A DNA stretch of 64,000 nucleotides from an uncultured Actinomycetes bacterium (lineage in GTDB: Bacteria; Actinomycetota; Thermoleophilia; UBA2241), in NCBI GenBank assembly GCA_963725665.1, contig CAVRZA010000002.1:256001-320000 (forward strand), in the 5' to 3' direction. The notes beneath the pieces are model-generated. The model was not told where the DNA came from, made no database searches, and saw only the letters and a list, made by a program, of their open reading frames with translations. Shown piece after piece: positions 1-64,000 of the stretch. How positions within the stretch are numbered: the stretch's first letter is position 1; the number at the start of each line of letters is the position of its first letter. Made by a program: the position numbers and the translations under genes.

Positions 1-192
1 GCGGTGCGCTGGGTCCTCGAGTGGGAGGGCGTGACCGGTGCCATCGTCGGCGCCCGCTCGCCGGAGCAGGTCGACGGCTGGATCGGCGCCGCGAGCCTCG
101 ACCTGAGCGACAAGGACCTCGACGACATCGCCACGGCGGTCATCGCCTCGCAGGCCGGCAGGGGGCGCGAGCGCCCGCGGCTGGGGCACTAG
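1..192 (+). CDS. Aldo/keto reductase, C-terminal fragment (runs off window start)
   Basis: AVRWVL...VTGAIVGARSPEQV...LDLS.DL..I is the typical AKR C-terminal motif; ends at TAG 190-192. Confidence 0.8.
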   Translation, partial: AVRWVLEWEGVTGAIVGARSPEQVDGWIGAASLDLSDKDLDDIATAVIASQAGRGRERPRLGH

Positions 193-222
193 GCTCGGGA
201 GCCAGGGGCGCGAGGAGGTGCC

Positions 223-405
223 GTGCCGAGTCCGCGGCGGATCAGGTGGATAGGGATCGTCGTGTCGGCTGCGCTCTACGTGCTGCTCGTCGGCGTCGGT
301 CTGCTCCTCTTCGGCGGCTGGCACCTCTGGTGGCCGTTCGTGTCGGCGGCGATCGCCGTCGCCGTCGGCTTCCTGGTCGTCTGGCTGCTGTTCCGCGCCA
401 AGTGA
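223..405 (+). CDS. Small two-TM membrane protein
   Basis: GGAGG RBS before GTG; two hydrophobic helices; 60 aa. Confidence 0.6.
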   Translation: MPSPRRIRWIGIVVSAALYVLLVGVGLLLFGGWHLWWPFVSAAIAVAVGFLVVWLLFRAK

Positions 406-568
406 CGCCAGGGACCCGTGCCGCCGGCTTCGGGGCCGGTACGGAGGCGCACGGGCTGACACCCTCGTTCGCCGTTCGATATCCTTGAGCGAGCGGCGGG
501 ATCGCCGGTCCGGCCTGCGCCGCTCGTTCACCATGTGGAGTGCTCGTCGAGCAGAAGGAGGCAGCCGC

Positions 569-1976
569 ATGACCATCCCCCGTCTGTCGATCTGGGACGA
601 GAACGACTGTCGCCGCGTCCACGAGGCCACTCTCACCGTGCTCGAGACCACCGGCGTCGAGGTCAAGCACGAGCGCGCGCGCGAGCTGCTCGCGGACGCC
701 GGGGCGCGGGTGGAGGGCACGCGGGTGCGCCTGGGCCGCGAGCTCGTCGCGCGCGCGCTCGAAACGGTGCCACGGCGGTCTCGAATCGCGGCGCGCGGGG
801 GAGACGGCGAGCTCGACCTCGAGTTGACCGTCGAGAACTCCTACTTCGGCACCGGCTCGGACTGCCTCTTCGTGCGCGACCCGGACTCAGGCGAGCGACG
901 CCGCGTCCGCGTCGCCGACATCGAGGGCATGGCCGCTCTCAGCGAGAGGCTGCCCAACATCGACTTCGTCATGTCGATGGGTCTCCCCGAAGACGTGGAG
1001 CAGGACGATCGACGACGTGGCCCCGTTCGTGGCCATGCTCAAGGGGACGCGCAAGCCGATCCTCGTGGCCACGCGCGACGCGCGGCCGCTGGCGCTCATG
1101 AAGGAGATGGCCGCGGCCGCCGGCGCCGGCGACAGCTTCGGCGTCTACGCGATGCCGACGCCGCCACTCATGCACGACTTCGAGGGCATGGACAAGCTCA
1201 TCACGTGCGCCGAGCTCGACATCCCGTTGGTGTACGCTCCGGCGCCGAGCGTCGGCGCCACCGCGCCGGCTTCGGTCGGGGCCATCGCCGTCACCGGCAA
1301 CGCCGAGGTGCTCTCGGGTCTCGTCGTGCACCAGCTCGTGAAGGCCGGAGCGCCGTTCGTCTACGGGTGCGGGGTAGGGAAGATGAACATGCGCACCTTC
1401 GTCGACACCTACAACCCGCCGGAGATCTTCGTCGGTCACCAGGCGGAGTCGGACCTCTCGCGCTGGTACGGCCTGCCGAGCTTCGCCTACGCCGGACACT
1501 CCGACTCCAAGCTGCTCGACGAGCAATGGACTGCCGAGGCGGCGTTCTCGACCATGCTCGGCGCTTTGTCGCGCGCCACGCTCCTGCACGACGTCGGCTA
1601 CCTCGAGACGGGGCTGCAGAGCTCATACGAGACCATCCTGATCGGCGACGAGCTGATCGGCTACGCGCGCGCCTTCATGAAGGGGCTGACGACGGACGAC
1701 GAGACGCTGGCCCTCGACGAGATCATGACCGTGGGGCCGGGCGGCGATCACCTGGGGCGCAAGTACACGCGGCAGCACCACCGCGACTTCTGGCAGGCGG
1801 GATTGTGCGATCAGCGCATCTACGACCGCTGGCTCGAGGATGGGGCAAAGACCATGAAGCAGAGGGCGAAGGAGCGCGTCGCCGAGCTGCGCTCGGAGCC
1901 GCGCTCCTTCGCCCTCGACGACGCCCAGATCGCGCGCCTCGACGAGCTGCTGGCCGAGGTGGCGAAGACGCGCTGA
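569..1976 (+). CDS. MttB-superfamily (non-pyrrolysine) corrinoid methyltransferase; one frameshift near 1003
   Basis: AAGGAGG RBS + ATG 569; VHEATLTVLETTGV N-terminus; after frame change GATAPASVGA...GNAEVLSGL.VHQL..AGAPF and AGHSDSKLLDEQ (His at the Pyl position). Confidence 0.85.
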
Positions 1977-1990
1977 CCGGCTCAGAGCGT

Positions 1991-2041
1991 GAGGGGCGGC
2001 GGGGCGGCGGCGCGATCGCGCCGCCGCCCCCGCCGCCCCTC
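1991..2041. terminator. Near-perfect GC palindrome between convergent genes; probable bidirectional terminator
   Basis: GAGGGGCGGCGGGGCGGCGGCGCGA / TCGCGCCGCCGCCCCCGCCGCCCCTC, one extra C. Confidence 0.6.
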
Positions 2042-2052
2042 GCTCACGGGCG

Positions 2053-2521
2053 TCAGTGCGGCGGGTGCGACCAGTCGACCGGCCCGACCGTGAAGCGGTA
2101 CTCGAGCCGGGCGAGCACGGTGCGCCAGGCGCGCGTGAAGTAGTGGAAGACGTCGTCCCACTGGTCGCCTTCGCGCCAGCCGAGATGGGTGAGGGCGACC
2201 CTGATGCGACGCGGCGCGACCTGCTCGAACTGCACGACGACCCATGTCTTCTGACCGCGCACCTGCGGGTACTCCGGCGGCGCGGTCCACGTGAACGAGA
2301 GCATCTCCTCGGGCACGTAGCTGAGGATCTTCATGCCCTCGCTGCCGCGTAGGCCCTTCGGCGCCTCGGGGTCGAAGTAGGCTTCGAAGGGGCCCCCGAG
2401 GCGCAGCTCCACCCTGGCCTTCGGGGCGAGGAAGCTCTGCAGGCCCATCGACGGTGGTCCACGTCTCCCACGCCTCGAGCGGTGTCGCCTCGATGGTCAC
2501 GCCGTCGCGGATCGCCTTCAC
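2053..2521 (-). CDS. SRPBCC/AHSA1-like protein; frameshift near 2447
   Basis: GGAGG + GTG 2521 (MKAIRDGVTIEATPLEAWETWTT) joins LQSFLAP..VELRLGGPFE...LSFTW...LTHLGW...W..VLARL. Confidence 0.75.
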
Positions 2522-2602
2522 CGTGCCTCCGTGTCCGGTCGGAACGACGAACGCTTTCGTCTCAACTGTACCCCGGCGGCAACGACGAGCCGGGAGCTCT
2601 GC

Positions 2603-2710
2603 GGGTCGGCGAGGGGCGGGTCGGCGAGGGGCAACTCCGCGGTCGGCGAACGGCAACTCCGCAGGTCGGCGAGCGCCAACTCCGCAGGTCGGCGAGCGCC
2701 AACCCCGCGA
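2603..2710. repeat. Tandem repeat, ~22-23 bp unit CAACTCCGCAGGTCGGCGAGCGC
   Basis: GGTCGGCGA core at 2604, 2619, 2641, 2664 and 2687; no unique spacers. Confidence 0.8.
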
Positions 2711-2769
2711 GCCGGCAGCCTCAACGTCCTGACTGCCTGTGTTTCGCCCCCGGACACCGCGGTATAAAC

Positions 2770-2784
2770 TGAAAATGGTTTTCA
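2770..2784 (+). promoter_or_regulatory. Zur/Fur-family operator
   Basis: TGAAAATGGTTTTCA 7-1-7 inverted repeat resembling the actinobacterial Zur box, directly upstream of a Fur-family gene. Confidence 0.7.
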
Positions 2785-2800
2785 AGAAGGCCGCGATCGC

Positions 2801-3325
2801 GTGGTCTGTGGGGGTGACGGCTTGGGCGAGACGAGAGCGACGGCGGCCGGCGTGACCGGCGCCGCCATCGGCGGCATCGACGCGACGGGCGGCAAGACGG
2901 CCGCCGGACCGAGGCGCGCGACGCGCTCGAGGCGGGCGATCGCCGAGGCGATCGCCCGCCTCGAGCGCTCCGTCAGCGCCCGCGAGCTGCACGACGTGGT
3001 CTGCGCTCAGGGGCCCTCCGTGGGCCTCACGACCGTCTACCGCACGCTCGCGTTGCTCCTGGCTGAGGGCCGCGTGCGCGAGGCGGGCCGGCGAGACGGC
3101 GAGATGCTCTACAACGCCTGCACCGTGACCGGCCATCACCATCACCTCGTCTGCGAGCGCTGCGGCACGGTCGAGGAGAGCAGCGTCTGCCGCTGCGATG
3201 AGCTCGGGCTCGAGCTGGGTGAGTCGCACGGGTTCGTGCTCTCCCACGCGGCGGAGACCTACTACGGGCTGTGCGCCGAGTGCGCCGACGCCGCCGCCCG
3301 GTCGAGCGGGAAGAGGGGCCGGTGA
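2801..3325 (+). CDS. Fur-family metalloregulator (Zur-like); start uncertain
   Basis: VGLTTVYRTL, HHHHLVCERCG and YYGLCAEC motifs. Confidence 0.9.
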   Translation: MVCGGDGLGETRATAAGVTGAAIGGIDATGGKTAAGPRRATRSRRAIAEAIARLERSVSARELHDVVCAQGPSVGLTTVYRTLALLLAEGRVREAGRRDGEMLYNACTVTGHHHHLVCERCGTVEESSVCRCDELGLELGESHGFVLSHAAETYYGLCAECADAAARSSGKRGR

Positions 3326-4092
3326 GCCATATCCACATCCCGGACGGGGTCCTGCCTCTGTGGCTCGTCGGCCTGGGCTGGGCGGTGACGATCGTCCTGC
3401 TGGCCGTGGCGCTGCTCGCCCTGCGGCGAGCCGACCGCGGCCAGCTCATCCCGCAGCTCGGCATCGTCTCGGCGCTGCTCGTCGCGGCCATGTCGACCGA
3501 GATCGTGCCCATCGCCTACCACGTCAACCTGACCGTGTTCGGCGGCATCATCCTCGGCCCCGCCGCCGGGTTCCTGGCCGCCTTCATCGTCAACGTCATC
3601 CTGGCGCTCTTCGGCCACGGCGGGGTCACGGTGGTGGGTCTCAACACGCTCGTCATCGGCGCCGAGTGCGTGCTCGGCTACGCGTTCTTCCACCTCCTCG
3701 CGCGGGTGCTGCGGCCGCGCATCGGCCTGGCCGCCGGCCTCGCCACCGTGCTCACCCTCTTCCTCTCGACGAGCCTCTCGGTCGGCATCGTCGCCCTCGC
3801 CAACGTCAACCCGGCACAGGCACGCGACACGGGGGCGCTCAACCCGGCGACGCTCTCGTTCTCCAACCCCTTCAAGGAGGGCCTGCTCGCCAACCGCATC
3901 GTCACGCCCGAGCAGGAGGTGCAGGCGAGCTCGCACATCTCCGTCGCCCGTTTCGCCGTCGTCATCTACGGACTGGGATCGGTCGGCTGGGCGCTGGAGA
4001 GCCTCATCGTCGGTTACCTCGTCGCTTTCGTCGCCCGGGTGCGACCGGGGCTGCTGCGCCACCCCCTGCTTGGAGGGCTCTCGTGGACGTAG
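3322..4092 (+). CDS. cbiM: ECF transporter S component, CbiM/NikM family
   Basis: N-terminal HIHIPDGVL; HVNLTVFGGIILGP; GHGGVTVVGLN. Confidence 0.85.
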   Translation: MSHIHIPDGVLPLWLVGLGWAVTIVLLAVALLALRRADRGQLIPQLGIVSALLVAAMSTEIVPIAYHVNLTVFGGIILGPAAGFLAAFIVNVILALFGHGGVTVVGLNTLVIGAECVLGYAFFHLLARVLRPRIGLAAGLATVLTLFLSTSLSVGIVALANVNPAQARDTGALNPATLSFSNPFKEGLLANRIVTPEQEVQASSHISVARFAVVIYGLGSVGWALESLIVGYLVAFVARVRPGLLRHPLLGGLSWT

Positions 4093-4934
4093 CGACGGTC
4101 GACTACTGGGCTACCTCGGGACGCAGCCGTCTGCACCGCGCCTCGGCGCCGGCGAAGATGCTCGCCGCCGCCGTCTGTCTGGCCGCGGTGGTCGTCCTGC
4201 AGAACCTCTTCGTCGTCCTCGCTCTCTTCTTCCTCATGCTCGCCGCGGCGCGACGGGCCGGCATCCCCGTGGGCAAGTTCAGCCTGGCGGCCCTCTACCC
4301 GGCGCTCTTCGCCTTGCTGTTCGCCATCGCGCAGTTCCACGGCGACTTCATCGTGCCGGCGACGACGATCGCCAAGGCCGTGACGGCCGCCTCGATCGTC
4401 GTCCTGCTCATCGCGACGACGCCCTACCCGCGGCTCTTCGCGGCGTTGCGACCGGTGCTGCCGGCCGTCATCGTCGAGGCCCTGTACATCACCTACCGCT
4501 CGATCTTCATCCTCCTGCGCATCCTGGGAGACGCGTTTACGTCTATGCGCCTGCGCGGCGGCTTCATCGGTGGAGGCGTGCGAGCGCGGCTCAAGAACCT
4601 GGCCGCCGCGCTCGCCTTGGGCGCCGTGTACTCCTTCGACGTGAGCGAGCGCACCTACACGGCCATGCGCCTGCGCGGATACTCGGGACGCATCTCGGGC
4701 GAGGACCCCGGCCACGTGCAGGCAGGTGACGTGCCGCTGCTGCTGGCCGCCGCGCTCGCGAGCGCCGTCGGGTTCCTCTTCCGCTTCGAGTGGCGCGCGC
4801 TCAACCCGTACAGCTGGCTGCCTCTCGCCGTGGCGCTTCTCGTGCTCGCGTTCGCGCTCGCCGTGCCCCTGCGGCCCGGCTCGCGCCCCGCGGCCGTGCA
4901 GCCGTTCACCGAGACGCTGAGGGGCGACCCATGA
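4083..4934 (+). CDS. cbiQ: ECF transporter T component, CbiQ family
   Basis: SRLHRASAPAK N-terminus; SMRLRGG and AMRLRGY xRx motifs; overlaps cbiM stop. Confidence 0.85.
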   Translation: MDVATVDYWATSGRSRLHRASAPAKMLAAAVCLAAVVVLQNLFVVLALFFLMLAAARRAGIPVGKFSLAALYPALFALLFAIAQFHGDFIVPATTIAKAVTAASIVVLLIATTPYPRLFAALRPVLPAVIVEALYITYRSIFILLRILGDAFTSMRLRGGFIGGGVRARLKNLAAALALGAVYSFDVSERTYTAMRLRGYSGRISGEDPGHVQAGDVPLLLAAALASAVGFLFRFEWRALNPYSWLPLAVALLVLAFALAVPLRPGSRPAAVQPFTETLRGDP

Positions 4935-5926
4935 GCGGACCGCTCGATAGCGGAGCGCCCGGCAGTGCAGCGCCCGGCGGTGCAGTGCCCGGCATCGCAG
5001 CCCCCGACAGCGGCCCGCCCGATAGTGGAGCCCTCGGCATCGCAGCGCCCGACCTACCCGAGACGGCCGCGCGCATCAGTTGCGTGAAGCATCGCTACGA
5101 GGACGGCTCGAAGGTCGAGCTTTGCGGCCTCGACTTCGTCGTGGGGCGCGGGCGGCGCGTGGCGCTGCTGGGGCCTAACGGCAGCGGCAAGACGACCCTG
5201 CTCTTCCACCTGGTGGGGATACTGCGCCCCTCCGAGGGATCGGTGAGCGTGATGGGCATCGACCCCGCGCACGACTTCGCCAAGGTGCGACGGAGGATCG
5301 GGGTAGTGCTGCAGAACGTCGACGAGCAATTGCTCGCCCCCACGGTCTGGGACGACGTCTCGTTCTCGCCACGCCAGTACGGGCTGCCCACGGAGGAGGT
5401 GCGCGAGCGCACCGAGCGTGCCCTGGATCTGCTGGGGATCGGCCATCTGCGCGACAAGGTGCCGCACTATCTGAGCGGCGGCGAGAAGCGCAAGGTGGCC
5501 ATCGCGGGCGCGCTCGTGCTCGACCCCGAGCTCCTGATCCTTGACGAGCCGTTCGAGGGTCTCGACCCGCGCGCCCGCCGCCAGGTCCTCGACCTTCTGA
5601 ACCGGCAGGTCGCCGAGCGCGGGATGACGATGATCGTCTCCACGCACGACGTCAACTTCGTGCCCGAGATGGCCGACGAGGTCTACGTGCTCGCCCACGG
5701 CGGCCACATCGTGCTGCACGGCTCGCCGCGCGACATCTTCGTGCGCGCCGACCTGCTGCGTGAGTCGAACATCGAGCCGCCGGTGCTCTCGCAGCTCTTC
5801 GAGAACCTGGCGCGTCGCACCGGACGGGAGCTGCCGGCACCGGCGACGATCACAGAGGCGGCCGACGCGCTGGCGCGCCTCGCTGCCGAGGATGGCGGCC
5901 TGGCCGGACCCCGGTCCGAACGGTAG
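4931..5926 (+). CDS. cbiO: ECF transporter ATPase, CbiO family
   Basis: GPNGSGKTT, VLQN.DEQL.APTV, LSGGEKRKVAIAG, LILDEP; low-complexity N-terminal repeat. Confidence 0.9.
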   Translation: MSGPLDSGAPGSAAPGGAVPGIAAPDSGPPDSGALGIAAPDLPETAARISCVKHRYEDGSKVELCGLDFVVGRGRRVALLGPNGSGKTTLLFHLVGILRPSEGSVSVMGIDPAHDFAKVRRRIGVVLQNVDEQLLAPTVWDDVSFSPRQYGLPTEEVRERTERALDLLGIGHLRDKVPHYLSGGEKRKVAIAGALVLDPELLILDEPFEGLDPRARRQVLDLLNRQVAERGMTMIVSTHDVNFVPEMADEVYVLAHGGHIVLHGSPRDIFVRADLLRESNIEPPVLSQLFENLARRTGRELPAPATITEAADALARLAAEDGGLAGPRSER

Positions 5927-5935
5927 AAGCAGGGC

Positions 5936-6613
5936 TCAGCCGGCGGCGCCGAACGGGCAGACCGCCACGCAGATGCCGCAGATCCCGTGGAACTTCTCGT
6001 TGCCGTCGAGGTGGTGCTCGCAGGCGCGCTCGTCGTAGAGCTCGTCGCGCGCCATGCCGGCCCGCCACTGCACGTCGCGGCCGGCCTCGGCCGGGCAGGC
6101 CTCGACACAGCGCAGGCAGGAGCCGCAGCGGCCGTCGGTCAGCGGCACGCCGACGGGGAGCTCAAGGTCGGTGAACACGGTTGCCAAGCGGAGCTTGGGG
6201 CCCAGCTCGGGTGAGACGAAGAGGGCCGTCTTGCCGATCCATCCGAGCCCCGCTTGCGTGGCCGCGGTCTTGTGCGGGAACACGCCGGCCGCGCCCCAGT
6301 CGTCGACGTCGGCGTCGGCCATCGTGGGGCGCACCCTCTCTGCCTTGTGGCCGGCCAGATGGAGCCACGCCACGAGCGACTCGGTGATCTGGCCGAGGGC
6401 CAGGTTCAATCGGCGGTAGTCGTCGAGGTAGGCCTGGGTGGGTCCGTCCTCGACGCCGGCGAGGGCCGTAGGCTGGAGGCGCATGGCGATCGAGATGGCT
6501 GTCGGGAGCGCCGGCGCGAGAGGGAGCGGCGGGTCATTGGCAGCCACGCCCCAGAGGTCCACTCCCGCCTGCCTCAGGCGTCGCTCGATGTCGCCGACGG
6601 TGATCGTCCCCAT
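5936..6613 (-). CDS. QueG-like 4Fe-4S double-cluster protein
   Basis: HKTAATQAGLGWIGK...GPKLRLATVFTD; CGSCLRCVEACP and CGICVAVCP. Confidence 0.75.
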   Translation of the reverse strand: MGTITVGDIERRLRQAGVDLWGVAANDPPLPLAPALPTAISIAMRLQPTALAGVEDGPTQAYLDDYRRLNLALGQITESLVAWLHLAGHKAERVRPTMADADVDDWGAAGVFPHKTAATQAGLGWIGKTALFVSPELGPKLRLATVFTDLELPVGVPLTDGRCGSCLRCVEACPAEAGRDVQWRAGMARDELYDERACEHHLDGNEKFHGICGICVAVCPFGAAG

Positions 6614-6775
6614 GCTCCCCCTCTTATCGCGGGTGGCGCGCGTCCTTCTTGAGTCCGTCGCTCCTCAGTCATCCCGGCCTGTACTGCCGGCCGGGTTGAT
6701 TCTACGGCTCGGAGGTGTGCGCAAGAAGCGGTCCGGCAAGCTTCTGCTTCGCCGCCCCGAGACGCCGCGCTCTCG

Positions 6776-9229
6776 TCAGGTCGCCTTGAAGCGCCGCAGA
6801 CGCAGGCTGTTGCTCACCACGGTGACGCTCGAGAGGCCCATGGCGGCGGCGGCCAAGATGGGGTTCAGGAGGATCCCAAAGGCGGGATAGAAGACGCCGG
6901 CGGCGAGCGGTATCAGGGCGACGTTGTAGGCGAAGGCCCAGAAGAGGTTCTGCTTGATCACCTGGATCGTGCGCCGCGAGAGCGCGATCGCGGTCACGAC
7001 GCCGTTCAGGTCGCCGGCGATGAGCGTCACGTCGCTCGCCTCCATGGCGACGTCGGTGCCGGTGCCGATGGCGATGCCCACGTCGGCCCGCGCCAACGCC
7101 GGCGCGTCGTTGATGCCGTCGCCGACCATGGCCACGCGCTTGCCCTCGTCCTGCAGGCGGTGCACCTCGGCCGCCTTCTGGCCGGGCAGCACCTCGGCGA
7201 TCACGTCGTCGACGCCGACCTCGCCGGCGATCGCCTGTGCCGTGCGCCGCTGGTCGCCGGTCAGCATGAGCACCTGGAGGCCCAGCTCGTGCAGGCGGCG
7301 GATCGCCTCGGCCGAGCCGGGCTTGACCGTGTCGGCCACCGCCACGACGCCGGCCGGCCGGCCATCGATGCTCACGTAGATGGCCGTCTTGCCGGCGTCA
7401 GCCAGCAGGCGCGCGTGCTCGCCGGCGCCGTCGAGCGCCGTCGCCCGCTCCGCGAGCAGGCGCTCGTTGCCGGCGAGCACCTCGTGCCCGTCGACGACGG
7501 CGCGGATGCCGTGGCCGGCGACGGCCTCGAAGCGCGCGGCCTCGCCGAGGGCGAGGCCGCGCGCTTCGGCGGCGCGCACCACGGCCTCGCCCAGCGGATG
7601 CTCGGAACCGCGCTCGGCGCTCGCCAGCAGGCGCAGCAGCTCGTCCTCTGTGATCCCGTTGCTGACCACAACGTCGGTCACGGCCGGCCGGCCCTCGGTG
7701 ATTGTGCCTGTCTTGTCGAGCACCACGGTCGTTAGCTTGTGCGCCGTCTCGAGCGACTGGCCGTCGCGGATCAGCACGCCGTTCTCGGCGCCCTTGCCGG
7801 TGCCCACCATGATCGCGGTCGGCGTCGCCAGGCCGAGGGCACAGGGGCAGGCGATGACGAGCACGGCGATGAAGTTGAGCAGCGCGTAGTTGAGCGCCGG
7901 CGAGGGACCCAGCAGGAGCCAGACGATCAGCGTCAGGGTGGCGATGCCGATCACGGCGGGCACGAAGTAGCTGGCGATGACGTCGGCCAGGCGGGCGATG
8001 GGTGGCTTCGACCCCTGGGCCTGCTCAACGAGGCGGATGATCTGCGCCAGGGCCGTCTCGGCGCCGACCTTGGTCGCTCTGAAGGTGAACGAGCCGCTGC
8101 CGTTGACGGTCGCCCCGATGACCTCGTCGCCCTCGTCCTTGCTCACGGGGATGGGCTCGCCGGTGAGCATCGACTCGTCGACCGTCGAGGAGCCGCTCAC
8201 AACGACCCCATCGACGGGGATCTTCTCGCCCGGGCGCACGCGCACGAGGTCGCCGTGACGCACCTCGGCCACCGGCACGTCGGCCTCGACGCCGTCGCGG
8301 ATGACGCGCGCCGTGCGCGCCTGCAGGCCGATGAGCTTCTTGATCGCCTCGCCGGTCTGGCCCTTGGCGCGCGCCTCGAGCATGCGCCCCAGCAGGATCA
8401 GGGTGATGATCAGGGCGGCCGAGTCGAAGTAGCGCGGCATGCCGAGGCCCTGGTGCATGAAGGCGGCGGGGAAGAGGACTCCGAGCGCGCTGTAGACGTA
8501 GGCCGCCGAAGAGCCCATGACGATGAGTGTGTTCATGTTCGTGGAGCCGTGGCGCAGCGCGGCCCAGGCGCCCTTGTAGAACTGCCCACCGACCCAGAAC
8601 TGCACCGGCGTCGCCAGGGCCCAAAGCACCCAGCCGTTCTGCAACCAGGCGGGCACGAAGCTGAACTGCATGCTGCCGAGGAAGATGAACACGGACAAGA
8701 CGGCGCCCACGATGACCTTGCGGCGCAGGGCGAGGTAGGCGCGCCGGCGCGCGAGCTCCTCGTGGTCGACGAGCGCGGCCGCGTCTGCCGACGCGGCCGC
8801 GACGTCCTCGTCGACCTCGTAGCCGGCTCGCGCGACGGCGCGCACGACCTCCTCATGCGTCACCTGGCCGGGAACGTACTCGACCGTCGCCTTCTCGGTG
8901 GCCAGGTTGACCTCGGCCTTCAGCACGCCGGGCACGCGGGCGAGCGCCTTCTCGTTGCGCGCCACGCAGCTCGCGCAGGTCATGCCGCGGATCTTCAGGA
9001 CTTCGGTCTGCGAGGGCACGCCGTAGCCGACCTTCTCGATCGCCTCGCGCAGGTGTTCGAGGTCGACCAACGCGGGGTCGTAGGTGACCGTCGCCCTCTC
9101 GGTGGCGAAGTTCACGTTGGCCTCGCTCACGCCGTCGACCTTGCGCAGCGCCTTCTCGTTGCGCGCCACGCAGGTCGCGCAGGTCATGCCCGTGATGGGG
9201 ATCTCGACTGTCGTTGCGTTGCGGTCCAT
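6776..9229 (-). CDS. copA: Copper-exporting P1B-type ATPase with two HMA domains
   Basis: GMTCATC and GMTCASC; TGEP; [10 protein letters not shown]; DKTGT; GDGINDAP; YN/MxxSS. Confidence 0.95.
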
Positions 9230-9288
9230 CGCCTCGTCGTCGGTGCTCCGCCGCCTCGCTGTCAGTGTCGCAGCGTCTCGCCCTCAGT

Positions 9289-9305
9289 ATACCCCTGACG
9301 GGTAT
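9289..9305. promoter_or_regulatory. CsoR-type operator upstream of copA
   Basis: ATACCC-CTGAC-GGGTAT inverted repeat 60 bp upstream of the copA start. Confidence 0.7.
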
Positions 9306-9497
9306 GAAAGCGGAGCGGTTGACTCCTATTTTCCGCGAGCGAAACGAGCGCTTACGTGACGCCGCCGGCTCGGCCTGGCGGCTGGTCGCCGGCGCCCCAC
9401 TGCGGGCCGTCGGCGACGAGCAAGGTGCGGCCCGGGTTTCGATGCCCCGCGCCGAAGGTACTAAGATGATGAGAACCTCATGGCCGGGAGGCCCATC

Positions 9498-10994
9498 ATG
9501 GTCAACGACCCACGCGCCGACTCGTACATCCGCGACGACATCGAGCTGCCGGCCGGCGAGTACCGCGACGGCGAGATCATCGACGGCGGCCGCTCGCGTG
9601 TCGAGAGCGACGCCATGGGCCAGGTGCGGGTGCCGGCCGAGCGTCTCTGGGGAGCGCAGACGCAGCGAGCGCTGAAGCACTTCGCCATCGGCGACGGTCG
9701 CCTGCCGTTGGCCGTCTACCGCGCCTACGGCCAGGTCAAGAAGGCGGCGGCGATGGTCAACCGCGACGAGGGCGGGCTGGCGCCCGACAAGGCGCGGTCC
9801 ATCATCGCCGCCGCCGACGAGGTCATCGACGGCCGGCTCGACGCCGAGTTCCCCCTCTTCGTGGCCCAGAGCGGCTCAGGGACGCAGACCAACATGAACG
9901 TCAACGAGGTGATCGCCAACCGGGCCATCCAGCTCGCCGGAGGGGTGCCGGGGACGAAGCGGCCGGTGCATCCCAACGACGACGTCAACATGTCGCAGTC
10001 GACCAACGACACCTTCGTCACGGCGATGCACGTGGCGACCGTGCTCGAGCTCGAGGACGAACTGCTTCCCCAAGTCGAGGCGCTCGCCGACGCGCTGTGG
10101 GCGAAGGCGGTGACCTGGGTCGACGTGGTGAAGATCGGCCGCACGCACTTGCAGGACGCGACGCCGCTCACCGTGGGGCAGGAGTGGTCGGGCTACGCGG
10201 TCCAGCTGCGCGACGCCCTCGGGCGGGTGCGCGCGGCGCTGGCCGGTCTCTACCCGCTCGCCGCGGGGGGTACGGCAGTGGGCACGGGCATCAACGCCCC
10301 GCCCGGGTTCGGGCAGGCCATCGCCGCGCGCCTCGCCGAGCTGACCGGTCGGCCCTTCGTGACGGCGCCCAACAAGTTCGCCGCGCAGGGTTCGCTCGAC
10401 GCCATGGTGGCGTCGAGCGCCGCCCTGCGCGGCCTCGCCGTGGCGCTCTACAAGGTCGCCAACGACCTGCGCTGGCTGGCCTGCGGACCGCGAGCGGGCC
10501 TACATGAGCTGCGGCTGCCCGAGAACGAGCCCGGGTCCTCCATCATGCCCGGCAAGGTCAATCCCTCCCAGGAGGAGGCCACGATGATGGCCTGCGTCGA
10601 GGTCATGGGTCTCGACGCGGCCACCGCTTTCGCCGGTTCTCAGGGCAACTTCGAGCTCAACGTGATGCGCCCGCTGGTCGCCGACAACGTGCTGCGCTCC
10701 GCGCGTCTGCTGGCCGACGCCTGCGACAAGCTGCGTCGCTTCAGCGTCGAGGGCGCGGAGATCGATCGGGCGCACATCGACCAGCACGTGCAGAGATCGC
10801 TCATGCTCGTCACGGCGCTCAGCCCCGTGATCGGCTACGACAAGGCAACGGAGATCGCCCACAAGGCCCATGAAGAGGGAACGACATTGCGCGAGGCGGC
10901 TCTTTCGACGGGATATGTGACGGCTGAGGAGTTCGACCGCACCGTCGTGCCCGCGCGCATGGTCGGTGACCCGCACAAGGACCTGGGCGCGTAG
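9498..10994 (+). CDS. fumC: Class II fumarate hydratase
   Basis: WGAQTQR, GSGTQTNMN, HPNDDVN, GRTHLQDATP, GSSIMPGKVNP; GGGAGG RBS before ATG 9498. Confidence 0.95.
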   Translation: MVNDPRADSYIRDDIELPAGEYRDGEIIDGGRSRVESDAMGQVRVPAERLWGAQTQRALKHFAIGDGRLPLAVYRAYGQVKKAAAMVNRDEGGLAPDKARSIIAAADEVIDGRLDAEFPLFVAQSGSGTQTNMNVNEVIANRAIQLAGGVPGTKRPVHPNDDVNMSQSTNDTFVTAMHVATVLELEDELLPQVEALADALWAKAVTWVDVVKIGRTHLQDATPLTVGQEWSGYAVQLRDALGRVRAALAGLYPLAAGGTAVGTGINAPPGFGQAIAARLAELTGRPFVTAPNKFAAQGSLDAMVASSAALRGLAVALYKVANDLRWLACGPRAGLHELRLPENEPGSSIMPGKVNPSQEEATMMACVEVMGLDAATAFAGSQGNFELNVMRPLVADNVLRSARLLADACDKLRRFSVEGAEIDRAHIDQHVQRSLMLVTALSPVIGYDKATEIAHKAHEEGTTLREAALSTGYVTAEEFDRTVVPARMVGDPHKDLGA

Positions 10995-11011
10995 GTCGGG
11001 CGAGTAGCGTC

Positions 11012-11704
11012 TTAGGACTCCGCTTCGGGGTCCCAGTCGCCGTCTGGGATCGCCGCGATGCCTTGCGCGAAGCCTTCCCATGCCTCGCTCAGCAGGCCGA
11101 TCGCGTGCTCCACGTCACCCGCTTCAAAAGCGTCGACGATGGCTCCGTGGAGGCGGACCGAGTCCGCCGTGTAGGCGTCGGGGTACTGGAGTCGTATGAG
11201 GCGGTGGACTCGGCTCAGGTACGACGCCATGAGCTCCATGAGGTGTTCGCTCCCGGCTCGTCGCACGAGCACGGTGTGCAGACGGGCGGTGGCGTCGGCG
11301 GCGCCGTCGAGGTCGCTGGTCTCGATGGCCTCGGCGAGCTCGCGCCTCGCAGCGCGCATCTCGCGGATGTCCAGCTCGGTGAGGTGTGGCGCGCCCCATC
11401 TGTAGGCGGTGTCGACCAGCACCCCGTAGACGCGCACTAGGTCGATGGCGCCCTGCATGGTCAGGGGCGCCACCATCGCGGGCCGGTTGGCGCGCCTGAC
11501 GACGAGGCCCTCACCGGCGAGGATCGCCAAAGCCTCGCGGATCGGCGTGCTACTCACGGCGAGCCACTCCCCAAGTTCGTCCACGACGAGGGACTCGCCC
11601 GGCAAAAGGACGCCGCTGATGATGGCTTCGCGCAGCGTCACCAGCACGTCCTCGTGGACTCCGGCCCGCTCCGGCCTTCTCCGTGTCCGTTTCGGGATCG
11701 GCAT
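11012..11704 (-). CDS. GntR/FadR-family regulator
   Basis: LREAIISG.L.PGE.L...VSSTPIREAL..L..EGLV HTH plus FCD-like C-terminus. Confidence 0.85.
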   Translation of the reverse strand: MPIPKRTRRRPERAGVHEDVLVTLREAIISGVLLPGESLVVDELGEWLAVSSTPIREALAILAGEGLVVRRANRPAMVAPLTMQGAIDLVRVYGVLVDTAYRWGAPHLTELDIREMRAARRELAEAIETSDLDGAADATARLHTVLVRRAGSEHLMELMASYLSRVHRLIRLQYPDAYTADSVRLHGAIVDAFEAGDVEHAIGLLSEAWEGFAQGIAAIPDGDWDPEAES

Positions 11705-11866
11705 GGTTCCCCCGTGCGCCCGCCGCCGCTTCGATTTCACGGCGGAGCATAGTACTTTCCGCCGTCCGGCTCACGTTCCGGCTCCGTCTGGCTGCGATCA
11801 GTGGGAGCGGCGGCGGCCCACGCTGGGGTAGACTGCCACGGTGAGTCCCGCACGAGAGGACGGAAG

Positions 11867-13210
11867 TTGCGGATCTGGGACGTCCCCAACGAGACCATGG
11901 CGAGGCCGGAGCTCGAGGCGCTGCAGTTGGAGCGGCTCAAGCGCACGGTGGCCTACGTCTGCGACCGGGTACCGACGTACCGGCGCAAGCTCGACGAGGC
12001 CGGGCTGACACCGGCGAGCGTCCGCAGCCTGGCCGACCTGCGCCGGTTGCCGTTCATGACGAAGGACGACTTCCACGACAACTACCCCTACGGCCTGTTC
12101 GCCGTGCCACTGCGCGAGGTCGTGCGCATCCACTCCTCCTCGGGCACCATCGGCAAGCCGGTGGTGACGGGCTACACAGCCAACGACCTCGACACCTGGG
12201 CGGAGCTCACCGCGCGCCTCGTCACCGCCGCCGGGGTGACCGCGGACGACGTGGCCCAGGTCGCCTTCAGCTACGGCATGTTCACCGGTGGCTTCGGCCT
12301 CCACTACGGCCTCGAGCGGGTAGGCGCGACGGTCGTGCCCCACTCCCCCGGCAATACCAGCCGCCAACTCCAGTTCATGCGCGACTTCGGCGCGACCGTG
12401 CTCGTGGCGACGCCGTCCTACGCGCTCTTCCTGGGTGAGATGCTCGACAGGCGTGGCGTCGACCGCTCGCGTCTGAAGCTCCGTATCGGGCTCTTCGGAG
12501 CCGAGGCGTGCAGCGAATCGATGCGCCGCCAGATCGAGTCTCGTCTGCCGATCTCGGCCACCGACAACTACGGGCTCACCGAGGTCATCGGTCCCGGCGT
12601 CGCCGGGGAGTGTGAGCTCAAGACCGGCATGCACGTCTCCGAGGACCACTTCATCGTCGAGGTCGTCGACCCCGAGAGCGGAGAGCCGGTGGAGGAGGGC
12701 GAGCTCGGCGAGCTGGTGTTCACCTCGCTGAGCAAGGAGGCTTGCCCCGTCCTGCGCTACCGCACGCGCGACCTCTCGACGCTCACCTCCGAGCCCTGTG
12801 CCTGCGGGCGCTCCACCGCCCGCATCGGCAAATTCCGCGGGCGCACGGACGACATGTTCGTCATCAGCGGCGTGAACATCTTCCCCTCGACCATCGAGGG
12901 CATCCTCTTCGAGATCGAGGGCGTGGAGCCCCACTACCAGATCGTCCTGCGTCGCAAGAACGGCCTCGACAGCTTCGAGGTGCGGGTCGAGGTCACCGAG
13001 GAGCTGTTCGACGGCTGGCAGGACGACCTGGTGGCCTTCGAGCGCAAGATCGCCGACGAGCTGCGCTCGGAGCTGCTCGTGCGGCCCAGGGTGAAGCTGG
13101 TCGAGCCCGGGTCGCTCGAGCGTTCGACGGGCAAATCGCGGCGCGTCGTGGACCTGCGTGAGGGTGGGGAGGAGGCGCCGGCGGCGGCGCAGCCGCCCGA
13201 CGGCGCCTAG
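11867..13210 (+). CDS. paaK: Phenylacetate-CoA ligase family protein
   Basis: RIHSSSGTIGKP, YGMFTGGFGLHYG, DNYGLTEVIGPGV, LRYRTRD, GRTDDM; TTG start after GAGAGGA. Confidence 0.85.
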   Translation: MRIWDVPNETMARPELEALQLERLKRTVAYVCDRVPTYRRKLDEAGLTPASVRSLADLRRLPFMTKDDFHDNYPYGLFAVPLREVVRIHSSSGTIGKPVVTGYTANDLDTWAELTARLVTAAGVTADDVAQVAFSYGMFTGGFGLHYGLERVGATVVPHSPGNTSRQLQFMRDFGATVLVATPSYALFLGEMLDRRGVDRSRLKLRIGLFGAEACSESMRRQIESRLPISATDNYGLTEVIGPGVAGECELKTGMHVSEDHFIVEVVDPESGEPVEEGELGELVFTSLSKEACPVLRYRTRDLSTLTSEPCACGRSTARIGKFRGRTDDMFVISGVNIFPSTIEGILFEIEGVEPHYQIVLRRKNGLDSFEVRVEVTEELFDGWQDDLVAFERKIADELRSELLVRPRVKLVEPGSLERSTGKSRRVVDLREGGEEAPAAAQPPDGA

Positions 13211-13246
13211 ACGGCCGGCGACGAGAGCGGCGCAGGGCGCGACGGC

Positions 13247-14179
13247 ATGCCCGAGCTCCCCGAGGCCGAGGTCGCGCGCGCGACGCTGGCGCCCCACGTG
13301 GTGGGCCGGCGCATCGAAGAGGTCGTCTTGCGCATGCCGAGTCGCGTCAGGCGGCCCTTCAAGCTGCCGCGCGACGAAGACGAGCGCGCCCTTGCGGGCT
13401 TCGTCGCCGGCCTGCAGGGCCGCCTGATCACGGGCGTGGAGCGCCGCGGCAAGGGACTGCTCTTCGCCCTCGATGACGGCCAGGCGCTCGACTTCAACTT
13501 CGGCCTCTGGGCGAGCGTCACCTTGCGCGAGCGCCTGCCCGACACGGGCGAGAGCCTCGATCCTCCGGTGAAGAGGCTTGGCCTCGCGCTACGGCCGTCG
13601 CAGGGCGCAACTGGAGAGGGCCTCGCCACGGACGGTCGCACAAGGGAGGCCGGGCCGGACAGTGATGGGGCGCCGCGGCCGTGGCTCGTCTTCGCCGACA
13701 TCACCTTCTCGACCTACGGGCTCGCGGTCTACGCGCCGCCGCCAGGCCCTCCGCCGTACGACGCTCTCGATCTGGCGCTCACACCCATCTTGCTCGCCGA
13801 GCTCGCCGGCCGCGCCTCGCGGCGGTCGGGCGAGCTCAAGCCCTTCCTCATGGACGAGCGCCTGCTTCTCGGCGTCGGCAACGGCTACGCCGACGAGATC
13901 CTGTGGCGCGCGCGCCTGCACCCGCGCCGGCTCGTGACCGGCCTCGGTGAGATGGAGTGGGGGACGCTGCTCGCCGCCCTGCGCGACGTCCTCTACGAGG
14001 CCGTCGCGCAGGGCGGCGAGCCCGACTTCCTTGATGCCGAGTGCCGCCGGGGGCGTTTCGAGAGGCGCATCCACCACCACGCGGGCGATCCCTGCCCACG
14101 CTGTGGAGCGGCCCTCGCCGGCTACGCGCGCTCGGGCCGCGAGACGGACTTCTGTCCCGTCTGTCAGGCGCGGGTGTAG
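13247..14179 (+). CDS. Fpg/Nei-family DNA glycosylase
   Basis: MPELPE N-terminus, RRGK, GVGNGYADEILW H2TH, C-terminal CPRCG...FCPVCQ zinc finger. Confidence 0.85.
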   Translation: MPELPEAEVARATLAPHVVGRRIEEVVLRMPSRVRRPFKLPRDEDERALAGFVAGLQGRLITGVERRGKGLLFALDDGQALDFNFGLWASVTLRERLPDTGESLDPPVKRLGLALRPSQGATGEGLATDGRTREAGPDSDGAPRPWLVFADITFSTYGLAVYAPPPGPPPYDALDLALTPILLAELAGRASRRSGELKPFLMDERLLLGVGNGYADEILWRARLHPRRLVTGLGEMEWGTLLAALRDVLYEAVAQGGEPDFLDAECRRGRFERRIHHHAGDPCPRCGAALAGYARSGRETDFCPVCQARV

Positions 14180-14360
14180 GCCGGGCGGGCAAGGCTTCGG
14201 GCCCTTTTTGGTGAGGCAGAAGGACCCGAAACTGCCGCTGGTGGTGTGACTCTTGCCGGCACGGCGGAGGTTCCTTCCCTTGACCCTCCGCTCCCCTCTC
14301 CTGCCGGGTCTGACGCTCTCAGGTATCGGGGGCGCGCGCCGGAACCTGCATAGAACGGAT

Positions 14361-14443
14361 GTCTACCCGTCGCGCGCAGAGCGCGCGCGCCGCGAGGTCT
14401 ACTCTTCGCGCACAGAGCGCGCGCGCCGTGAGGTCTTCTCGTC
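14361..14443. repeat. 36-bp tandem duplication spanning the 3' end of the SDH protease gene
   Basis: GTCTACCCGTCGCGCGCAGAGCGCGCGCGCCGCGAG then GTCTACTCTTCGCGCACAGAGCGCGCGCGCCGTGAG, plus a partial third copy. Confidence 0.75.
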
Positions 14444-15256
14444 CTTCGAGGGCGAGGGCAGCGGCACGTAGAAGACCGAGGGACGGCGCCGCGGCGGCTG
14501 CGGGAAGAGGCGCATGAGGTGGTAGAACTCCTGCGGCATGTCCGTGCTCACGTCGAGACCCAGGGCCCGGGCCTGATCGACGGTGATGGGAAAGTCGTGC
14601 GTCCAGCGTCCCTCGGTGAGCGTGCGCGCCAGCCGCTCCGCGTCGGCCTTGGGCAGCCGCTCGTTGAGGATGGCCGTCACCGTCTCGGTCATCTGATCGA
14701 TCGCCTTGCGACTCACGTCGGCCAGGATGAGCGTGTCGTCGTCTACCTCGTTGCGGTCCTTCTCGGCGACGGCGGCGAGGATGGAGGCGGCGGGGTACCT
14801 GCCCACCTGCGGGTCGACGGGTCCCAGCACCGCGTTGGGGTCCATGACGATGGCGTCGGCCGCCAGGGCGAGCAGCGTGCCGCCCGACATGGCGTAGTGG
14901 GGCACGAAGATCGTCACCGGCGCAGGGTGGCGGAGCAGGGCGAAGGCGATCTGCTCGGTGGCCAGCACGAGACCGCCCGGCGTGTGCACGATGAAATCGA
15001 TGGGCACGTCGGGCGGTGTCAGGCGGATCGCTCTCAGGATCTCCTCGGAGTCGGCGATGTCGATGTAGCGGAAGACGGGCAGACCGAGCAGGGCCATGAC
15101 CTCCTGGCGGTGGATGAGGCTGACGACGCGGGTGCCGCGCGCCTTCTGGATGGCCGCCATGGTGCGCGAACGGCGCAGGTCCATCAGCTTGAGCTGCACG
15201 ATCGGTGACAGCGCGAGGATGACGAGGAAGATGAAGAGCAGGTCGACGACACTCAT
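14399..15256 (-). CDS. SDH-family Clp-fold serine protease (DUF114-like)
   Basis: IHRQE, IVHTPGGLVLA, PHYAMSGGTLLALAAD, LGPVDPQ, WTHDFPI. Confidence 0.85.
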   Translation of the reverse strand: MSVVDLLFIFLVILALSPIVQLKLMDLRRSRTMAAIQKARGTRVVSLIHRQEVMALLGLPVFRYIDIADSEEILRAIRLTPPDVPIDFIVHTPGGLVLATEQIAFALLRHPAPVTIFVPHYAMSGGTLLALAADAIVMDPNAVLGPVDPQVGRYPAASILAAVAEKDRNEVDDDTLILADVSRKAIDQMTETVTAILNERLPKADAERLARTLTEGRWTHDFPITVDQARALGLDVSTDMPQEFYHLMRLFPQPPRRRPSVFYVPLPSPSKDEKTSRRARSVREE

Positions 15257-15412
15257 GGGGCCACGCCTCGCGTCACGACGCTCACTTCGTAGCTGGCGTC
15301 AGAATGGTATCACCCGCACCCGGCGGGCAAACGTCGACGACACGGCGTGGCGGGCCTCCGACCCCGACGCCAACGACACATGCCGGCCGCGGTCGGGCCT
15401 GACGGAAGACGA

Positions 15413-17464
15413 TCAGACTGTCACGCGGATGAGCTCGAGATAGCTCGTGACGCCCTCGAGCACCTTGCGCATGCCGTCTTGGCGGATGCTTTCGACGCCG
15501 GCCGCGCGTGCAGCGCGAGCCAGCTCGACGAGCGAGGCATTGCGGGCCACCATCTCACGCATCTCCTCGTCGATCGGCATCACCTCATAGAGGCCGACGC
15601 GGCCCAGGTAGCCGGTGCCGAAGCATTTGCGGCAGCCGACCGGTGCCCAGACCTCCATGACGGCGGCGGGCGCCGCTCCGAGGCCCAGCCCCTGCCAGGT
15701 CTCGGCCGCGAGGAGCTCGCGCTTGCGGCAGTGTCTGCAGAGGCGGCGCACGAGGCGCTGGGCGACGATGCAGCGGAAGGCGGCGGCAACAAGGTAGGGG
15801 GGCACGCCCATCTCGATGAGGCGGCCGATCGAGGACGGCGCGTCGCTCGTGTGCAACGTCGTGAACACGAGGTGACCTGTCACAGCAGCGTCGGCCGCCA
15901 TCTTGGCCGTCTCGAGGTCGCGCACCTCGCCGACCATGATGACGTCGGGGTCGGCGCGCACGAGAGAACGCAGCGCGCGGGCGAACGTGAGCCCGATGGC
16001 TGGCATGACTTCGGTCTGCACGATCCCCTGCAGCTTGCGCTCGACGGGGTCCTCGACGGTGTAGATCTTCGTCTCCGGCCGCTTGATGAGCTCGAGCGTG
16101 GTGTAGAGGGTTGTCGACTTGCCGCAACCCGTAGGGCCGCAGATGATCACGCCTCCGTCGGGCTTGGCGATGGCCTCCTCGTAGCGCTGCAGACCGTCGC
16201 CGCTGAAGCCCAGCGAGCCGAGGGTGGGCGGCAGGGGCGAGACCTCGAGCACGCGGACGGTGAGGTTCTCGCCGAAGAGGCTCGGGATCGACGCCAGGCG
16301 CAGGTCGACCACGTCGCCGTCCGGGGTCTCGAGCGATACGCGACCGTCCTGCGGCAGGCGACGCTCGGCGATGTTCATGTCGCCCATGATCTTCACACGA
16401 CTGATGATCCCCGGCACGAGCTGAGCGGGGTATTCGCGCAGGTCGTGCAGCACACCGTCGATGCGACAGCGCACGTGTAGCGTCTCCTCTCGCGGTTCGA
16501 GGTGGATGTCGGACGCTTTCATGCTCACGGCGTCGTAGATGAGCTCGTCGACGATCTCGATGATCGACGTGTCCTGGGCGAGAGCCACGTCGTCGGCCGG
16601 TTTGACCGGCTCGCCCCCGCCGGTCTCCCTGAGCTTGCCGCGGGCGGTGAGGTGGAGTGTGACGGCTTCGTCGAAGGCCGACTCCCCGCAGATCGCGGCC
16701 TTCACCGCCCGCTTCGTGCGCAGCCGTATCTCATCGAGCGTCACCACGTCGAGAGGGTCGGTCATGGCGATCACGAGGGTGCCGTCGTCGTCGAGGCGGA
16801 AGGGCAGCAGGCGGTGACGGATGATGAAGTCGCGCGGCAACAGGCCGATGGCGGCCGGGCTGGGCGAGACCTGGCTCAGATCGGCGATCTCAAGATGAAG
16901 CTGCCCCGCCAGAGCGCGCACGAGGTCGGTCTCGGAGACGAAGGAGTCGCGGACCAGCACCTCGCCCAAGCGCCGACCGTCGGCCTTCTGGCGGGCGAGC
17001 GCCGACTCGAGCTGGGGCTGGTCGAGGAGGCCGCTGGCGACCAGCAGCGCGCCGAGCTTGAGGCGCCCCGCGTTCCTCTGGCGCCGGCGGTCGGTGGCCG
17101 CTCGCAGCTTCTCGCGCAGCTCGTCGAGCAGGAAGGGTTTGGTGACGAAGTCGGCGGCGCCGTAGCGGTGCGCGATCTCGAACGAGGCGAAGTCTTGCCT
17201 TGCGGAGAGCACGACGAACGGCACGCTGCGGAGCTCGGCGCCGGTCAGGGCGCGCAGGACGGCGTCGCCGTCGAGGTTGCCGAAGCTGACCTCGGTGAGC
17301 ACGACGTCGGGCGGGTTCTCGCGCAGGGTTCGCAGCGCCGCGGCGTTTCCCCGATGGACGTCGACCTCGTAGAGATCGGCGAAGTACTGGGCGAGCTCAT
17401 TGCCCAGATCGGAGTCGTCGTCGATGACGAAGAGACGTTTCTTGGCGGCTTGAGCCAGGGTCAC
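15413..17464 (-). CDS. Receiver domain + MshEN + PilB/GspE assembly ATPase fusion
   Basis: N-terminal REC (VIDDD, FVTKPF); tandem MshEN motifs (KLGALLVASGLL.., RLGEVLV..); ASDIHLEP, RLPQDG, GPTGCGKSTT, TVEDPVE, DPDVIMVGEVRD, tetracysteine motif. Confidence 0.9.
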   Translation of the reverse strand: MTLAQAAKKRLFVIDDDSDLGNELAQYFADLYEVDVHRGNAAALRTLRENPPDVVLTEVSFGNLDGDAVLRALTGAELRSVPFVVLSARQDFASFEIAHRYGAADFVTKPFLLDELREKLRAATDRRRQRNAGRLKLGALLVASGLLDQPQLESALARQKADGRRLGEVLVRDSFVSETDLVRALAGQLHLEIADLSQVSPSPAAIGLLPRDFIIRHRLLPFRLDDDGTLVIAMTDPLDVVTLDEIRLRTKRAVKAAICGESAFDEAVTLHLTARGKLRETGGGEPVKPADDVALAQDTSIIEIVDELIYDAVSMKASDIHLEPREETLHVRCRIDGVLHDLREYPAQLVPGIISRVKIMGDMNIAERRLPQDGRVSLETPDGDVVDLRLASIPSLFGENLTVRVLEVSPLPPTLGSLGFSGDGLQRYEEAIAKPDGGVIICGPTGCGKSTTLYTTLELIKRPETKIYTVEDPVERKLQGIVQTEVMPAIGLTFARALRSLVRADPDVIMVGEVRDLETAKMAADAAVTGHLVFTTLHTSDAPSSIGRLIEMGVPPYLVAAAFRCIVAQRLVRRLCRHCRKRELLAAETWQGLGLGAAPAAVMEVWAPVGCRKCFGTGYLGRVGLYEVMPIDEEMREMVARNASLVELARAARAAGVESIRQDGMRKVLEGVTSYLELIRVTV

Positions 17465-17620
17465 TCCTCGGCCGTTTCATGGAGTCAATCGGTCGCCGCG
17501 ACCATCCGCTTGAGCATCTCCTGCCGCTCCGGGCGGCGGATAGCGGGAGTTGGGGTCGATGGGCGGCTCGCTATGCACCGGCAGGCGACGAAGGCCGGCG
17601 CCGACGGAAGCGAAGTGTGG

Positions 17621-17676
17621 GCGCTGATCGCCGCACAAGCCTAGCCCGCGTGCGCTGATCGCCGGACAAGCCTAGC
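17621..17676. repeat. 25-bp direct repeat (1 mismatch, 31-bp period)
   Basis: GCGCTGATCGCCGCACAAGCCTAGC at 17621 and GCGCTGATCGCCGGACAAGCCTAGC at 17652. Confidence 0.75.
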
Positions 17677-17796
17677 TCGGCTCGGTCGGGAGGCCCAAGC
17701 GTTCCGCCCGCGACAGGCGATGACGTTGCCCGCGGCAGAAGGTCGACAAGGGGGGCGGAGTCGTGCGCGCCGTGTCGTGGCTGGGAGATGAGGGAG

Positions 17797-18040
17797 AAAA
17801 CGCCGGGCCGGTTGGGGGGCCTTCATGTGATGCGGGCTCTCGGAAACGGCGGAAGGAACCGGCCCGGCAGGAGAGGGGATGATATTCAGGCCCGAAGGCC
17901 TGGTCCGATATCGCTGCTCCTTTGACCTCCTCACGGAAGACACGAGGAGACGGGCATCGCTCTTGAAATGAACCCGCCTCTCACACCGTTAAGTCTTGTC
18001 GGCACCGGGGCGGCGGCCTTTACCCCACGGGCTCAGAGAA
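17797..18040 (-). ncRNA. Candidate structured RNA or leader, family unassigned
   Basis: No credible ORF; several stems including a C(UUCG)G tetraloop on the minus strand (17887-17902) and a 12-bp terminal stem followed by UUUU. Confidence 0.45.
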
Positions 18041-18089
18041 GGCGTTGGCAGCCGTGATAACGGCCCGCGAACTGGTAAGCTTCCGCGCG

Positions 18090-19430
18090 ATGTTCGAGAA
18101 GGTCCTCATCGCCAACCGGGGCGAGATCGCCGTGCGTATCATCCGCGCCTGCCGCGAGCTCGGCATCGCGACCGTCGCCGTGTACTCGGAGGCCGACGCC
18201 GAGTCGCGGCACGTGACCTTCGCCGACGAGGCCGTCTGCATCGGGCCGCCGCCGGCGATCAAGAGCTACCTGCAGATGGATGCGCTCATCACGGCGGCCA
18301 AGACCCACGGCGCGCAGGCGATCCACCCGGGTTACGGCTTCCTGGCCGAAAACGAACGGTTCTCGGCGCTCTGTCGGGAGGAGGGCATCGCGTTCATCGG
18401 CCCTGCGCCCGAGTCGATCGCGCTCATGGGCGACAAGGCGGCGGCGCGGGCGACGATGACGGCCGCCGCCGTGCCAATCACGCCGGGGTCGGACGGCATC
18501 GTCGCCGACGTCGCCGCCGCGGAGCGGGTGGCGGGTGAGATCGGCCTGCCGCTCATGGTTAAGGCGGCCGGCGGCGGCGGCGGCAAGGGCATCCGCATCG
18601 TGCGCGATGCGGATGCCCTTGCCGCCGCCGTGCGCCAGGCGCAGAACGAGGCCGAGGCCGCGTTCGGCAACCCTGCCGTCTACCTGGAGCGCTACATCGA
18701 GGAGCCGCGCCACGTCGAGATCCAGGTGCTCGCCGATGCGCACGGCCACATTGTCCACCTCGGCGAGCGCGACTGCTCGATCCAGCGCCGCCACCAGAAG
18801 CTCATCGAAGAGGCGCCCTCGCCGGCCGTGGATCCGGAGACGCGCGCGGCCATGGGCGCCGCCGCCGTCGAGGCCGCGCGCGCGGCGGGCTACCAGGGCG
18901 CCGGCACCGTCGAGTTCCTCTTCAACGGGGAGGGGCGCTTCTATTTCATGGAGATGAACACGCGCGTGCAGGTCGAGCACCCCGTCACCGAGATGGTGAC
19001 CGGGATCGACATCGTCAAGACGGGCATCGCCATCGCCGCCGGTGAGCCGCTGCCGTTCACGCAGGATGACGTCGTGGTCGAGGGCCATGCCATCGAGTTC
19101 CGCATCAACGCCGAGGATCCCGCCAACAACTTCCTGCCCAGCCCGGGGCTCGTCGACGAGTGGGCTCCTCCCGGCGGCCCCTGGGTACGGATCGACAGCC
19201 ACGTCTACCAGGGCTACACGGTGCCGCAGTTCTACGACAGCTTGCTGGCGAAGCTGATCGTGTGGGGTCGCGACCGCGACGAGGCCATCCGCCGCGGGCG
19301 CTGGGCCCTCGCGCAGTTCAGGGTCGGCGGCGTCAAGACGACCATCCCCTTCCACCAGCATGTCCTCGACCACCCGCTGTTCGTCGCCGGCACCGTCTCG
19401 ACGCACTTCATCGACGATCACTTCGGGTGA
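18090..19430 (+). CDS. accC: Biotin carboxylase
   Basis: MFEKVLIANRGEIA, HPGYGFLAEN, KAAGGGGGKG, ERDCSIQRRHQK, EMNTRVQVEH, YDSLLAKL. Confidence 0.95.
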   Translation: MFEKVLIANRGEIAVRIIRACRELGIATVAVYSEADAESRHVTFADEAVCIGPPPAIKSYLQMDALITAAKTHGAQAIHPGYGFLAENERFSALCREEGIAFIGPAPESIALMGDKAAARATMTAAAVPITPGSDGIVADVAAAERVAGEIGLPLMVKAAGGGGGKGIRIVRDADALAAAVRQAQNEAEAAFGNPAVYLERYIEEPRHVEIQVLADAHGHIVHLGERDCSIQRRHQKLIEEAPSPAVDPETRAAMGAAAVEAARAAGYQGAGTVEFLFNGEGRFYFMEMNTRVQVEHPVTEMVTGIDIVKTGIAIAAGEPLPFTQDDVVVEGHAIEFRINAEDPANNFLPSPGLVDEWAPPGGPWVRIDSHVYQGYTVPQFYDSLLAKLIVWGRDRDEAIRRGRWALAQFRVGGVKTTIPFHQHVLDHPLFVAGTVSTHFIDDHFG

Positions 19431-19573
19431 GAGTCGCCGACGAGCGGTCCAGTCCCCGCGCGTCCCCCGGGGGCGCACAAGGCCAGGCTCGCGAGTGTGG
19501 CGCTCATCGGCGGGGTAGGATAGGTGGCGAGTACGCTCGACCGTCTGAGGCGAGAGCACGATGAGGAGGGGCC

Positions 19574-20251
19574 ATGGCCTTGCTGCGCGATGAAGACGCC
19601 GCCAAGCTGCGTGAGATCTTCGAGGAGCGGCTTATGGGCGACGTCACGCTGGTGCACTACACGCAGCAGGAGAGCCGCCTTCTCGTGCCCGGCGCCGCTC
19701 AGTGCCCGTCGTGCAAGGACGCCCAAGCGCTCCTCGAGGAGGTCAGTGCGACGAGCGACAGGATCGAGCTCGAGGTGCACGACTTCGCCGCGGAGCTCGA
19801 CGAGGCGCAGGCGGCGGGGATCGACAAGATCCCGGCGACGCTGGTCAAGGGTGAGATGAGCGACGGGCGGGTGCGCTTCTTCGGACTGCCCTCGGGCTAC
19901 GAGTTCGCCAGCCTCATCGAGGACATCATCGACGTCGGCAGCGGCAGCAACGACCTGCCGATGGACACCCTGGAAGCCCTGCGCGGGCTGCAGAAGGACG
20001 TCCACATTCAGGTCTTCGTCACTCCTACCTGTCCGTACTGTCCTGCTGCGGTGCGCACGGCACATAAGTTCGCCATGGCGAGCGAGCACGTGCGCGCCGA
20101 CATGGTGGCGGCCGGCGAGTTCCCCCAGCTCTCGCAGCGCTACCAGGTCATGGCCGTGCCCAAGACCGTGATCAACGAGACCACGTCGTTCGAGGGCGCC
20201 GTGCCCGAGGATGCCTTCCTCCAGCGCGTGCTGGAGGCGGCCGGGAGCTAG
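19574..20251 (+). CDS. Two-domain protein-disulfide oxidoreductase (AhpF-N/PDO type)
   Basis: CPSC and CPYC motifs; RFFGLPSGYEFASL; VMAVPK. Confidence 0.85.
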   Translation: MALLRDEDAAKLREIFEERLMGDVTLVHYTQQESRLLVPGAAQCPSCKDAQALLEEVSATSDRIELEVHDFAAELDEAQAAGIDKIPATLVKGEMSDGRVRFFGLPSGYEFASLIEDIIDVGSGSNDLPMDTLEALRGLQKDVHIQVFVTPTCPYCPAAVRTAHKFAMASEHVRADMVAAGEFPQLSQRYQVMAVPKTVINETTSFEGAVPEDAFLQRVLEAAGS

Positions 20252-21144
20252 CTCTCGTCTTCGCCGGAGTCTTCGGCGACGGCGAAGCCGGCGGCCGCGA
20301 TCGCCTCGGCGAGCGCCTTGAAGGGCGCCGAGAGCAGCGTCTCGAGCTCGCTCGGGTCGGAGGCGCGTGCCGAGAGGGTGATGCGCAGCGCGCGCGCCTC
20401 GCCGAACTGCCGCGCGCGCGACTTGACGTAGACGCCCGGGTTGGCGGCGTCGACCTGCCGCAGGATGCCGGCGATCACCGACTCGTCCTGGAGCTCAGGC
20501 ACGACCAGCGAGCGCTCGTCGTAGCACGCGGGCCCGAAGAGCGCCGCCAGTCGCGGGGCGAGCGACTCGGAGACGATGGCGCGCAGCTCGCCGGGCACGC
20601 CGGGCAGCGAGACGACGGCACAGTCGTCGGTCTCGAGCCAGACCCCCGGGGCGCCGCCGACCGGGTTGACGAGCGGCTCGGCGCCGCCGGGCAGGAAGGC
20701 CATCTTGCGCCGCGCGTCGTTCATCTCCGCGGTGGGCACGTGCCCCGAACGGAAGAACTCCTCGTACTTCGCGCGCACCAGTCGCTCGGCCTCGGCGTTG
20801 AGCTCGAGGGGGTGGCCCGTGGCGAGGGCGACCCCGCGCAGGGTGAGGTCGTCCTCGGTCGGGCCCAGACCGCCGACCGTGAAGACGAGCTGCGGGCGGC
20901 GCGTCAGCGCCGCCCGCAGCTCGTCGGCTATCGCTTCTACCTCGTCGCGCACCAGGACGCAGCGACGCACCTGCCCGCCGAGCGCGGTCACTCGTCGGCA
21001 GAGCCAGTTCGAGTTGGTGTCGAGGACATCGCCGAGCAGCACCTCGTTTCCGGCGGCGAGGATCTCGACCGCCGGTGGTCCCTCGCGCGCCTCGGCCGAC
21101 GGGCGCAGCGGCGGTCCCTCGCGCCTCTCGGCCGACGGGCTCAT
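20248..21144 (-). CDS. CinA N-terminal-like molybdopterin-binding domain protein
   Basis: GNEVLLGDVLDTNS, GGLGPTEDDLT, NPVGGAPG, LPGVPGE; lacks C-terminal NMN deamidase domain. Confidence 0.85.
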   Translation of the reverse strand: MSPSAERREGPPLRPSAEAREGPPAVEILAAGNEVLLGDVLDTNSNWLCRRVTALGGQVRRCVLVRDEVEAIADELRAALTRRPQLVFTVGGLGPTEDDLTLRGVALATGHPLELNAEAERLVRAKYEEFFRSGHVPTAEMNDARRKMAFLPGGAEPLVNPVGGAPGVWLETDDCAVVSLPGVPGELRAIVSESLAPRLAALFGPACYDERSLVVPELQDESVIAGILRQVDAANPGVYVKSRARQFGEARALRITLSARASDPSELETLLSAPFKALAEAIAAAGFAVAEDSGEDES

Positions 21145-21602
21145 CGGCGGAACACGCCGAGCAGGAGCCCGGAGAGGACGACGACGGCGACGACCCCCGC
21201 GAGGACGAGCAGCAGCAGGAGCAGCTTCACGATGAACGAGAGGACGACGAGCCCCGCCAGTGCCGTGAGGATGATGAACAGCCAGCGGCGCATGTTGCGC
21301 GCCTTCGTCTGGCCGGAGTAGCCCTCGACGAAGCTGGCCACCGAAGGACCGACGGCGCCGATGAGCAGCATGATCACGAGGACCATGCGCATGGCCGGAC
21401 CGGCGAGCAGGTAGCCGACGAAGATCGCGACGACGAGGATGATAGGGCCGTAGACACTCAGGATGGCCAACGGATCGCGGGAGCGCCCGGCCTTCTGCAG
21501 CTGGTGACGCCCGCGCAGCGCGCGGTAGAGACCGAGGGCGAACACGGCTGCGAACAGCCAGTAGACCCAGCTCAGGATGACCCCCTCTTCAGGGCATGAC
21601 AC
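21141..21602 (-). CDS. Hypothetical multi-pass membrane protein
   Basis: Hydrophobic ORF with GC-rich third positions; stop overlaps the start of the CinA-like gene. Confidence 0.55.
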   Translation of the reverse strand: MSCPEEGVILSWVYWLFAAVFALGLYRALRGRHQLQKAGRSRDPLAILSVYGPIILVVAIFVGYLLAGPAMRMVLVIMLLIGAVGPSVASFVEGYSGQTKARNMRRWLFIILTALAGLVVLSFIVKLLLLLLVLAGVVAVVVLSGLLLGVFRR

Positions 21603-21666
21603 AACAAGGGCGCGAGAGGCTCGGGTCTCTCGCTTTGGCGTAGCTTACTAAAGCCGCCGGCGCCTG

Positions 21667-21765
21667 AAAAAAGGCAGCCCCACGGGGGGCGTGGGGCTGT
21701 GAAAGGAGCCATGGGGTGGTACCTGGGGGGGTACCTGCAATCCGAGTGGGGGCTCGGACTGCAAA
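21667..21765 (-). ncRNA. Small RNA with three C-rich-loop hairpins (6C-like) and intrinsic terminator
   Basis: Minus-strand hairpins with loops CCCCCA, CCCCCA and CCCCC; last stem CAGCCCCACG/CGTGGGGCTG followed by U6. Confidence 0.6.
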
Positions 21766-21914
21766 ACGTGTATCCCCCTGAGCGCTGCGGCTTAAACCGG
21801 ACAATTTCGGTTTTCTTGCCGCGCTGAGCTTCCGCGTCGTGGGCTCCGGGCCCGGCCGGGCGACAGGCGTTCAGGCTCTGGCCGCCACGTGCCGACAAGA
21901 GGAGCGGCGGACCA

Positions 21915-23450
21915 ATGGACGGCGCACGCACAACATCCTTCGACGTCGAACGCGAGCGTCGCTCGCGCATCTGGCTGCTGTTCGGGGTCCTGGTCGTCCT
22001 GTTCTTCGCCGGCGTCTGGATCGTCGTCCTCTGCGTCGGCCTGGCGGCCTCGACGCTGCTCCTCGACACGCGGGTCCTCTGGCTGACGTTCACCCTTCCC
22101 GGCCTCGTCACCCTTCTTCTGGCCGCCGCGGGTTTGGCTTGGCTCTACTGGCGGCTGAGCCGTCTCGGGGCCGAGCAGCGCCTGCTGGCCGCCATGCACG
22201 CACGGCCGCTCGACCCGCACGATCGCTACCACCAGCGCCTCCAGAACATCGTCGACGAGATCGCCATAGCCGGGGGCTGCCCTCGTCTGTACTGCGTGGT
22301 CGTCCCCACCGTGGGGATGAACGCCTTTGCCTTCAGCGACTTCGCCGGCGGCGGCACCATCGGCGTGACCGAGGGCGCCCTCGCGCGGCTCAGTCGGGAG
22401 CAGCTCCAAGGGGTGGTGGCCCACGAGGCGGCTCACGTCCTCTGCGGCGACTGCGCCACGGTGACCGCGGCCTGCCTGTTGTTCGGTGTCTACTCCAGCG
22501 CCGTTGCCGGACTCGGGGGCGTCGAGTCGTGGTCCGATGGCGACCGTGAGTCGACGGGCCTGGCACAGGGGCTGTTCGCCCCGCTGGTCCTGGCCTCGGC
22601 TCTCATCAGCAGCGCCATCTCGCGGCAACGTGAGTACAGGGCCGATGCCGCGGCTGTGCGCTATACGCGAGACCCCCTCGGCTTGGCTCAGGCACTCGGC
22701 ATGATGGCGCGCCACCCGAGCGGGGCCGGCTGGATCCCTTACGGACTCGCCGCACTCTGCATAAGGCCGACGGGCTGTTCTGCCTTCGACTGGCTGGACC
22801 GTCTCGCGGAGACCCACCCGCCCACAGACAAGCGCATCGCCGTGCTGCTGCAGCTGGGAGCTGTCAGCACGGCCTCGTTCGTGTCGCGCTCGTCTGAGGC
22901 CGAGGAGGCCTTGGAGCAGCGGGAGCATCTCAGCCGGCCGCCGGCGACCAAGGCCGGCGTAGCGGTGGCGGCCGGTCTTGGCCCCGGAGTGCTCCAGGCG
23001 GCCACGGACGTGACCGGCACGGCGAGCGCTGCGGCCACATCCTCCGCGGCCGGCCCGCACTGTCCGGCCTGCGGCGCTACGCTGCGGCCCGCCGACTACG
23101 AGGGCGTGCCGGTCCTTGCTTGTGCGGCTTGTGGGGGCCGACTGGCATCCCCGCAGGCGATCGGCAAGATCCTGGCGCGGCGGGAGGTGGGGTTCACGGA
23201 TGAGCAACGGCGTCTGGCCGTGTGCACCGCGAGCGAGGGCGATCACCTGCGGCGCCAGGTGGTCCTATCGCGCGGGCGTGACCCACGCGGCCACAAGCCC
23301 TGTCCTCTGTGCGGGAAGAAGATGGTGCGCCGCCACTTCGATCTGCAGCACGCCGTCGAGGTCGACAGCTGCGTGGTCTGCGACCGGGTCTGGTTCGAGA
23401 AGGACGAGCTTGAGGTCCTCCAACTGCTCGTGGAGGGTGAGGTGGGCTAA
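21915..23450 (+). CDS. HtpX/M48 zinc metalloprotease with C-terminal zinc ribbons
   Basis: MNAFA, LQGVVAHEAAH (HExxH), SRQREYRADAAAV, THPP; CPAC..CAAC and CPLC..CVVC. Confidence 0.85.
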   Translation: MDGARTTSFDVERERRSRIWLLFGVLVVLFFAGVWIVVLCVGLAASTLLLDTRVLWLTFTLPGLVTLLLAAAGLAWLYWRLSRLGAEQRLLAAMHARPLDPHDRYHQRLQNIVDEIAIAGGCPRLYCVVVPTVGMNAFAFSDFAGGGTIGVTEGALARLSREQLQGVVAHEAAHVLCGDCATVTAACLLFGVYSSAVAGLGGVESWSDGDRESTGLAQGLFAPLVLASALISSAISRQREYRADAAAVRYTRDPLGLAQALGMMARHPSGAGWIPYGLAALCIRPTGCSAFDWLDRLAETHPPTDKRIAVLLQLGAVSTASFVSRSSEAEEALEQREHLSRPPATKAGVAVAAGLGPGVLQAATDVTGTASAAATSSAAGPHCPACGATLRPADYEGVPVLACAACGGRLASPQAIGKILARREVGFTDEQRRLAVCTASEGDHLRRQVVLSRGRDPRGHKPCPLCGKKMVRRHFDLQHAVEVDSCVVCDRVWFEKDELEVLQLLVEGEVG

Positions 23451-23482
23451 GAGGGGCAAGAGCAGGGCCCGATGCGGATACA

Positions 23483-24709
23483 ATGCCCTCCATGCCCGAC
23501 GTGTTCGACAGCGCCGCCGTGCCCCGCCCCGGCGGCACCGCTGCTGTGCCGCGATCCCTCTTCATCACCAACGACTTCCCGCCGCGCGTGGGCGGGGCGC
23601 AGTCCTACTACTGGCGGCTGATCCAGACGCTCGATCCCGCTGAGGTGGTGGTGCTGGCGCCGGCCGACCGCGACGCGGCCGACTTCGACGCCGGGCATCC
23701 CTACACTGTGGTGCGCACGAAGACGTCGATCCTGTGGCCGCTGCCCGCCCTTCGCCGCCTCGCCGGCGAGCTTATCGAACGGTACGGGATCGAGCTCGTG
23801 CAGCTGGGGCACCCGCTGCCGGCGGGCATGGTGGGACCATGGCTCAAGTACGATCTGCGCGTGCCCTATCTGGTGTTTCTCGGAGGGGCGGAGGTCACGG
23901 GGCCGGGCTCCGTGCCGGGCGGGCGCGAGCTGCTGCGCTGGGTGCTGGGTTCGGCAGCGATGCTGGTCACCGTGAGCGAGTTCACCGCTTCGGCTGCGTC
24001 TCGTCAGGTGGGCGGGCGCGTGCCGGCTTGCGTGATGCGGCCCGCGATCGACCCCGAGCGCTACACGCCGGCGACGGCCGCCGAGGCGGCCGCCGAGAAG
24101 CGTGCGCTCGGGGTGCACGGGCCGCTGGTCGTCTGCGTGGGGCGCCTGGTGCTGCGCAAGGGCCAGGACAGGCTGATCGAGGCCCTTGCGCGGCTGGATC
24201 CCGTGATCGGCGACGCCCTGGGACCGGTGGAGCTGGCGCTGGTCGGTCACAGCCCGACCGGGCCTCTGTATCGTCGTCTCGCCGCGCGCGTCGGGGTTGC
24301 CGACCGCGTGCGCTTCGTCGGTGAGGTCTCCGACGAGGACCTGCACCGCTGGCTGCGGGCCGCCGACGTCTTCGCCATGCCGAGCCGCACGCGCCTCGGC
24401 GGCCTCGAGGTCGAGGGCTTCGGCCTCGTCTACGCCGAGGCGGCGCTCGCCGGCCTGCCGGTCATCGCCGGCTCGTCCGGCGGCGCCCCCGAGGCTGTGG
24501 TGGCGGACGACGACGGCGTCAGCGGCCTCGTCGTCGACGGCTCTTCGGCCGCCGAGGTCGCCGCCGCCATCGGCGTCCTGCTCACGCTGAGCGACCAGGA
24601 GCGGCGCGTGATGGGCGAGCGCGGCCGCAGGCTGGCGCTCGCCCGTCACGCGCCGCAGGTCGCCAGAACGCGCTACCGCGAGCTGCTGCGACGAGCAGTC
24701 GGTGGGTGA
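23483..24709 (+). CDS. GT4 glycosyltransferase (PimB-like)
   Basis: ITNDFPPRVGG, VGRLVLRKGQD.LI, EGFGLVYAEA, GGAPEAV. Confidence 0.85.
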   Translation: MPSMPDVFDSAAVPRPGGTAAVPRSLFITNDFPPRVGGAQSYYWRLIQTLDPAEVVVLAPADRDAADFDAGHPYTVVRTKTSILWPLPALRRLAGELIERYGIELVQLGHPLPAGMVGPWLKYDLRVPYLVFLGGAEVTGPGSVPGGRELLRWVLGSAAMLVTVSEFTASAASRQVGGRVPACVMRPAIDPERYTPATAAEAAAEKRALGVHGPLVVCVGRLVLRKGQDRLIEALARLDPVIGDALGPVELALVGHSPTGPLYRRLAARVGVADRVRFVGEVSDEDLHRWLRAADVFAMPSRTRLGGLEVEGFGLVYAEAALAGLPVIAGSSGGAPEAVVADDDGVSGLVVDGSSAAEVAAAIGVLLTLSDQERRVMGERGRRLALARHAPQVARTRYRELLRRAVGG

Positions 24710-24766
24710 GGGTCTTTCACAAGCGGGCATCGTCGGTGTAGCCTCTGCCCGTTGAGAGGAGGCAAC

Positions 24767-25471
24767 GTGTCGCCGAGACGACATCCTGTGCTGTTCGCCC
24801 TGGTCGCGCTGCCAACGGCGTTCGCCGTCGGCTGCCTGCCGACCGCCCGGCTGGTCATTTGGCTCTTTGGGGGCGGGCGGGAGGCCGTCGTCGAGGGCAA
24901 AGCGGGCGCCGACTCGGTCCGCCGCAGCGTGGGCGTCGGACCCGCCATCGCCACGGGCGTCATCGATGCCTTAAAGGGCTACACCATCGCGCGTCTCGCG
25001 CGGCACTACGGCGCCGGCCGCAACCTCACCGGTGCGCTCGCCGTCGCGCCGCTCATCGCGCACGTGATGGTGGTCCGTGGACGAGGCGCGTCCACTGCTG
25101 TCGGCACAGCCTTCGCCATCGACGAGCCGACGATGCTTGTCGCAGGGGTACCCGGCGTCGCGGGCAGCATCGCCAAACACCACGCGTTCAGCGTCATGAT
25201 CGGAGCCATCACCTACGTGCCCGTCCGCTGGGTCTTCTGCCGCGCCTGGTCGGCTCCGCTTTGGGGCCTCGTCATGGTCTGTGTACTCGCCTATGCGCGC
25301 CTGCGCGGCGAGGGCAACGGCCTGCCGCGACGCCTGACGCGCGAGCTCGCCTGGAACCGCTTCTGGTACGACAACGACCGCCCGCGCCGGGCGCCGGGCG
25401 CCGAGCCCGAGACGGCGGTCGACTCGGCGGAGACGGAGGTTTCGCCGGCTCACGTGGCGGCGCAGGAGTAA
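24767..25471 (+). CDS. PlsY-like membrane acyltransferase (divergent)
   Basis: GCLPTA, IDALKG and GRGASTAVG resemble PlsY motifs; GAGGAGG RBS. Confidence 0.55.
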   Translation: MSPRRHPVLFALVALPTAFAVGCLPTARLVIWLFGGGREAVVEGKAGADSVRRSVGVGPAIATGVIDALKGYTIARLARHYGAGRNLTGALAVAPLIAHVMVVRGRGASTAVGTAFAIDEPTMLVAGVPGVAGSIAKHHAFSVMIGAITYVPVRWVFCRAWSAPLWGLVMVCVLAYARLRGEGNGLPRRLTRELAWNRFWYDNDRPRRAPGAEPETAVDSAETEVSPAHVAAQE

Positions 25472-25529
25472 GGCTCCTTCTGGCCGGCGTCTCCTACCGG
25501 CTGACGCCCGTCCTCACAATGCTCTGTCG

Positions 25530-28500
25530 TCACCCGGTCCGACCCGGCCGCGTGCGGGGCTCGACGACCGGCAGGTCGTCAAGCCCCTCGGCCGGGTCGG
25601 CCTTCGGCCAGCGGTGGTCCTGCCGTGAGGGTGCGGGGTAGCGCGGGTCGGGCGCCATCGGCCCGAGCCAGGGGCGTTCCGGCGGCGGTCCCGTGACCGG
25701 AGGGTGCTCTCCTCCCCCGGTTGTGTGGCGGTCGCCGCGCGGGAGGGTGCCACGGTCGCGGGGGGCCGACGGGGCGGTCGGTCTCTGGACGGTCGAGCGG
25801 CTTCCGTTGCCCGCTCCTCGCTTGAGGATCCCCGGGTCCCTGATCGCGGCCATGAGATCGAAGATGCGCTGCGCGACGACGGCCAGGCCGCGCTCGTCGT
25901 TGTTCTGCAGCTCGCCCTCGACGAGCAGGTAGACCGTCTCCTTAAGCAGCTTGCCGTAGCGCAGGAAGACGTCGTTGAAGACCACCACCTCGGCCATGCC
26001 GGTCTCGTCCTCGAGGGTGAGGAAGAGGGTGCGGTGACCGGAGCGGATCCAGGGCATCTGCGCCCGCTCGAGCACGCCGGCGAGGCGGATGCGCGTGCCG
26101 TCGCGCACCTCGACCAGGCGCGCGAAGGGCACGCAGCGCAGGCGCCGCATGCCCTCACGCGCGAAGGCCAGCGGGTGGGCGCTCACGTTGAGGTGCAGCA
26201 CCTCGAGCTCGGCGCGCACGCGGTCGGCGTCGCTCCACGAGGGGATGAAGGGCATCGGCGCCAGCTCGTCGTCGACGACGAGCGCCGTCTGCGCCGATGG
26301 GTCGGGGTTCGCTGGGCCTGCGGGCGGGGCGGGGGTCTCGGGGGGGCGGCCTCGCGGTGATAGACCTGCGGGTGGGGGTGGGGCCTCAGGACGCCCGCTC
26401 GCGCCTGCGGCGCTCACTAAGCGTCCTTCGACCCCACCCCCACCCTCCGGCCTGCGCGAGTCGCGCACTGAGTCCCCGCCCTCCGGTTCCCGTTTGGCAA
26501 CCACCCACCGGGGCAAGCCGACGTCGCCGGACGGCGACCGCTGCAGGGAGCCGGGCTTCACCCCCATGACGCGGGCGTGGATGAGCGGCACCTGCACGAG
26601 GAGCTCCTCGCGGCGCACGCCGAGGGCGTCGAAGGCGCCCACGCGCACCAGGTTCTCGACGATCTCGACGCTCACCCGCGTGCGCTCGCAGAAGTCGCCC
26701 AGCGAGCGGTAGGGTCCGCCGTTGTCGGGCGCGCGCTGCGCGATGATGGCCCGCATCGCCGCGCCGCTCATCTCCTTGACGTACTTGAGGCCGACGCGCA
26801 GCGCGCGCCCGTCGTCCTCGGGCGAGAAGCCGGGTTCGCTCAGGTTCACGTCCAGAGGCCGGATCGCGAGGGGCCAGCGACGCGCGTCGTTGAGCACCAC
26901 GCGGGGCGAGTAGAAGCCCATCGGCCAGTTGTTGAGGATGCCGCAGAAGAACTCGGCCGGGTAGTGCGCCTTGAGCCAGGCGCTGGCGTTGCAGACGACG
27001 GCGAAACAGGCGGCGTGCGCCTTGTTGAAGCCGTAGGCGGCGAAGCCGCGCAGCTGGCGGAAGACGTCTTCGGCGGTCGCGCGCTCGACGCCGTTGGCGA
27101 CCGCCTTCTCGACGAACAGGCGGCCGAGCTCGTCCATCTCCTCCATGGAGCGGTCGTGCGTCATGGCGCGGCGCAGCATGTCGCCCTCCGACAGCGAGAA
27201 GCCGGCGATGGCCGAGGCGACCTCGATGACCTGCTCCTGGTAGAGGATGACCCCGTAGGTGCGCTGCAGCGCCGGCCACATGGCGGCGTGCAGTACGGCG
27301 GCGGGCTCCTTGCCGTGCCGGCGCCTGATGAAGGGTCCGATCATCTCGGCCTGCAGCGGCCCCGGGCGAAAGAGCGAGATGGCGGCGATCACGTCTTCGA
27401 AGTCGCGCTCGCGCAGGCGCGTGGCCAGGTTGCGCTGCCCCGAGCTCTCGAGCTGAAAGACGCCCACTGTGCGCGCCTCGCGTATGAGCTTGTAGACCTC
27501 GGGATCGTCGCGCGGCAGGGTCCAGGGGTCGATGCGCTCGCCGGTGCGCGCCGCGATGCTTGCCACGGCCTCGGCGATGGCGGAGTGCATCTTGAGACCC
27601 AGGATGTCCATCTTGACGAGGCCCAGCGTCTCGACGTCGTCCTTGTCGAACTGGGCCACGATCACACCCTTGGCCGCCCACTGCAGGGGCACGCGGTCGG
27701 TGAGCCGCTCGCGGGCGAGGATGAAGCCGCCCAGGTGTGTACCCAGGTGCATGGGGTAGCCGGCGAGGCGCTCGGCGAGGGCGACGAAGCGGCTGTAGTG
27801 CGGGAGCTGGAACTCGTGGTCGGCGAGCTCGGGGCGCTCAGCGACCATCTCGCCGAGGTTGGAGGCGCTCCCCCAGGGGACGCGCCGGGAGAGGCGGTTG
27901 ACCTCGCCCGGGGTGTGGCCGAAGGCCTTGGCGACGATGCGCACCGCCGAGGGTGCGTGCACGGTGTTGACGGTGGCCACCATGGCCACCTTGTCGTGGC
28001 CGAAGCGCTCGTAGATGAAGGCGATGACCTCGTCGCGGCGCGCGGAGTCGAAGTCGATGTCGACGTCGGGCATCTCGCGCCGGGAAGGATTGAGGAAGCG
28101 CTCGAAGAGGAGGTCGTGCGCGATGGGGTCGGCGTCGGTGATGCGCAGCACGTAGCTCACGATGCTGTTGCCGGCCGAGCCGCGGCCCGAGTAGAGGATG
28201 CCGCGGGCGCGCGTGAACTCGACGATGTCGCGCACGGCGAGGAAGTACTCCGCGAAGCCGAGCTCCTCGATCACCTTGAGCTCGCGGTTGAGGCGGTCGA
28301 GCACCTCGGGCGTGAGCGGGTCGTAACGCTCCTGGGCACCGGCGAAGCAGTGCTTGCAGAGGAGCGAGAAGGCGGTCTCGCCGGGCGGCAGGGGATAGGC
28401 GGGGAAGAGGAGCTGCCCGAGGCCCAGGTCGAGGGTGCAGCGTGCGGCGATGCGTTCGGCGTTGCGGTAGGCCTCGGGGTGGCGGCGGAGGAGGCGCCAC

Positions 28501-29770
28501 ATCTCCCCCGGTGACTTGAGGAAGAGCTCGGCGTTCTTGCGCCCGAGCGGGTTGGGGAGGGGCTGGTTGGCGGCCTCGGCGGCGAGGATGTCGTGCAGCG
28601 GCGCGTCGGCCCGGGTGACGTAGTGGACGTCGTTGGTGGCCACCGTCGGCAGGCGCAGCTCGTGGGCGAGCAGGTCGAGCTCGCGCAGCAGCTTGTCGGA
28701 GTCGGGCAGGAGCTCGTGCTGGAGCTCGAGGTAGAAGTTCTGCGGGCCGAAGGTCTCGGCGAGGCGCGTGGCGGCTTGCCGGGCGCCGTCGCGATCGCCC
28801 TGGAGGAGGAGGGAGGCGACCTCGCCGCGGCGGCAGGCCGAGAGGGCGATGAGGTGGTCGGCGTGCTCTTTGATGGTGGCGAAGCGGGCGAGGGGCGGCT
28901 CGCCGGGGTGCTCGAGGTGCGCGGCGCTGATGATGCGGCAGAGGTTGGACCAGCCGGCGGAGTCCTTGGCGAGGAGGATGAGGTGGAAGCCGCCGGCGGT
29001 CTGGGCGGCGAGGGAGGCGGGGGGGACGGTGGCGGCAGACTTGAGGTGGTGGATGGCGTAGACGGCGTCGGGTCGGGGTCGGCCGGGGCGTCGTCGGATC
29101 GCGGCGCTGAGGGCGGGGAGGGGGCCTTCGCCCCTCGATCGTCAACCGGGGGCGCTGCGGGCGGGGCGGGGGCCTCAGGAGGGCGGCTTCGCCTCCTTCC
29201 GGCCGCGTCTTCGTCGCGGCCTCCAGAGCCTCCTTCGACCCCCGCCCCGCCCTCCGCGCCGCGATCGTCAACCTCGCGTGCGGCGACCCTGTACTCCCCT
29301 TCGCACCACGATCGTCAACCGCCTCCGCACCCCCGTCGTGAACCCCGCCCTCCACACTCCCCTTTGAAGACCCGGGGGCCGGCGCGACTCCAGCGCCCGG
29401 CGGCGCGCCGCCGGGTCACCTCCGCCGGCCGGCCCCTCGCGCCGGTCGTCAACCCTCGGGTTGACGACCGACGAGGTCGCACCAGGTCCGGTGTAGTCAG
29501 GGCTGGCAACAGCGGCGTTTTCGGCCGATTTTCCGGCTCGCCGTCGGCGTCGAGCACCGACTCGACCGTCAGCTCGACGCCGACGATCGGCTTGATGCCG
29601 GCCTTCTGGCAGGCCTCGTAGAAGCGCACCGCTCCGTAGAGGCCCTCGTGGTCGGTGACGGCGAGCGCCTTCATGCCCATCGCGCGTGCCGCATCGACGA
29701 GGTCGTCGATGCGGCACGCGCCGTCGCCGAACGAGAAGTTGGAGTGGACGTGAAGATGGACGAAACCCAA
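25530..29770 (-). CDS. dnaE2: Error-prone DNA polymerase III alpha (DnaE2) with frameshifted low-complexity insertion at ~29000-29530
   Basis: HLHVHSNFSF.DGA, AVTDH, VGVEL PHP; GRGSAGNS, PDVDIDF, KMDILGL, YGFNKAHA, WPMGFYSP; LexA box upstream. Confidence 0.85.
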
Positions 29771-29833
29771 GAGGACCTTCCGGAGGCGCTCAATGCCACT
29801 CTTGCTGTGCGGGGAGATGCCCCAGCAAAGCCT

Positions 29834-29855
29834 AACACGAACATACGTTCGTGTT
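29834..29855 (-). promoter_or_regulatory. LexA (SOS) box in the dnaE2 promoter spacer
   Basis: AACACGAAC-ATAC-GTTCGTGTT; minus strand TTGAAC-N18-TAGGCT. Confidence 0.85.
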
Positions 29856-30048
29856 CAATGTCGCCATCTATGCCTGTGCCTTCCTTGAAAGACAGACGGG
29901 CAACACCTGCGCCCCAGCCGCTGTTCAGGCGGTGATCAATAGCGGTCAAGGTCCCGATAACGAGAGGTAGAATCGGCATCACAATCCGCCCGTCCGCAGG
30001 AGCTCCGATCGGAGTTAGCGTGCGGTCAAGGCGTGAGAAGGAGAGCGT

Positions 30049-30689
30049 GTGACGGAAGTACGCTGTCCCGTGTGTGACTCGCTCGTCAACAGCGCGGCTG
30101 CCGGGTGTCCCAACTGTGGCGCTTCACCGCGCCTCTCGCCGAAGAGGCAGAAGCGTTTCGTCTTGCCCTCGCGGATTCAAATCCCTCAGAACAGGCCAGA
30201 GACTTCGTCATGCTCCCGGGCTGGAGCCGGCGAACGCGGTTCCTCACGGCAATCCCCGCTCTGCTACCCGGCGTCATAGTCGCGGTATTCGGGCTCGTGT
30301 GGTTCGTCTCTGAGGCCCGCTTCTACTTCTCGCTCGGAATGTCTGAGAGAATGGCGGACGGGGATCCGCTCCGCGCGGACACTGGAATGGTGTTCGCTGC
30401 CGTCGTCATAGTCGCGGGACTTTTGTGGCTGGTGCCGGGGCTCGTGACGACCCTGCCCAAGCGGTTCAACCTCGCCCTGATGGTTGCGGCGATTATTCTC
30501 GGAGCGATTCCGCTGGTTCTCGGGATCAGCTTCTTGCACCGGATCTACGTATGGCTGCCGTTCGCTGCCTACGCTCCTGTCCTCGCAGTGCTCCGCTTCT
30601 TCCTGCAGAGCCGGGGAGACAGGCGATACACGAAGACCCAGCCATCCCAGGGGGTAGCGCAGTCCCGGGTTCCTCACATCGCCCTCTAA
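30049..30689 (+). CDS. Zinc-ribbon membrane protein; frameshift near 30135
   Basis: AAGGAG RBS; CPVC...CPNC N-terminus in one frame, four TM helices in the next frame. Confidence 0.5.
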
Positions 30690-30873
30690 GACGGTTTGCT
30701 CTTCTTCCTTCACCGGCACAACTCGTCACGGGTCAGCGAGAAGCATCAAACCCGTGGCAGCACGCGCGGGTACACTGTGCGTGGCGGCGGCGACCGCGAA
30801 TAGCGGTCCGCATCCGTCGGCTCGTCGGTGTGAAGCCGCCGCCGCACAACCAAGGTGCCCAGGGAGAGCGCCA

Positions 30874-31486
30874 ATGGCGGGTGTAGAAAGGAGCGATGCA
30901 AGCGAATCTGCGCCCAGGCGGGGTGATCTGCACACGCGACCAAAGGTCGTGGCGCTCGTCGGCAGTCCGCGCCGAGGCGGCAACACAGCATTCGCGGCGG
31001 GTGTCGCTACGGAAGAGCTCGAGCGTCGCGGCGTCTCCTGCGAGACGATCGAGCTCTCCGACCTCCCGCTGTTCCCCTGCGGCATCGACCCAGGCCGAGA
31101 GACGCCACCGCGCGCCGCGGACGATGTCGAGGCGCTGCTCGACAGAGTGTGGGCCGCAGACGGACTCATCCTGGCGACGCCGGTCCACTTCTGCAACGTG
31201 AGTGCGCAGATGAAGGCGTTCATGGATTGCACGAACGATCGCTACCTGAACCGAGCAGTGGCTCACGCCGAAGATCGTCGGCCTGCTCGTCATCGGGGGA
31301 CAAGGTGGCTTTTCGGACACCGTCGCTGCGTTGCGTCGCTACCTCGACTTCATGGCACCGTCGCAGCCCCCGGTCGAGGTGGCGAGCGGTCATGCCGACG
31401 CTCGCGGTGAGGCGCAGCGGTCCGCAGAGGTCAAGGCGTCAGTCCGGGCGATGGCAGCACGCATGGCCGACGTCCTTATGGGCTGA
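30874..31486 (+). CDS. Flavodoxin-fold NADPH-dependent FMN reductase family protein; frameshift near 31253
   Basis: VALVGSPRRGGNT, ADGLILATPVHFCNVSAQMKAFMD; C-terminus continues in the next frame to TGA 31486. Confidence 0.7.
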
Positions 31487-31850
31487 TAGCCGGAACGGGC
31501 GTGTCGGCGCACGAGCCGGCTCGTCGAGAGGCCCGGCTTGGGCAGCCCGCCATGGGAACGCAGGCCGCTGCGGCGGGCTGTTGAGTAGGTGGCCGCCGCC
31601 GGGCACGGCTTGCGCCTCTGTCTCCTTGCGAGGGTTCAGGACGGATTGGCGCTGGTTCGGGGTAGAAGAAGAATCAGTCTTCAGGATGATGCCGCTCGCC
31701 GTGTGCACAGCTCGTCATGAGGGCCGTAGCGGCACGGTGCGTGGACCCAGCCGGTCGGCGGAGGCGAATTCCCTGGGGTGGTCATCAGTTGAATGACCGA
31801 AGGCTCCCTCGACGACGGGTTCTCGAGACGAGACTCGACGCAGTTGGTCC

Positions 31851-33323
31851 TCACCCCACCCCGCGCTCGCGGTCGGCGCGCTCGACGATGGCGTGCACCT
31901 GTCTCGCGATGTCGGGATCGAGCGGGTCGGGCTTGTGCGTCTCGAGGATCTCGAGGGCGCGCGCGTGAGCGCGCGCGTAGGCGTCCGTGGCGCCGTCGGC
32001 CTCCCACTCCTCGCGCACGCGCCGATCGCCCACGCGCGGGTTCGACTGGGCGCGCATGAAGCGATAGGTACTCGCGAGGCTCAAGAAGTCGCCGAACGGC
32101 CCTACCGACTTGATGTCGTCGAGCATCAGCATCTCGGCGTCGACGCGCACGCCGCCGATCACCTGCTTGATCATGGCCGCCCACTCGTCGTCCATGACGA
32201 GCTGGGCGCAATCGAAGGTGACTCCCGATTCGGTCATCCCGGCTCCGTAGATGACGTTGGCTCCTGCCAGCGCCGCCATCAGGCCGGTGAGCGTCTTCTC
32301 GTGACCGATCTGCGCGTCACCGAGCTTGGAGTCACCCTACGCACCGGCGATGAAGCTCGGCAGGCGGTACTGTCTGGCGAGCTGCGCCGCACAGGCGCTG
32401 ATCAGAGCCAGTTCCGGTGAGCCGACGGCGGCAGCCGCGAAGCGCAGATCGAGCGCCGTCGTCGAGGAACCGTAGACGCAGGGCACGCCGCGCTGGGTGA
32501 GCTGCGTCAGCGTGATGCCCGACAGGACTTCCGCGTTGTGCTGCACGAGCGTCCCGGCGAGCGTCACCGGGGCCGAGCCGCCCGACATGGCCATCGAGAG
32601 GGTGGTGCAGGCGAGGCCGGCGCGCGCGGTCTCGATGATGACCTCGGTGGCGTCGCGCGTGAGCTGGAGAGGGCTCACCGGGCAGACGCCGAGGCCGAGG
32701 ATCGGCCTTTCGCGCAGCTCGTCGTGGCCGCCGGCGACCGTCGCCGCCATCTCGATGCAGGTGCGCGCCTCCCAACCCGTCACGGCCTCGCAGCCGGTGT
32801 GCTTGGTCGTGTTCGTGAGCGCCGCCTCGAGGCCGTGGATCGAGGCCGTCTCGCCGGGTACGTCCTTGGGGCCGACGGCCGACTCGTAGACGGCGATGTT
32901 GGGCAAAGCGTCGATGAGGCGGGCGACCTCGGCCACGTCGCTCTTGGTCGGGTCGCGGTACTCACCCGTGCGCGGGTCGATGTACTTGATGCCCTCGTCG
33001 AAGTTGGTGAAGTGCACCTCACCGCCGGCTTCTTCCCAGATGTCGTGCTCGGGGTTCCGACCGGCGCAGAAGACGCGTGGAGGGCAGGAGGCCAGCGCCT
33101 CCTCGATCACCTCCGGCGGGAAGCGCACCACGTGCGTCTCGCGGTCGATGTCGCAGCCTCCGTCGGCGAGGATGTCGAGCGGCTCGTCGTCCTCGACGAA
33201 CACCCCCGTCTGCTCGAGGACCTCGAGGCTGCCTTGGTGGATCTGTCGCACGGCGTCATCGCTCAACACATCCAGCCTCAGGCCGGCGCCGGCGACCGTG
33301 CTCAGGTCTGCGTCAGCTCTCAT
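31851..33323 (-). CDS. mttB: Pyrrolysine-containing trimethylamine:corrinoid methyltransferase (490 aa with TAG read-through at 32337-32339)
   Basis: [45 protein letters not shown] continues in frame; SPL and APVTLAGTLV.HNAEVLSG motifs. Confidence 0.92.
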
Positions 33324-33424
33324 GCTTCTCCCCCTGTACCGTCGTCGCCCGCGGGCGTCGCCGTCGGGCCGAAGTGGCAGCTATGGGACAAGCATACCGC
33401 TCTGGGCGCGGCAGGCGTCTCGCG

Positions 33425-34096
33425 CTACGCCGATGAACGGGCGGGTTGCGGGGGCAGCGTGTAGAGACGCAGGGCCGTCAGCAACACCCAAAGCAGTAGC
33501 GGCATGGCCATCGCCCGCTGGGTCAGGCCGAGGAAGTCGGTGTGCGTGGTCAGCGCCATGGCGATCGACGCGGCTGTGCCCAGGAGCGCGAGCGCAAGCG
33601 AGGGGCGGTGGTACGAGCGCCAGTGCTCGTCGTGGCGAAAGTGGATCGAAAGCAGGAGGGCACCGAGGATCAGGCAGCCGTAGCCCACGCTGGCCATCCA
33701 GGCGTGGATGTCGCCGCTCACCGTGTGTGTGACCGATCCTTTGATGTCGGTCGGGAAGGCCGCGGCCACGAAGGTGGCCGCGGCACACAGCGCCAGCAGG
33801 ACGAGGCCCGAGCGCGAGAGCAGCGTGGCGCGCAACCGCCGCCAGAGGCCGTGCTGGAGCGCCAGAAGGCCCACGCCCAGGACGACGAACGCGGATACCT
33901 GGATCCACCCGTCGCGTCCGACGGCGAGCTCGCTGACGGTGCGCTGCACCGGGTCGTACATGGGTCGCAGCAGCTCGGCCACCGACACGGCGGCCACGAA
34001 GTAGAGCACGGCCACCACGGCGACCGCGGCGAAGAGAGTCGTGAACCACGGGTGACGAAGCGCCTGCAGGCGGGACGTCCGCAGGAATGAGGTCAC
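33425..34096 (-). CDS. DUF998-family membrane protein
   Basis: YDPVQRTVSELAVG, FPTD, IH, GLTQR pattern. Confidence 0.75.
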   Translation of the reverse strand: MTSFLRTSRLQALRHPWFTTLFAAVAVVAVLYFVAAVSVAELLRPMYDPVQRTVSELAVGRDGWIQVSAFVVLGVGLLALQHGLWRRLRATLLSRSGLVLLALCAAATFVAAAFPTDIKGSVTHTVSGDIHAWMASVGYGCLILGALLLSIHFRHDEHWRSYHRPSLALALLGTAASIAMALTTHTDFLGLTQRAMAMPLLLWVLLTALRLYTLPPQPARSSA

Positions 34097-34366
34097 AGCA
34101 CCTTCCTTACCGTGTCGACGGGTCCATTCTTCTATCGGCTCCCAGGGTCCGTACCTCGACCCTGGGCGCCCATCGAGACGGTCGTCGACGGCTCGCTCTC
34201 ACGGGACGGGCCGGCACGACCTGAATGCCGGCTCGTCTCACGGCATCGCATGCTCTCACATCGGGCGGTCTACGAAGAACACCGGGGTATGCCCGCGGGG
34301 GCAGGCAGGCGGGGGGCGCGATCGCGAGTAGTCCGGGGAGGCCGCCGCGGGTATTCTCCAATCGAG

Positions 34367-35716
34367 ATGCTGGGCCTGCTGCGCATCCGTGACTTCAGGC
34401 TGCTCTTCGTCGGCGAGGGCGTGTCGCTGCTCGGCGACCAGTTCTATTTCATCGCCCTCCCTTGGCTCGTGCTGGAGCTCAGCAACAACCCGTTCACCCT
34501 GGGCGCCATGCTCGCCCTGCAAGGGCTGCCGCGGGCGCTCTTCATGCTCGTCGGCGGCGCAGTCACCGACCGCTTCTCCCCGCGCCGTGTGATGATCGGC
34601 TCGAACATGGCGCGGCTGGCCCTGGTGGCGCTGCTCGCCGCGCTCGTCCTCTCGGGCTCCGTGCAGCTCTGGATGCTATGGTCGATCGTCCTCGCGTTCG
34701 GTGTCGCCGACGGCTTCTTCTTTCCTGCCCAGGGCGCCATCGTGCCGAGACTGGCGGCGACGGACCAGTTGCCGGCGGCCAACGCCGTCGTGCAGGGGCT
34801 CGACCAGGTTGCTCAGTTCGTCGGTCCGATGCTGGCGGGGGCGCTCATAGCCGCCTTCACGGCGGATCGCCTGGGTCTTCAGGGTGTCGGGCTGGCTTTG
34901 GCGGTCGATGCCGCCACGTTCCTCGTCTCCGTCGTCACACTGTGGGTCATGCAGGTCGATCGTGTGCCCCGCACGGGCGCGGCGGGCTGGGCGGCGCGCC
35001 CGGAGGGCGCGCCGCCCAGCCTCCTTGCGTCCGTGCGCGAGGGTCTCGCCTACATGTGGGGTGATCCCTTGCTGCGCACGCTTCTGGCGCTGATCGTGGC
35101 CGTCAACTTCCTCGCCGTCGGACCGTTGCTGGTGGGCATCCCGCAGCTCGTGCGCGAGCGCCTGAGCGAGGGAGCCGGCGGCTTCGGCCTCGTCATGTCG
35201 GCCTTCGGCGCCGGCTCCCTCGTCGGTCTCGCCCTGGGCGGCACGCTGCCGAAGCCGCCGCCGTGGGTGACCGGCAACCTGCTCCTCGGCGTCTGCGCCG
35301 TGTTCGGTGTCGGGCTGGCGCTCCTCGGCGTCGCCCACTCGCTCGTCGCTGCACTGGCCCCGGCGCTGCTCATGGGTCTGGCGGTCGGCTACCTGATGGT
35401 GTTCTTCTTCTCGTGGGTTCAGGCGCGCACGCCACAGCGCATGATGGGCCGAATGATGAGCCTCATCATCTTCGCCTCAGTGGGCCTGGTGCCGCTCTCG
35501 CAGCTCCTCGCCGGCGCCGTCGCGCGCTGGAGCGTGACCGCCCTCTTCGTCGGCGCCGCCGTCCTACTCGGCTTGGTCGTCGCGCGTGCGTGGTTCGTGC
35601 CTTCCCTGCGGGCCATGGGCGTGGAGATGGCCGCCAACGACGATCACGGGCTGGCACTCGCCGAGGGGGCCGGGCATGGGCGCGCCGTCTCGTCCGGGAT
35701 GCCGGACCGGAGGTGA
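34367..35716 (+). CDS. MFS transporter (MFS_3/EntS-like)
   Basis: RDFRLLFVGEGVSLLGDQF, GGAVTDRFSPRR, QARTP..MMGR; about 12 TM helices. Confidence 0.85.
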   Translation: MLGLLRIRDFRLLFVGEGVSLLGDQFYFIALPWLVLELSNNPFTLGAMLALQGLPRALFMLVGGAVTDRFSPRRVMIGSNMARLALVALLAALVLSGSVQLWMLWSIVLAFGVADGFFFPAQGAIVPRLAATDQLPAANAVVQGLDQVAQFVGPMLAGALIAAFTADRLGLQGVGLALAVDAATFLVSVVTLWVMQVDRVPRTGAAGWAARPEGAPPSLLASVREGLAYMWGDPLLRTLLALIVAVNFLAVGPLLVGIPQLVRERLSEGAGGFGLVMSAFGAGSLVGLALGGTLPKPPPWVTGNLLLGVCAVFGVGLALLGVAHSLVAALAPALLMGLAVGYLMVFFFSWVQARTPQRMMGRMMSLIIFASVGLVPLSQLLAGAVARWSVTALFVGAAVLLGLVVARAWFVPSLRAMGVEMAANDDHGLALAEGAGHGRAVSSGMPDRR

Positions 35717-35775
35717 ATCCTGCCGCCCTCACGACGCCCAGGAGCAGTCCTGGCGCCGCAAGCGAGCCTAACGGT

Positions 35776-36177
35776 TCAGTGTCGCGGCATGGCGACCAGG
35801 ACGATGCCCGCAAAGACGAAGGCTGTCCCGATCCACTGGGGGCGCTGGAAGGACTCATGGAAGATCAGGTAGGCCGTGAACGCCTGCACGGCTACGAAGG
35901 CGAGGCCGATGCCGAGGACGTTCGCCGCGGGCAGCGACCAGTAGCGCACGAGTCCCGCGTAGCTGAGCTGGACGCCCAGGCCGAAGAAGCCGCCGACGAC
36001 CTGCCAGAAGACGAACACCTTTATGCGGTCGGCGTGCGCCGACGCGGCAAAGCAGGCTGTCGAGCCAACGTTGAAGAACTGGTTGGCGACGATGATGCCG
36101 AACACGAGAGCGATCTGCGCGGCCGTGACCGTGGCGAGGGCCGATTTGAGGCCGGCTGGGAGGTACCCGTGCGCCAT
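35776..36177 (-). CDS. Small DMT/SMR-like membrane protein
   Basis: Four TM helices; IFHE...QWIG..FVFAGIVLV C-terminus. Confidence 0.6.
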   Translation of the reverse strand: MAHGYLPAGLKSALATVTAAQIALVFGIIVANQFFNVGSTACFAASAHADRIKVFVFWQVVGGFFGLGVQLSYAGLVRYWSLPAANVLGIGLAFVAVQAFTAYLIFHESFQRPQWIGTAFVFAGIVLVAMPRH

Positions 36178-36284
36178 CAGGCTCCTTTGTCCGTTCCGCT
36201 GGTGCTCGCGATTCTACGTCGCGTGAACGGTGTCCCCGGGGCGGCTCCCGGGTCCGAAGAGGAGGCGGCACGGAGGCTGCGGCA

Positions 36285-36932
36285 ATGAAGTACTCCCTGC
36301 GCGGCCGTGGCGACCCCTGGCTCTACACGGTCGCTCGTCTCGTGCTGGTTCCCGCCGTGCGACTCTACGGGCGATTCACCTGCGCGGGCACGTTCAACCT
36401 GCCGGCGACGGGACCCGCCATCGTCGTAGCCAACCACCACAGCAGCCTCGACCCCATCCTGCTCGGCGTCTCGTTTCCGCGGCCGCTCCACTTCATGGCC
36501 GACGTGGTGCAGTTCAGGCGTGGCTTCGTGGGACCGGTCATCACGCGGCTGGGGGCGTTCCCGGTCAACAAGGGACGGCCCGACCGCGCGGCCCTCGATC
36601 GTGGCTTGGAGCTGCTCGGCGCAGGCGAGGTGATCGCGCTCTTCCCGGAGGGCGACCTCTTCAACGACGGGCGGCTGCGCGAGTTCGGGCGCGGCCTCGG
36701 GTTCTTCGCCCTGCGCAGTGGGGCGCCGGTGATACCGGTCGGTATCACCGGCGCCGATGGCGTGTGGCGTGACGGCAGGCTGCGGCGTGCGCCGATACGG
36801 CTTGTGGTCGGCCCCCCGGTCGACCTGGCCGGGCTCGAGGGGACGGGCGCGCGGGCCTATGCGGAGGCCGCCGAGCGGGTCCGGGCGGCCGTCGCGGCGT
36901 TGCGCGACAGCCGCCCGGACCCGCCGTCCTAG
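36285..36932 (+). CDS. plsC: 1-acyl-glycerol-3-phosphate acyltransferase (PlsC family)
   Basis: ANHHSSLDP, GAFPV, LFPEG, PVIPVGI. Confidence 0.85.
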   Translation: MKYSLRGRGDPWLYTVARLVLVPAVRLYGRFTCAGTFNLPATGPAIVVANHHSSLDPILLGVSFPRPLHFMADVVQFRRGFVGPVITRLGAFPVNKGRPDRAALDRGLELLGAGEVIALFPEGDLFNDGRLREFGRGLGFFALRSGAPVIPVGITGADGVWRDGRLRRAPIRLVVGPPVDLAGLEGTGARAYAEAAERVRAAVAALRDSRPDPPS

Positions 36933-36945
36933 TCAATCCTGCGCG

Positions 36946-37200
36946 TCAGTTGAGCGCGCGCTCGAGGAACCAGCCCTTGCGCAGGCGGTCGTAGCAGAGG
37001 TCGAAGACGCGGCCCTCGGCCGCCACGCGTACGTAGCGTCTGCTGGTGCGCGTGGCGGGGTTCCACCAGCCGGTGTCGACGACCCAACGCGCCAGCACGT
37101 CGTCGACGCGGTAGCGGCGCCCGCGCCACAGGAACGAGCGCGGGACCTTGCGCACGCGGTCCCATGTGACGGCGATAGGGGTGGCTCCGCCTCTGCTCAC
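36946..37200 (-). CDS. DUF6504-family protein
   Basis: P.SFLWRGRRYRV..VLARW....WW...RV.A...VFDL......W.L. Confidence 0.75.
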   Translation of the reverse strand: MSRGGATPIAVTWDRVRKVPRSFLWRGRRYRVDDVLARWVVDTGWWNPATRTSRRYVRVAAEGRVFDLCYDRLRKGWFLERALN

Positions 37201-37250
37201 CCGCTGCGTCCTCTGGCTCGCTCTTCTCTTTGCGGGGGATCACAGGGTAG

Positions 37251-37268
37251 CACGAACATATGTTCGTG
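37251..37268 (-). promoter_or_regulatory. LexA (SOS) box in the DUF6504 promoter spacer
   Basis: CACGAAC-ATAT-GTTCGTG; minus strand TTTACA-N17-TACCCT. Confidence 0.85.
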
Positions 37269-37322
37269 TAAACGTCGGACGGAAAGTGGCTGCCGGCGCG
37301 CCGCGCGGTCGGCGACCGCGTT

Positions 37323-39416
37323 CTACCTTGCCGGAACGCCGGTGAGGGCGGGAGTGGGCTCTGGGTACGGGCCCGCGGCGAGGATGTCGGCGTCGTCGGG
37401 GTCGTCGCCCAGGTCGGGACGGGCGCCCGCGGTCGCCACGAGGCGGATCTTGGCGAGGAGCTCGCTGGCCGTCAGGTGAAGCTGGTCGGCGATCTGCTCC
37501 TCGTAGTCGTCGGCATCGGGCTGCGGCCGCCAGAGGCTCAGCACGTTGACGGCGTGGCGGTGCGAGCGCAGCCAGGAGTGCACCAGGAGCAGCTCGTCGA
37601 CAGCCTCGGTGGGTAGCGGCGGCGCCGCGGGGGCGGCGCCGTAGACGTCGTGCAAGACGGCCAGCGCGGCGTCGTGGCCGAAGCGGCGCGGCGAGAGCTC
37701 GCGCTCGACGACGATGCGCCCGGCGGCGACGCCGTAGAGGTTGACGCGCCCGGCGCGCCGTGACGGGTAGACGAGCAGAGCGTAGGTCTCGCGCGCCTCG
37801 CGCACGCGCCTGATCAGGCGCAGCGCCTGCTGCAGGGTGTCGCGGTGCGCCTGCAGGCGGCCGGCCTGCTCGAACGCGAGCTGCTCGACTGCGTCGTCCT
37901 GACGCTCCTTGAGGACCTCTTCGACTTCGTCGCCGTCGCCCTCGAGCACACGGCGCGCCTGCTCGACGGCCTGGCGGTACTCGCCGTCGAGCGCCACGCG
38001 GCAGGGGCCCAGGCAGTGGCCGATGTCGGCGCGGATGCAGGACGTGGCCGGGACGCGGCGCGGGCGGTGCAGGCGCACCGCCCGCGCCGCGTCCCGGCCA
38101 CGCGAGCCGGACTCGGCCTCGAGGAGCTGCAGCGCCCGTTCGGCCTCGCTCCCCTCGACCACCGGCAGGTGCGCGCAGGTGCGCAGCGGGAAGAGGGCGT
38201 TGAGCGTGTCGGCGAAGCGCTTGGCGAAGGTCGCCTTGCGGAACGGCCCCGCGTAGAGCGAGCCGTCGTCGCGCAGGTTCGGCGTGGCGTAGAGCCGTGG
38301 GAAGACATCGCCGGTGAGCTTCACGTAGTGGTAGGTCGAGACGCGCGTGCCGTGGCGGTTGCAGGGCGGCCTGTGGGCGCGGATGAGACGGCTCTCGAGG
38401 AGCAGGGCGGCGAACTCAGAGCCGGTCTCGACGATGTCGATCTTCTCGAGCAGCTCGAGCGCCTGCGTGGCACCGTAGGCCTGCCGCTGCAGGAAGTGGT
38501 CGCGCGTGCGGCGCCGCAGGTTCTCGGCCTTGCCGATATAGAGCGCGGCGCCGCGCGCGTCGCGCATGATGTACACGCCGGGCGCCGTCGGCAGCTGCTC
38601 GGTGAGCACGATCTTGTGGTAGTTGCGCCGCGCCTCGGGCTCGCAGATGCGCGCCACCTCCTCGAGCGTCGTCACGTTTTGCTCCTCGAGGCGCGACAGA
38701 AGGACGAGGAGCAGCTCGGCGGTCGCTCTGGCGTCGGGCAGGGCGCGATGCTCGGGGTTCGTCGGGAGGCCGAGACGATCGGCCAGCACGCCGAGCGAGC
38801 AGCGCGCATGCGGCATGAGCCGGCGCGCCAGGCGCAGCGTGTCGAGCGCCGGGCGTGGGAAGGCCTCGCGTGTGAGCAGGCCGAGCTCGTAATCGAGGAA
38901 GGCGAGGTCGAAGCGCGCGTTGTGCGCCACGAGCACCGAGTCGGCGGCGAACGCGACGAAACGCGGCAGGACCTCGTCGATGGCGGGAGCGCCGGTGACC
39001 ATCTCGCGCGTGATGCCGGTGATGCCGGTGATCAGCGCCGGGATCGGCACACCGGGATCGACCAGCTCCGAGAACGTACCCGCGATCTCGCCGCCCTCGA
39101 TGCGCACGGCGCCGACCTCGGTGATCTTGGAGAAGCCGGGCGTGGCCCCCGTCGTTTCGAGATCGACCACGGTGAAGGAGACGTCGGCGAGGTCGCGGCG
39201 CTCGCTGTGCCAGGCCGCCAGGCCCACGCGCACCGAAGACTCCCAGGCGAAGCGTTCGTCGTTGTCGACGATGTCGGCGACGAGCGCGCGCATGAGGTCT
39301 GGCGGGCAGTTGGCGACGGGGAAGAGGCGGGGCCAGAACTCGCGGTAGTCGAGGGGTTCTCCAGCCTCCTCGAGGAGGCTGGAGAGTTCGTCGACCGTCG
39401 TGAACGCGAGCTGCAA
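37323..39416 (-). CDS. DEDDh exonuclease + GIY-YIG (UvrC/Cho-like) fusion
   Basis: VVDLETTG, VAHNARFD, HRALPDA; PGVYIM...LYIGKAENLR; Cys cluster; FEQAGRL UVR motif. Confidence 0.9.
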   Translation of the reverse strand: MQLAFTTVDELSSLLEEAGEPLDYREFWPRLFPVANCPPDLMRALVADIVDNDERFAWESSVRVGLAAWHSERRDLADVSFTVVDLETTGATPGFSKITEVGAVRIEGGEIAGTFSELVDPGVPIPALITGITGITREMVTGAPAIDEVLPRFVAFAADSVLVAHNARFDLAFLDYELGLLTREAFPRPALDTLRLARRLMPHARCSLGVLADRLGLPTNPEHRALPDARATAELLLVLLSRLEEQNVTTLEEVARICEPEARRNYHKIVLTEQLPTAPGVYIMRDARGAALYIGKAENLRRRTRDHFLQRQAYGATQALELLEKIDIVETGSEFAALLLESRLIRAHRPPCNRHGTRVSTYHYVKLTGDVFPRLYATPNLRDDGSLYAGPFRKATFAKRFADTLNALFPLRTCAHLPVVEGSEAERALQLLEAESGSRGRDAARAVRLHRPRRVPATSCIRADIGHCLGPCRVALDGEYRQAVEQARRVLEGDGDEVEEVLKERQDDAVEQLAFEQAGRLQAHRDTLQQALRLIRRVREARETYALLVYPSRRAGRVNLYGVAAGRIVVERELSPRRFGHDAALAVLHDVYGAAPAAPPLPTEAVDELLLVHSWLRSHRHAVNVLSLWRPQPDADDYEEQIADQLHLTASELLAKIRLVATAGARPDLGDDPDDADILAAGPYPEPTPALTGVPAR

Positions 39417-39455
39417 ACGATCTACCCGGCTCGGTTACGCATCGCCGGACGCTAG

Positions 39456-39471
39456 CACGAACACCTGTTCG
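39456..39471 (-). promoter_or_regulatory. LexA (SOS) box in the DEDD/GIY-YIG promoter spacer
   Basis: CACGAAC-ACCT-GTTCG; minus strand TTGACA-N18-TAGCGT. Confidence 0.8.
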
Positions 39472-39959
39472 CTGTCAAGCCCGCGCGCGGCAAGAAGACC
39501 TGCTGGCCGAGGCCTGGCACGGTTTTCCCGCCTCTGCTCGGGCACTCTCGCTCCTTGCGCTGCGCTCTCCCTGTTTCGATTCTCCGTGGGCGTGCGTTGA
39601 CCTTCTTGCCCTCGCAGAGAGGATACCGTGGCTGACGGACGGAGCGTGGCCGCTGCGAGGGTGTTGTTGGCGCGACGACAGCGGCAAGGCGATGACGCCG
39701 CCGGCGCGGTGCGCGGCCGACGCGACGGCGCGGCCATCGCGCAGCCGCCACGAGGGCGCCGCGACTCGGCACAGCGACGATGCGGTCATCGTTAGCCGGC
39801 GACGGGCCTTCGTCATCTCGCCTCGGATGCTCGAGCGGACCACACTGAGGGCGCAGGGAGGGTGGCGTCGCCGTCGGCTCCGGAAGCCGCAAGACCAGGT
39901 TGGCAGGCGGGTGGGCGGAGGGGTCGCGGGGCATCGGTCGCCGCGGCGGCGCCCACACC

Positions 39960-41569
39960 TCAGCCGCGGATGCTCGCGAAGGCGTTCAATGCGCGGCGGC
40001 GCGCCTCGGCGTGGGCGACCATCGGCAGGGGATAGCTTTCGCCGAGAGCGATCCCGGCCGCGCGCAGCGCATCGCGTGGCGCCTCCCAGGGCCGGTGGAT
40101 CCACCGTGCCGGCAGTCTCTCCAGCTCGGGTAGCCAGCGCCGCACGTACGTGCCGTCGGGGTCGTGGCGCTCGCCCTGCAGGCTGGGATTGAAGATGCGG
40201 AAGTAGGGAGCGGCGTCGGCGCCCGAGCCCGCCACCCACTGCCAACCGAAGGCGTTCTCCGGCAGGTCGGCGTCGATGAGCGTGTCCCAGAACCAGCGCT
40301 CGCCGTCCTGCCAGGGTACCAGCAGGTCCTTGACGAGGAACGAGGCGCACACGAGACGCACTCTGTTGTGCAGCCAGCCCGTGGCCCAGAGCGCGCGCAT
40401 GCCGGCGTCGACAAGCGGGTAGCCGGTCTTTCCTTCCCGCCAGGCGGCGAGCCGCGCCTCGCCGTCGTCGGCCCAGGGAAACGCGGCGAACTCCGCTCGC
40501 AGGGGTTCGTCGGCGAGGCGCGGCTCGCCGCGCACCAAGTAACCGGCGAAGTCGCGCCAGACGAGCTGCCGCTGAAAGGCCTCGACGCCCGACGCCGGCT
40601 GCGTCGCAAGGCCGGTTGGAGCTGGGGTCGGCACCGCGTCGCCGTCGCCGATGCGTGCTGATCGCGCTGGTTCTCTCCGATCCGCCTCGGCGCCCGGCTC
40701 TCGCCGGTGTTGCCCCAGGTCTCGTCCCCGGTGATCAGGTCGGCCGTCTCGCGTGCGGCCCACCACACCTCGCGCACCGAGATCTCGCCGAAGTGAAGGT
40801 GTGGCGAGAGCTCCGAGGTGCCGCGCAGGTCGGGCCGGTCGCGCTCGGCGGCGTAGCCGCCGAGCGCGACCGCGAGGAACCGGGCGAGGCGGGCGCGGGC
40901 GCCCGCCTCGCCCGGTTCCCACTCCTGAGCGAGACCGCTGGCCCACGCGTGGTCCGTCGCCCGGATCAGCGCGTCGACATCGAGGCCTTGGGGCGCGTTC
41001 GGCGGCGCGGTCACGCGCGCCGGCGCACCGGCCGGTCGCGGCGGGTCGCCGAGGCGCAGGCAGGCCCTCCAGAACGGCGTGAAGACCCTGATGGGGCGCT
41101 CGCGGCCGTGGTCGAGGCGTCGCCAGTCGAAGAGGTAGCGCTCGTCGTAGAGCTGCAGGCGCCGCCCTCGCATGGCGAGGGCGGCGCCGACTCGCCTTTC
41201 GATCTCCTGGCCGATGGGTGTGGGGAGGCGGTTGGCGTGAACGGTGGCTGCGCCGCACTCATGTGCGAGCTCGTCCAGCACGCGCTCTGCGGCACCGGCG
41301 CGCACGACGAGCGGCAGGCCCAGCTCCGCAAGGTGGGCGGCGAGCCGCTGGAGCGAGCGAGCTCTCCACCAGCGGCTCGCCGCCCCCGGCTTCCACACCG
41401 ACGCATCGTCCCAGTCCTCGACGAAGACCGGCACGACGGGCAGGCCGGAACGCGCTGCCGCGAGCAGCGCCGGGTTGTCTCGCAGGCGCAGGTCCTCGCG
41501 CAGCCACACGAGGCAGCCGCGGCTCGAAGGCGCCGCAGCCGTCCCTGCCTCAGCTTCGTTCCCAGCCAC
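39960..41569 (-). CDS. phrB: Class I/III CPD photolyase; frameshift within an insertion near 40620-40700
   Basis: VWLREDLRLRDNPAL, GTSELSPHLHFGEIS, W.EGKTGYPLVDAGMR, WLHNRVR, GWQWVAGSGADAAPYFRIFNP. Confidence 0.88.
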
Positions 41570-41764
41570 GCGTCCCCTCACCTTCTGCGACCATCATCTG
41601 AGAGACCGGCTCGCCCCCGCGCCAGCAGTCTACCGACCCGGCGCCAGGGAACTGTACGCCTCGTCAGGCCCCGACGGGGAGGCTGCGACGGGTCGGCGCA
41701 CCTCATCGTGCAGCGCCTTGTCGGCGGCTTCGTCGGAGCAGCCAGAACCGAGGGAGAACGATCC

Positions 41765-42193
41765 ATGGCCATGCCAGCCGAAGATATCGCCCACAGCAGC
41801 ATCGTCGAGACCCTGGTCGAGAGGGGTTCGTTCAGCACTCTTGTCGAGGCGATCAAGAAAGCCGACCTCGCCGAGACGCTCTCGGGCGACGGGCCGTTCA
41901 CCGTGTTCGCGCCCACCGACGAGGCCTTCGCGAGGCTGCCCGCCGACTTCGACGAGGCCTTGTTGCACGACAAGCGGGCTCTACACGAAGTACTCAAGTA
42001 CCACGTCGTCTCCGGCGCCCTCACGTCGTCCGACGTGGCTCGGCTCGGCTCGGCCCGCTCGCTGAGGGCCGAGGAGTTGAGCTTCTACGTAGAAGGCGGC
42101 GCCGTCACGGTGAACGGTGCGCGCTTCATGCAGACTGATATCGCGTGCGGCAACGGGATCATTCACGCCATCGACAGAGTGCTGACCCTCTAG
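41765..42193 (+). CDS. Fasciclin (FAS1) domain protein, no signal peptide
   Basis: FSTLV.A, GPFTVFAPTDEAF, LKYHVV, NGIIHAIDRVL. Confidence 0.9.
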   Translation: MAMPAEDIAHSSIVETLVERGSFSTLVEAIKKADLAETLSGDGPFTVFAPTDEAFARLPADFDEALLHDKRALHEVLKYHVVSGALTSSDVARLGSARSLRAEELSFYVEGGAVTVNGARFMQTDIACGNGIIHAIDRVLTL

Positions 42194-42326
42194 GTCAGAT
42201 CAGACCGCCGGGCGACGCCTCGCTGGCGTCGCGCCCGCCCGCCTAGGCTGGGATGCGGACACGGGCGCAGCTCGTTTCGAGTACACTTCGCCTCTGAACC
42301 AGAGACCGACGGGATTGAAGGAGTCC

Positions 42327-43337
42327 GTGGCGGAGGGGATCGATCGCGCGCAGTTCTTGAGGATCGCCGGCGCCATGGCCGGGTTGGCGGTGCTGGGCGG
42401 GGCCGGCTGCGGCTCCTCGCCGCAGCCGGCCCCGCCCAGCACCGCGTCCACCGGCTCGCCGCTCTCGCCGGCGTCCCGACCACCCGAGACCGCCACGCCG
42501 ACGAAGACGCCGACCTCGATCCCCTCTGCCAGCGCCGCCTACCTCGCCGTCGCCCACGGCGAGGACCCGGCTCGCATCACGGCGGCGGCGATCGACGCCA
42601 TCGGCGGCATGGGGCGCTTCGTGGCCAAGGGCGCCGACGTCATCGTGAAGCCGAACGTGTGCGTGGCTCGCGCGCCCGAGTACGCGGCGACGACGAACCC
42701 CGCGGTCGTCGCGACGCTCGTCGATCTCGCCCTCAAGGCCGGGGCGCGCCGCGTGCGCGTCATGGACCTGGGGTTCGGGTCGCCGATGAGGGAGGCTTAT
42801 CAGGCGAGCGGCATCCAGCAGGCCGTCGAGGGCGTCGGGGGGACGGTCGAGATCATGGTGCCCTTCAAGTTCGTGGCGGCGGCGATCCCGCAGGGCAGGA
42901 GCATCCACTCGTGGCCCGTCTACCGCGACATCATGACGGCCGACCTGGTCATCAACGTCCCCATCGCGAAGGATCACGGACTGACCGCGCTGACCCTGGG
43001 AGGCAAGAACCTCATGGGCGTCATCACCGACCCCAGCGGCCTTCACGGCGACATCGGCCAGCGCGTCGCCGACCTGGTCAGCGCGGTGCGCCCGGCCCTG
43101 ACCGTGGTCGACGCCTACCGCATCCTCACCCAGAACGGGCCCACCGGCGGGAGCCTGGAGTACGTCAAGCAGACGCGGCAGGTGATCGCCAGCCACGACA
43201 TCGTCGCCGCCGACGCCTACGCCGCCACTCTGTTCGACATGAAAGGCACCGACGTCCCGTACGTCGCGGCCGAGGCGAAGATGGGTCTCGGCCAGGTGGA
43301 CTTGAGGCGTATCAAGATCAAGGAGATCGCGCTCTAG
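42327..43337 (+). CDS. DUF362-domain protein with Tat-like lipoprotein leader
   Basis: DRAQFLR...GAGC leader; GGMGRFV, VKPN, TTNP, INVPIAKDHG, KNLMG. Confidence 0.8.
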   Translation: MAEGIDRAQFLRIAGAMAGLAVLGGAGCGSSPQPAPPSTASTGSPLSPASRPPETATPTKTPTSIPSASAAYLAVAHGEDPARITAAAIDAIGGMGRFVAKGADVIVKPNVCVARAPEYAATTNPAVVATLVDLALKAGARRVRVMDLGFGSPMREAYQASGIQQAVEGVGGTVEIMVPFKFVAAAIPQGRSIHSWPVYRDIMTADLVINVPIAKDHGLTALTLGGKNLMGVITDPSGLHGDIGQRVADLVSAVRPALTVVDAYRILTQNGPTGGSLEYVKQTRQVIASHDIVAADAYAATLFDMKGTDVPYVAAEAKMGLGQVDLRRIKIKEIAL

Positions 43338-43473
43338 AGACGCTCGCGTGGCGGGACGCCCGCCATTACCGTGCGTCGAGCGCCGTCCGGCGGGTCAGCA
43401 GCGTCCCCGTTCGCTCCTAGCCTCATCGTTGGCGTAGAATCCCACTATCCCCGGTGGCGGCGTTACCGGCCCC

Positions 43474-43974
43474 GTGAGCGGGGGTAAGAGAGAGCAAGAT
43501 GGCACTGGGCCGGCATCGCCTGCGGCCCTACGAGGCAAGGAGCTTCCGGTGGACGACATACACGACGAGGTATTGCGCGTCTTCAACGACGCGTGCATGC
43601 CTCGCGCCAGGCAGCGGAGCACGGGACATGGGTTCTGCCCCCTGGCAGACGTGTTCTTCGAGGAGCCGACGGGTGAGATCGTCGTGCGGCTGGAGCTGCC
43701 GGGTGTGAATCGCGATGAGATACAGCTCTACGTCGAGCGGCGTCAGCTCACGGTTCGCGGGCGGCGCGAGTTCCCCGCCGGTGAGGGGCGGGTCTACCAG
43801 CAGGTGGAGATGGACTACGGCCCCTTCGACCGGCGCATCCGCCTGGCCGTCGACGCCGACGTCGACAAGACGTACGCCACCTACGACGAGGGAGTGCTCG
43901 AGATCAGATTGCCGCTGCTCACGCAGGAGTCCAAGGTGCAGCAGGTCCCCATCAAGGTCGAGGCCAAGCCATGA
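43474..43974 (+). CDS. Hsp20/alpha-crystallin family protein
   Basis: ELPGV, YGPFDRRIRL, ATYDEGVLEIRLP; coupled to lon. Confidence 0.85.
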   Translation: MSGGKREQDGTGPASPAALRGKELPVDDIHDEVLRVFNDACMPRARQRSTGHGFCPLADVFFEEPTGEIVVRLELPGVNRDEIQLYVERRQLTVRGRREFPAGEGRVYQQVEMDYGPFDRRIRLAVDADVDKTYATYDEGVLEIRLPLLTQESKVQQVPIKVEAKP

Positions 43975-46415
43975 GCAGCGAAGAGGTCGTCGTCCAGACC
44001 GACGAGGCGCAGCAGGAGATCCCCTCGGTCCTGCCCGTCCTGCCCCTGCGCGACACCGTCGTCTTTCCCGACACCATGATCCCGCTGACGATCGGCCAGC
44101 AACGCTCGATCAAGCTCATCGACGAGGTCCTGGCGAGCGACCGCCTGCTCGTCCTCGTGGCCTCCAAGAACCCCGAGCTCGAGACGCCGGGCCCGGCCGA
44201 GCTCTTCGAGATCGGCACCGTGGCGCTGGCGCACAAGATGGTCAAGCTGCCCGACAACACGATGCGTATCCTCGTGCAGGGCGTGCGTCGCGTGCGCGTC
44301 ACCTCCTACACCGAGGAGGAGCCGTACCTCAAGGCGAGCATCGAGGAGATCGACGACATCGTCGTCGAGAGCAAGGAGGTCGAAGCGCTGCGCGCCAACC
44401 TCCTCTCGGTGTTCTCGAAGATCGTCGACCTCGTGCCCTATCTGCCCGAGGAGCTCGAGATGGCGGCGGCCAACGTCGAGCAGCCCGGCGCCCTCGCCTT
44501 TCTCATCGCCAGCACGATGCGCATCAAGACCGAAGACAAGCAGGCGCTGCTCGAGGAGTCTGACGTCGAGCAGCGCCTGCGCAAGCTGACGAGCATCCTC
44601 ACGCGCGAGCTCGAAGTGCTCGAGCTGGGCTCCAAGATCCAGCAGGACGTGCGTTCCGAGATCGACAAGACGCAACGCGAGTACTTCCTGCGCCAGCAGC
44701 TCAAGGCCATCCAGGCGGAGCTCGGCGAGACCGACGAGCAGCAGAAGGAGGCCAACGAGCTGCGCGAGAAGATCGAGTCGATGAAGCTGCCCGAGGAGGT
44801 CGCCAAGGCGGCTCACCGCGAGCTCGACCGCCTCGCCAACCTCGCGCCGCAGAGCGCCGAGTATCCGGTCATCCGCAACTACCTCGACTGGATCATCACC
44901 CTGCCCTGGGACACCTCGAGCGAGGACAACCTCGAGCTGCAGCACGCGCGCGAGATCCTCGACCGCGACCACTACGACCTCGAGAAGGTCAAGGACCGCA
45001 TCGTGGAGTATCTGGCCGTGCGCAAGCTCAAGGCCGACCTGCACGGGCCGATCCTCTGCTTCGTCGGCCCACCCGGCGTGGGCAAGACCTCGCTCGGCCA
45101 CTCCATCGCCGAGGCGATGGGGCGCAAGTTCGAGCGCATCAGCGTGGGCGGGGTGCGCGACGAGGCCGAGATCCGCGGTCACCGCCGCACCTACGTCGGC
45201 GCCATGCCGGGCATCATCCTGCGCGCCATCCGCGACGCCGGCACCAACAACCCGCTGTTCATGATCGACGAGATCGACAAGACCGGCGCCGACTGGCGCG
45301 GCGACCCGGCGAGCGCGCTCCTCGAGGTCCTCGACCCCGAGCAGAACTTCACCTTCCGCGACCATTACCTCGACCTGCCCTTCGACCTCTCGAAGGTCAT
45401 GTTCATCACCACGGCCAACCAGCTCGAGCCGATCCCGCCGCCGCTGCGCGACCGCATGGAGATCATCCCGCTGGCCGGCTACACGATCGAGGAGAAGCTG
45501 CACATCGCGACCAACTACCTGGTGCCCAAGCAGGTCGAGACCAACGGCCTGAGCAAGGACCAGGTGCGCTTCGACCGCGCGGCGCTGCGCGAGATCGTCG
45601 CCGCCTACACGCAAGAGGCGGGCGTGCGCAACTTCGAGCGCGAGATCGGCAGCGTGTGCCGCAAGCTGGCCACGCTGGTCGCGGAGGGCAAGGGCGAGAA
45701 GTTCCGCGTGACGCCGAAGAAGGTGCACGAACTGCTGGGGCGTCCGCGCGTATTCCCCGAGGTCAAGCGGCGCACCTCCGACGCCGGCGTCGCCACCGGC
45801 CTCGCCTGGACGCCCGCCGGCGGCGATATCCTGTTCATCGAGGCGACGGCGATGCCGGGCAGCGGGCACCTGACGGTGACCGGTCAGCTCGGCGACGTGA
45901 TGAAGGAGTCGGCGCAGGCTGCAGTCAGCTACGTGCGCGCCCACGCCGAGGAGCTCGGTGTGCCCGACGACTACTTCCAGAAGCATGACCTGCACATCCA
46001 CGTGCCGGCGGGGGCGATCCCCAAGGACGGTCCCAGCGCCGGGGTGACCATGGCTACGGCCGTGGCCTCGCTCGTGACGGGCAAGCCGGTGAGTGCCGAT
46101 GTCGCCATGACCGGCGAGGTCACGCTCACGGGGCAGGTGCTGCCCATCGGGGGGCTCAAGGAGAAGACGCTCGCGGCGCAGCGGGCCGGCATCAGCACGG
46201 TCATCCTGCCGACGCGCAACGAGGTCGACCTTGAGGACGTGCCCGAGAACCTGCGCAAGAAGATGAAGTTCGTGCCCGTCGACCGGGTCGAGGAAGTGTG
46301 GGCGGCCTCGATGGGGCTGAAGCTCAACGGTCGCAAGACGGCGAACGGGCCGCGACCGGTCGGAGAGCGCAAGGCGGCCGCAGACAGGTCGGCTGCGGGG
46401 AAGAAGAAGGCCTAG
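43971..46415 (+). CDS. lon: ATP-dependent protease La
   Basis: LPVLPLRD, GPPGVGKTS, RGHRRTYVGAMPG, PKDGPSAG, LPIGGLKEK. Confidence 0.97.
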   Translation: MSSEEVVVQTDEAQQEIPSVLPVLPLRDTVVFPDTMIPLTIGQQRSIKLIDEVLASDRLLVLVASKNPELETPGPAELFEIGTVALAHKMVKLPDNTMRILVQGVRRVRVTSYTEEEPYLKASIEEIDDIVVESKEVEALRANLLSVFSKIVDLVPYLPEELEMAAANVEQPGALAFLIASTMRIKTEDKQALLEESDVEQRLRKLTSILTRELEVLELGSKIQQDVRSEIDKTQREYFLRQQLKAIQAELGETDEQQKEANELREKIESMKLPEEVAKAAHRELDRLANLAPQSAEYPVIRNYLDWIITLPWDTSSEDNLELQHAREILDRDHYDLEKVKDRIVEYLAVRKLKADLHGPILCFVGPPGVGKTSLGHSIAEAMGRKFERISVGGVRDEAEIRGHRRTYVGAMPGIILRAIRDAGTNNPLFMIDEIDKTGADWRGDPASALLEVLDPEQNFTFRDHYLDLPFDLSKVMFITTANQLEPIPPPLRDRMEIIPLAGYTIEEKLHIATNYLVPKQVETNGLSKDQVRFDRAALREIVAAYTQEAGVRNFEREIGSVCRKLATLVAEGKGEKFRVTPKKVHELLGRPRVFPEVKRRTSDAGVATGLAWTPAGGDILFIEATAMPGSGHLTVTGQLGDVMKESAQAAVSYVRAHAEELGVPDDYFQKHDLHIHVPAGAIPKDGPSAGVTMATAVASLVTGKPVSADVAMTGEVTLTGQVLPIGGLKEKTLAAQRAGISTVILPTRNEVDLEDVPENLRKKMKFVPVDRVEEVWAASMGLKLNGRKTANGPRPVGERKAAADRSAAGKKKA

Positions 46416-46476
46416 GCGGCCGGCTCTTTGTCTCTTCCCGTGTCGCGTCACGACGGTCTAGACTCGACGCTCGGTG

Positions 46477-46492
46477 ACCCAACCGGGTAGGT
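46477..46492 (+). promoter_or_regulatory. Putative TetR operator (autoregulatory copy)
   Basis: ACCCAACCGGGTAGGT, 12 bp downstream of -10 TAGACT (46459). Confidence 0.55.
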
Positions 46493-46503
46493 GAGGAGGA
46501 GGC

Positions 46504-47202
46504 GTGAACGACGGCAAGAGCAGGGTCGGTGGGCCTGGCGAGCGGGTGCCGGCGATGTCCGACTCCAGGACGAGCACCGTTGCGGAGCGCATGCCGTCTG
46601 CGCCCGTGCTCAGTCCGGCCGCTTCCCTGCCCCCGACGGCGCTCAAGATTCTCGAGGCGGCCAAGAAGCTGCTGGCGAGCAAGGGCTATGAGGCGCTGAC
46701 CCTCGAGAGGATCGCCGCCAAGGCCGGCGTCAACAAAGCCTCGACGCGCTACTACTTCGGGAGCAAGGCCGGTCTGCTCGAGGCGATCGTCGATGAGATC
46801 GTCCTCGACGAGTGCGCCCATATGGGGCGCAGCGTCTCGCCCGACGCGCCGCTCGAGGAGCGCGTCGACGGCTTCATACAGGGCGTGCGCAGCATGGCCA
46901 CCGATCCCTCGTCGTTCGGCGGCTTCTACGACATCCTGCCGCGCGCGCTGCGTGACCAGAACTTGCGTGCGCGACTGGTGCGCCTCTACGAGGTCTGGTA
47001 TGCGTGGAACCTGGAGTGGCTGGTGCTGGAGCACGTCGAGAATGAGTCGCAGCGCGAGCAGTTGGCGGCCATAGGACAGCTCACGGCGGCGATCATCGAC
47101 GGTATCTCCGTCCAGGCTTCGATCCACGGCCGGGAATACGATCCCGAACCCACCCTCGAGACGCTCAGATACTGTCTGCTGACGGCGTTGCGCCAGCCGT
47201 AA
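46504..47202 (+). CDS. TetR/AcrR-family regulator
   Basis: ILEAAKKLLASKGYEALTLERIAAKAGVNKASTRYYFGSKAGL HTH. Confidence 0.9.
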   Translation: MNDGKSRVGGPGERVPAMSDSRTSTVAERMPSAPVLSPAASLPPTALKILEAAKKLLASKGYEALTLERIAAKAGVNKASTRYYFGSKAGLLEAIVDEIVLDECAHMGRSVSPDAPLEERVDGFIQGVRSMATDPSSFGGFYDILPRALRDQNLRARLVRLYEVWYAWNLEWLVLEHVENESQREQLAAIGQLTAAIIDGISVQASIHGREYDPEPTLETLRYCLLTALRQP

Positions 47203-47266
47203 CGAGGGTCGCCCACGGCGCGAAACGGTCGGGTGTCGAGGCCGAGACTCGCGCCGGTCGGATGTC

Positions 47267-47326
47267 TTGTCACCTCGCCTCAGCGCATGGTAGCGTTCGC
47301 CACATCGTTCATCCGTCCGGGTGGAT
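47267..47326 (+). promoter_or_regulatory. mtbB promoter with putative TetR operator
   Basis: TTGTCA-N18-TAGCGT with extended TG; ATCCGTCCGGGTGGAT at 47311-47326. Confidence 0.6.
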
Positions 47327-47438
47327 AGCAGCCTGTGGTGGAGTGTCGAGGGGCCGGGCCAGGCCGGCGACGGCCAGGACGACAGGGGGTGGTGCGTGTG
47401 AGTCGTAAGACTGGTCGCGGCGTCGAGGGGGTGAGCCC

Positions 47439-48851
47439 GTGAGCGAGATCCTGACGCGCATGGGCGACGGCTACACGGTCGTCATGACTCCCGATGAGGT
47501 GAGGGCCGACCTGGTCGCCGGATCGGAGGACGCCGCCAAGCGGGGCAAGGTCCCCGTGCTCGAGGAGTCGGAGTTCGACTGGCTGTTCGACCTCTTCGCC
47601 AATCCGAGCCGCATCATGGGCGTCGAGCGGGGGCACGAGATCATCCTCACCAAGGACGGCTCGGTCAACACCCTGTACTCGGCGCAGCTCTCGAGCGGCG
47701 TCGGTCTGCCACTGAGCCGCGAGCAGGCCTTCCGCGTCTTCGAACGGGCCTTCTGCTTCGACACCATGGAGATCGGGCATCCCGACTACTCCTTCAAGCC
47801 GGTCAAGGCGATCGTCGCCCTGGAGGCGACCGGGGTCGAGCAGGCGCTGCACGGCACCATCATCCCGGTCTTCTACGGCGCCATGCCCAATTTCGGGCTC
47901 TACGCGCGGCCGGACGGCCCCTTCCCCAACCCCGCCGACCTGCTGCCGAAGGGGCAGATCGCTGAGGCGCGCGAGGCCCAGATGGAGATGGCCGAGATGT
48001 GCCGCGACGACATGGTCTACGTGAGCAAGAAGATGGCGGCGGTGGGGGCCGACGGCATCAATTTCGACACGACCGCCTCAGCGGGCGACGCGGAGTTCCT
48101 CGCCACGCTGCAGGCGGTCGAGGAGCTGGCCGAGAGCACCGACCTCGCGATCGAGGTGGGGATGGCCGCCGAGATGGTGCTCGGCTTCCACGGCCAGCTC
48201 GACTACGACGGCAAGAAGCTCGCCGGCATGTGGCCGCACCAGCAGGTGAAGGTCGTCGAGAAGGCCGGCGCCCATCTCTTCGGCCCCGTCGTGAACACCA
48301 ACACGCGCAAGAGCACGCCCTGGAACGTGGCCCGCGCGGTGACGTTCGTGAAGGAGTGCTCGAAGGTGGCCGAGATCCCCATCCACGCCAACGTCGGCAT
48401 GGGCGTGGGCGGCGTGCCCATGTACGAGATACCACCCGCCGACGTGCTCACGCGTGCGTCGGCGGCGATGGTCGAGATCGGCCGCGTCGACGGGTTGTAG
48501 GTCGGCACGGGCGATCCCTACGGGATGTCCGTGAGTCACGCGCTCGCCTCCGGGATGGGAGGCATCCGCACCGCTGGAGACCTGGTGGCACGGATGCAGC
48601 TCCGCAAGATGAGACTGCGGGAGGCGAAGGAGTACGTGGCCGAGAAGCTCAAGGTGAGCGTCTTCGACCTCGCCGACTCGACCGTGATGCGCGGGCTGCG
48701 GGAGGAGCTCGACATCGGCGTCATCACCGCGGTGCCGGGCTGCGCCAAGGGGCTCGAGGCCAAGGCGCGCATCGCGGACCTGCTCGACATCGAGATCAAC
48801 TCGGTGAAGCGGCTGTTCGACAAGGCCGGCGCGACCAAGGCGAGCCGGTAG
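47439..48851 (+). CDS. mtbB: Pyrrolysine-containing dimethylamine:corrinoid methyltransferase (470 aa with TAG read-through at 48498-48500)
   Basis: [34 protein letters not shown]; [41 protein letters not shown]. Confidence 0.92.
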
Positions 48852-48930
48852 GAAGACAGGGAGTGGGGCGGCCGGCCGGTTCTGCCGGTCGGCCGCCCAC
48901 GACAGGCGAAACGAGAAGGGGGAGCGCGCG

Positions 48931-49111
48931 ATGCCTACACAGGAGGAGCTGGAGCTCAACAAGGAGCTCCGGCAGCGCCTCGAGTTGGTGAACAGCGATC
49001 CTGAGTACGAGGGCGCGCGAGCCGACCGCGGGCGACCAGTGGCTGTTGGCGCCTGGTGGGGCTCATCATTCCCGCCGTGATGATGATCGGGGGGTGGCTG
49101 CTCTATGGCTG
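48931..49111 (+). CDS. Small membrane protein preceding the permease; apparent frameshifts
   Basis: GGGGGAG RBS + MPTQEELELNKELRQRLE; hydrophobic tail LVGLIIPAVMMIGGWLLYG in another frame overlaps the permease start. Confidence 0.4.
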
Positions 49112-50653
49112 ACATGGCTGCCAATGGAGGCATGGAAGGTCGGCCATCCACCAGGCTGCCGAGGGCAGCTGGCCGGTCCTCCCGGCAGAACGCAACTGGG
49201 GTCTCGTCGGCATCTTCGGCGTGACCATCTCGGCGGGCATCGCCGCCTGGAGCTACGCCATCGGCGGCGCGGTGTCCTGGTATCTCGCCGGCGCGCTGGG
49301 CACGATCGCCATGATCGCCGGCGCGCTCGTGGGCATGTACTTCGTCACTCTGTCGGCGATGCCCGTGAGCACCAAGTACGGCATCGACACCATCGCCGCC
49401 TGCAAACCGCAGTACGGTAACCGCGGTTTCGGCTTCGGCATCTTCGCTCAGTACGCCTCGATCGTGGGGTGGAACTGCATCCTCATCATCCTGTTCGGCA
49501 GAGCCACCGCCAACGTCCTCAACGCCGGCGGCTGGCTGCCCGACAGCTGGGTGTACACCGTCTCCGTGATCGTCTCCCTGGCCACGATCGCCTACTGCTA
49601 CTACCTCGTGATCGGTGGTGCCGATTCGATCCGCAACAACTCCATCTGGATCGCCGTCGCCGTGACCATCGCCGGTCTCGTCGTGCTGGTGCGTCTGCTG
49701 CAGCAGTACGGCTGGACCGACATCGCCAACGCCAAGCCGGCCTACGCCTCGGGCGACCTGCACCTCGACTACACGCTCGGCTTCGAGATCCTCGTCGCCA
49801 CGGTGCTCTCTTGGTGGCCCTACATGGGCGGCATCATGCGCATGAGCAAGAGCGTCAAGCAGGCGCTCCTGCCCTCGATGATCTGCCTCGGCATGATCAC
49901 CGGCGTGATTGGTCTGATCGGCCTCTACGCCGGACTTGCCACGGGCGACCCCGACCCGTCGATCTCGTTCGTGAAGGTGACGGGGCTCTGGATGGGCATC
50001 ATCGCCGTCGTCTTCATCGGCCTGGCCAACGTCGGCACGGCCATCGTCGGCGTCTACGCCACCTGCATCGGGCTCAAGCAGATCCCCGCCTTGCAGTACC
50101 GCCTGACGTGGAAGTGGACGGCCGCCATCGTGCTGGCTCCGGTGGCCTTCATCGCGGCGGTACTCCCCAGCGCGTTCATGAATCACAGCCTCACGTTCAT
50201 GTACTTCCTGGGGCTGCTCTTCGCGCCCATCTGCGCCATCGGGATCGTCGACTACTACCTCTTCCGGCGCCAGAAGCTCGACATGGTGGCCCTGTTCGAC
50301 AACTCGGTGCGGAGCAAGTACGGCTTCTGGGGCGGCGTCAACCCCGCGGCCTTCATCGCCGTGGCGGTCGGCTTCTTCACCTACTGGTACCTGCTCGACC
50401 CCGTGACCTACGTGAGCCACTGGACCGCCGGCTTCAGGTGGATCAGCGCCTCGTTGCCGTCGCTCCTCACGTCGGCCGTCGCGTACTGGGCGGTGACACG
50501 TCTCGTGGTGATCCCGCTCAAGAAGGGGGCTACGAGCGCTACTTCGCGACGCCCGTCGCGGCGGCGCCGGCAGGCGCGGTCTCCGGCTCGGAGCCGGCGA
50601 CGCTGTCGTCCGTCGGCCCCGAGGGACCGGACGGCGGCGCGACCGTGGACTGA
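49105..50653 (+). CDS. NCS1 (cytosine/purine/allantoin) family permease; frameshifts near 49141 and 50526
   Basis: PVLPAERNW, KYGIDT...YG.RG, APICAIGIVDYYL.RRQ, Y.FWGGVNPAA; about 12 TM helices. Confidence 0.8.
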
Positions 50654-50711
50654 CAAAAGGAGTACCAGCCGGAGTGAGGCACGTAGCCTGCTGGCTGGAG
50701 AAGAGCGTCGA

Positions 50712-50759
50712 GCGACGGCGCCGCGGGGGGCGTTCCGCCCTCCGCGGCGCCGTCGCTTT
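50712..50759. terminator. Intrinsic terminator between convergent permease and ALDH genes
   Basis: GCGACGGCGCCGCGG...CCGCGGCGCCGTCGC followed by TTT. Confidence 0.7.
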
Positions 50760-50779
50760 CGGCGTCCCTAGATGGCCGC

Positions 50780-52286
50780 CTACTTCACCTTGCTGATGTC
50801 GATGTTGAGCTGCTTGATCTCCGTCAGCTCGTCGAAGCACCAGTCGCTGAGCTCGCGGCCCAGGCCGCTCTTCTTCACGCCGCCGAACGGCGAGAGCTGA
50901 TCCCAGCAGTTGTTCGTCTCGTTGATGAGGACCGTGCCGCACTCGATGCCCTCGCCGAGCAGGAACGCGGTCCGCAAGCTGCTCGTGAAAGCCGCGCCCT
51001 GCAGCCCGTACGGTGTCTCGTTGGCGATGCGCAGGCACTCGTCGATGTCCTTGAACGTCATGATCGGCGCCACGGGGCCGAAGGTCTCGTCGCGCGCCAT
51101 GAGGAAGTCGGAGGTGACGCCGTCGACGATGGTCACCTCCGAGTACATGCCGTCGATGGTGCCGCCCATGAGGAACGATCCGCCACGCTCGCGCGCGTCG
51201 TCGTAGTGCGACTGCACCTTGGCGACGTTCGAGAGGTTGTTGAGCGGACCCATGTCGGTGTCCTCGTCGAGCGGATTCCCGACCTTGACCTGGCCGGCTC
51301 GCTTGACCAGCGTATCGACGAACTCGTCGTGGATCGCCTCGTGCACCAGGATGCGCTCTGAGGCGGTGCACACCTGGCCGGCCAGATAGAAGCAGCCGGT
51401 GATCGTGGCCTCGACGGCCTCCTCGATGTTGGCGTCGTCCATGACCACGAGAGGACCGTTGCCGCCGAGCTCGAGCATGAGCCGTCTTGATGCCGGCGAT
51501 GCGCGTGAGGCGCTCGCCGGTCACCGTCTCGCCTGTGAAATGGATGGCGTTGGTGCCCGGGTTGCTCACCAGCTCTTCGCCGACGACACCACCCGGTCCG
51601 GTGACGACGTTGACGGCGCCGGCGGGGAAGCCGGCCTCCTCGAAGATCTCGGCCAACATCAGGGCGCTGTACGGCGTGGTGCTCGCCGGCTTGAAGATGA
51701 CGGCGTTACCGGCGGCCAGGGCGTGGGTCGCGGCGATGTTGGGGATGTCGTGCGGCCAGTTCCACGGCGAGATGATGCCGATGACCCCCATCGGCTGGTG
51801 GATCACCAGGATGCGCTTGTTGAGGGTGTCCTCCTGGATGGACGGGTTGACCCGACCGCGATACCGCTTGATGCCTTCGGCCGCCTCGATGAAGTGCGGG
51901 GCGGAGTAGTGCTCGATCTCGTCACGCGCTTCGGTGATGGTCTTGCCGCACTCACGGCAGAGGACGCGCGCATCGTGCTCAAGGCGCCGGTAGGCGATCT
52001 CGGACGCCTTGAAGAGCAGCTTCGCGCGCGCCGGGATAGAGAGCTTGGCCATCTCCTTCTGGGCCTTGCGGGCTCCGGCGATGGCCGTCTGCACGTCGGC
52101 GGCGGTGCCCTTGGGCACCGAGCCGATCAGGCTGCCGTCGCCGGGGGAATAGACGTCGAACCGCTCTCCGCTCTCGGACTCGACCCACTCGCCGCCGATG
52201 TACATCTTGTAGTCCATCGGTGGATCGGCGGGCGCCGGGTACGGCGTTGGATATGGGCCCTTGGCCCGGACTTCAGTCGTCGCCAT
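50780..52286 (-). CDS. NAD(P)-dependent aldehyde dehydrogenase; frameshift near 51486
   Basis: MYIGGEWV, IISPWNWP, FKPA, FTG, LELGGN, AGQVC, ETFGP, PFGGVKKSGLGRE. Confidence 0.9.
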
Positions 52287-52359
52287 GGCTCACGCTCCCT
52301 TCAAGCTCGTGTGAACGGCGGTTTGTTGGTTCCTGGAGCCGGCCTGCGTCAGGCCGCTT

Positions 52360-52420
52360 ACTTACCCGGATGGATAAGTCTCATGGCTCGCAAACTAGCA
52401 CGGGCGTTCTCATGGTGCAA
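52360..52420 (-). promoter_or_regulatory. ALDH promoter with putative TetR operator
   Basis: Minus strand TTGCAC-N17-TAGTTT, then ATCCATCCGGGTAAGT (52375-52360). Confidence 0.6.
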
Positions 52421-52490
52421 GGTGTCGACGGACCGGAGGAGGTGTCCGACGAGGAAGGCCTGACCTCGGCCCCGCCCCACCGCGGGGCGG

Positions 52491-53168
52491 CTACGCCTCG
52501 CGGTCAGCCGGGCTCTTTCCCTTTGCCTTGGCGGCGGCCGCCTGCGCCTCACGCTTGCGCTTGGCGACGATGTCGGTCGCGCCTTTCGCCTTGCCAGAAG
52601 TGGCTGCGAGGGCGGCGCGCGCGCGACCCGAGACGAACTGACTGCGGTCGCGCGCCAGCACCTGCATGAGCTTGCGCGCCTTTGGGTCCTTCATCTCTCT
52701 CAGCACGTCGACCATGGCGAGCTTCTGGTTACCGGGCCAGTAGGAGACCTTGCGCACGATTTCCTTGTTGGACTCGGGCTGGTCTACCATCACGAGGGCG
52801 CGCGCCGACTGGTAGCGCACGACCGGCTCCGGAGCGTCGAGGAGCTTGAGCAGCCTGGCGATGGCCTTCTCGTCGCCGCGCAGTGCGGCGCCCGTCAGCC
52901 GGCCGACGCCGCGCACTTCGAGCACCTTCTTGTCGTGCTCGATCTCCTGGGCTCGCATCCGGCGTCCGACGACCCAGAGCACCGGCAGGCTTATACCCAC
53001 CACCTCGATTCCCCAGATGGCCCAGTAGAGCTTGACGTTCTGCTGACGCCATTGCTTGAACTCCTCGCTGCCTCCCTTGACGGCCGCGCCCACCAAGCCC
53101 GAGATCGACCAGGTGAGGACGGCGACTACCAGGATGATGGCGACGAACACGAAGGATCGGTTTCTCAC
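52491..53168 (-). CDS. Membrane-anchored HEAT-repeat protein
   Basis: Two TM helices, then LLKLLDAPEPVVRYQSARAL and LARDRSQFVSGRARAAL HEAT-like repeats. Confidence 0.6.
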   Translation of the reverse strand: MRNRSFVFVAIILVVAVLTWSISGLVGAAVKGGSEEFKQWRQQNVKLYWAIWGIEVVGISLPVLWVVGRRMRAQEIEHDKKVLEVRGVGRLTGAALRGDEKAIARLLKLLDAPEPVVRYQSARALVMVDQPESNKEIVRKVSYWPGNQKLAMVDVLREMKDPKARKLMQVLARDRSQFVSGRARAALAATSGKAKGATDIVAKRKREAQAAAAKAKGKSPADREA

Positions 53169-53205
53169 GCGTGGACCTGCCGGAGACGAGGATGGCCGTT
53201 GACGA

Positions 53206-53254
53206 GGGGGGCCGCCGCGGCGGCGCTGGCTACGCGGCGCCGCGGCGGCCCCCC
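53206..53254 (-). terminator. GC hairpin after the metallophosphoesterase gene
   Basis: GGGGGCCGCCGCGGCG...CGCCGCGGCGGCCCCC. Confidence 0.45.
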
Positions 53255-53260
53255 GTTCGA

Positions 53261-54208
53261 TCAGCCCTGCACCTTCCAGTACTTCTCCACTTTCTCTGGA
53301 GTGAGCTCGACGATGAAGCCGCGCAGCAGGCCCTCGCCGTACTCCGAGCCGGGGTTGATGCACAGGGTCTCGCCGATGTAGGTGAAGCCGCTCGACTCGT
53401 GGATGTGGCCGTGCAGGCCCAGCATCGGCTGGTACCTTTCGATCACGTCGCGCACCGCCTGCGAGCCGACGTGGATCATCTCGACGCCGCCGACGCCCGA
53501 GGCGACCTTCAGATCGGCGCTCAGCTTGGGGGCCAGGTCGATGTCGGTGTCCTTGGGCGGGCAGTGGATGTTCCAGATCGAGTTACGCACGTCCTTGAGC
53601 CAGCCGATCTTCTCCTCGAGCATCTTCTGCATGCCCTTCTCGTCGGTCTCGCGCGGCGTGTCCCAGGGAGTGGGCGTCACGTACTCATTGCTGATGAGCT
53701 CGTGGCCCTCGAGGTCGAGGACCTTGTCGGTGGGGTAGATGATCCCCCGGTCCGCGTACTCCTTGATGGCCTCGTCAAGCTCCCTCGGATCGTCGTTGCC
53801 CGGCATGACGATCGACTTCACCTGCGAGGTGTCGATCTTCTCGCACAGCAGCTCCAGCCACTGCCGCATGCGCTTGACGACCTCGCGCTTCATGGTCTGG
53901 TCGACGAGATCGGGGTTCTTCTTCATCTCCTCGAGCCCGCCGCGATCGATGCGGCAGAAGTACATGCCGCCGTTGGCGAGCTTGCGCTCCCAGTCGACGA
54001 TCTCCTCCTCGCTCTTCAGTTTGACCTCTTGGCCGAAGTAGCCCGACTTCGAGTACCCCTTGCCGTAGTCGATGATGGGCACGAGCGCCTTGCCCGCCAA
54101 GTCGCCGCAGAGCATCAGGCAGTCGCATTCGTACATGCTGATGGCGCTGATCCACTTGCGCCACACCGTCTCCGCGCCGTGCACGTCGACCGAGTAGAAG
54201 ATCCTCAT
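53261..54208 (-). CDS. Icc-related metallophosphoesterase
   Basis: DVHG, CGDLAGK, MPGNDD, HCPP, GLHGHIHES, CINPGSEY. Confidence 0.85.
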   Translation of the reverse strand: MRIFYSVDVHGAETVWRKWISAISMYECDCLMLCGDLAGKALVPIIDYGKGYSKSGYFGQEVKLKSEEEIVDWERKLANGGMYFCRIDRGGLEEMKKNPDLVDQTMKREVVKRMRQWLELLCEKIDTSQVKSIVMPGNDDPRELDEAIKEYADRGIIYPTDKVLDLEGHELISNEYVTPTPWDTPRETDEKGMQKMLEEKIGWLKDVRNSIWNIHCPPKDTDIDLAPKLSADLKVASGVGGVEMIHVGSQAVRDVIERYQPMLGLHGHIHESSGFTYIGETLCINPGSEYGEGLLRGFIVELTPEKVEKYWKVQG

Positions 54209-54497
54209 TCGCTGCGCTCCTTTCGCGAGTAGCGAAGGGCTACCCTCCCCTAAGGAGAGGGGAGCCCGTGTCTTCCCGGCTGTCTGCCGCCGGCGGGATC
54301 TCGGTGAGGATCCCGTCCGGATCCATCACTTCCCTGCGGATGCGATTGTACATCCGCAAGACAGGAATGCTCTCGCGCCACATGCGTGAGGCGCCGCAGG
54401 CAATCCACTATACTTTTCGCGCCGAACTCGGGCGCAGGAGGGACCGAACGGGTAGAGGAGCGGCAGGGGGAGTGGAAGCACCTCAGAGGAGCGCGTC

Positions 54498-55790
54498 GTG
54501 ACCGCGGACATGATCGTCTCGCTGGCGATCTTCACCGTCGTCCTCGTCCTCATCCTGACCGAGAAGGTACACCGCACTATCCTGGGCATCGCCGGGGCCT
54601 GCGTGATGGTCGGGGCCGGCAAGCTGATGGGCTTCTATGGCGAGGGCAAGGCCCTGCTCGCCATCGACTTCAACGTCATCGGCCTGCTCATCGGCATGAT
54701 GATCGTCGTGGGCATCCTCGCCCCGACGGGCTTCTTCGAGTTCCTCGCCCTCTACGCCGGCCGCCTCTCGCGCGGTAACTCGTTCCGCCTGTTGCTGTTC
54801 CTCGGCGCGGTCACGGCGGTCGTCTCGGCGCTCCTCGACAACGTGACGACCGTCGTCGTGATCGCGCCGGTCACCATCGTCCTCTGCGAGATGTTCGAGG
54901 TCAGTCCGGCGCCGTTCCTCCTCTCTGAGGCGCTGTTCTCCAACATCGGCGGCGTCGCCACGCTCATCGGCGACCCGCCCAACATCATCATCGGCTCGGC
55001 CTCCGGCCTTAGCTTCAACGACTTCCTCATCAACTCGGCCCCGCTGATGGTCGTGGTGTGGATCGCCGCCGCGCTGTCCTTCGTGTTCCTCTTCCGCGGC
55101 GAGCTGGCCATCCATCCCGACCGCTTCGCCCACGTCGAGACCCTCGACCCCTGGAAGGAGATCAAAGACCCGGTCGTGGCACGCAAGACGCTCATCGTGT
55201 TCGCGGGTGCCATCGTTTTCTTCGTGCTGCACAGCGCGCTCGATCTGACGCCGTCGTTCATCGCCCTCTCGGCTGCCGCGCTGGCTCTGCTGTGGGTCAG
55301 GCCCGACGTGCACGAAACGCTTCAGCGCGTGGAGTGGAGCGTTCTCATGTTCTTCGCCGGCCTCTTCGTCATGGTCGGTGGGCTCGAGGCTTCGGGCCTT
55401 ATGGAAGAGGCGGCCAAGAGTCTGGCCGCGCTGAAGGACTTGGACCCAGTCATCGTCGGCATCATCATCATCTGGGTCGCCGGCCTGCTCTCGGCGGTGG
55501 TCGACAACATCCCCATTACGATCGCGATCATTCCGGTGATGGTGGGGCTGCAGAAGGAAGGGATCGACATCGGGCCGCTGTGGTGGGCCCTTGCCTTCGG
55601 AGTCGGACTGGGCGGCAACGGCACTGTGATCGGCGCCTCGGCCAACGTCGTCGTCGTGAGCCTCTCCGAGCGCACCGGGACTCCGATCACCTCCGCCTAC
55701 TGGACGCGCAAGGGGCTGCCCACGATGCTCATCACGCTCACAGTGTGTAGCGCGCTCTACGCCGTCGCCTACTACGTGCTGTACACGTGA
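54498..55790 (+). CDS. ArsB/NhaD (P-protein/CitMHS-like) permease
   Basis: SALLDNVTTV, SNIGGVATLIGDPPNI, VDNIP, LGGNGTVIGASAN. Confidence 0.85.
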   Translation: MTADMIVSLAIFTVVLVLILTEKVHRTILGIAGACVMVGAGKLMGFYGEGKALLAIDFNVIGLLIGMMIVVGILAPTGFFEFLALYAGRLSRGNSFRLLLFLGAVTAVVSALLDNVTTVVVIAPVTIVLCEMFEVSPAPFLLSEALFSNIGGVATLIGDPPNIIIGSASGLSFNDFLINSAPLMVVVWIAAALSFVFLFRGELAIHPDRFAHVETLDPWKEIKDPVVARKTLIVFAGAIVFFVLHSALDLTPSFIALSAAALALLWVRPDVHETLQRVEWSVLMFFAGLFVMVGGLEASGLMEEAAKSLAALKDLDPVIVGIIIIWVAGLLSAVVDNIPITIAIIPVMVGLQKEGIDIGPLWWALAFGVGLGGNGTVIGASANVVVVSLSERTGTPITSAYWTRKGLPTMLITLTVCSALYAVAYYVLYT

Positions 55791-55975
55791 CCCGTTCTGA
55801 CCCCGGCGATGTGCGACGTGCCCCGGGCAGTGGGGTCGAGATCGACGCTCGCGCCTAGCCGGTTCCAGGCGAGTTTGCATATACTTTCTCAAGGGTGGGG
55901 ACCCGTCGAGGGTGGCATCTCTCGCGAAGCCCCATGTGTCGGTCCGGGACTCCGCTGGAGAGAGGAGAGACAGCC

Positions 55976-56365
55976 GTGGCCAAAGCCGTGGACCGCGAGA
56001 CGGCGAACGTCGGTGCCGGCAACTGGAAGGGCCTCGGCATGTGGGCTTGGCTGCTCTTCCGCGTCGCCGGCGTGGTCATTGCCATCTACCTCTTCGTGCA
56101 CATCGTGATCATCTCGCAGGGGCGCATGACCGGCGCCTCGACGCTGGACAGCATCTTCAAGACCTTCGACAAGCCGCTCTTCGTGCTCCTCGACCTGCTG
56201 CTCGTCTGGGCGGTGCTCTTCCACGGCCTGAACGGCGTGCGCGTGCTGCTCATGGACGTCGGCGTCGGTGTGCGCAGCCACAAGGCCGTCTTCGTTTGCG
56301 CCATGGTGCTGGCCGTGGCCTTGTTCGTGTTCTTCATCGTGGCCGCCTGGCCGTTCGTGTTCTAG
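55976..56365 (+). CDS. sdhC: Succinate dehydrogenase cytochrome b subunit
   Basis: GMWAWLLFRVAG, YLFVH, FHGLNGVRVLLMD. Confidence 0.85.
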   Translation: MAKAVDRETANVGAGNWKGLGMWAWLLFRVAGVVIAIYLFVHIVIISQGRMTGASTLDSIFKTFDKPLFVLLDLLLVWAVLFHGLNGVRVLLMDVGVGVRSHKAVFVCAMVLAVALFVFFIVAAWPFVF

Positions 56366-56373
56366 GAGGAGTG

Positions 56374-56826
56374 ATGGCGCAGGAGACAGTCGGCGCAGCC
56401 CCTCGCGCGGCCGCCCCGTCGCCCGCGGCCTCCGGGCCGGTGCCGGTCGGCGCGGTGCGCGACCTCGATCGCAAGCAGCTCGACGAGGCGCGCGGCGGTG
56501 TCTGGGGCTGGTTCATGCAGCGCGCCACCGCCGTGATCCTCATCGTCGGCCTCGGCACCCACCTCGTGGCGACGCACATCCTCAACATCGGCGAGCTCAG
56601 CTACGACAACATCGCCGCGCGCCTCGCCGCCGTCTTCTTCATCGTGATCGACGTCGGCCTTCTCGCGGCGGCCATCTTCCACGGCCTGAACGGCCTGCGC
56701 ATGGTCCTCCTCGACTACTTCTGGAAAGCCCGCCGGCAGCGTCTGGTCTTCGCCTATCTGCTCTGGGCGTTCGGCATCGCCTTCTTCGTCTTCGGCCTCT
56801 GGGCCCTGTGGCCCTGGATCACCTGA
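56374..56826 (+). CDS. sdhD: Succinate dehydrogenase membrane anchor
   Basis: WFMQRATA, H.VATH, FHGLNGLRMVLLDY. Confidence 0.85.
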   Translation: MAQETVGAAPRAAAPSPAASGPVPVGAVRDLDRKQLDEARGGVWGWFMQRATAVILIVGLGTHLVATHILNIGELSYDNIAARLAAVFFIVIDVGLLAAAIFHGLNGLRMVLLDYFWKARRQRLVFAYLLWAFGIAFFVFGLWALWPWIT

Positions 56827-56840
56827 CGGAGCGGGCGGTG

Positions 56841-58547
56841 GTGCACCACCAGCTGATCGTCGTGGGCGGCGGCCTCGCCGGGATGCGGGCCGCGATCGAG
56901 GCCAAGCGCGCCGGCATCGACGTCGCGGTGCTCTCCCAGGTGCACCCGGCGCGCAGTCACTCGGGCGCGGCCCAGGGCGGCATCAACGCCGCCCTCGCCA
57001 ACGACCCCGAAGGACACGACGACACCCCTGAGAAGCACGCCTTCGACACCGTCAAGGGCTCCGACTACCTCGCCGACCAGGACGCCGCCTTCACGATGAC
57101 GACCGATGCCGTCCCGGCGATCTACGAGATGGACCACTGGGGCTGTCCCTTCAGCCGCTACGACGACGGTCGCATCGCTCAGCGACCCTTCGGTGGCGCC
57201 GGCTTCCCGCGCACCTGCTACGGCGCCGACAAGACCGGTCACTACCTGCTGCACACGGTGGTCGAGCAGGGCTACCGGCAAGACGTCACGATGTACGTCG
57301 AGCAGTTCGTGGTGGCGCTCCTCGTCGACGACGGCGTCTGCCGCGGCGTGATCGCCTACGACATGGTGCGTGGCGGCTTCGGGGCGTTCCTCGCTGAGGC
57401 GGTGATCATGGCCACCGGTGGCGCCGGGCGCACCTACATCAACACGACCAACGCCATCATCTCCACGGGCTTCGGCGCGGCACAGGCCTACTACGCCGGC
57501 GTGCCCCTCAAGGACATGGAGTTCGTGCAGTTCCACCCCACGGGCTTGCGCACGACGAACATCCTCATGAGCGAGGGCGCCCGTGGTGAGGGAGCCTATC
57601 TTCTCAACGACCTGGGCGAGCGTTTCATGTCCAAGTACGCGCCGAAGGCCATGGAGCTGGCGCCGCGCGACATCACGGCCCGCTCCATCCAGACCGAGAT
57701 CAACGAGGGGCGCGGCATCAACGGCCAGGAGTACGTGTACCTCGACCTGCGCCACCTGGGCGAGGCCAAGATCGCGGAGCGGCTGCCCGGTATCCGCGAC
57801 CTGGCCATCCACTTCGAGGGTGTCGACCCCGTGTCCGAGCCGGTGCCCATCGTGCCCAGCCAGCACTACACGATGGGAGGCATCGACACCGACGCCGACG
57901 GCGCGACCGTGCTTCCCGGCCTCTACGCCGCCGGTGAGTGCGCCTGCGTCTCGGTGCACGGCGCCAACCGTCTCGGCGGCAACTCGCTCCTCGAGACGAT
58001 CGTGTTCGGCCGCCGCGCCGGGGCGGCGGCGGCGGCGTTCATCGCCGGTGGCGGCGCGGGCGGCGCCGACGGCGCCGTGACCGCCCGCGCCGCCGACGGC
58101 GCGCTCGCCGCCATCCGCGATCGCGTCGAGCGCCTGCGGCACGGCAGCGAGCAGCCCTACGCCATCCGCGCCGACATGATCGCCACCATGAAGGAGCACT
58201 TCGGCGTCTTCCGCGACGAACGTCGCATGGCCGAGGGGCTCGAGAAGATGCGCGCGCTCAAGGAGCGCGCCCGCCACGTGAAACTCATGCACGGCGGCGA
58301 CTTGTTCAACCTCGACCTCATCCGCACCATCGAGCTCGAGGCCATGGTCGACGTGGCCCTGGCCACCGCGACCGGCGCCCTGGCGCGCACCGAGTCGCGC
58401 GGCTCGCACGCGCGCACCGACTACCCCGCTCGCGACGACGTGCTGTGGCTCAAGCACACACTCGCGCACTACGAGCCCGGGGGCCCGCGACTCGAGTCCA
58501 AGCCCGTCACCCTAGGCATGTTCGAACCACAGGAGCGCAGGTACTGA
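56841..58547 (+). CDS. sdhA: Succinate dehydrogenase flavoprotein
   Basis: VGGGLAG, RSHSGAAQGG, QFHPT, SEGARGEG, HYTMGG, HGANRLGGNSL, ESRGSH. Confidence 0.95.
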   Translation: MHHQLIVVGGGLAGMRAAIEAKRAGIDVAVLSQVHPARSHSGAAQGGINAALANDPEGHDDTPEKHAFDTVKGSDYLADQDAAFTMTTDAVPAIYEMDHWGCPFSRYDDGRIAQRPFGGAGFPRTCYGADKTGHYLLHTVVEQGYRQDVTMYVEQFVVALLVDDGVCRGVIAYDMVRGGFGAFLAEAVIMATGGAGRTYINTTNAIISTGFGAAQAYYAGVPLKDMEFVQFHPTGLRTTNILMSEGARGEGAYLLNDLGERFMSKYAPKAMELAPRDITARSIQTEINEGRGINGQEYVYLDLRHLGEAKIAERLPGIRDLAIHFEGVDPVSEPVPIVPSQHYTMGGIDTDADGATVLPGLYAAGECACVSVHGANRLGGNSLLETIVFGRRAGAAAAAFIAGGGAGGADGAVTARAADGALAAIRDRVERLRHGSEQPYAIRADMIATMKEHFGVFRDERRMAEGLEKMRALKERARHVKLMHGGDLFNLDLIRTIELEAMVDVALATATGALARTESRGSHARTDYPARDDVLWLKHTLAHYEPGGPRLESKPVTLGMFEPQERRY

Positions 58548-59263
58548 TGCCCGAAGCCACCTTTCGCATCCAGCGATTCGACCCCACGCGCGACACCGCC
58601 CCCCGCTACGAGGAGTTCCGCGTGCCGTACGAGGGGAACATGACGGTGCTCGAAGGGCTCTTCTACATCCAGGAGCACCTCGACGCCTCGCTCAGCTTCA
58701 GGTACTGCTGCCGGGCGGCGGTCTGCGGCTCCTGCGCCATGTACATCGGCGGTCGCTACCGGCTCGCCTGCCAGACGAACCTGCGCCACGTGGGCGACGA
58801 GATCTCGATCGAGCCCCTGCCTCACCTGCCGCTCGTCAAGGACCTCGTCTGCGACATGACCGATTTCTTCGCCAAGTTCGAGTACGTTCGGCCGTGGCTG
58901 ATCCGTCACTCGGAGGACCCTGAGAAGGAGATCTCCCAGTCGCCCAAGCAGCGCAAGAAGCTCGACATGCCCATCGACTGCATCCTCTGCGGCTGCTGCA
59001 CGAGCTCCTGCCCGTCGGCCTGGGCCGACAGAAACTACCTCGGCCCTGCGGCGCTGCTCTGGTGCTACCGCTTCGAGGTCGATTCGCGCGACGAGGCGCA
59101 CAAGGAGCGCCTACCGGCCTTCGACAACGAGGACGGCTCCTACCGTTGCCACACCATCACCAACTGCGTCGAGGCCTGCCCCAAGAGTCTCAACCCCACC
59201 GAGGCCATCCAGTGGCTCAAGGGCGCGGCCGTGCGGCGGCGCATCCTCGGTCGCCTGAAGTAA
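58547..59263 (+). CDS. sdhB: Succinate dehydrogenase iron-sulfur subunit
   Basis: CRAAVCGSC, CILCGCCTSSCP, CHTITNCVEACPK. Confidence 0.95.
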   Translation: MPEATFRIQRFDPTRDTAPRYEEFRVPYEGNMTVLEGLFYIQEHLDASLSFRYCCRAAVCGSCAMYIGGRYRLACQTNLRHVGDEISIEPLPHLPLVKDLVCDMTDFFAKFEYVRPWLIRHSEDPEKEISQSPKQRKKLDMPIDCILCGCCTSSCPSAWADRNYLGPAALLWCYRFEVDSRDEAHKERLPAFDNEDGSYRCHTITNCVEACPKSLNPTEAIQWLKGAAVRRRILGRLK

Positions 59264-59384
59264 CTCTCCGCCGCCCTTCTGCGGAAGACCGCCCGGGGGT
59301 TGTTCTCGATCCCCGTCTTTGCGACCCCTCGGGGTCGCCGATCCTCGCGTGGCCCGACGCGCCGCGTCTCGCACTCAGCCGGGC

Positions 59385-60329
59385 CTAGAGACGGTCGATC
59401 GTGGCGAGCAAGACGCCCAACAGGGTCACGGCGGCGGCCAGCGCGAGCCTCCTGCCGAAACGTTCCCGCAGAACGAGCACACCGAGCAGGATGGCGAACA
59501 AGGGCGCCGTGGAACCGATGAGCACCGTGAGCACAGGGCCGATGTGCTCGATGACGAGGTAGTAGAGGATCGAGAAGAGGGCCTCGAGCAGCCCCGCGAA
59601 GACGATCAGCAGCACGACCTTCCGCCGCTCGGCGGAGTGAAGTGGGTGCACGAAGACCCTGGCCCGCCGCCAGAGCACGATACCGCCCAGCATCGCCAGG
59701 CCCATCGTCTGGCTCTGTAGGATCATCGTCGTGCTGGCACTGCCGACGGACTGCAGGGCGAGTTGGATCAGCACCGGCCCAAGACCCCAGCCGGCGGCCG
59801 TCACGAGCGAGAGCAGCACGACCTCCAGGCGGCTCGACTCGGCGTGTCCGGGGGTGGGCGGGGCGGCCACCTCGGCGGCGACCGCCGGGTCGGCGTGCAT
59901 CCACCGTGAGACGAGGAGTATGCCGCCGGTGGCGACGGCCAATCCGAGGACCGTGAGGCCACCGATCGCGGTCCCGATGAGCGCGGCTGAGAACAGAGCG
60001 GCGAAGAGGGGGTCGATGCTCGTGAGCGGCGTGACGACCCCGACGCGGCCGCTGCGCAGGGCGTAGTAGTAGGTGTTGAAGGCGACGAGCCAGGTGACGA
60101 CGGCGGCAATGCTGATATAGCCGACGGCGGGCCACGTCATGGCGAAGGTCAGGCTCCAGAGGTGCAGCACGGTGAGCGGCACCGTGAGCGCCAGTAGAGC
60201 CGTCAGGGACGCGATGCGCACCAGGAAGTTGGTGCCCAACGGCGTGACGTACTTGAGGACGCTCTTGTTGAGCACCACGATGGTGCCCCAGCAGGCGGCC
60301 TCGATGAAGGCCACGCCGACCCAGATCAC
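59385..60329 (-). CDS. EamA/DMT-family transporter
   Basis: Two DMT repeats (YYYALRSGRVGVVTPL..PLFA; PLFAILLG.L.LRER); start approximate. Confidence 0.8.
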   Translation of the reverse strand: MIWVGVAFIEAACWGTIVVLNKSVLKYVTPLGTNFLVRIASLTALLALTVPLTVLHLWSLTFAMTWPAVGYISIAAVVTWLVAFNTYYYALRSGRVGVVTPLTSIDPLFAALFSAALIGTAIGGLTVLGLAVATGGILLVSRWMHADPAVAAEVAAPPTPGHAESSRLEVVLLSLVTAAGWGLGPVLIQLALQSVGSASTTMILQSQTMGLAMLGGIVLWRRARVFVHPLHSAERRKVVLLIVFAGLLEALFSILYYLVIEHIGPVLTVLIGSTAPLFAILLGVLVLRERFGRRLALAAAVTLLGVLLATIDRL

Positions 60330-60367
60330 GAAGGTCGCCGAGATCGCTCCCCCTCCCGGAGTTGGGC

Positions 60368-60425
60368 TGGGCGCGGGGCGGCGGGCGGGGTCACGGCCGT
60401 GACCCCGCCCGCCGCCCCGCGCCCA
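60368..60425. repeat. Perfect 58-bp palindrome
   Basis: TGGGCGCGGGGCGGCGGGCGGGGTCACGG is exactly mirrored with no spacer. Confidence 0.9.
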
Positions 60426-60526
60426 TGCTATCAGCCTCGTGGGCATGCGGTCGCTGAGGCGGGGGCCCGCGTCCGCGATAGACTACCGCCCTGGAATCAC
60501 CGGCACGGGAGACGAACGGAGAGGCC

Positions 60527-61099
60527 ATGAAGACGACGATCGGTTCCACTTCACTCGAGATCGAGAGCGGCGACATCACGGCGCTGAAGGTCGATGCCAT
60601 CGTCAACGCCGCCAACGATCACCTGTGGATGGGGTCGGGCGTCGCCGGGGCCATCAAGCGCGCCGGGGGCGCGGCGATCGAGAGCGAAGCTATGGCGCAG
60701 GCACCGATCGCCGTGGGCGACAATGCCGTCACGAGCGCCGGTGACCTCAAGGCGCGCTGGGTCATCCACGCCGCCGTCATGGGTCAGGACTTGCGCACGG
60801 ACGCGGACATCATAGCCAGGGCGACCTACAACGTCCTCGAGACCGCCGAGCGCCTCGGAGTACGCTCGCTGGCCCTGCCGGCCTTCGGCACCGGGGTGGG
60901 CGGCTTCCCGCTCTACGCCTGCGCCAACACCATGCTCGGACAGGTGCAGCTCTACCTGCGCCGGCATCCGCGCTCGGGCCTGCGGCGGATCGTCTTCTCG
61001 GCTTTCGGCGCCGACGCCAGGGCGGCGTTCAAGAACGCCATGGCCGGGCTCTCGCGCTACGGCATCACGCCGGCCAAGCACAACACGTACGAGTTCTGA
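60527..61099 (+). CDS. Macro-domain protein (ADP-ribose binding/hydrolase)
   Basis: GDIT..VDAIVNAAN, GSGVAGAI, VIHA, LPAFGTGVGG. Confidence 0.9.
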   Translation: MKTTIGSTSLEIESGDITALKVDAIVNAANDHLWMGSGVAGAIKRAGGAAIESEAMAQAPIAVGDNAVTSAGDLKARWVIHAAVMGQDLRTDADIIARATYNVLETAERLGVRSLALPAFGTGVGGFPLYACANTMLGQVQLYLRRHPRSGLRRIVFSAFGADARAAFKNAMAGLSRYGITPAKHNTYEF

Positions 61100-61131
61100 G
61101 CTCTGTGGTCGGCTTCGCCGGCGAGGTCCCT

Positions 61132-62335
61132 TCAGGTGTCGCCGTGCGTCTCTTCGACCGGCCTGGTCATCGCGGCCTGAGCCCGTGCCCAAGGGACGGG
61201 ACGCGCCCGCGAACGCACGGCGGATGATGAACGGGGCCAGGAACGTCGTGGCCAGTACCATGCTGATCACGGCGACGTAGACGTCCCCGGTCACGGCACC
61301 GGCCGAGAAGGCGATCCCGGCGACGACGATGCCCACTTCGCCGCGCGGCACCATCCCGGCTCCCACCTCGCGCCGGATCGCCCCGCCTTCTCTGAGCGCT
61401 CCGACCCAGCCACCGGCGTACTTGGTCGCCACGGCGACGGCCGTGAAGACGAGGATCTCGGCGTCGATGAGGGGGTTGGCGAAAGCCGCGAAATCGACGT
61501 AGGTCCCCATCAGGACGAAGAAGAAGGGTACGAAGAAGGCCGTCAGCGGCTCGATGCGGCGCTGGATGGGGTCGTAGTCTTCCAGCTCGCCCAGCAGCAG
61601 TCCGGCGAGGAAGGCACCCACGATGGCTGCCAGACCGACGTACTCGGCGAGCAAGGAGAGTCCCAGAGTGAGCACGATCGAGGCGTCGAAGACCACCCCG
61701 GGGGGCAGCCGCTTGACGAGGTGCGAGAGCCGCGCTGCGAGGGGCGGTCCGGCGACGACCACGACGGCGACGAAGGCGACCGCCTCGAGGGCGATGAGAG
61801 CGATCTCGGTGGGGTTCGACTCTCCCAGCGCCACACCCTTGACCACGACCAGGACGATCAGGCCCAGGATGTCGTCAAGCACGGCGGCGGCGAGGATGAT
61901 GCGCGCCGAGCGCCGTGACTGGACGCCGAGCTCCCGTAGCACGGTGATGGTGATGCCCACCGAGGTCGCCACGAAGGCTGTGGCCACAAAGAGGGCGTTG
62001 GAGGTGGCTTCGCCGAACGCCAGAGCGGCCAGCAAGCCGCCGGCGAACGGGAGTGCCACGCCAATGAAGCCCACGCGCAGGGCCGACCCGCGGACGGCGA
62101 GCAGGTCGCGCACGCGCGCCTCGAGGCCGGCCTCGAAGAGGAGGAAGATCACGCCGAGCTCGGCAAAGGCCTCGAAGAACTCGGACCTGTGGACCAGGTC
62201 GAGAAGGTGTGGACCGAGCAGGGCGCCGGCGAGAAGCTCGCCGATCACGGCTGGGAACCCGAGTGCGCCGGCCAGGCGGCCCAGCACCCGCGCGGCCGCG
62301 TAGGCGACCAGGAGCTGGAACAGGATGGTCGTCAC
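61132..62335 (-). CDS. CPA2 cation:proton antiporter; 3' end uncertain
   Basis: PAVIGELLAG, LLFEAGLE, ATSVGI, AAVLDDILG, GAFLAGL, PRGEV; as assembled the frame runs on antisense through the macro gene. Confidence 0.8.
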
Positions 62336-62442
62336 GGGCCCGGCCTTCGGCTCTGGCGCAAGTCTCTTCTCATGGGGAGCATAGTATGACAGCGGAGGAG
62401 CCGGATCGTCTCAGGACCGACCCTACTCTCGAGGAGGACGAG

Positions 62443-63426
62443 ATGCCTGAAGTGCTGTACCTCTCGCGCGGCGATGTCGAGGAGCTACGGTTGCCCATGG
62501 GCGAGGTCGTCGCCGCGGTGGAGGAGGGGTTCCGGCTGAAGGGCACCGGGGAGACCGAGATGCCGCCCAAGCCGGCCCTGCACCCCGGCGGGGGCGCGTT
62601 CATCCACGCCATGCCGGCGCTCGTGCGCGGCGAGGTCGGGCTGGCCGCGCTCAAATGGGTCGCCGTCTACAACACCAACCCCGCGCGCGGCCTGCCGGCC
62701 CTCGCCGCGCTGCTCGTGCTCTCGGACGCCGCCGACGGCCAGCCGCTGGCCGTCATGGACGCCGCGCTCCTCACCGCCTTGCGTACCGGGGCCAGCGTCG
62801 GTGTCGCGGCCCGCCGGCTGGCGTGCGACGACGTCGAGGCCGTCGGGATCGTGGGGTGCGGCGTGCAGGCGCGATCGAGCCTTGCCGCGCTCGTCGAGGT
62901 GCTGCCCCGCCTTCGCGAGGCACGCTGCTACGATGTCTCGGCCACGGCGCAGCGGGCGTTCATCGACGAGATGAGCACGCGCTTCCCGGCGCTCTCGTGC
63001 ATCGCCTGCTCCCCGCCGGCGGAGGTCTGCCGCGGGGCGGGCGTCGTGGTCAGTGCGATCTCGATGGGGACGGGGGCGCGACCGCCGCTCGGCGCCGGCC
63101 TCCTCGAGGCCGGCGCCCTGGCGGTCGCGCTCGACTACGACGCCGCCTGGACGGCGGCGGCGATGGCCGCCTGCGACCGCCTGGTGTGCGACGACGTCGC
63201 CCAGGTCCGCGCGACGGTGGCCCAGGGGGCCTACCTCGGCGAGCTGCCGGTGGCGAGGCTCGAGGACCTCGGCGACGTCGTCGCCGGCAGGGCGCCCGGC
63301 CGTCGCGACGCCGAGGAGCGTATCTTCGCCCTCAACCTCGGCATCGCGGTGGACGACGTGATGACGGCGCGGCTCATCTTCTCACGCGCGCGCGAGCGCG
63401 GCGTCGGGAGGCTGTTGCCCCTCTGA
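62443..63426 (+). CDS. Ornithine cyclodeaminase/mu-crystallin family protein
   Basis: HAMPA, LKWV, LTALRTGA, GCGVQAR, GIAVDD. Confidence 0.85.
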   Translation: MPEVLYLSRGDVEELRLPMGEVVAAVEEGFRLKGTGETEMPPKPALHPGGGAFIHAMPALVRGEVGLAALKWVAVYNTNPARGLPALAALLVLSDAADGQPLAVMDAALLTALRTGASVGVAARRLACDDVEAVGIVGCGVQARSSLAALVEVLPRLREARCYDVSATAQRAFIDEMSTRFPALSCIACSPPAEVCRGAGVVVSAISMGTGARPPLGAGLLEAGALAVALDYDAAWTAAAMAACDRLVCDDVAQVRATVAQGAYLGELPVARLEDLGDVVAGRAPGRRDAEERIFALNLGIAVDDVMTARLIFSRARERGVGRLLPL

Positions 63427-63455
63427 GGTGCGTCCGGGCCCCGGCCGTGCGACCC

Positions 63456-64000
63456 TCAGATCGGGGCCGCCACGCCACAGATGGCGGCGAGCTCGACGAG
63501 CTGGTCCGCGCTCAGGCCGGGCCGACGGTCGGCGCGCGCCGCCATGACCCTGTCGATCACGGCGCGCGCCGCGTCGTCCTCGGTCGCGCCGCTCTCCTGC
63601 CACCTCTCGTATGAGAGCCGATTGGCGATCTGCGGCAGGAAGTGCTCGCCGGCGCGCGCGCGCCGCGCCGTCTCCTTCTCGCGCAAGAAGTCGCCGCCGA
63701 TACCGGCGCGCGCGAACGCGTCGGGCATGATCGACGACTTCGAGACCTCGACCTCGCTCAGCATGCGGCGGACCATGAGCGCGATCTCGTTGTCGATGAC
63801 GATCTGGGGCAGGTAGAGCGCGCTGGACGAGTCGATCAGCCCCCATCCCGACACGAGGTCCGGGTTGGCGGAGCACACGGTGAGCGCCTTCAGCGCCTTC
63901 TCGTAGCCGGCCTGGATACCCGGGTAGCGCGCGTCGGTCGACATGGCGGGGTTCATCGTCGGCACGCCGAGGTAGTGTCCGACCTCGGTCGCCGCCGCGC
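63456..64000 (-). CDS. MttB-superfamily (non-pyrrolysine) methyltransferase, C-terminal part
   Basis: YLGVP...MSTDARYPGIQAGYEK, QIVIDNEI, GGDFL, RLSYERW; Ser at the Pyl-equivalent position. Confidence 0.8.
   Translation of the reverse strand, partial: AAATEVGHYLGVPTMNPAMSTDARYPGIQAGYEKALKALTVCSANPDLVSGWGLIDSSSALYLPQIVIDNEIALMVRRMLSEVEVSKSSIMPDAFARAGIGGDFLREKETARRARAGEHFLPQIANRLSYERWQESGATEDDAARAVIDRVMAARADRRPGLSADQLVELAAICGVAAPI

Follow-up and report, generated by a model that had tools for sequence, protein, structure and literature searches.

TAG as both a pyrrolysine codon and a very common stop in the genome of an uncultured actinobacterium

Methyltransferase genes and TAG stops in the window

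The window, a stretch of 64,000 nucleotides from a high-GC, soil-type actinobacterium, contains two methyltransferase genes that are each interrupted by an in-frame TAG (Table 1). The product of mtbB, with the TAG read through, matches the Pfam family Dimeth_Pyl (PF09505; E 1.8e-199) over residues 4-459, corresponding to positions 3-460 of a profile of 463. Its in-frame and terminal TAG codons begin at 48498 and 48849, as given in the preliminary description, and the column of the pyrrolysine (Pyl) codon is TAG in all eight mtbB paralogs of the genome and in 27 family homologs. In mttB, two in-frame ORFs match Pfam MTTB (profile positions 29-334 and 359-498).

The TetR-family protein encoded directly upstream of mtbB is, judged only from its position, a candidate substrate-responsive regulator. 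On the other side of mtbB, the strong GC hairpin that follows its terminal TAG is possibly a transcript end; the segment 48852-48930 has a fold of -42.1 kcal/mol as computed with ViennaRNA.

Table 1. Features of the window discussed in the text (positions in nucleotides of the window).
Feature	Position	Strand	Details
SDH-type protease stop	14363..14401	-	TAG (14399-14401), 11 codons, TAG; Pfam SDH_protease 10-282 of 286
mttB, trimethylamine methyltransferase	31851..33323	-	Second Pyl gene of the window; TGA stop; one internal TAG
Rfam PYLIS_3 ('pyrrolysine insertion sequence mttB')	32240..32339	-	Predicted; 64.2 bits, gathering score 38
mttB in-frame TAG, Pyl codon	32337..32339	-	Residue 329; context AGA-O-GDSK; GCG before TAG
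lon	43971..46415	+	Pfam Lon_C, LON_substr_bdg; conserved housekeeping gene with TAG stop; next in-frame stop +24 codons
TetR-family regulator	46504..47202	+	BetI-type C-terminal domain; Pfam TetR_N, TetR_C_6
mtbB, dimethylamine methyltransferase	47439..48851	+	470 codons including one Pyl codon
TTG (Leu) codon directly 5' of mtbB Pyl codon	48495..48497	+	
mtbB in-frame TAG, Pyl codon	48498..48500	+	Residue 354; peptide VDGL-O-VGTGDP
Rfam PYLIS_2 ('pyrrolysine insertion sequence mtbB')	48498..48597	+	Predicted; 78.4 bits, gathering score 36; model 1-100 of 100
Distal PYLIS_2 hairpin	48562..48597	+	7+7 bp, loop AGAC; alignment columns 65-100 from TAG; covariation
mtbB terminal TAG	48849..48851	+	Next in-frame stop TGA, +50 codons
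Strong GC hairpin	48863..48900	+	12 nt past mtbB terminal TAG; without T-run
ALDH stop	50768..50782	-	TAG (50780-50782), 3 codons, TAG; Aldedh profile to 460 of 461, 9 residues before TAG
sdhC stop	56363..56374	+	TAG-GAG-GAG-TGA; Pfam Sdh_cyt for both sdhC and sdhD

TAG is also a frequent stop in the window. Our own gene caller, a crude tool relying on codon bias on which every stop census reported here is based, made 51 calls in positions 1-59500, with 22 ending in TAG, 23 in TGA and 6 in TAA. Two of the TAG ends are the internal Pyl codons of mtbB and mttB, and a third closes a questionable ORF (51601-51909) that runs antisense to an ALDH gene with a frameshift. With these removed, about 19 of about 48 genes have true TAG stops, in good agreement with the earlier estimate of about 20 of about 54. 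The alternative that the TAG-ending genes are read-through proteins was checked against Pfam. In 11 of them (cbiM, fumC, paaK, fpg, SDH protease, thioredoxin, DUF998, fasciclin, Lon, ALDH and sdhC), the C-terminal profile is complete 1-35 residues from the TAG, and hence these codons are genuine gene ends and not read-through sites.

Pyrrolysine machinery and TAG stops in the genome and its relatives

Fourteen methyltransferase genes of the genome (eight mtbB, five mttB and one mtmB) are interrupted by one TAG each, at the conserved site of the respective family. An additional MTTB match was left out because its TAG precedes the true start. Thirteen of the genes are otherwise intact, with coding that continues beyond the TAG, and one mtbB copy (C2:503948-505331) is truncated or frameshifted. 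The assembly has further broken genes, such as the frameshifted ALDH gene. Four of the 14 Pyl genes also terminate with TAG, and thus at least their mRNAs meet both readings of the codon.

The genome codes for a complete bacterial Pyl system. The tRNA-Pyl, with a CUA anticodon, was found with ARAGORN 54 nt behind pylD (C6:343702-343774, minus strand). PylS is split, its catalytic and N-terminal parts being the products of two genes located 1.8 kb apart on opposite strands (PylSc, TIGR02367, 314.4 bits, cut-off 178.15; PylSn, TIGR03912, 119.9 bits, cut-off 51.15). The genes for PylB (TIGR03910, 448.5 bits, cut-off 348), PylC (TIGR03909, 338.8 bits, cut-off 248) and PylD (TIGR03911, 207.8 bits, cut-off 150) adjoin one another, and as pylT lies directly behind them, the tRNA and the amino acid are probably produced jointly. 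The pylSc gene follows a gene for a cell-wall amidase at a distance of 13 nt, and pylBCD-pylT is 47 kb away, an arrangement unlike one tidy inducible operon. A tmRNA and RF1 (489.9 bits, cut-off 423) are also present. Full reassignment of TAG to Pyl was rejected, since RF1 scores above its cut-off and conserved proteins stop at TAG where their Pfam profiles stop.

The Pyl trait extends to the family. PylSc is above its cut-off in 21 of 24 relatives of the same family, and mtbB occurs in 28 of 30, with one TAG in each of the matches listed; the two relatives without PylS likewise lack mtbB. The trait is thus old, and the two uses of TAG have coexisted for a long time.

The preliminary description had proposed a genome-wide census of stop codons, and the usage of TAG proves not to be low: according to our gene caller, it ends 1217 of 3326 calls (36.6%), a number that includes the 14 internal Pyl codons, compared with 1921 for TGA and 188 for TAA. 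The TAG share amounts to 37.4% among the 2618 calls with a score of at least 50 and to 40.3% among the 518 with a score of at least 200. As 84-88% of the out-of-frame stops inside genes are TGA, errors of frame in the calls, or frameshifts in the assembly, would raise the count of TGA, not that of TAG.

No adaptation of the genome to chronic read-through was seen, be it in stop distances, coding scores or TAG share. The next in-frame stop is found at a median of 44 codons beyond TAG, TGA and TAA alike (TAG versus TGA, Mann-Whitney p=0.13), and a stop at most 3 codons downstream follows 5.4% of 1215 TAG, 5.4% of 1918 TGA and 7.4% of 188 TAA stops, so that there is no genome-wide excess of backup stops after TAG. 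The tandem stops of sdhC, ALDH and the SDH protease pointed out earlier are exactly right in sequence, but they do not exceed chance level given this common median. Furthermore, the 'backup' TGA of sdhC shares bases with the signals that begin the next gene, sdhD: its GGAGGAG ribosome-binding site and its start. In-frame coding scores over the 25 codons beyond the stop are equal for TAG (-4.1) and TAA (-4.0). TAG is the preferred stop of the most codon-biased genes, with a share of 28.7% in the lowest codon-bias quintile and 46.5% in the highest, and 17 of the 34 genes of the cluster around rplB end with it. Finally, in samples of 40-200 kb from each relative, which are non-independent data points, the mean TAG share is 0.33 (0.19-0.57) for eight PylS-positive genomes and 0.32 (0.19-0.47) for twelve PylS-negative ones; TAG is therefore not depleted in the former relative to the latter.

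Sequence context of the pyrrolysine codons

The 100 nt past the mtbB and mttB TAGs exceed the gathering scores of the Rfam models PYLIS_2 (RF02509) and PYLIS_3 (RF02510), respectively. PYLIS_2 matches all eight mtbB TAGs (60.7-89.3 bits) and nothing else in the genome, and PYLIS_3 matches the five Pyl-type mttB TAGs (54.6-71.4 bits), so that a match above threshold follows each of these 13 Pyl codons. A non-Pyl mttB paralog scores 29.7 bits, below threshold, and the mtmB site reaches 57.8 bits with PYLIS_1, under its gathering score of 70. The matches are largely expected from coding-sequence homology; the elements of mtbB and mttB are predicted ones that were already catalogued.

The distal hairpin of mtbB has 90.5% of its alignment cells paired in 27 family sequences, with a covariation score reached by none of 500 shuffles. 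Among 113 metagenome sequences, its synonymous third-position pair is CG in 31, UG in 21, UA in 20, GC in 13 and AU in 13. The proximal hairpin is marginal (67.7% paired versus 65.9% in shuffled columns). As the distal hairpin lies 64-99 nt past the first base of the TAG, it is too far away to touch the ribosome that decodes UAG. No additional structure was detected in mttB, where the 90 nt past the TAG do not fold more stably than windows taken elsewhere in these genes (ranks 0.53-0.99). The same pattern, a canonical structure in mtbB and none in mttB, is described by Theil Have et al. 2013 (PMC3639795). The mtbB, mttB and mtmB families do not have one element in common.

Where the residue before Pyl is Leu, its codon is nearly always UUG. 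Leu at position -1 is encoded by UUG at 10 of 10 sites of the genome, in which UUG represents 5.2% of Leu codons. Matches to the mtbB pattern in metagenome contigs, three of which are not mtbB, have UUG at this position in 113 of 123 cases and UUR in 117 of the 122 that carry a Leu codon; in loci with a GC content of at least 0.66, it is UUR in 42 of 42, with a background of 4%. The equivalent Leu of non-Pyl MttB paralogs is encoded by CTG or CTC in 4 of 4. UUG is not avoided before true TAG stops, where it makes up about 6 of about 92 terminal Leu codons, a share near the background. The UUG that precedes the Pyl TAG falls outside the Rfam PYLIS models. The earlier proposal of context-directed recoding thus draws genuine though indirect support from the PYLIS_2 and PYLIS_3 matches, the covarying mtbB hairpin and the UUG bias, but not from mttB, with its lack of structure. 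Context may influence the choice between Pyl and stop.

Proposed competition for UAG and comparison with known systems

We consider it reasonably probable that Pyl-tRNA, in limited or conditional supply, competes with RF1, and that Pyl sites are favoured by their context. UAG would then have two readings in one cell, settled by competition on the ribosome. RF1 would end translation at about 1200 ordinary TAG stops, and PylSc/PylSn would charge the tRNA(CUA) with Pyl provided by PylBCD, for insertion at the catalytic TAG of the 14 methyltransferase genes. On the supply side, the Pyl-tRNA pool would be low or substrate-induced; on the side of the sites, the flanking bases, with UUG preceding the TAG and G following, and the PYLIS element downstream would come into play. 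The cell would put up with terminal TAGs being read through now and then, or a ribosome rescue route, such as tmRNA, would clear the products. As the genome shows no sign of adaptation to collisions between the two readings, their damage would most likely be contained by limited supply and favoured sites. The likeness to Acetohalobium, together with the absence of genomic adaptation to chronic read-through, suggests that expression of the system may be conditional.

Alternatively, Pyl-tRNA might always be present and every UAG modestly read through, at a cost borne by the cell as in laboratory amber-suppressor strains. The fact that pylSc seems to be joined to a housekeeping-type gene and that 4 of the 14 Pyl genes are terminated by TAG would fit such constitutive suppression, and ambiguous decoding of UAG is the current view for Methanosarcina as expressed in PMC12626013. 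It is nevertheless unlikely here, because with 37% TAG stops and a median extension of 44 codons, chronic read-through should leave a trace, of which none was observed: backup stops are not in excess, highly expressed genes do not avoid TAG, the trend being opposite, and TAG is no scarcer than in Pyl-free relatives despite an old, family-wide trait. The preference of the most codon-biased genes for TAG would rather be expected if ordinary stops were immune, namely if insertion were strictly site-specific in a SECIS-like manner, directed by UUG-UAG-G and PYLIS, with ordinary TAG stops never read whatever the level of Pyl-tRNA. The conserved context at every Pyl site, the UUG found in all GC classes, the covariation of the mtbB hairpin and the confinement of PYLIS_2 matches to Pyl sites all speak for such a mechanism. 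However, we hold it to be quite improbable, as the hairpin that is supported lies far downstream and no single element is common to the three gene families. A Pyl-specific elongation factor is also not known, which counts against it. In addition, mttB is without structure, as PMC3639795 also states, and PMC3639795 and PMC12626013 present PYLIS as non-essential in a heterologous host and a targeted mechanism as not known.

It is scarcely credible that the system is a decaying relic, with TAG-interrupted genes as pseudogenes and TAG as a stop only. Although one mtbB copy is damaged and other genes of the assembly are broken, the six pyl components all exceed curated cut-offs, 13 Pyl genes are intact apart from a TAG placed exactly where the family conserves it, 28 of 30 family relatives show the same, and neither of the two relatives devoid of PylS has mtbB.

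Competition of RF1 with a conditional supply of Pyl-tRNA would liken this organism to Acetohalobium arabaticum, for which Prat et al. 2012 reportedly described a code whose expansion depends on the carbon source. Both are bacteria with a split PylS, pylBCD, Pyl methyltransferase genes and TAG as a general stop, retained here in 1217 of 3326 calls. Acetohalobium, whose pyl genes are expressed only with TMA according to the summary in PMC11467909, is the model of TAG as a stop unless methylamine is present, established by experiment there and proposed from the genome here. In contrast with Acetohalobium, our host is a high-GC actinobacterium with 14 Pyl genes, TAG ends about 37% of its genes, and its pyl genes are divided between two loci separated by 47 kb, pylT following pylD.

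A separate study is said to concern the ambiguous amber codon of Methanosarcina acetivorans. In this archaeon as well, UAG is both Pyl and stop and a targeted mechanism is not known, in the account of PMC12626013, a 2025 PNAS paper that also proposes a supply-and-demand model of Pyl versus stop for Methanosarcina. The TAG shares that it gives have a median of 5.0% (range 1-27%) in Pyl+ archaea versus 22% in Pyl- archaea; the contrast with TAG-depleted Methanosarcina drawn in the preliminary description thus holds. With 36.6% TAG and similar means in Pyl+ and Pyl- relatives (0.33 versus 0.32), the present genome is not that of a TAG-depleted constitutive user, and its termination factor is the bacterial RF1, not aRF1.

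Among bacteria, Zhang et al. 2005 reportedly found frequent UAG stops in Desulfitobacterium hafniense, which decodes Pyl. That UAG is often a stop in Pyl bacteria has been published since 2005-2007, as related in PMC1976440, and this likens our genome to those of D. hafniense and of the delta1 symbiont of Olavius, the latter described there as rich in copies of mtbB and mttB, with 8 Pyl proteins and selenocysteine use. On the question of a cis element, Zhang & Gladyshev 2007 report no common structure. Our organism differs from these two bacteria by its phylum and its 14 Pyl genes, and the present analysis goes beyond the studies on them with the family-level comparison to Pyl-free relatives and the quantification of the mtbB hairpin and of the UUG rule. 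In this Pyl-decoding genome, TAG is confirmed both as a Pyl codon and as a very common stop, which represents the known bacterial pattern of Desulfitobacterium and Acetohalobium, here in a new lineage.

Stop codons and pyrrolysine genes

The genome (3.73 Mb in 12 contigs, 67-71% G+C), of which the window is C2:256001-320000, has a rated completeness of 97.5% and a contamination of 5.0%. All stop-codon censuses reported here rely on a home-made gene caller, which scores candidates by codon log-odds, with long, high-GC3 ORFs as the training set, and then makes a greedy selection. The 3326 genes called in this way take up 82.5% of the genome; 1217 of them (36.6%) end in TAG, 1921 in TGA and 188 in TAA. 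The TAG share is 37-40% under stricter score cut-offs. The assembly contains frameshifts; however, the wrong-frame stops found within genes are TGA in 84-88% of cases, so miscalls or assembly frameshifts would lower the estimate of TAG usage rather than raise it.

Between positions 1 and 59500 of the window, the 51 calls comprise 22 TAG, 23 TGA and 6 TAA ends. Once two internal pyrrolysine (Pyl) codons and the TAG of a doubtful ORF are set aside, about 48 genes remain, of which about 19 stop at TAG, in keeping with the 20 or so of 54 genes counted by hand in the preliminary description. In 11 of the TAG-ending genes, the final Pfam domain reaches its full length 1-35 residues before the TAG, and those TAGs are true ends. 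The reading of the dimethylamine methyltransferase gene mtbB was also borne out, as it matches Dimeth_Pyl with an E-value of 1.8e-199 when its internal TAG is read through and ends at a second TAG (see the table). A trimethylamine methyltransferase gene, mttB, which the preliminary description did not include, is the second Pyl gene of the window.

The genome has 14 Pyl-type genes, namely eight mtbB (one of them truncated), five mttB and one mtmB (monomethylamine methyltransferase), each with a single TAG at the conserved site. It also harbours about 23 MttB-family and two MtmB-family genes devoid of in-frame TAG. A sixth 'TAG-containing' mttB gene (C1:36714, on another contig) was dropped, its TAG being upstream of the start. 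The 14 Pyl genes end in TGA (eight), TAG (four) or TAA (two), and among the mtbB genes of the taxonomic family with a readable end, 6 of 25 terminate in TAG. Dual use of TAG within one mRNA is thus common and not peculiar to the mtbB gene of the window. A search for new Pyl proteins among long in-frame extensions yielded mostly neighbouring genes that lie in frame by chance, including the long extensions of paaK and fpg in the window.

Several genes of the window are split for other reasons. The aldehyde dehydrogenase (ALDH) half-gene was considered as a case of TAG read-through and rejected, since the gene is interrupted by a frameshift near 51500 with no TAG. Its N-terminal half lies within a shadow ORF of 1403 codons, in a different frame; the split is probably a long-read assembly indel, and the ORF called on the plus strand is likely to be spurious. 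The splits of a TAG-free MttB-family gene and of the DnaE gene are probably frameshifts as well.

Coordinates of the features discussed (window positions, or contig and position elsewhere in the genome)
Feature	Position	Strand	Remarks
mtbB	47439-48851	+	Ends at TAG 48849-48851
mtbB Pyl TAG	48498-48500	+	
PYLIS_2 match, mtbB	48498-48597	+	78.4 bits, gathering score 36
mttB	33323-31851	-	Pfam MTTB, split by TAG; ends in TGA
mttB Pyl TAG	32337-32339	-	Splits the Pfam MTTB match at profile position ~334
PYLIS_3 match, mttB	32240-32339	-	64.2 bits, gathering score 38
MttB-family gene, TAG-free	560-1976	+	Pfam profile 23-170 and 226-492 in different frames
DnaE	25530-29770	-	PHP domain (29315-29770) apart from remainder (25530-28643)
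ALDH	50780-52289	-	Split near 51500
ORF, likely spurious	51601-51909	+	
pylSc, mtbC-like corrinoid gene, radical SAM gene, pylSn	C6:296212-299234		
pylB-pylC-pylD-pylT	C6:343702-347028		tRNA gene last, not first
tRNA-Pyl(CUA), pylT	C6:343702-343774		ARAGORN
tRNA-Sec	C11:550041-550138		

The Pyl system is complete. PylB, PylC, PylD, PylSc and PylSn all score above the curated NCBIfam cut-offs. The first three are encoded directly upstream of the tRNA-Pyl gene on the same strand, and the PylSc and PylSn genes, 47 kb away from them, flank the gene of an MtbC-like corrinoid protein. The start of pylB is 13 nt behind a nitroreductase/BluB-like gene, itself preceded by MoaD/SAMP-like, ferredoxin and aldehyde:ferredoxin oxidoreductase genes. 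Release factor RF1 (489.9 bits) and tmRNA are present. Of the five protein-coding pyl genes, three (pylSc, pylSn and pylD) end in TAG, with potential extensions of 38, 66 and 32 codons, respectively. This proportion is not significant at a base rate of 37%, but such ends could provide feedback on the Pyl supply. The pylSc stop is TAG in two actinobacterial relatives (loci L143 and L144) and TAA in one Eubacteriales genome. The organism probably uses selenocysteine as well as pyrrolysine, because a tRNA-Sec gene is present. In two relatives, MttB-family matches have one in-frame TGA (G046:C133 and G021:C10); these could be selenocysteine-containing members or frameshifts.

Ordinary TAG stops and comparison with relatives

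The three tandem-stop examples in the preliminary description (sdhC, ALDH and the SDH protease) are exactly as described in the sequence. As a feature, however, nearby backup stops occur at chance level. The median distance to the next in-frame stop is 44 codons after TAG, TGA and TAA alike, and a stop within three codons follows 5.4% of TAG, 5.4% of TGA and 7.4% of TAA stops. The 'backup' stop of sdhC falls on the start of sdhD and its ribosome-binding site. Genome-wide, 393 of 1215 TAG stops (32%) are followed by TAG as the next stop in frame, and so are 434 of 1918 TGA stops (23%).

The in-frame coding score over the 25 codons past the stop is -4.1 for TAG, -4.0 for TAA and -7.0 for TGA. 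The lower TGA score, which probably stems from ATGA/GTGA overlaps with the next gene in another frame, led us to replace TGA by TAA as the control. Relative to TAA, there is no excess coding signal after TAG, and nothing suggests that genes ending in TAG are, as a class, continued beyond it. When genes are ranked by codon bias, the TAG share climbs from 28.7% in the bottom quintile to 46.5% in the top one. Similarly, a co-directional cluster of 34 genes around rplB, the other members of which were tentatively identified from size and order, has 17 TAG, 10 TGA and 7 TAA ends. Thus, backup stops, post-stop coding scores and codon-biased genes revealed no genomic adaptation to read-through. As TAG is not depleted, backup stops are not enriched and TAG is not avoided where expression is high, regulation or context presumably keeps read-through of ordinary stops negligible.

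PylSc scores over the cut-off in 21 of 24 relatives of the same family; in the other families of the class, it does so in 1 of 16 relatives. The mtbB gene is found in 28 of 30 family relatives, with one TAG in every match listed, and the two relatives without it are the two complete genomes that lack PylS. This distribution makes the Pyl trait family-wide, and presumably old in the family. We also determined stop usage in 20 relatives with the same caller, on 40-200 kb of each. The mean TAG share is 0.33 (range 0.19-0.57) in the eight PylS-positive genomes and 0.32 (range 0.19-0.47) in the 12 PylS-negative ones, a comparison that is descriptive rather than a statistical test, the relatives not being independent. 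Subsamples of the genome under study give 0.29-0.39, which represents sampling noise. A higher TAG share in Pyl-bearing relatives was suggested by the first six genomes and vanished with 20. The near-equal shares indicate that high TAG use is a trait of the class, on which Pyl has left no visible mark. One family relative without PylS (G018; loci L005-L014, 64% G+C) has 34% TAA, 33% TAG and 33% TGA stops (167 calls), which is unusual for a genome of that G+C content.

Sequence context of the Pyl codons

The codon that precedes the Pyl TAG is strongly biased. Where it codes for Leu in the genome, it is TTG in 10 of 10 cases (seven mtbB, two mttB and one mtmB), and TTG represents 5.2% of all Leu codons. 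In non-Pyl MttB paralogs, the Leu codons found at this position are CTG or CTC (4/4). At 28 mtbB sites (27 from the family, two of them being this genome's own copies, and one from a Pyl-positive genome of another family), the codon before the TAG is TTG in 24, TTA in two and TAC (Tyr) in two. We then used a pattern allowing any YTN codon to search metagenome contigs for mtbB sites; the 123 matches, three of which were later dropped as not mtbB, have TTG (113), TTA (4), CTG (4), CTT (1) or TTC (1). In loci with a G+C content of at least 0.66, the codon is UUR in 42 of 42 cases versus 4% of the other Leu codons in the same frame. True TAG stops do not avoid UUG, which makes up about 6 of 92 terminal Leu codons. 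Among the matches listed by a full-text literature search, judged by title and abstract, we found none on UUG before a Pyl UAG. The base after the Pyl TAG is G in all 14 genes, because the next residue, Gly, Ala or Val, fixes it.

Across the genome, the Rfam model PYLIS_2 of the mtbB pyrrolysine insertion sequence matches all eight mtbB TAGs and nothing else. PYLIS_3 matches the five Pyl mttB TAGs and, below threshold, one non-Pyl paralog, and PYLIS_1 at the mtmB TAG reaches 57.8 bits, under its gathering score of 70. These matches partly reflect homology of the coding sequences, and structure was therefore tested separately. In 8 of 8 mtbB genes, the 90 nt past the TAG fold more stably than the average of the gene, which is not the case in mttB. 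In the alignment of the eight mtbB paralogs, the post-TAG consensus fold scores -23.7 versus a mean of -7.9 (SD 6.0; 74 windows), and only 1.4% of windows are at least as stable.

A 14-bp hairpin in columns 65-100 past the mtbB TAG has 90.5% of cells paired in 27 family sequences; its covariation score was reached by none of 500 shuffles, and slid controls were far lower. It is also found in 113 metagenome sequences of 50-74% G+C (116 distinct stretches with the full 105 nt downstream, minus the three that are not mtbB), with 87.4% of cells paired versus 81.4% after column shuffling. One synonymous third-position pair occurs there as CG (31), UG (21), UA (20), GC (13) and AU (13). Pairing in the proximal hairpin that the Rfam model contains is marginal (67.7% versus 65.9% shuffled). 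The presence of structure in mtbB and its absence in mttB agree with Theil Have et al. 2013, who describe a canonical structure in mtbB but not in mttB (PMC3639795). Within the hairpin, the stretch GGAGAYCTGGT (columns 79-89) is near-invariant at the nucleotide level in the 113 diverse sequences, which come from metagenome loci L178-L300. It includes the rare Gly codon GGA, present in 98% of them, and holds a Shine-Dalgarno-like GGAG 5 nt ahead of an in-frame GTG.

Dual meaning of TAG and its implications

Since the genome has some 1200 TAG stops with long potential extensions, and no features that would compensate for them, the most economical reading is that RF1 and Pyl-tRNA would compete at every UAG, the Pyl-tRNA being scarce or produced only on need, and that the 14 Pyl sites would lie in a context favouring the tRNA. 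The location of pylT behind pylBCD suggests that the tRNA and the amino acid are made together. Conditional pyl expression is a candidate by analogy with Acetohalobium, which provides a precedent (summarised in PMC11467909). A TetR/BetI-type regulator gene is found just upstream of the window mtbB and, judging from its position, may act on it. The strong hairpin 12 nt past the terminal TAG of mtbB is a putative transcript end, so a ribosome reading through this TAG would run off the mRNA and might then be rescued by tmRNA. A toga_FSE match past the same stop (25 bits, below 40) is merely a GC hairpin.

Alternatively, the meaning of UAG might be set site by site, with UUG and tRNA-Leu(CAA) in the P site and PYLIS favouring Pyl at the 14 sites only, ordinary TAGs being effectively immune. 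We consider this unlikely. If it were true, the UUG found almost universally ahead of the mtbB Pyl codon would act as a recoding signal that has so far escaped notice.

That TAG serves both as Pyl codon and as common stop is already known from other Pyl bacteria, and the present lineage is a further case. Frequent UAG stops have been noted in the Pyl bacterium Desulfitobacterium hafniense, a PYLIS has long been sought in bacteria (PMC1976440), and ambiguous UAG decoding is the current model for archaea (PMC12626013). Together with Acetohalobium, these precedents show that the dual use described here is not new in kind. In archaea, the median TAG share is 5.0% (range 1-27%) in Pyl-positive and 22.0% in Pyl-negative genomes (PMC12626013). 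Thus, Pyl-positive archaea are TAG-depleted, in contrast with the sampled relatives of this class, which show no such difference, and the share of about 37% found here is above the Pyl-positive archaeal range. Two Actinobacteria were among 81 bacterial PylRS genomes listed in 2022 (PMC9630628), and our literature search found nothing relevant on pyrrolysine in Thermoleophilia.

Coping with a codon that stands for stop as well as for the 22nd amino acid is a general problem, raised again for archaea in 2025. Both the UUG codon and the hairpin are well-defined sequence features that can be mutated, and the findings are relevant to designing amber-suppression systems and to calling genes in metagenome genomes that carry Pyl. 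As a natural test case the lineage is extreme, with 14 Pyl genes, about 37% TAG stops and relatives with and without Pyl, in which TAG is preferred in codon-biased genes and the Pyl system is kept family-wide. Site-by-site assignment of UAG, if true, would explain the long retention of Pyl in the family despite the preference for TAG in highly expressed genes.

Follow-up and report, generated by a model that had tools for sequence, protein, structure and literature searches.

The mttB gene and its surroundings

The window, i.e., the whole stretch of 64 kb analysed here, covers C2:256001-320000 of a metagenome-assembled genome of 3.73 Mb, which comprises 12 contigs with 68% GC and is estimated to be 97.5% complete with 5.0% contamination. 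Its minus strand carries mttB, a gene of 490 codons for a predicted pyrrolysine-type trimethylamine:corrinoid methyltransferase (31851..33323). Under the standard code (table 11), an in-frame TAG at codon 329 (32337..32339, minus strand) cuts the frame into two ORFs of 328 aa (32337..33323, minus strand) and 142 aa (31851..32279, minus strand). The 328-aa ORF starts with ATG, the start codon of mttB being located at 33323, and a Shine-Dalgarno-like motif GGGGGAG, read by eye, is found 4 nt 5' of it (33328..33334, minus strand). Reading through the TAG yields one product of 490 residues, whose sole non-standard step is O329 and which ends at TGA 31851-31853. This agrees in every detail with an earlier note on this DNA, which had described the ORF as split at the TAG and the frame as running on to the TGA. 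The codon is preceded by the residues SFIAGA, the context AG-x-O-x-D-x-K...GHEKT is kept, and GC3 is 0.91 on the upstream side of the TAG and 0.90 on the downstream side.

The read-through protein matches the NCBIfam equivalog TIGR02369 (trimeth_pyl) over profile positions 2-469 of 469 with 660.4 bits, which is 135 bits above the cut-off of 525, and Pfam PF06253 (MTTB) with 324.4 bits. Best solved structures are the M. barkeri chains 7xcm_A (E 8.6e-116) and 7xcl_A (E 5.3e-115), with residues 13-489 aligned against 14-495. Opposite the TAG, 7xcl_A shows X334 in the context AGSXSDAK, which denotes pyrrolysine (Pyl). The PDB search scored 390 bits to this Pyl enzyme versus about 231 bits to the non-Pyl relatives 2qne and 9yce. 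By profile and UAG site, the window MttB belongs to the Pyl-type trimethylamine (TMA) methyltransferase family, and TMA activity is predicted.

In full-length alignment, Pyl site and the motifs AG-x-Pyl-x-D-x-K and GHEKT, our MttB is alike to the M. barkeri enzyme (7XCL/7XCM/7XCN, pyrrolysine 334). It differs in that the host is bacterial and rich in GC, that the window copy is not located beside mttC, and that the methyl group here probably ends on tetrahydrofolate instead of coenzyme M. Members of the non-Pyl MttB superfamily (glycine betaine methyltransferase type; 2QNE, 9YCE) share the fold family and are devoid of the TAG.

The Rfam model RF02510 (PYLIS_3, 'pyrrolysine insertion sequence mttB') matches at 32240..32339 on the minus strand with 64.2 bits (gathering score 38), and its position 1 is the U of the mttB UAG. 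Together with the alignment to X334, this bears out the claim of the earlier note that the TAG occupies the catalytic Pyl position of MttB. Several PYLIS_3 model pairs are non-standard in our gene, and the 100 nt 3' of the TAG show no greater stability than stretches of that length elsewhere in the gene (z -0.02); across five Pyl mttB genes, z ranges from -0.26 to +1.63. A PYLIS-like hairpin after the mttB TAG was thus dropped, and we regard the PYLIS_3 match as a sequence marker of the site and claim no working hairpin. In an RNAalifold consensus of eight mtbB post-TAG regions, the covariation term was positive, i.e., unfavourable.

Upstream of mttB lies a DUF998 gene, and on the downstream side the DNA is weakly coding over about 2 kb; a further neighbor is an MFS transporter gene in divergent orientation. 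No corrinoid-protein gene adjoins the window mttB, which is thus an orphan copy, whereas two of its Pyl-mttB paralogs have one. A scan of positions 31300-34300 for promoter and terminator consensus sequences found none, and no tRNA gene was detected inside the 64-kb window. One 151-nt contig from an RNA library (metatranscriptome) touches mttB at 32186-32333, which proves neither transcription nor decoding.

The window contains a second Pyl gene, mtbB (dimethylamine methyltransferase), at 47439..48851 on the plus strand, with a TAG at 48498-48500. Its read-through product matches PF09505 with 663.5 bits, and Rfam PYLIS_2 matches with 78.4 bits at 48498-48597. Just 5' of mtbB lies a gene for a TetR/BetI-type regulator (46504..47202, plus strand; PF00440 and PF13977), possibly a substrate-responsive repressor. 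The TetR operator candidate CCACC-N2-GGTGG has no exact match in the window and five one-mismatch matches against 3.7 expected, none of which is located 5' of mttB or mtbB.

Pyrrolysine genes of the genome and their distribution

The pyrrolysine machinery maps to contig C6. The genes pylB (C6:345979-347001; 448.3 bits, NCBIfam cut-off 348.2), pylC (C6:344775-345908; 338.7 bits, cut-off 248.3) and pylD (C6:343844-344635; 211.6 bits, cut-off 150.05) are followed by pylT (C6:343702-343774, ARAGORN), which encodes tRNA-Pyl (cta). All four are arranged in the order pylB-pylC-pylD-pylT on the minus strand at C6:343.7-347.0 kb, with pylT lying 56 nt after pylD. The synthetase genes pylSc (C6:296347-297081; 314.6 bits, cut-off 178) and pylSn (C6:298938-299198; 119.9 bits, cut-off 51) are found at C6:296-299 kb, about 47 kb from pylBCD-pylT. 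The tRNA comprises 73 nt and has the anticodon CUA. Its acceptor stem measures 7 bp and its anticodon stem 6 bp, a single base separates the acceptor stem from that of the short D arm, position 73 is G, and the CCA is encoded. Such features are hallmarks of tRNA-Pyl. The pyl genes (C6) and the window (C2) lie on different contigs of an assembly with an estimated contamination of 5%.

The components by which a pyrrolysine-decoding organism is recognized, i.e., pylT with CUA, PylSc plus PylSn, and pylB, pylC and pylD, are all present. With each of these genes above its curated cut-off in a genome that is 97.5% complete, gene content argues for the proposal of the earlier note that this organism decodes TAG as Pyl. 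A gene for release factor 1 (RF1) is retained as well (490 bits, cut-off 423). Selenocysteine machinery also occurs in the genome, besides the Pyl system.

Fourteen methylamine methyltransferase genes carry a TAG at the Pyl site, namely five mttB, eight mtbB and one mtmB. When the window MttB was searched against the genome by tblastn (31 HSP rows), five places contained exactly one stop, i.e., the window gene and four others with 50-59% identity, and 24 mttB-like places without a stop were assigned to the non-Pyl MttB superfamily. PF09505 identified the eight mtbB genes with one TAG each, including the copy in the window, and PF05369 identified the single mtmB with its TAG. In all 14 genes, the TAG lies inside the conserved motif of the family and is followed by G, and it falls in the same column in 5/5 TAG-bearing mttB genes. 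Since mttB, mtbB and mtmB each contain the codon, Pyl enzymes are encoded for every step from TMA via dimethylamine and monomethylamine to ammonia. Cognate partners of MttB, i.e., corrinoid proteins and reductive activases, are present genome-wide and none is located beside the window copy: The genome contains 13 loci for corrinoid proteins, and two of these immediately follow other copies of Pyl-mttB; it also has two genes for RamA-type activases and three genes of the URO-D family. TetR genes flank the window mtbB and one other mttB.

We searched for further Pyl proteins among 442 ORFs that end in TAG and whose frame stays open for at least 40 more codons. Nineteen have a paralog spanning the TAG, namely five mttB, one mtmB and 13 others. 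Of the latter, a single one is conserved on both sides of the TAG, an integrase gene (C1:513708-514217, minus strand), whose TAG looks like a nonsense mutation or a read-through of unclear meaning; the remaining candidates were rejected.

Moving from the genome to its family, the window MttB has an ortholog at E <= 1e-200 in 8/39 genomes (65-71% identity). Each of these eight genes contains exactly one TAG, and in a codon alignment with the window gene the codon occupies the same column in 9/9 sequences. Relative to the window mttB, dN/dS is 0.36-0.49 upstream and 0.36-0.60 downstream of the TAG; mttB is thus as constrained after the codon as before it. The end-to-end match to TIGR02369, the position of the TAG on X334 and the column shared by paralogs and orthologs together place the read-through frame beyond chance. 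TIGR02369 exceeds its cut-off in 36/40 family genomes, and among the matches listed (150; 104 more exist), 147 have one TAG and three have none.

PylSc occurs in 83 of 401 sampled genomes of the class: 73/79 genomes of the same family, 9/61 of one other family and 0/260 of the remaining ten families. The tRNA gene pylT was found in 33/39 family genomes (88-94% identity), and in relatives it lies 1.4-6 kb from pylSc. A PylSc search of genome contigs returned three loci only, the closest PylSc sequences being labeled 'uncultured Actinomycetes bacterium' (65%), 'uncultured Thermoleophilia bacterium' (62%) and 'uncultured Eubacteriales bacterium' (49%). Both nearest labels fall in the Actinomycetota, and the first of them belongs to a genome of the same family, since its matches have the coordinates of those in family genome G032. 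The high GC content named by the earlier note (68% in the assembly) and the actinobacterial origin that it had considered probable are thus supported, the origin at the phylum level.

The systems of Desulfitobacterium hafniense and Acetohalobium arabaticum exemplify the bacterial split-PylRS type. Our genome resembles them in separate pylSn and pylSc genes, pylBCD, pylT with CUA, and the retention of RF1. It differs in the gene order pylB-C-D-T, in the distance of 47 kb to pylSc and pylSn, and in the phylum, Actinomycetota. Bacterial systems of this type are cited in the excerpts of PMC9630628 and PMC9723677.

The earlier note named methanogens, some Firmicutes and deltaproteobacteria as the best-known users of Pyl; its occurrence in Actinobacteria is already published. 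Two of the 81 bacterial PylRS genomes in the excerpted table of PMC9630628 are Actinobacteria ('Thermoleophilia_bacterium' and 'Actinobacteria_bacterium_ADurb.BinA094'). That part of the source holds no PylSn entry for either of them, whereas PylSn is present here. According to the excerpt of PMC10805028, Actinobacteriota MAGs of a thawing permafrost mire express Pyl-encoding mttB and mtbB; the term 'pylS' is absent from this paper. These published cases, compared by description on the basis of a table entry (PMC9630628) and one sentence (PMC10805028) in the excerpts, share phylum and trait with our genome. A full-text literature search for pyrrolysine in Thermoleophilia returned no relevant paper. 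Pyl in Actinobacteria and Thermoleophilia being already published, the window mttB is a further case.

TAG as stop codon and as probable pyrrolysine codon

For a census of stop codons, we selected 2009 long ORFs with a strong GC3 signal from the genome of the window. TGA ends 55.2% of them, TAG 39.2% (788) and TAA 5.6%. Back-up stops are not in excess, as the next in-frame stop follows within 10 codons after 12.5% of TAG compared with 15.7% of TGA. An example of an ordinary gene with this stop is tuf (C2:97787-98995). Translation past its TAG would continue for another 130 codons, through the entire rpsJ in the same frame, and give rise to an EF-Tu-S10 fusion. With RF1 encoded and about 39% of ordinary genes ending in TAG, the insertion of Pyl must be partial or gated. 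Unrestricted Pyl decoding would be costly at this share of TAG stops without back-up stops.

The stop shares of relatives were derived from 400-kb samples with the same crude ORF filter. Among Pyl-positive genomes, TAG makes up 38.3% of stops in G008 (n=175 ORFs) and 34.2% in G253 (n=202); among Pyl-free kin, it makes up 23.6% in G002 (n=199), 29.1% in G014 (n=234), 26.0% in G007 (n=196) and 27.7% in G015 (n=191). The share is thus 34-39% in Pyl-positive genomes (n=3, the genome of the window included) and 24-29% in Pyl-free kin (n=4), a comparison of seven related genomes with a standard error of about 3% each. Higher TAG use in Pyl-positive than in Pyl-free kin is therefore a lead, not a result.

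This pattern in the few genomes sampled is the reverse of the archaeal one. In Pyl-positive archaea, TAG accounts for 1-27% of stops with a median of 5% according to the excerpt of PMC12626013, against about 39% here. TAG is still a common stop in Pyl bacteria, as in our genome. In the excerpt of PMC9723677, a TAG share of 21% is called 'unusually high' and typical of such bacteria; the 39% found here exceed this value of roughly 21%.

Competing readings and the predicted methylamine pathway

Judging from sequence evidence, we put the probability that the mttB of the window is intact and has its UAG decoded as pyrrolysine at about 0.93. The strongest rival accepts a functional Pyl enzyme and holds that the orphan copy acts on a methylated amine other than TMA, the five mttB copies having split the substrates among them. 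Its advocates could point to the identity of just 50-59% to the other TAG-bearing paralogs, to the corrinoid gene that adjoins two paralogs and not the window copy, and to the restriction of orthologs at E <= 1e-200 to 8/39 family genomes. Moreover, some copies of relatives have Leu (CTC) at the Pyl position while scoring above the Pyl equivalog cut-off, which is evidence of a diversifying family. We nevertheless consider a different substrate unlikely in view of the 135 bits by which MttB exceeds the cut-off of the TMA enzyme, and of the AG-x-O-x-D-x-K...GHEKT context, which it shares with the TMA enzyme of known structure.

A pseudogene, in which a nonsense mutation would permit at most a fragment of 328 residues, is in accordance with the standard code, which stops at codon 329, and with the missing corrinoid partner alongside. 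Such decay would hardly place the TAG exactly at the catalytic Pyl column in 9/9 aligned sequences, preserve equal dN/dS (0.36-0.60 after the codon) and a downstream GC3 of 0.90, and coincide with a full Pyl machinery in the genome, so that this reading is highly improbable. Even less credit is due to an error of the long-read metagenome assembly. In the window, the frames of dnaE (28.6-29.3 kb) and of an mttB of the non-Pyl type (about 1.0-1.1 kb) are broken, which suggests indel errors and thus an imperfect base accuracy. However, these breaks are indels and not substitutions, and the same TAG recurs in independent assemblies of eight other species. Four public runs were matched to mttB as assembled contigs (three DNA, one RNA library), none of which covers the whole gene. 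Contigs of the three DNA runs, from samples labeled freshwater sediment and peat, bridge the TAG with 90-99% likeness. None of the differences listed (40 of 93) falls on 32337-32339, which argues weakly for the amber codon. Pseudogene and assembly error are thus effectively excluded. A genome-wide reassignment of every TAG to pyrrolysine, as in some archaea (an archaeal code of this kind is cited by the gTranslate paper, PMC13695967, in its excerpt), would be in line with the large set of 14 Pyl genes. It is next to impossible to reconcile with TAG as the end of 788/2009 high-confidence ORFs without enriched back-up stops, with the presence of RF1, and with tuf, where reading on for 130 codons would join EF-Tu and ribosomal protein S10.

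Pyrrolysine is made from two lysines by PylB, PylC and PylD. The split synthetase PylSn plus PylSc charges tRNA-Pyl(CUA), which then competes with RF1 at UAG. Applied to our genome, the product of PylBCD would be loaded onto tRNA-Pyl by PylSn and PylSc and inserted at the mttB UAG against RF1. By analogy with the M. barkeri enzyme, Pyl329 in the TIM-barrel active site of MttB would bind and orient TMA, and the methyl group would be passed to Co(I) of a corrinoid protein encoded away from the orphan mttB. The resulting dimethylamine may be processed by the eight Pyl-MtbB enzymes, and monomethylamine by the single Pyl-MtmB. A methyltransferase of the URO-D family would unload the methyl-corrinoid, while RamA-type activases would repair the cofactor. 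As the most likely gate on Pyl insertion, we propose that the pylBCD-pylT unit and the methyltransferase genes next to TetR genes would be transcribed conditionally, since TetR genes flank the mtbB of the window and one other mttB, and pylT sits behind pylBCD.

Anaerobic TMA demethylation, as put forward by the earlier note, stands in part. Acetyl-CoA synthase (CdhC domain, C2:411109-411567), which also occurs in 3/4 relatives of the family and in 0/2 from other families, fits an anaerobic use of methyl groups. On the other hand, COX1 (heme-copper oxidase, 536 bits) is located about 7 kb from another Pyl-mttB, beside genes for Rieske/cytochrome b and complex I. With acetyl-CoA synthase and heme-copper oxidase both encoded, the anaerobic lifestyle is half supported.

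Taking these lines together, we tentatively suggest that this peat and soil family of Actinomycetota is the most TAG-rich user of Pyl known, that it tells Pyl UAG from stop UAG, and that it maybe runs its Pyl enzymes while respiring oxygen; the combination of all three is a possibility rather than an expectation. If true, the distinction could be achieved by a strictly conditional expression of pylBCD-pylT or by an unrecognised context signal, and the lineage would be a natural model for bacterial life with an ambiguous codon. That a genome holds 14 Pyl genes and still relies on TAG for a large share of its stops sharpens the question of how bacteria manage the ambiguity of UAG.

Gene callers split the 14 Pyl genes in two, such that the methylamine metabolism of the lineage is under-counted. 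From its gene content, an abundant actinobacterial family of peat, sediment and soil seems equipped for the demethylation of trimethylamine, dimethylamine and monomethylamine. As these compounds are substrates of methanogens, the family may compete with methylotrophic methanogens.

Use of TAG as a stop codon and layout of the pyl loci

TAG accounts for 39% of the stop codons in the whole source genome (G000). Among the few genomes sampled, its share is 34-39% in the Pyl-positive G000, G008 and G253 versus 24-29% in the Pyl-free G002, G007, G014 and G015; as an oddity, TAA reaches a share of 32% in G014. Genes ending in TAG include tuf, encoding EF-Tu (G000:C2:97787-98995, outside the window). 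Since the next in-frame stop follows only after 130 codons, read-through of this TAG would join EF-Tu to ribosomal protein S10.

On contig C6, 47 kb separate pylBCD-T from pylSc/pylSn in the source genome; in relatives, pylT and pylSc are 1.4-6 kb apart. Genes for a corrinoid protein and a radical-SAM protein lie between pylSc and pylSn (locus L016:9145-10875, G000:C6). At a distance of 1.2 kb from pylT, a partial duplicate (G000:C6:342469-342504) preserves its 3' half, positions 38-73, with 94% identity, and may represent an integration or rearrangement scar at the tRNA gene.

mtbB and interrupted genes of the window

The second Pyl gene of the window is an mtbB (47439-48851, + strand; PF09505, 663 bits with read-through) with its in-frame TAG at 48498-48500 (+), preceded by a TetR gene (46504-47202) and followed by a cytosine/purine-type permease gene (49221-50771). 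Rfam PYLIS_2 matches this mtbB with 78.4 bits. Each of the eight mtbB copies of the source genome is more stable in the 100 nt following its TAG than elsewhere in the gene (z between -0.9 and -3.2). However, no net covariation supports the consensus hairpin of these eight copies, which is located within strongly conserved coding sequence. One of the eight copies (G000:C2:503975-505331) is matched by Pfam in two pieces, one base apart, near profile position 402, which is a frame change besides the TAG of that copy.

Within the window, other genes are interrupted. dnaE (25530-29770, - strand) is found in two parts, the start with the PHP domain at 29315-29770 and the remainder at 25530-28643, separated by a 0.67-kb stretch of 74-76% GC; an insertion is a possible explanation, and an assembly frame error the probable one. 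A non-Pyl MttB-superfamily gene (581-1976, +) lies in two frames, and its break near 1000-1100 is a frameshift or assembly error. Another non-Pyl member (63456-64000, -) extends beyond the window edge.

Leucine at the Pyl site, an in-frame TAG in an integrase-like gene, and selenocysteine genes

Three MttB copies of relatives, L173 (G134:C4:793900-795400) as well as L174 and L175 (both on G331:C4), carry Leu (CTC) in place of the TAG of the other copies, and all exceed the Pyl equivalog cut-off. A recent replacement of Pyl by Leu seems to have given rise to them, and they may act on a new substrate.

An in-frame TAG also occurs within an integrase-like gene of the source genome (G000:C1:513708-514217, -), with conservation on both flanks and R or S at this position in paralogs; it could reflect a nonsense mutation or read-through. 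Finally, the source genome encodes tRNA-Sec and selB (G000:C11:550041-550138 and C11:543952-545106; selB at 315 bits vs a cut-off of 242), and thus the organism probably employs the 21st amino acid as well as the 22nd.
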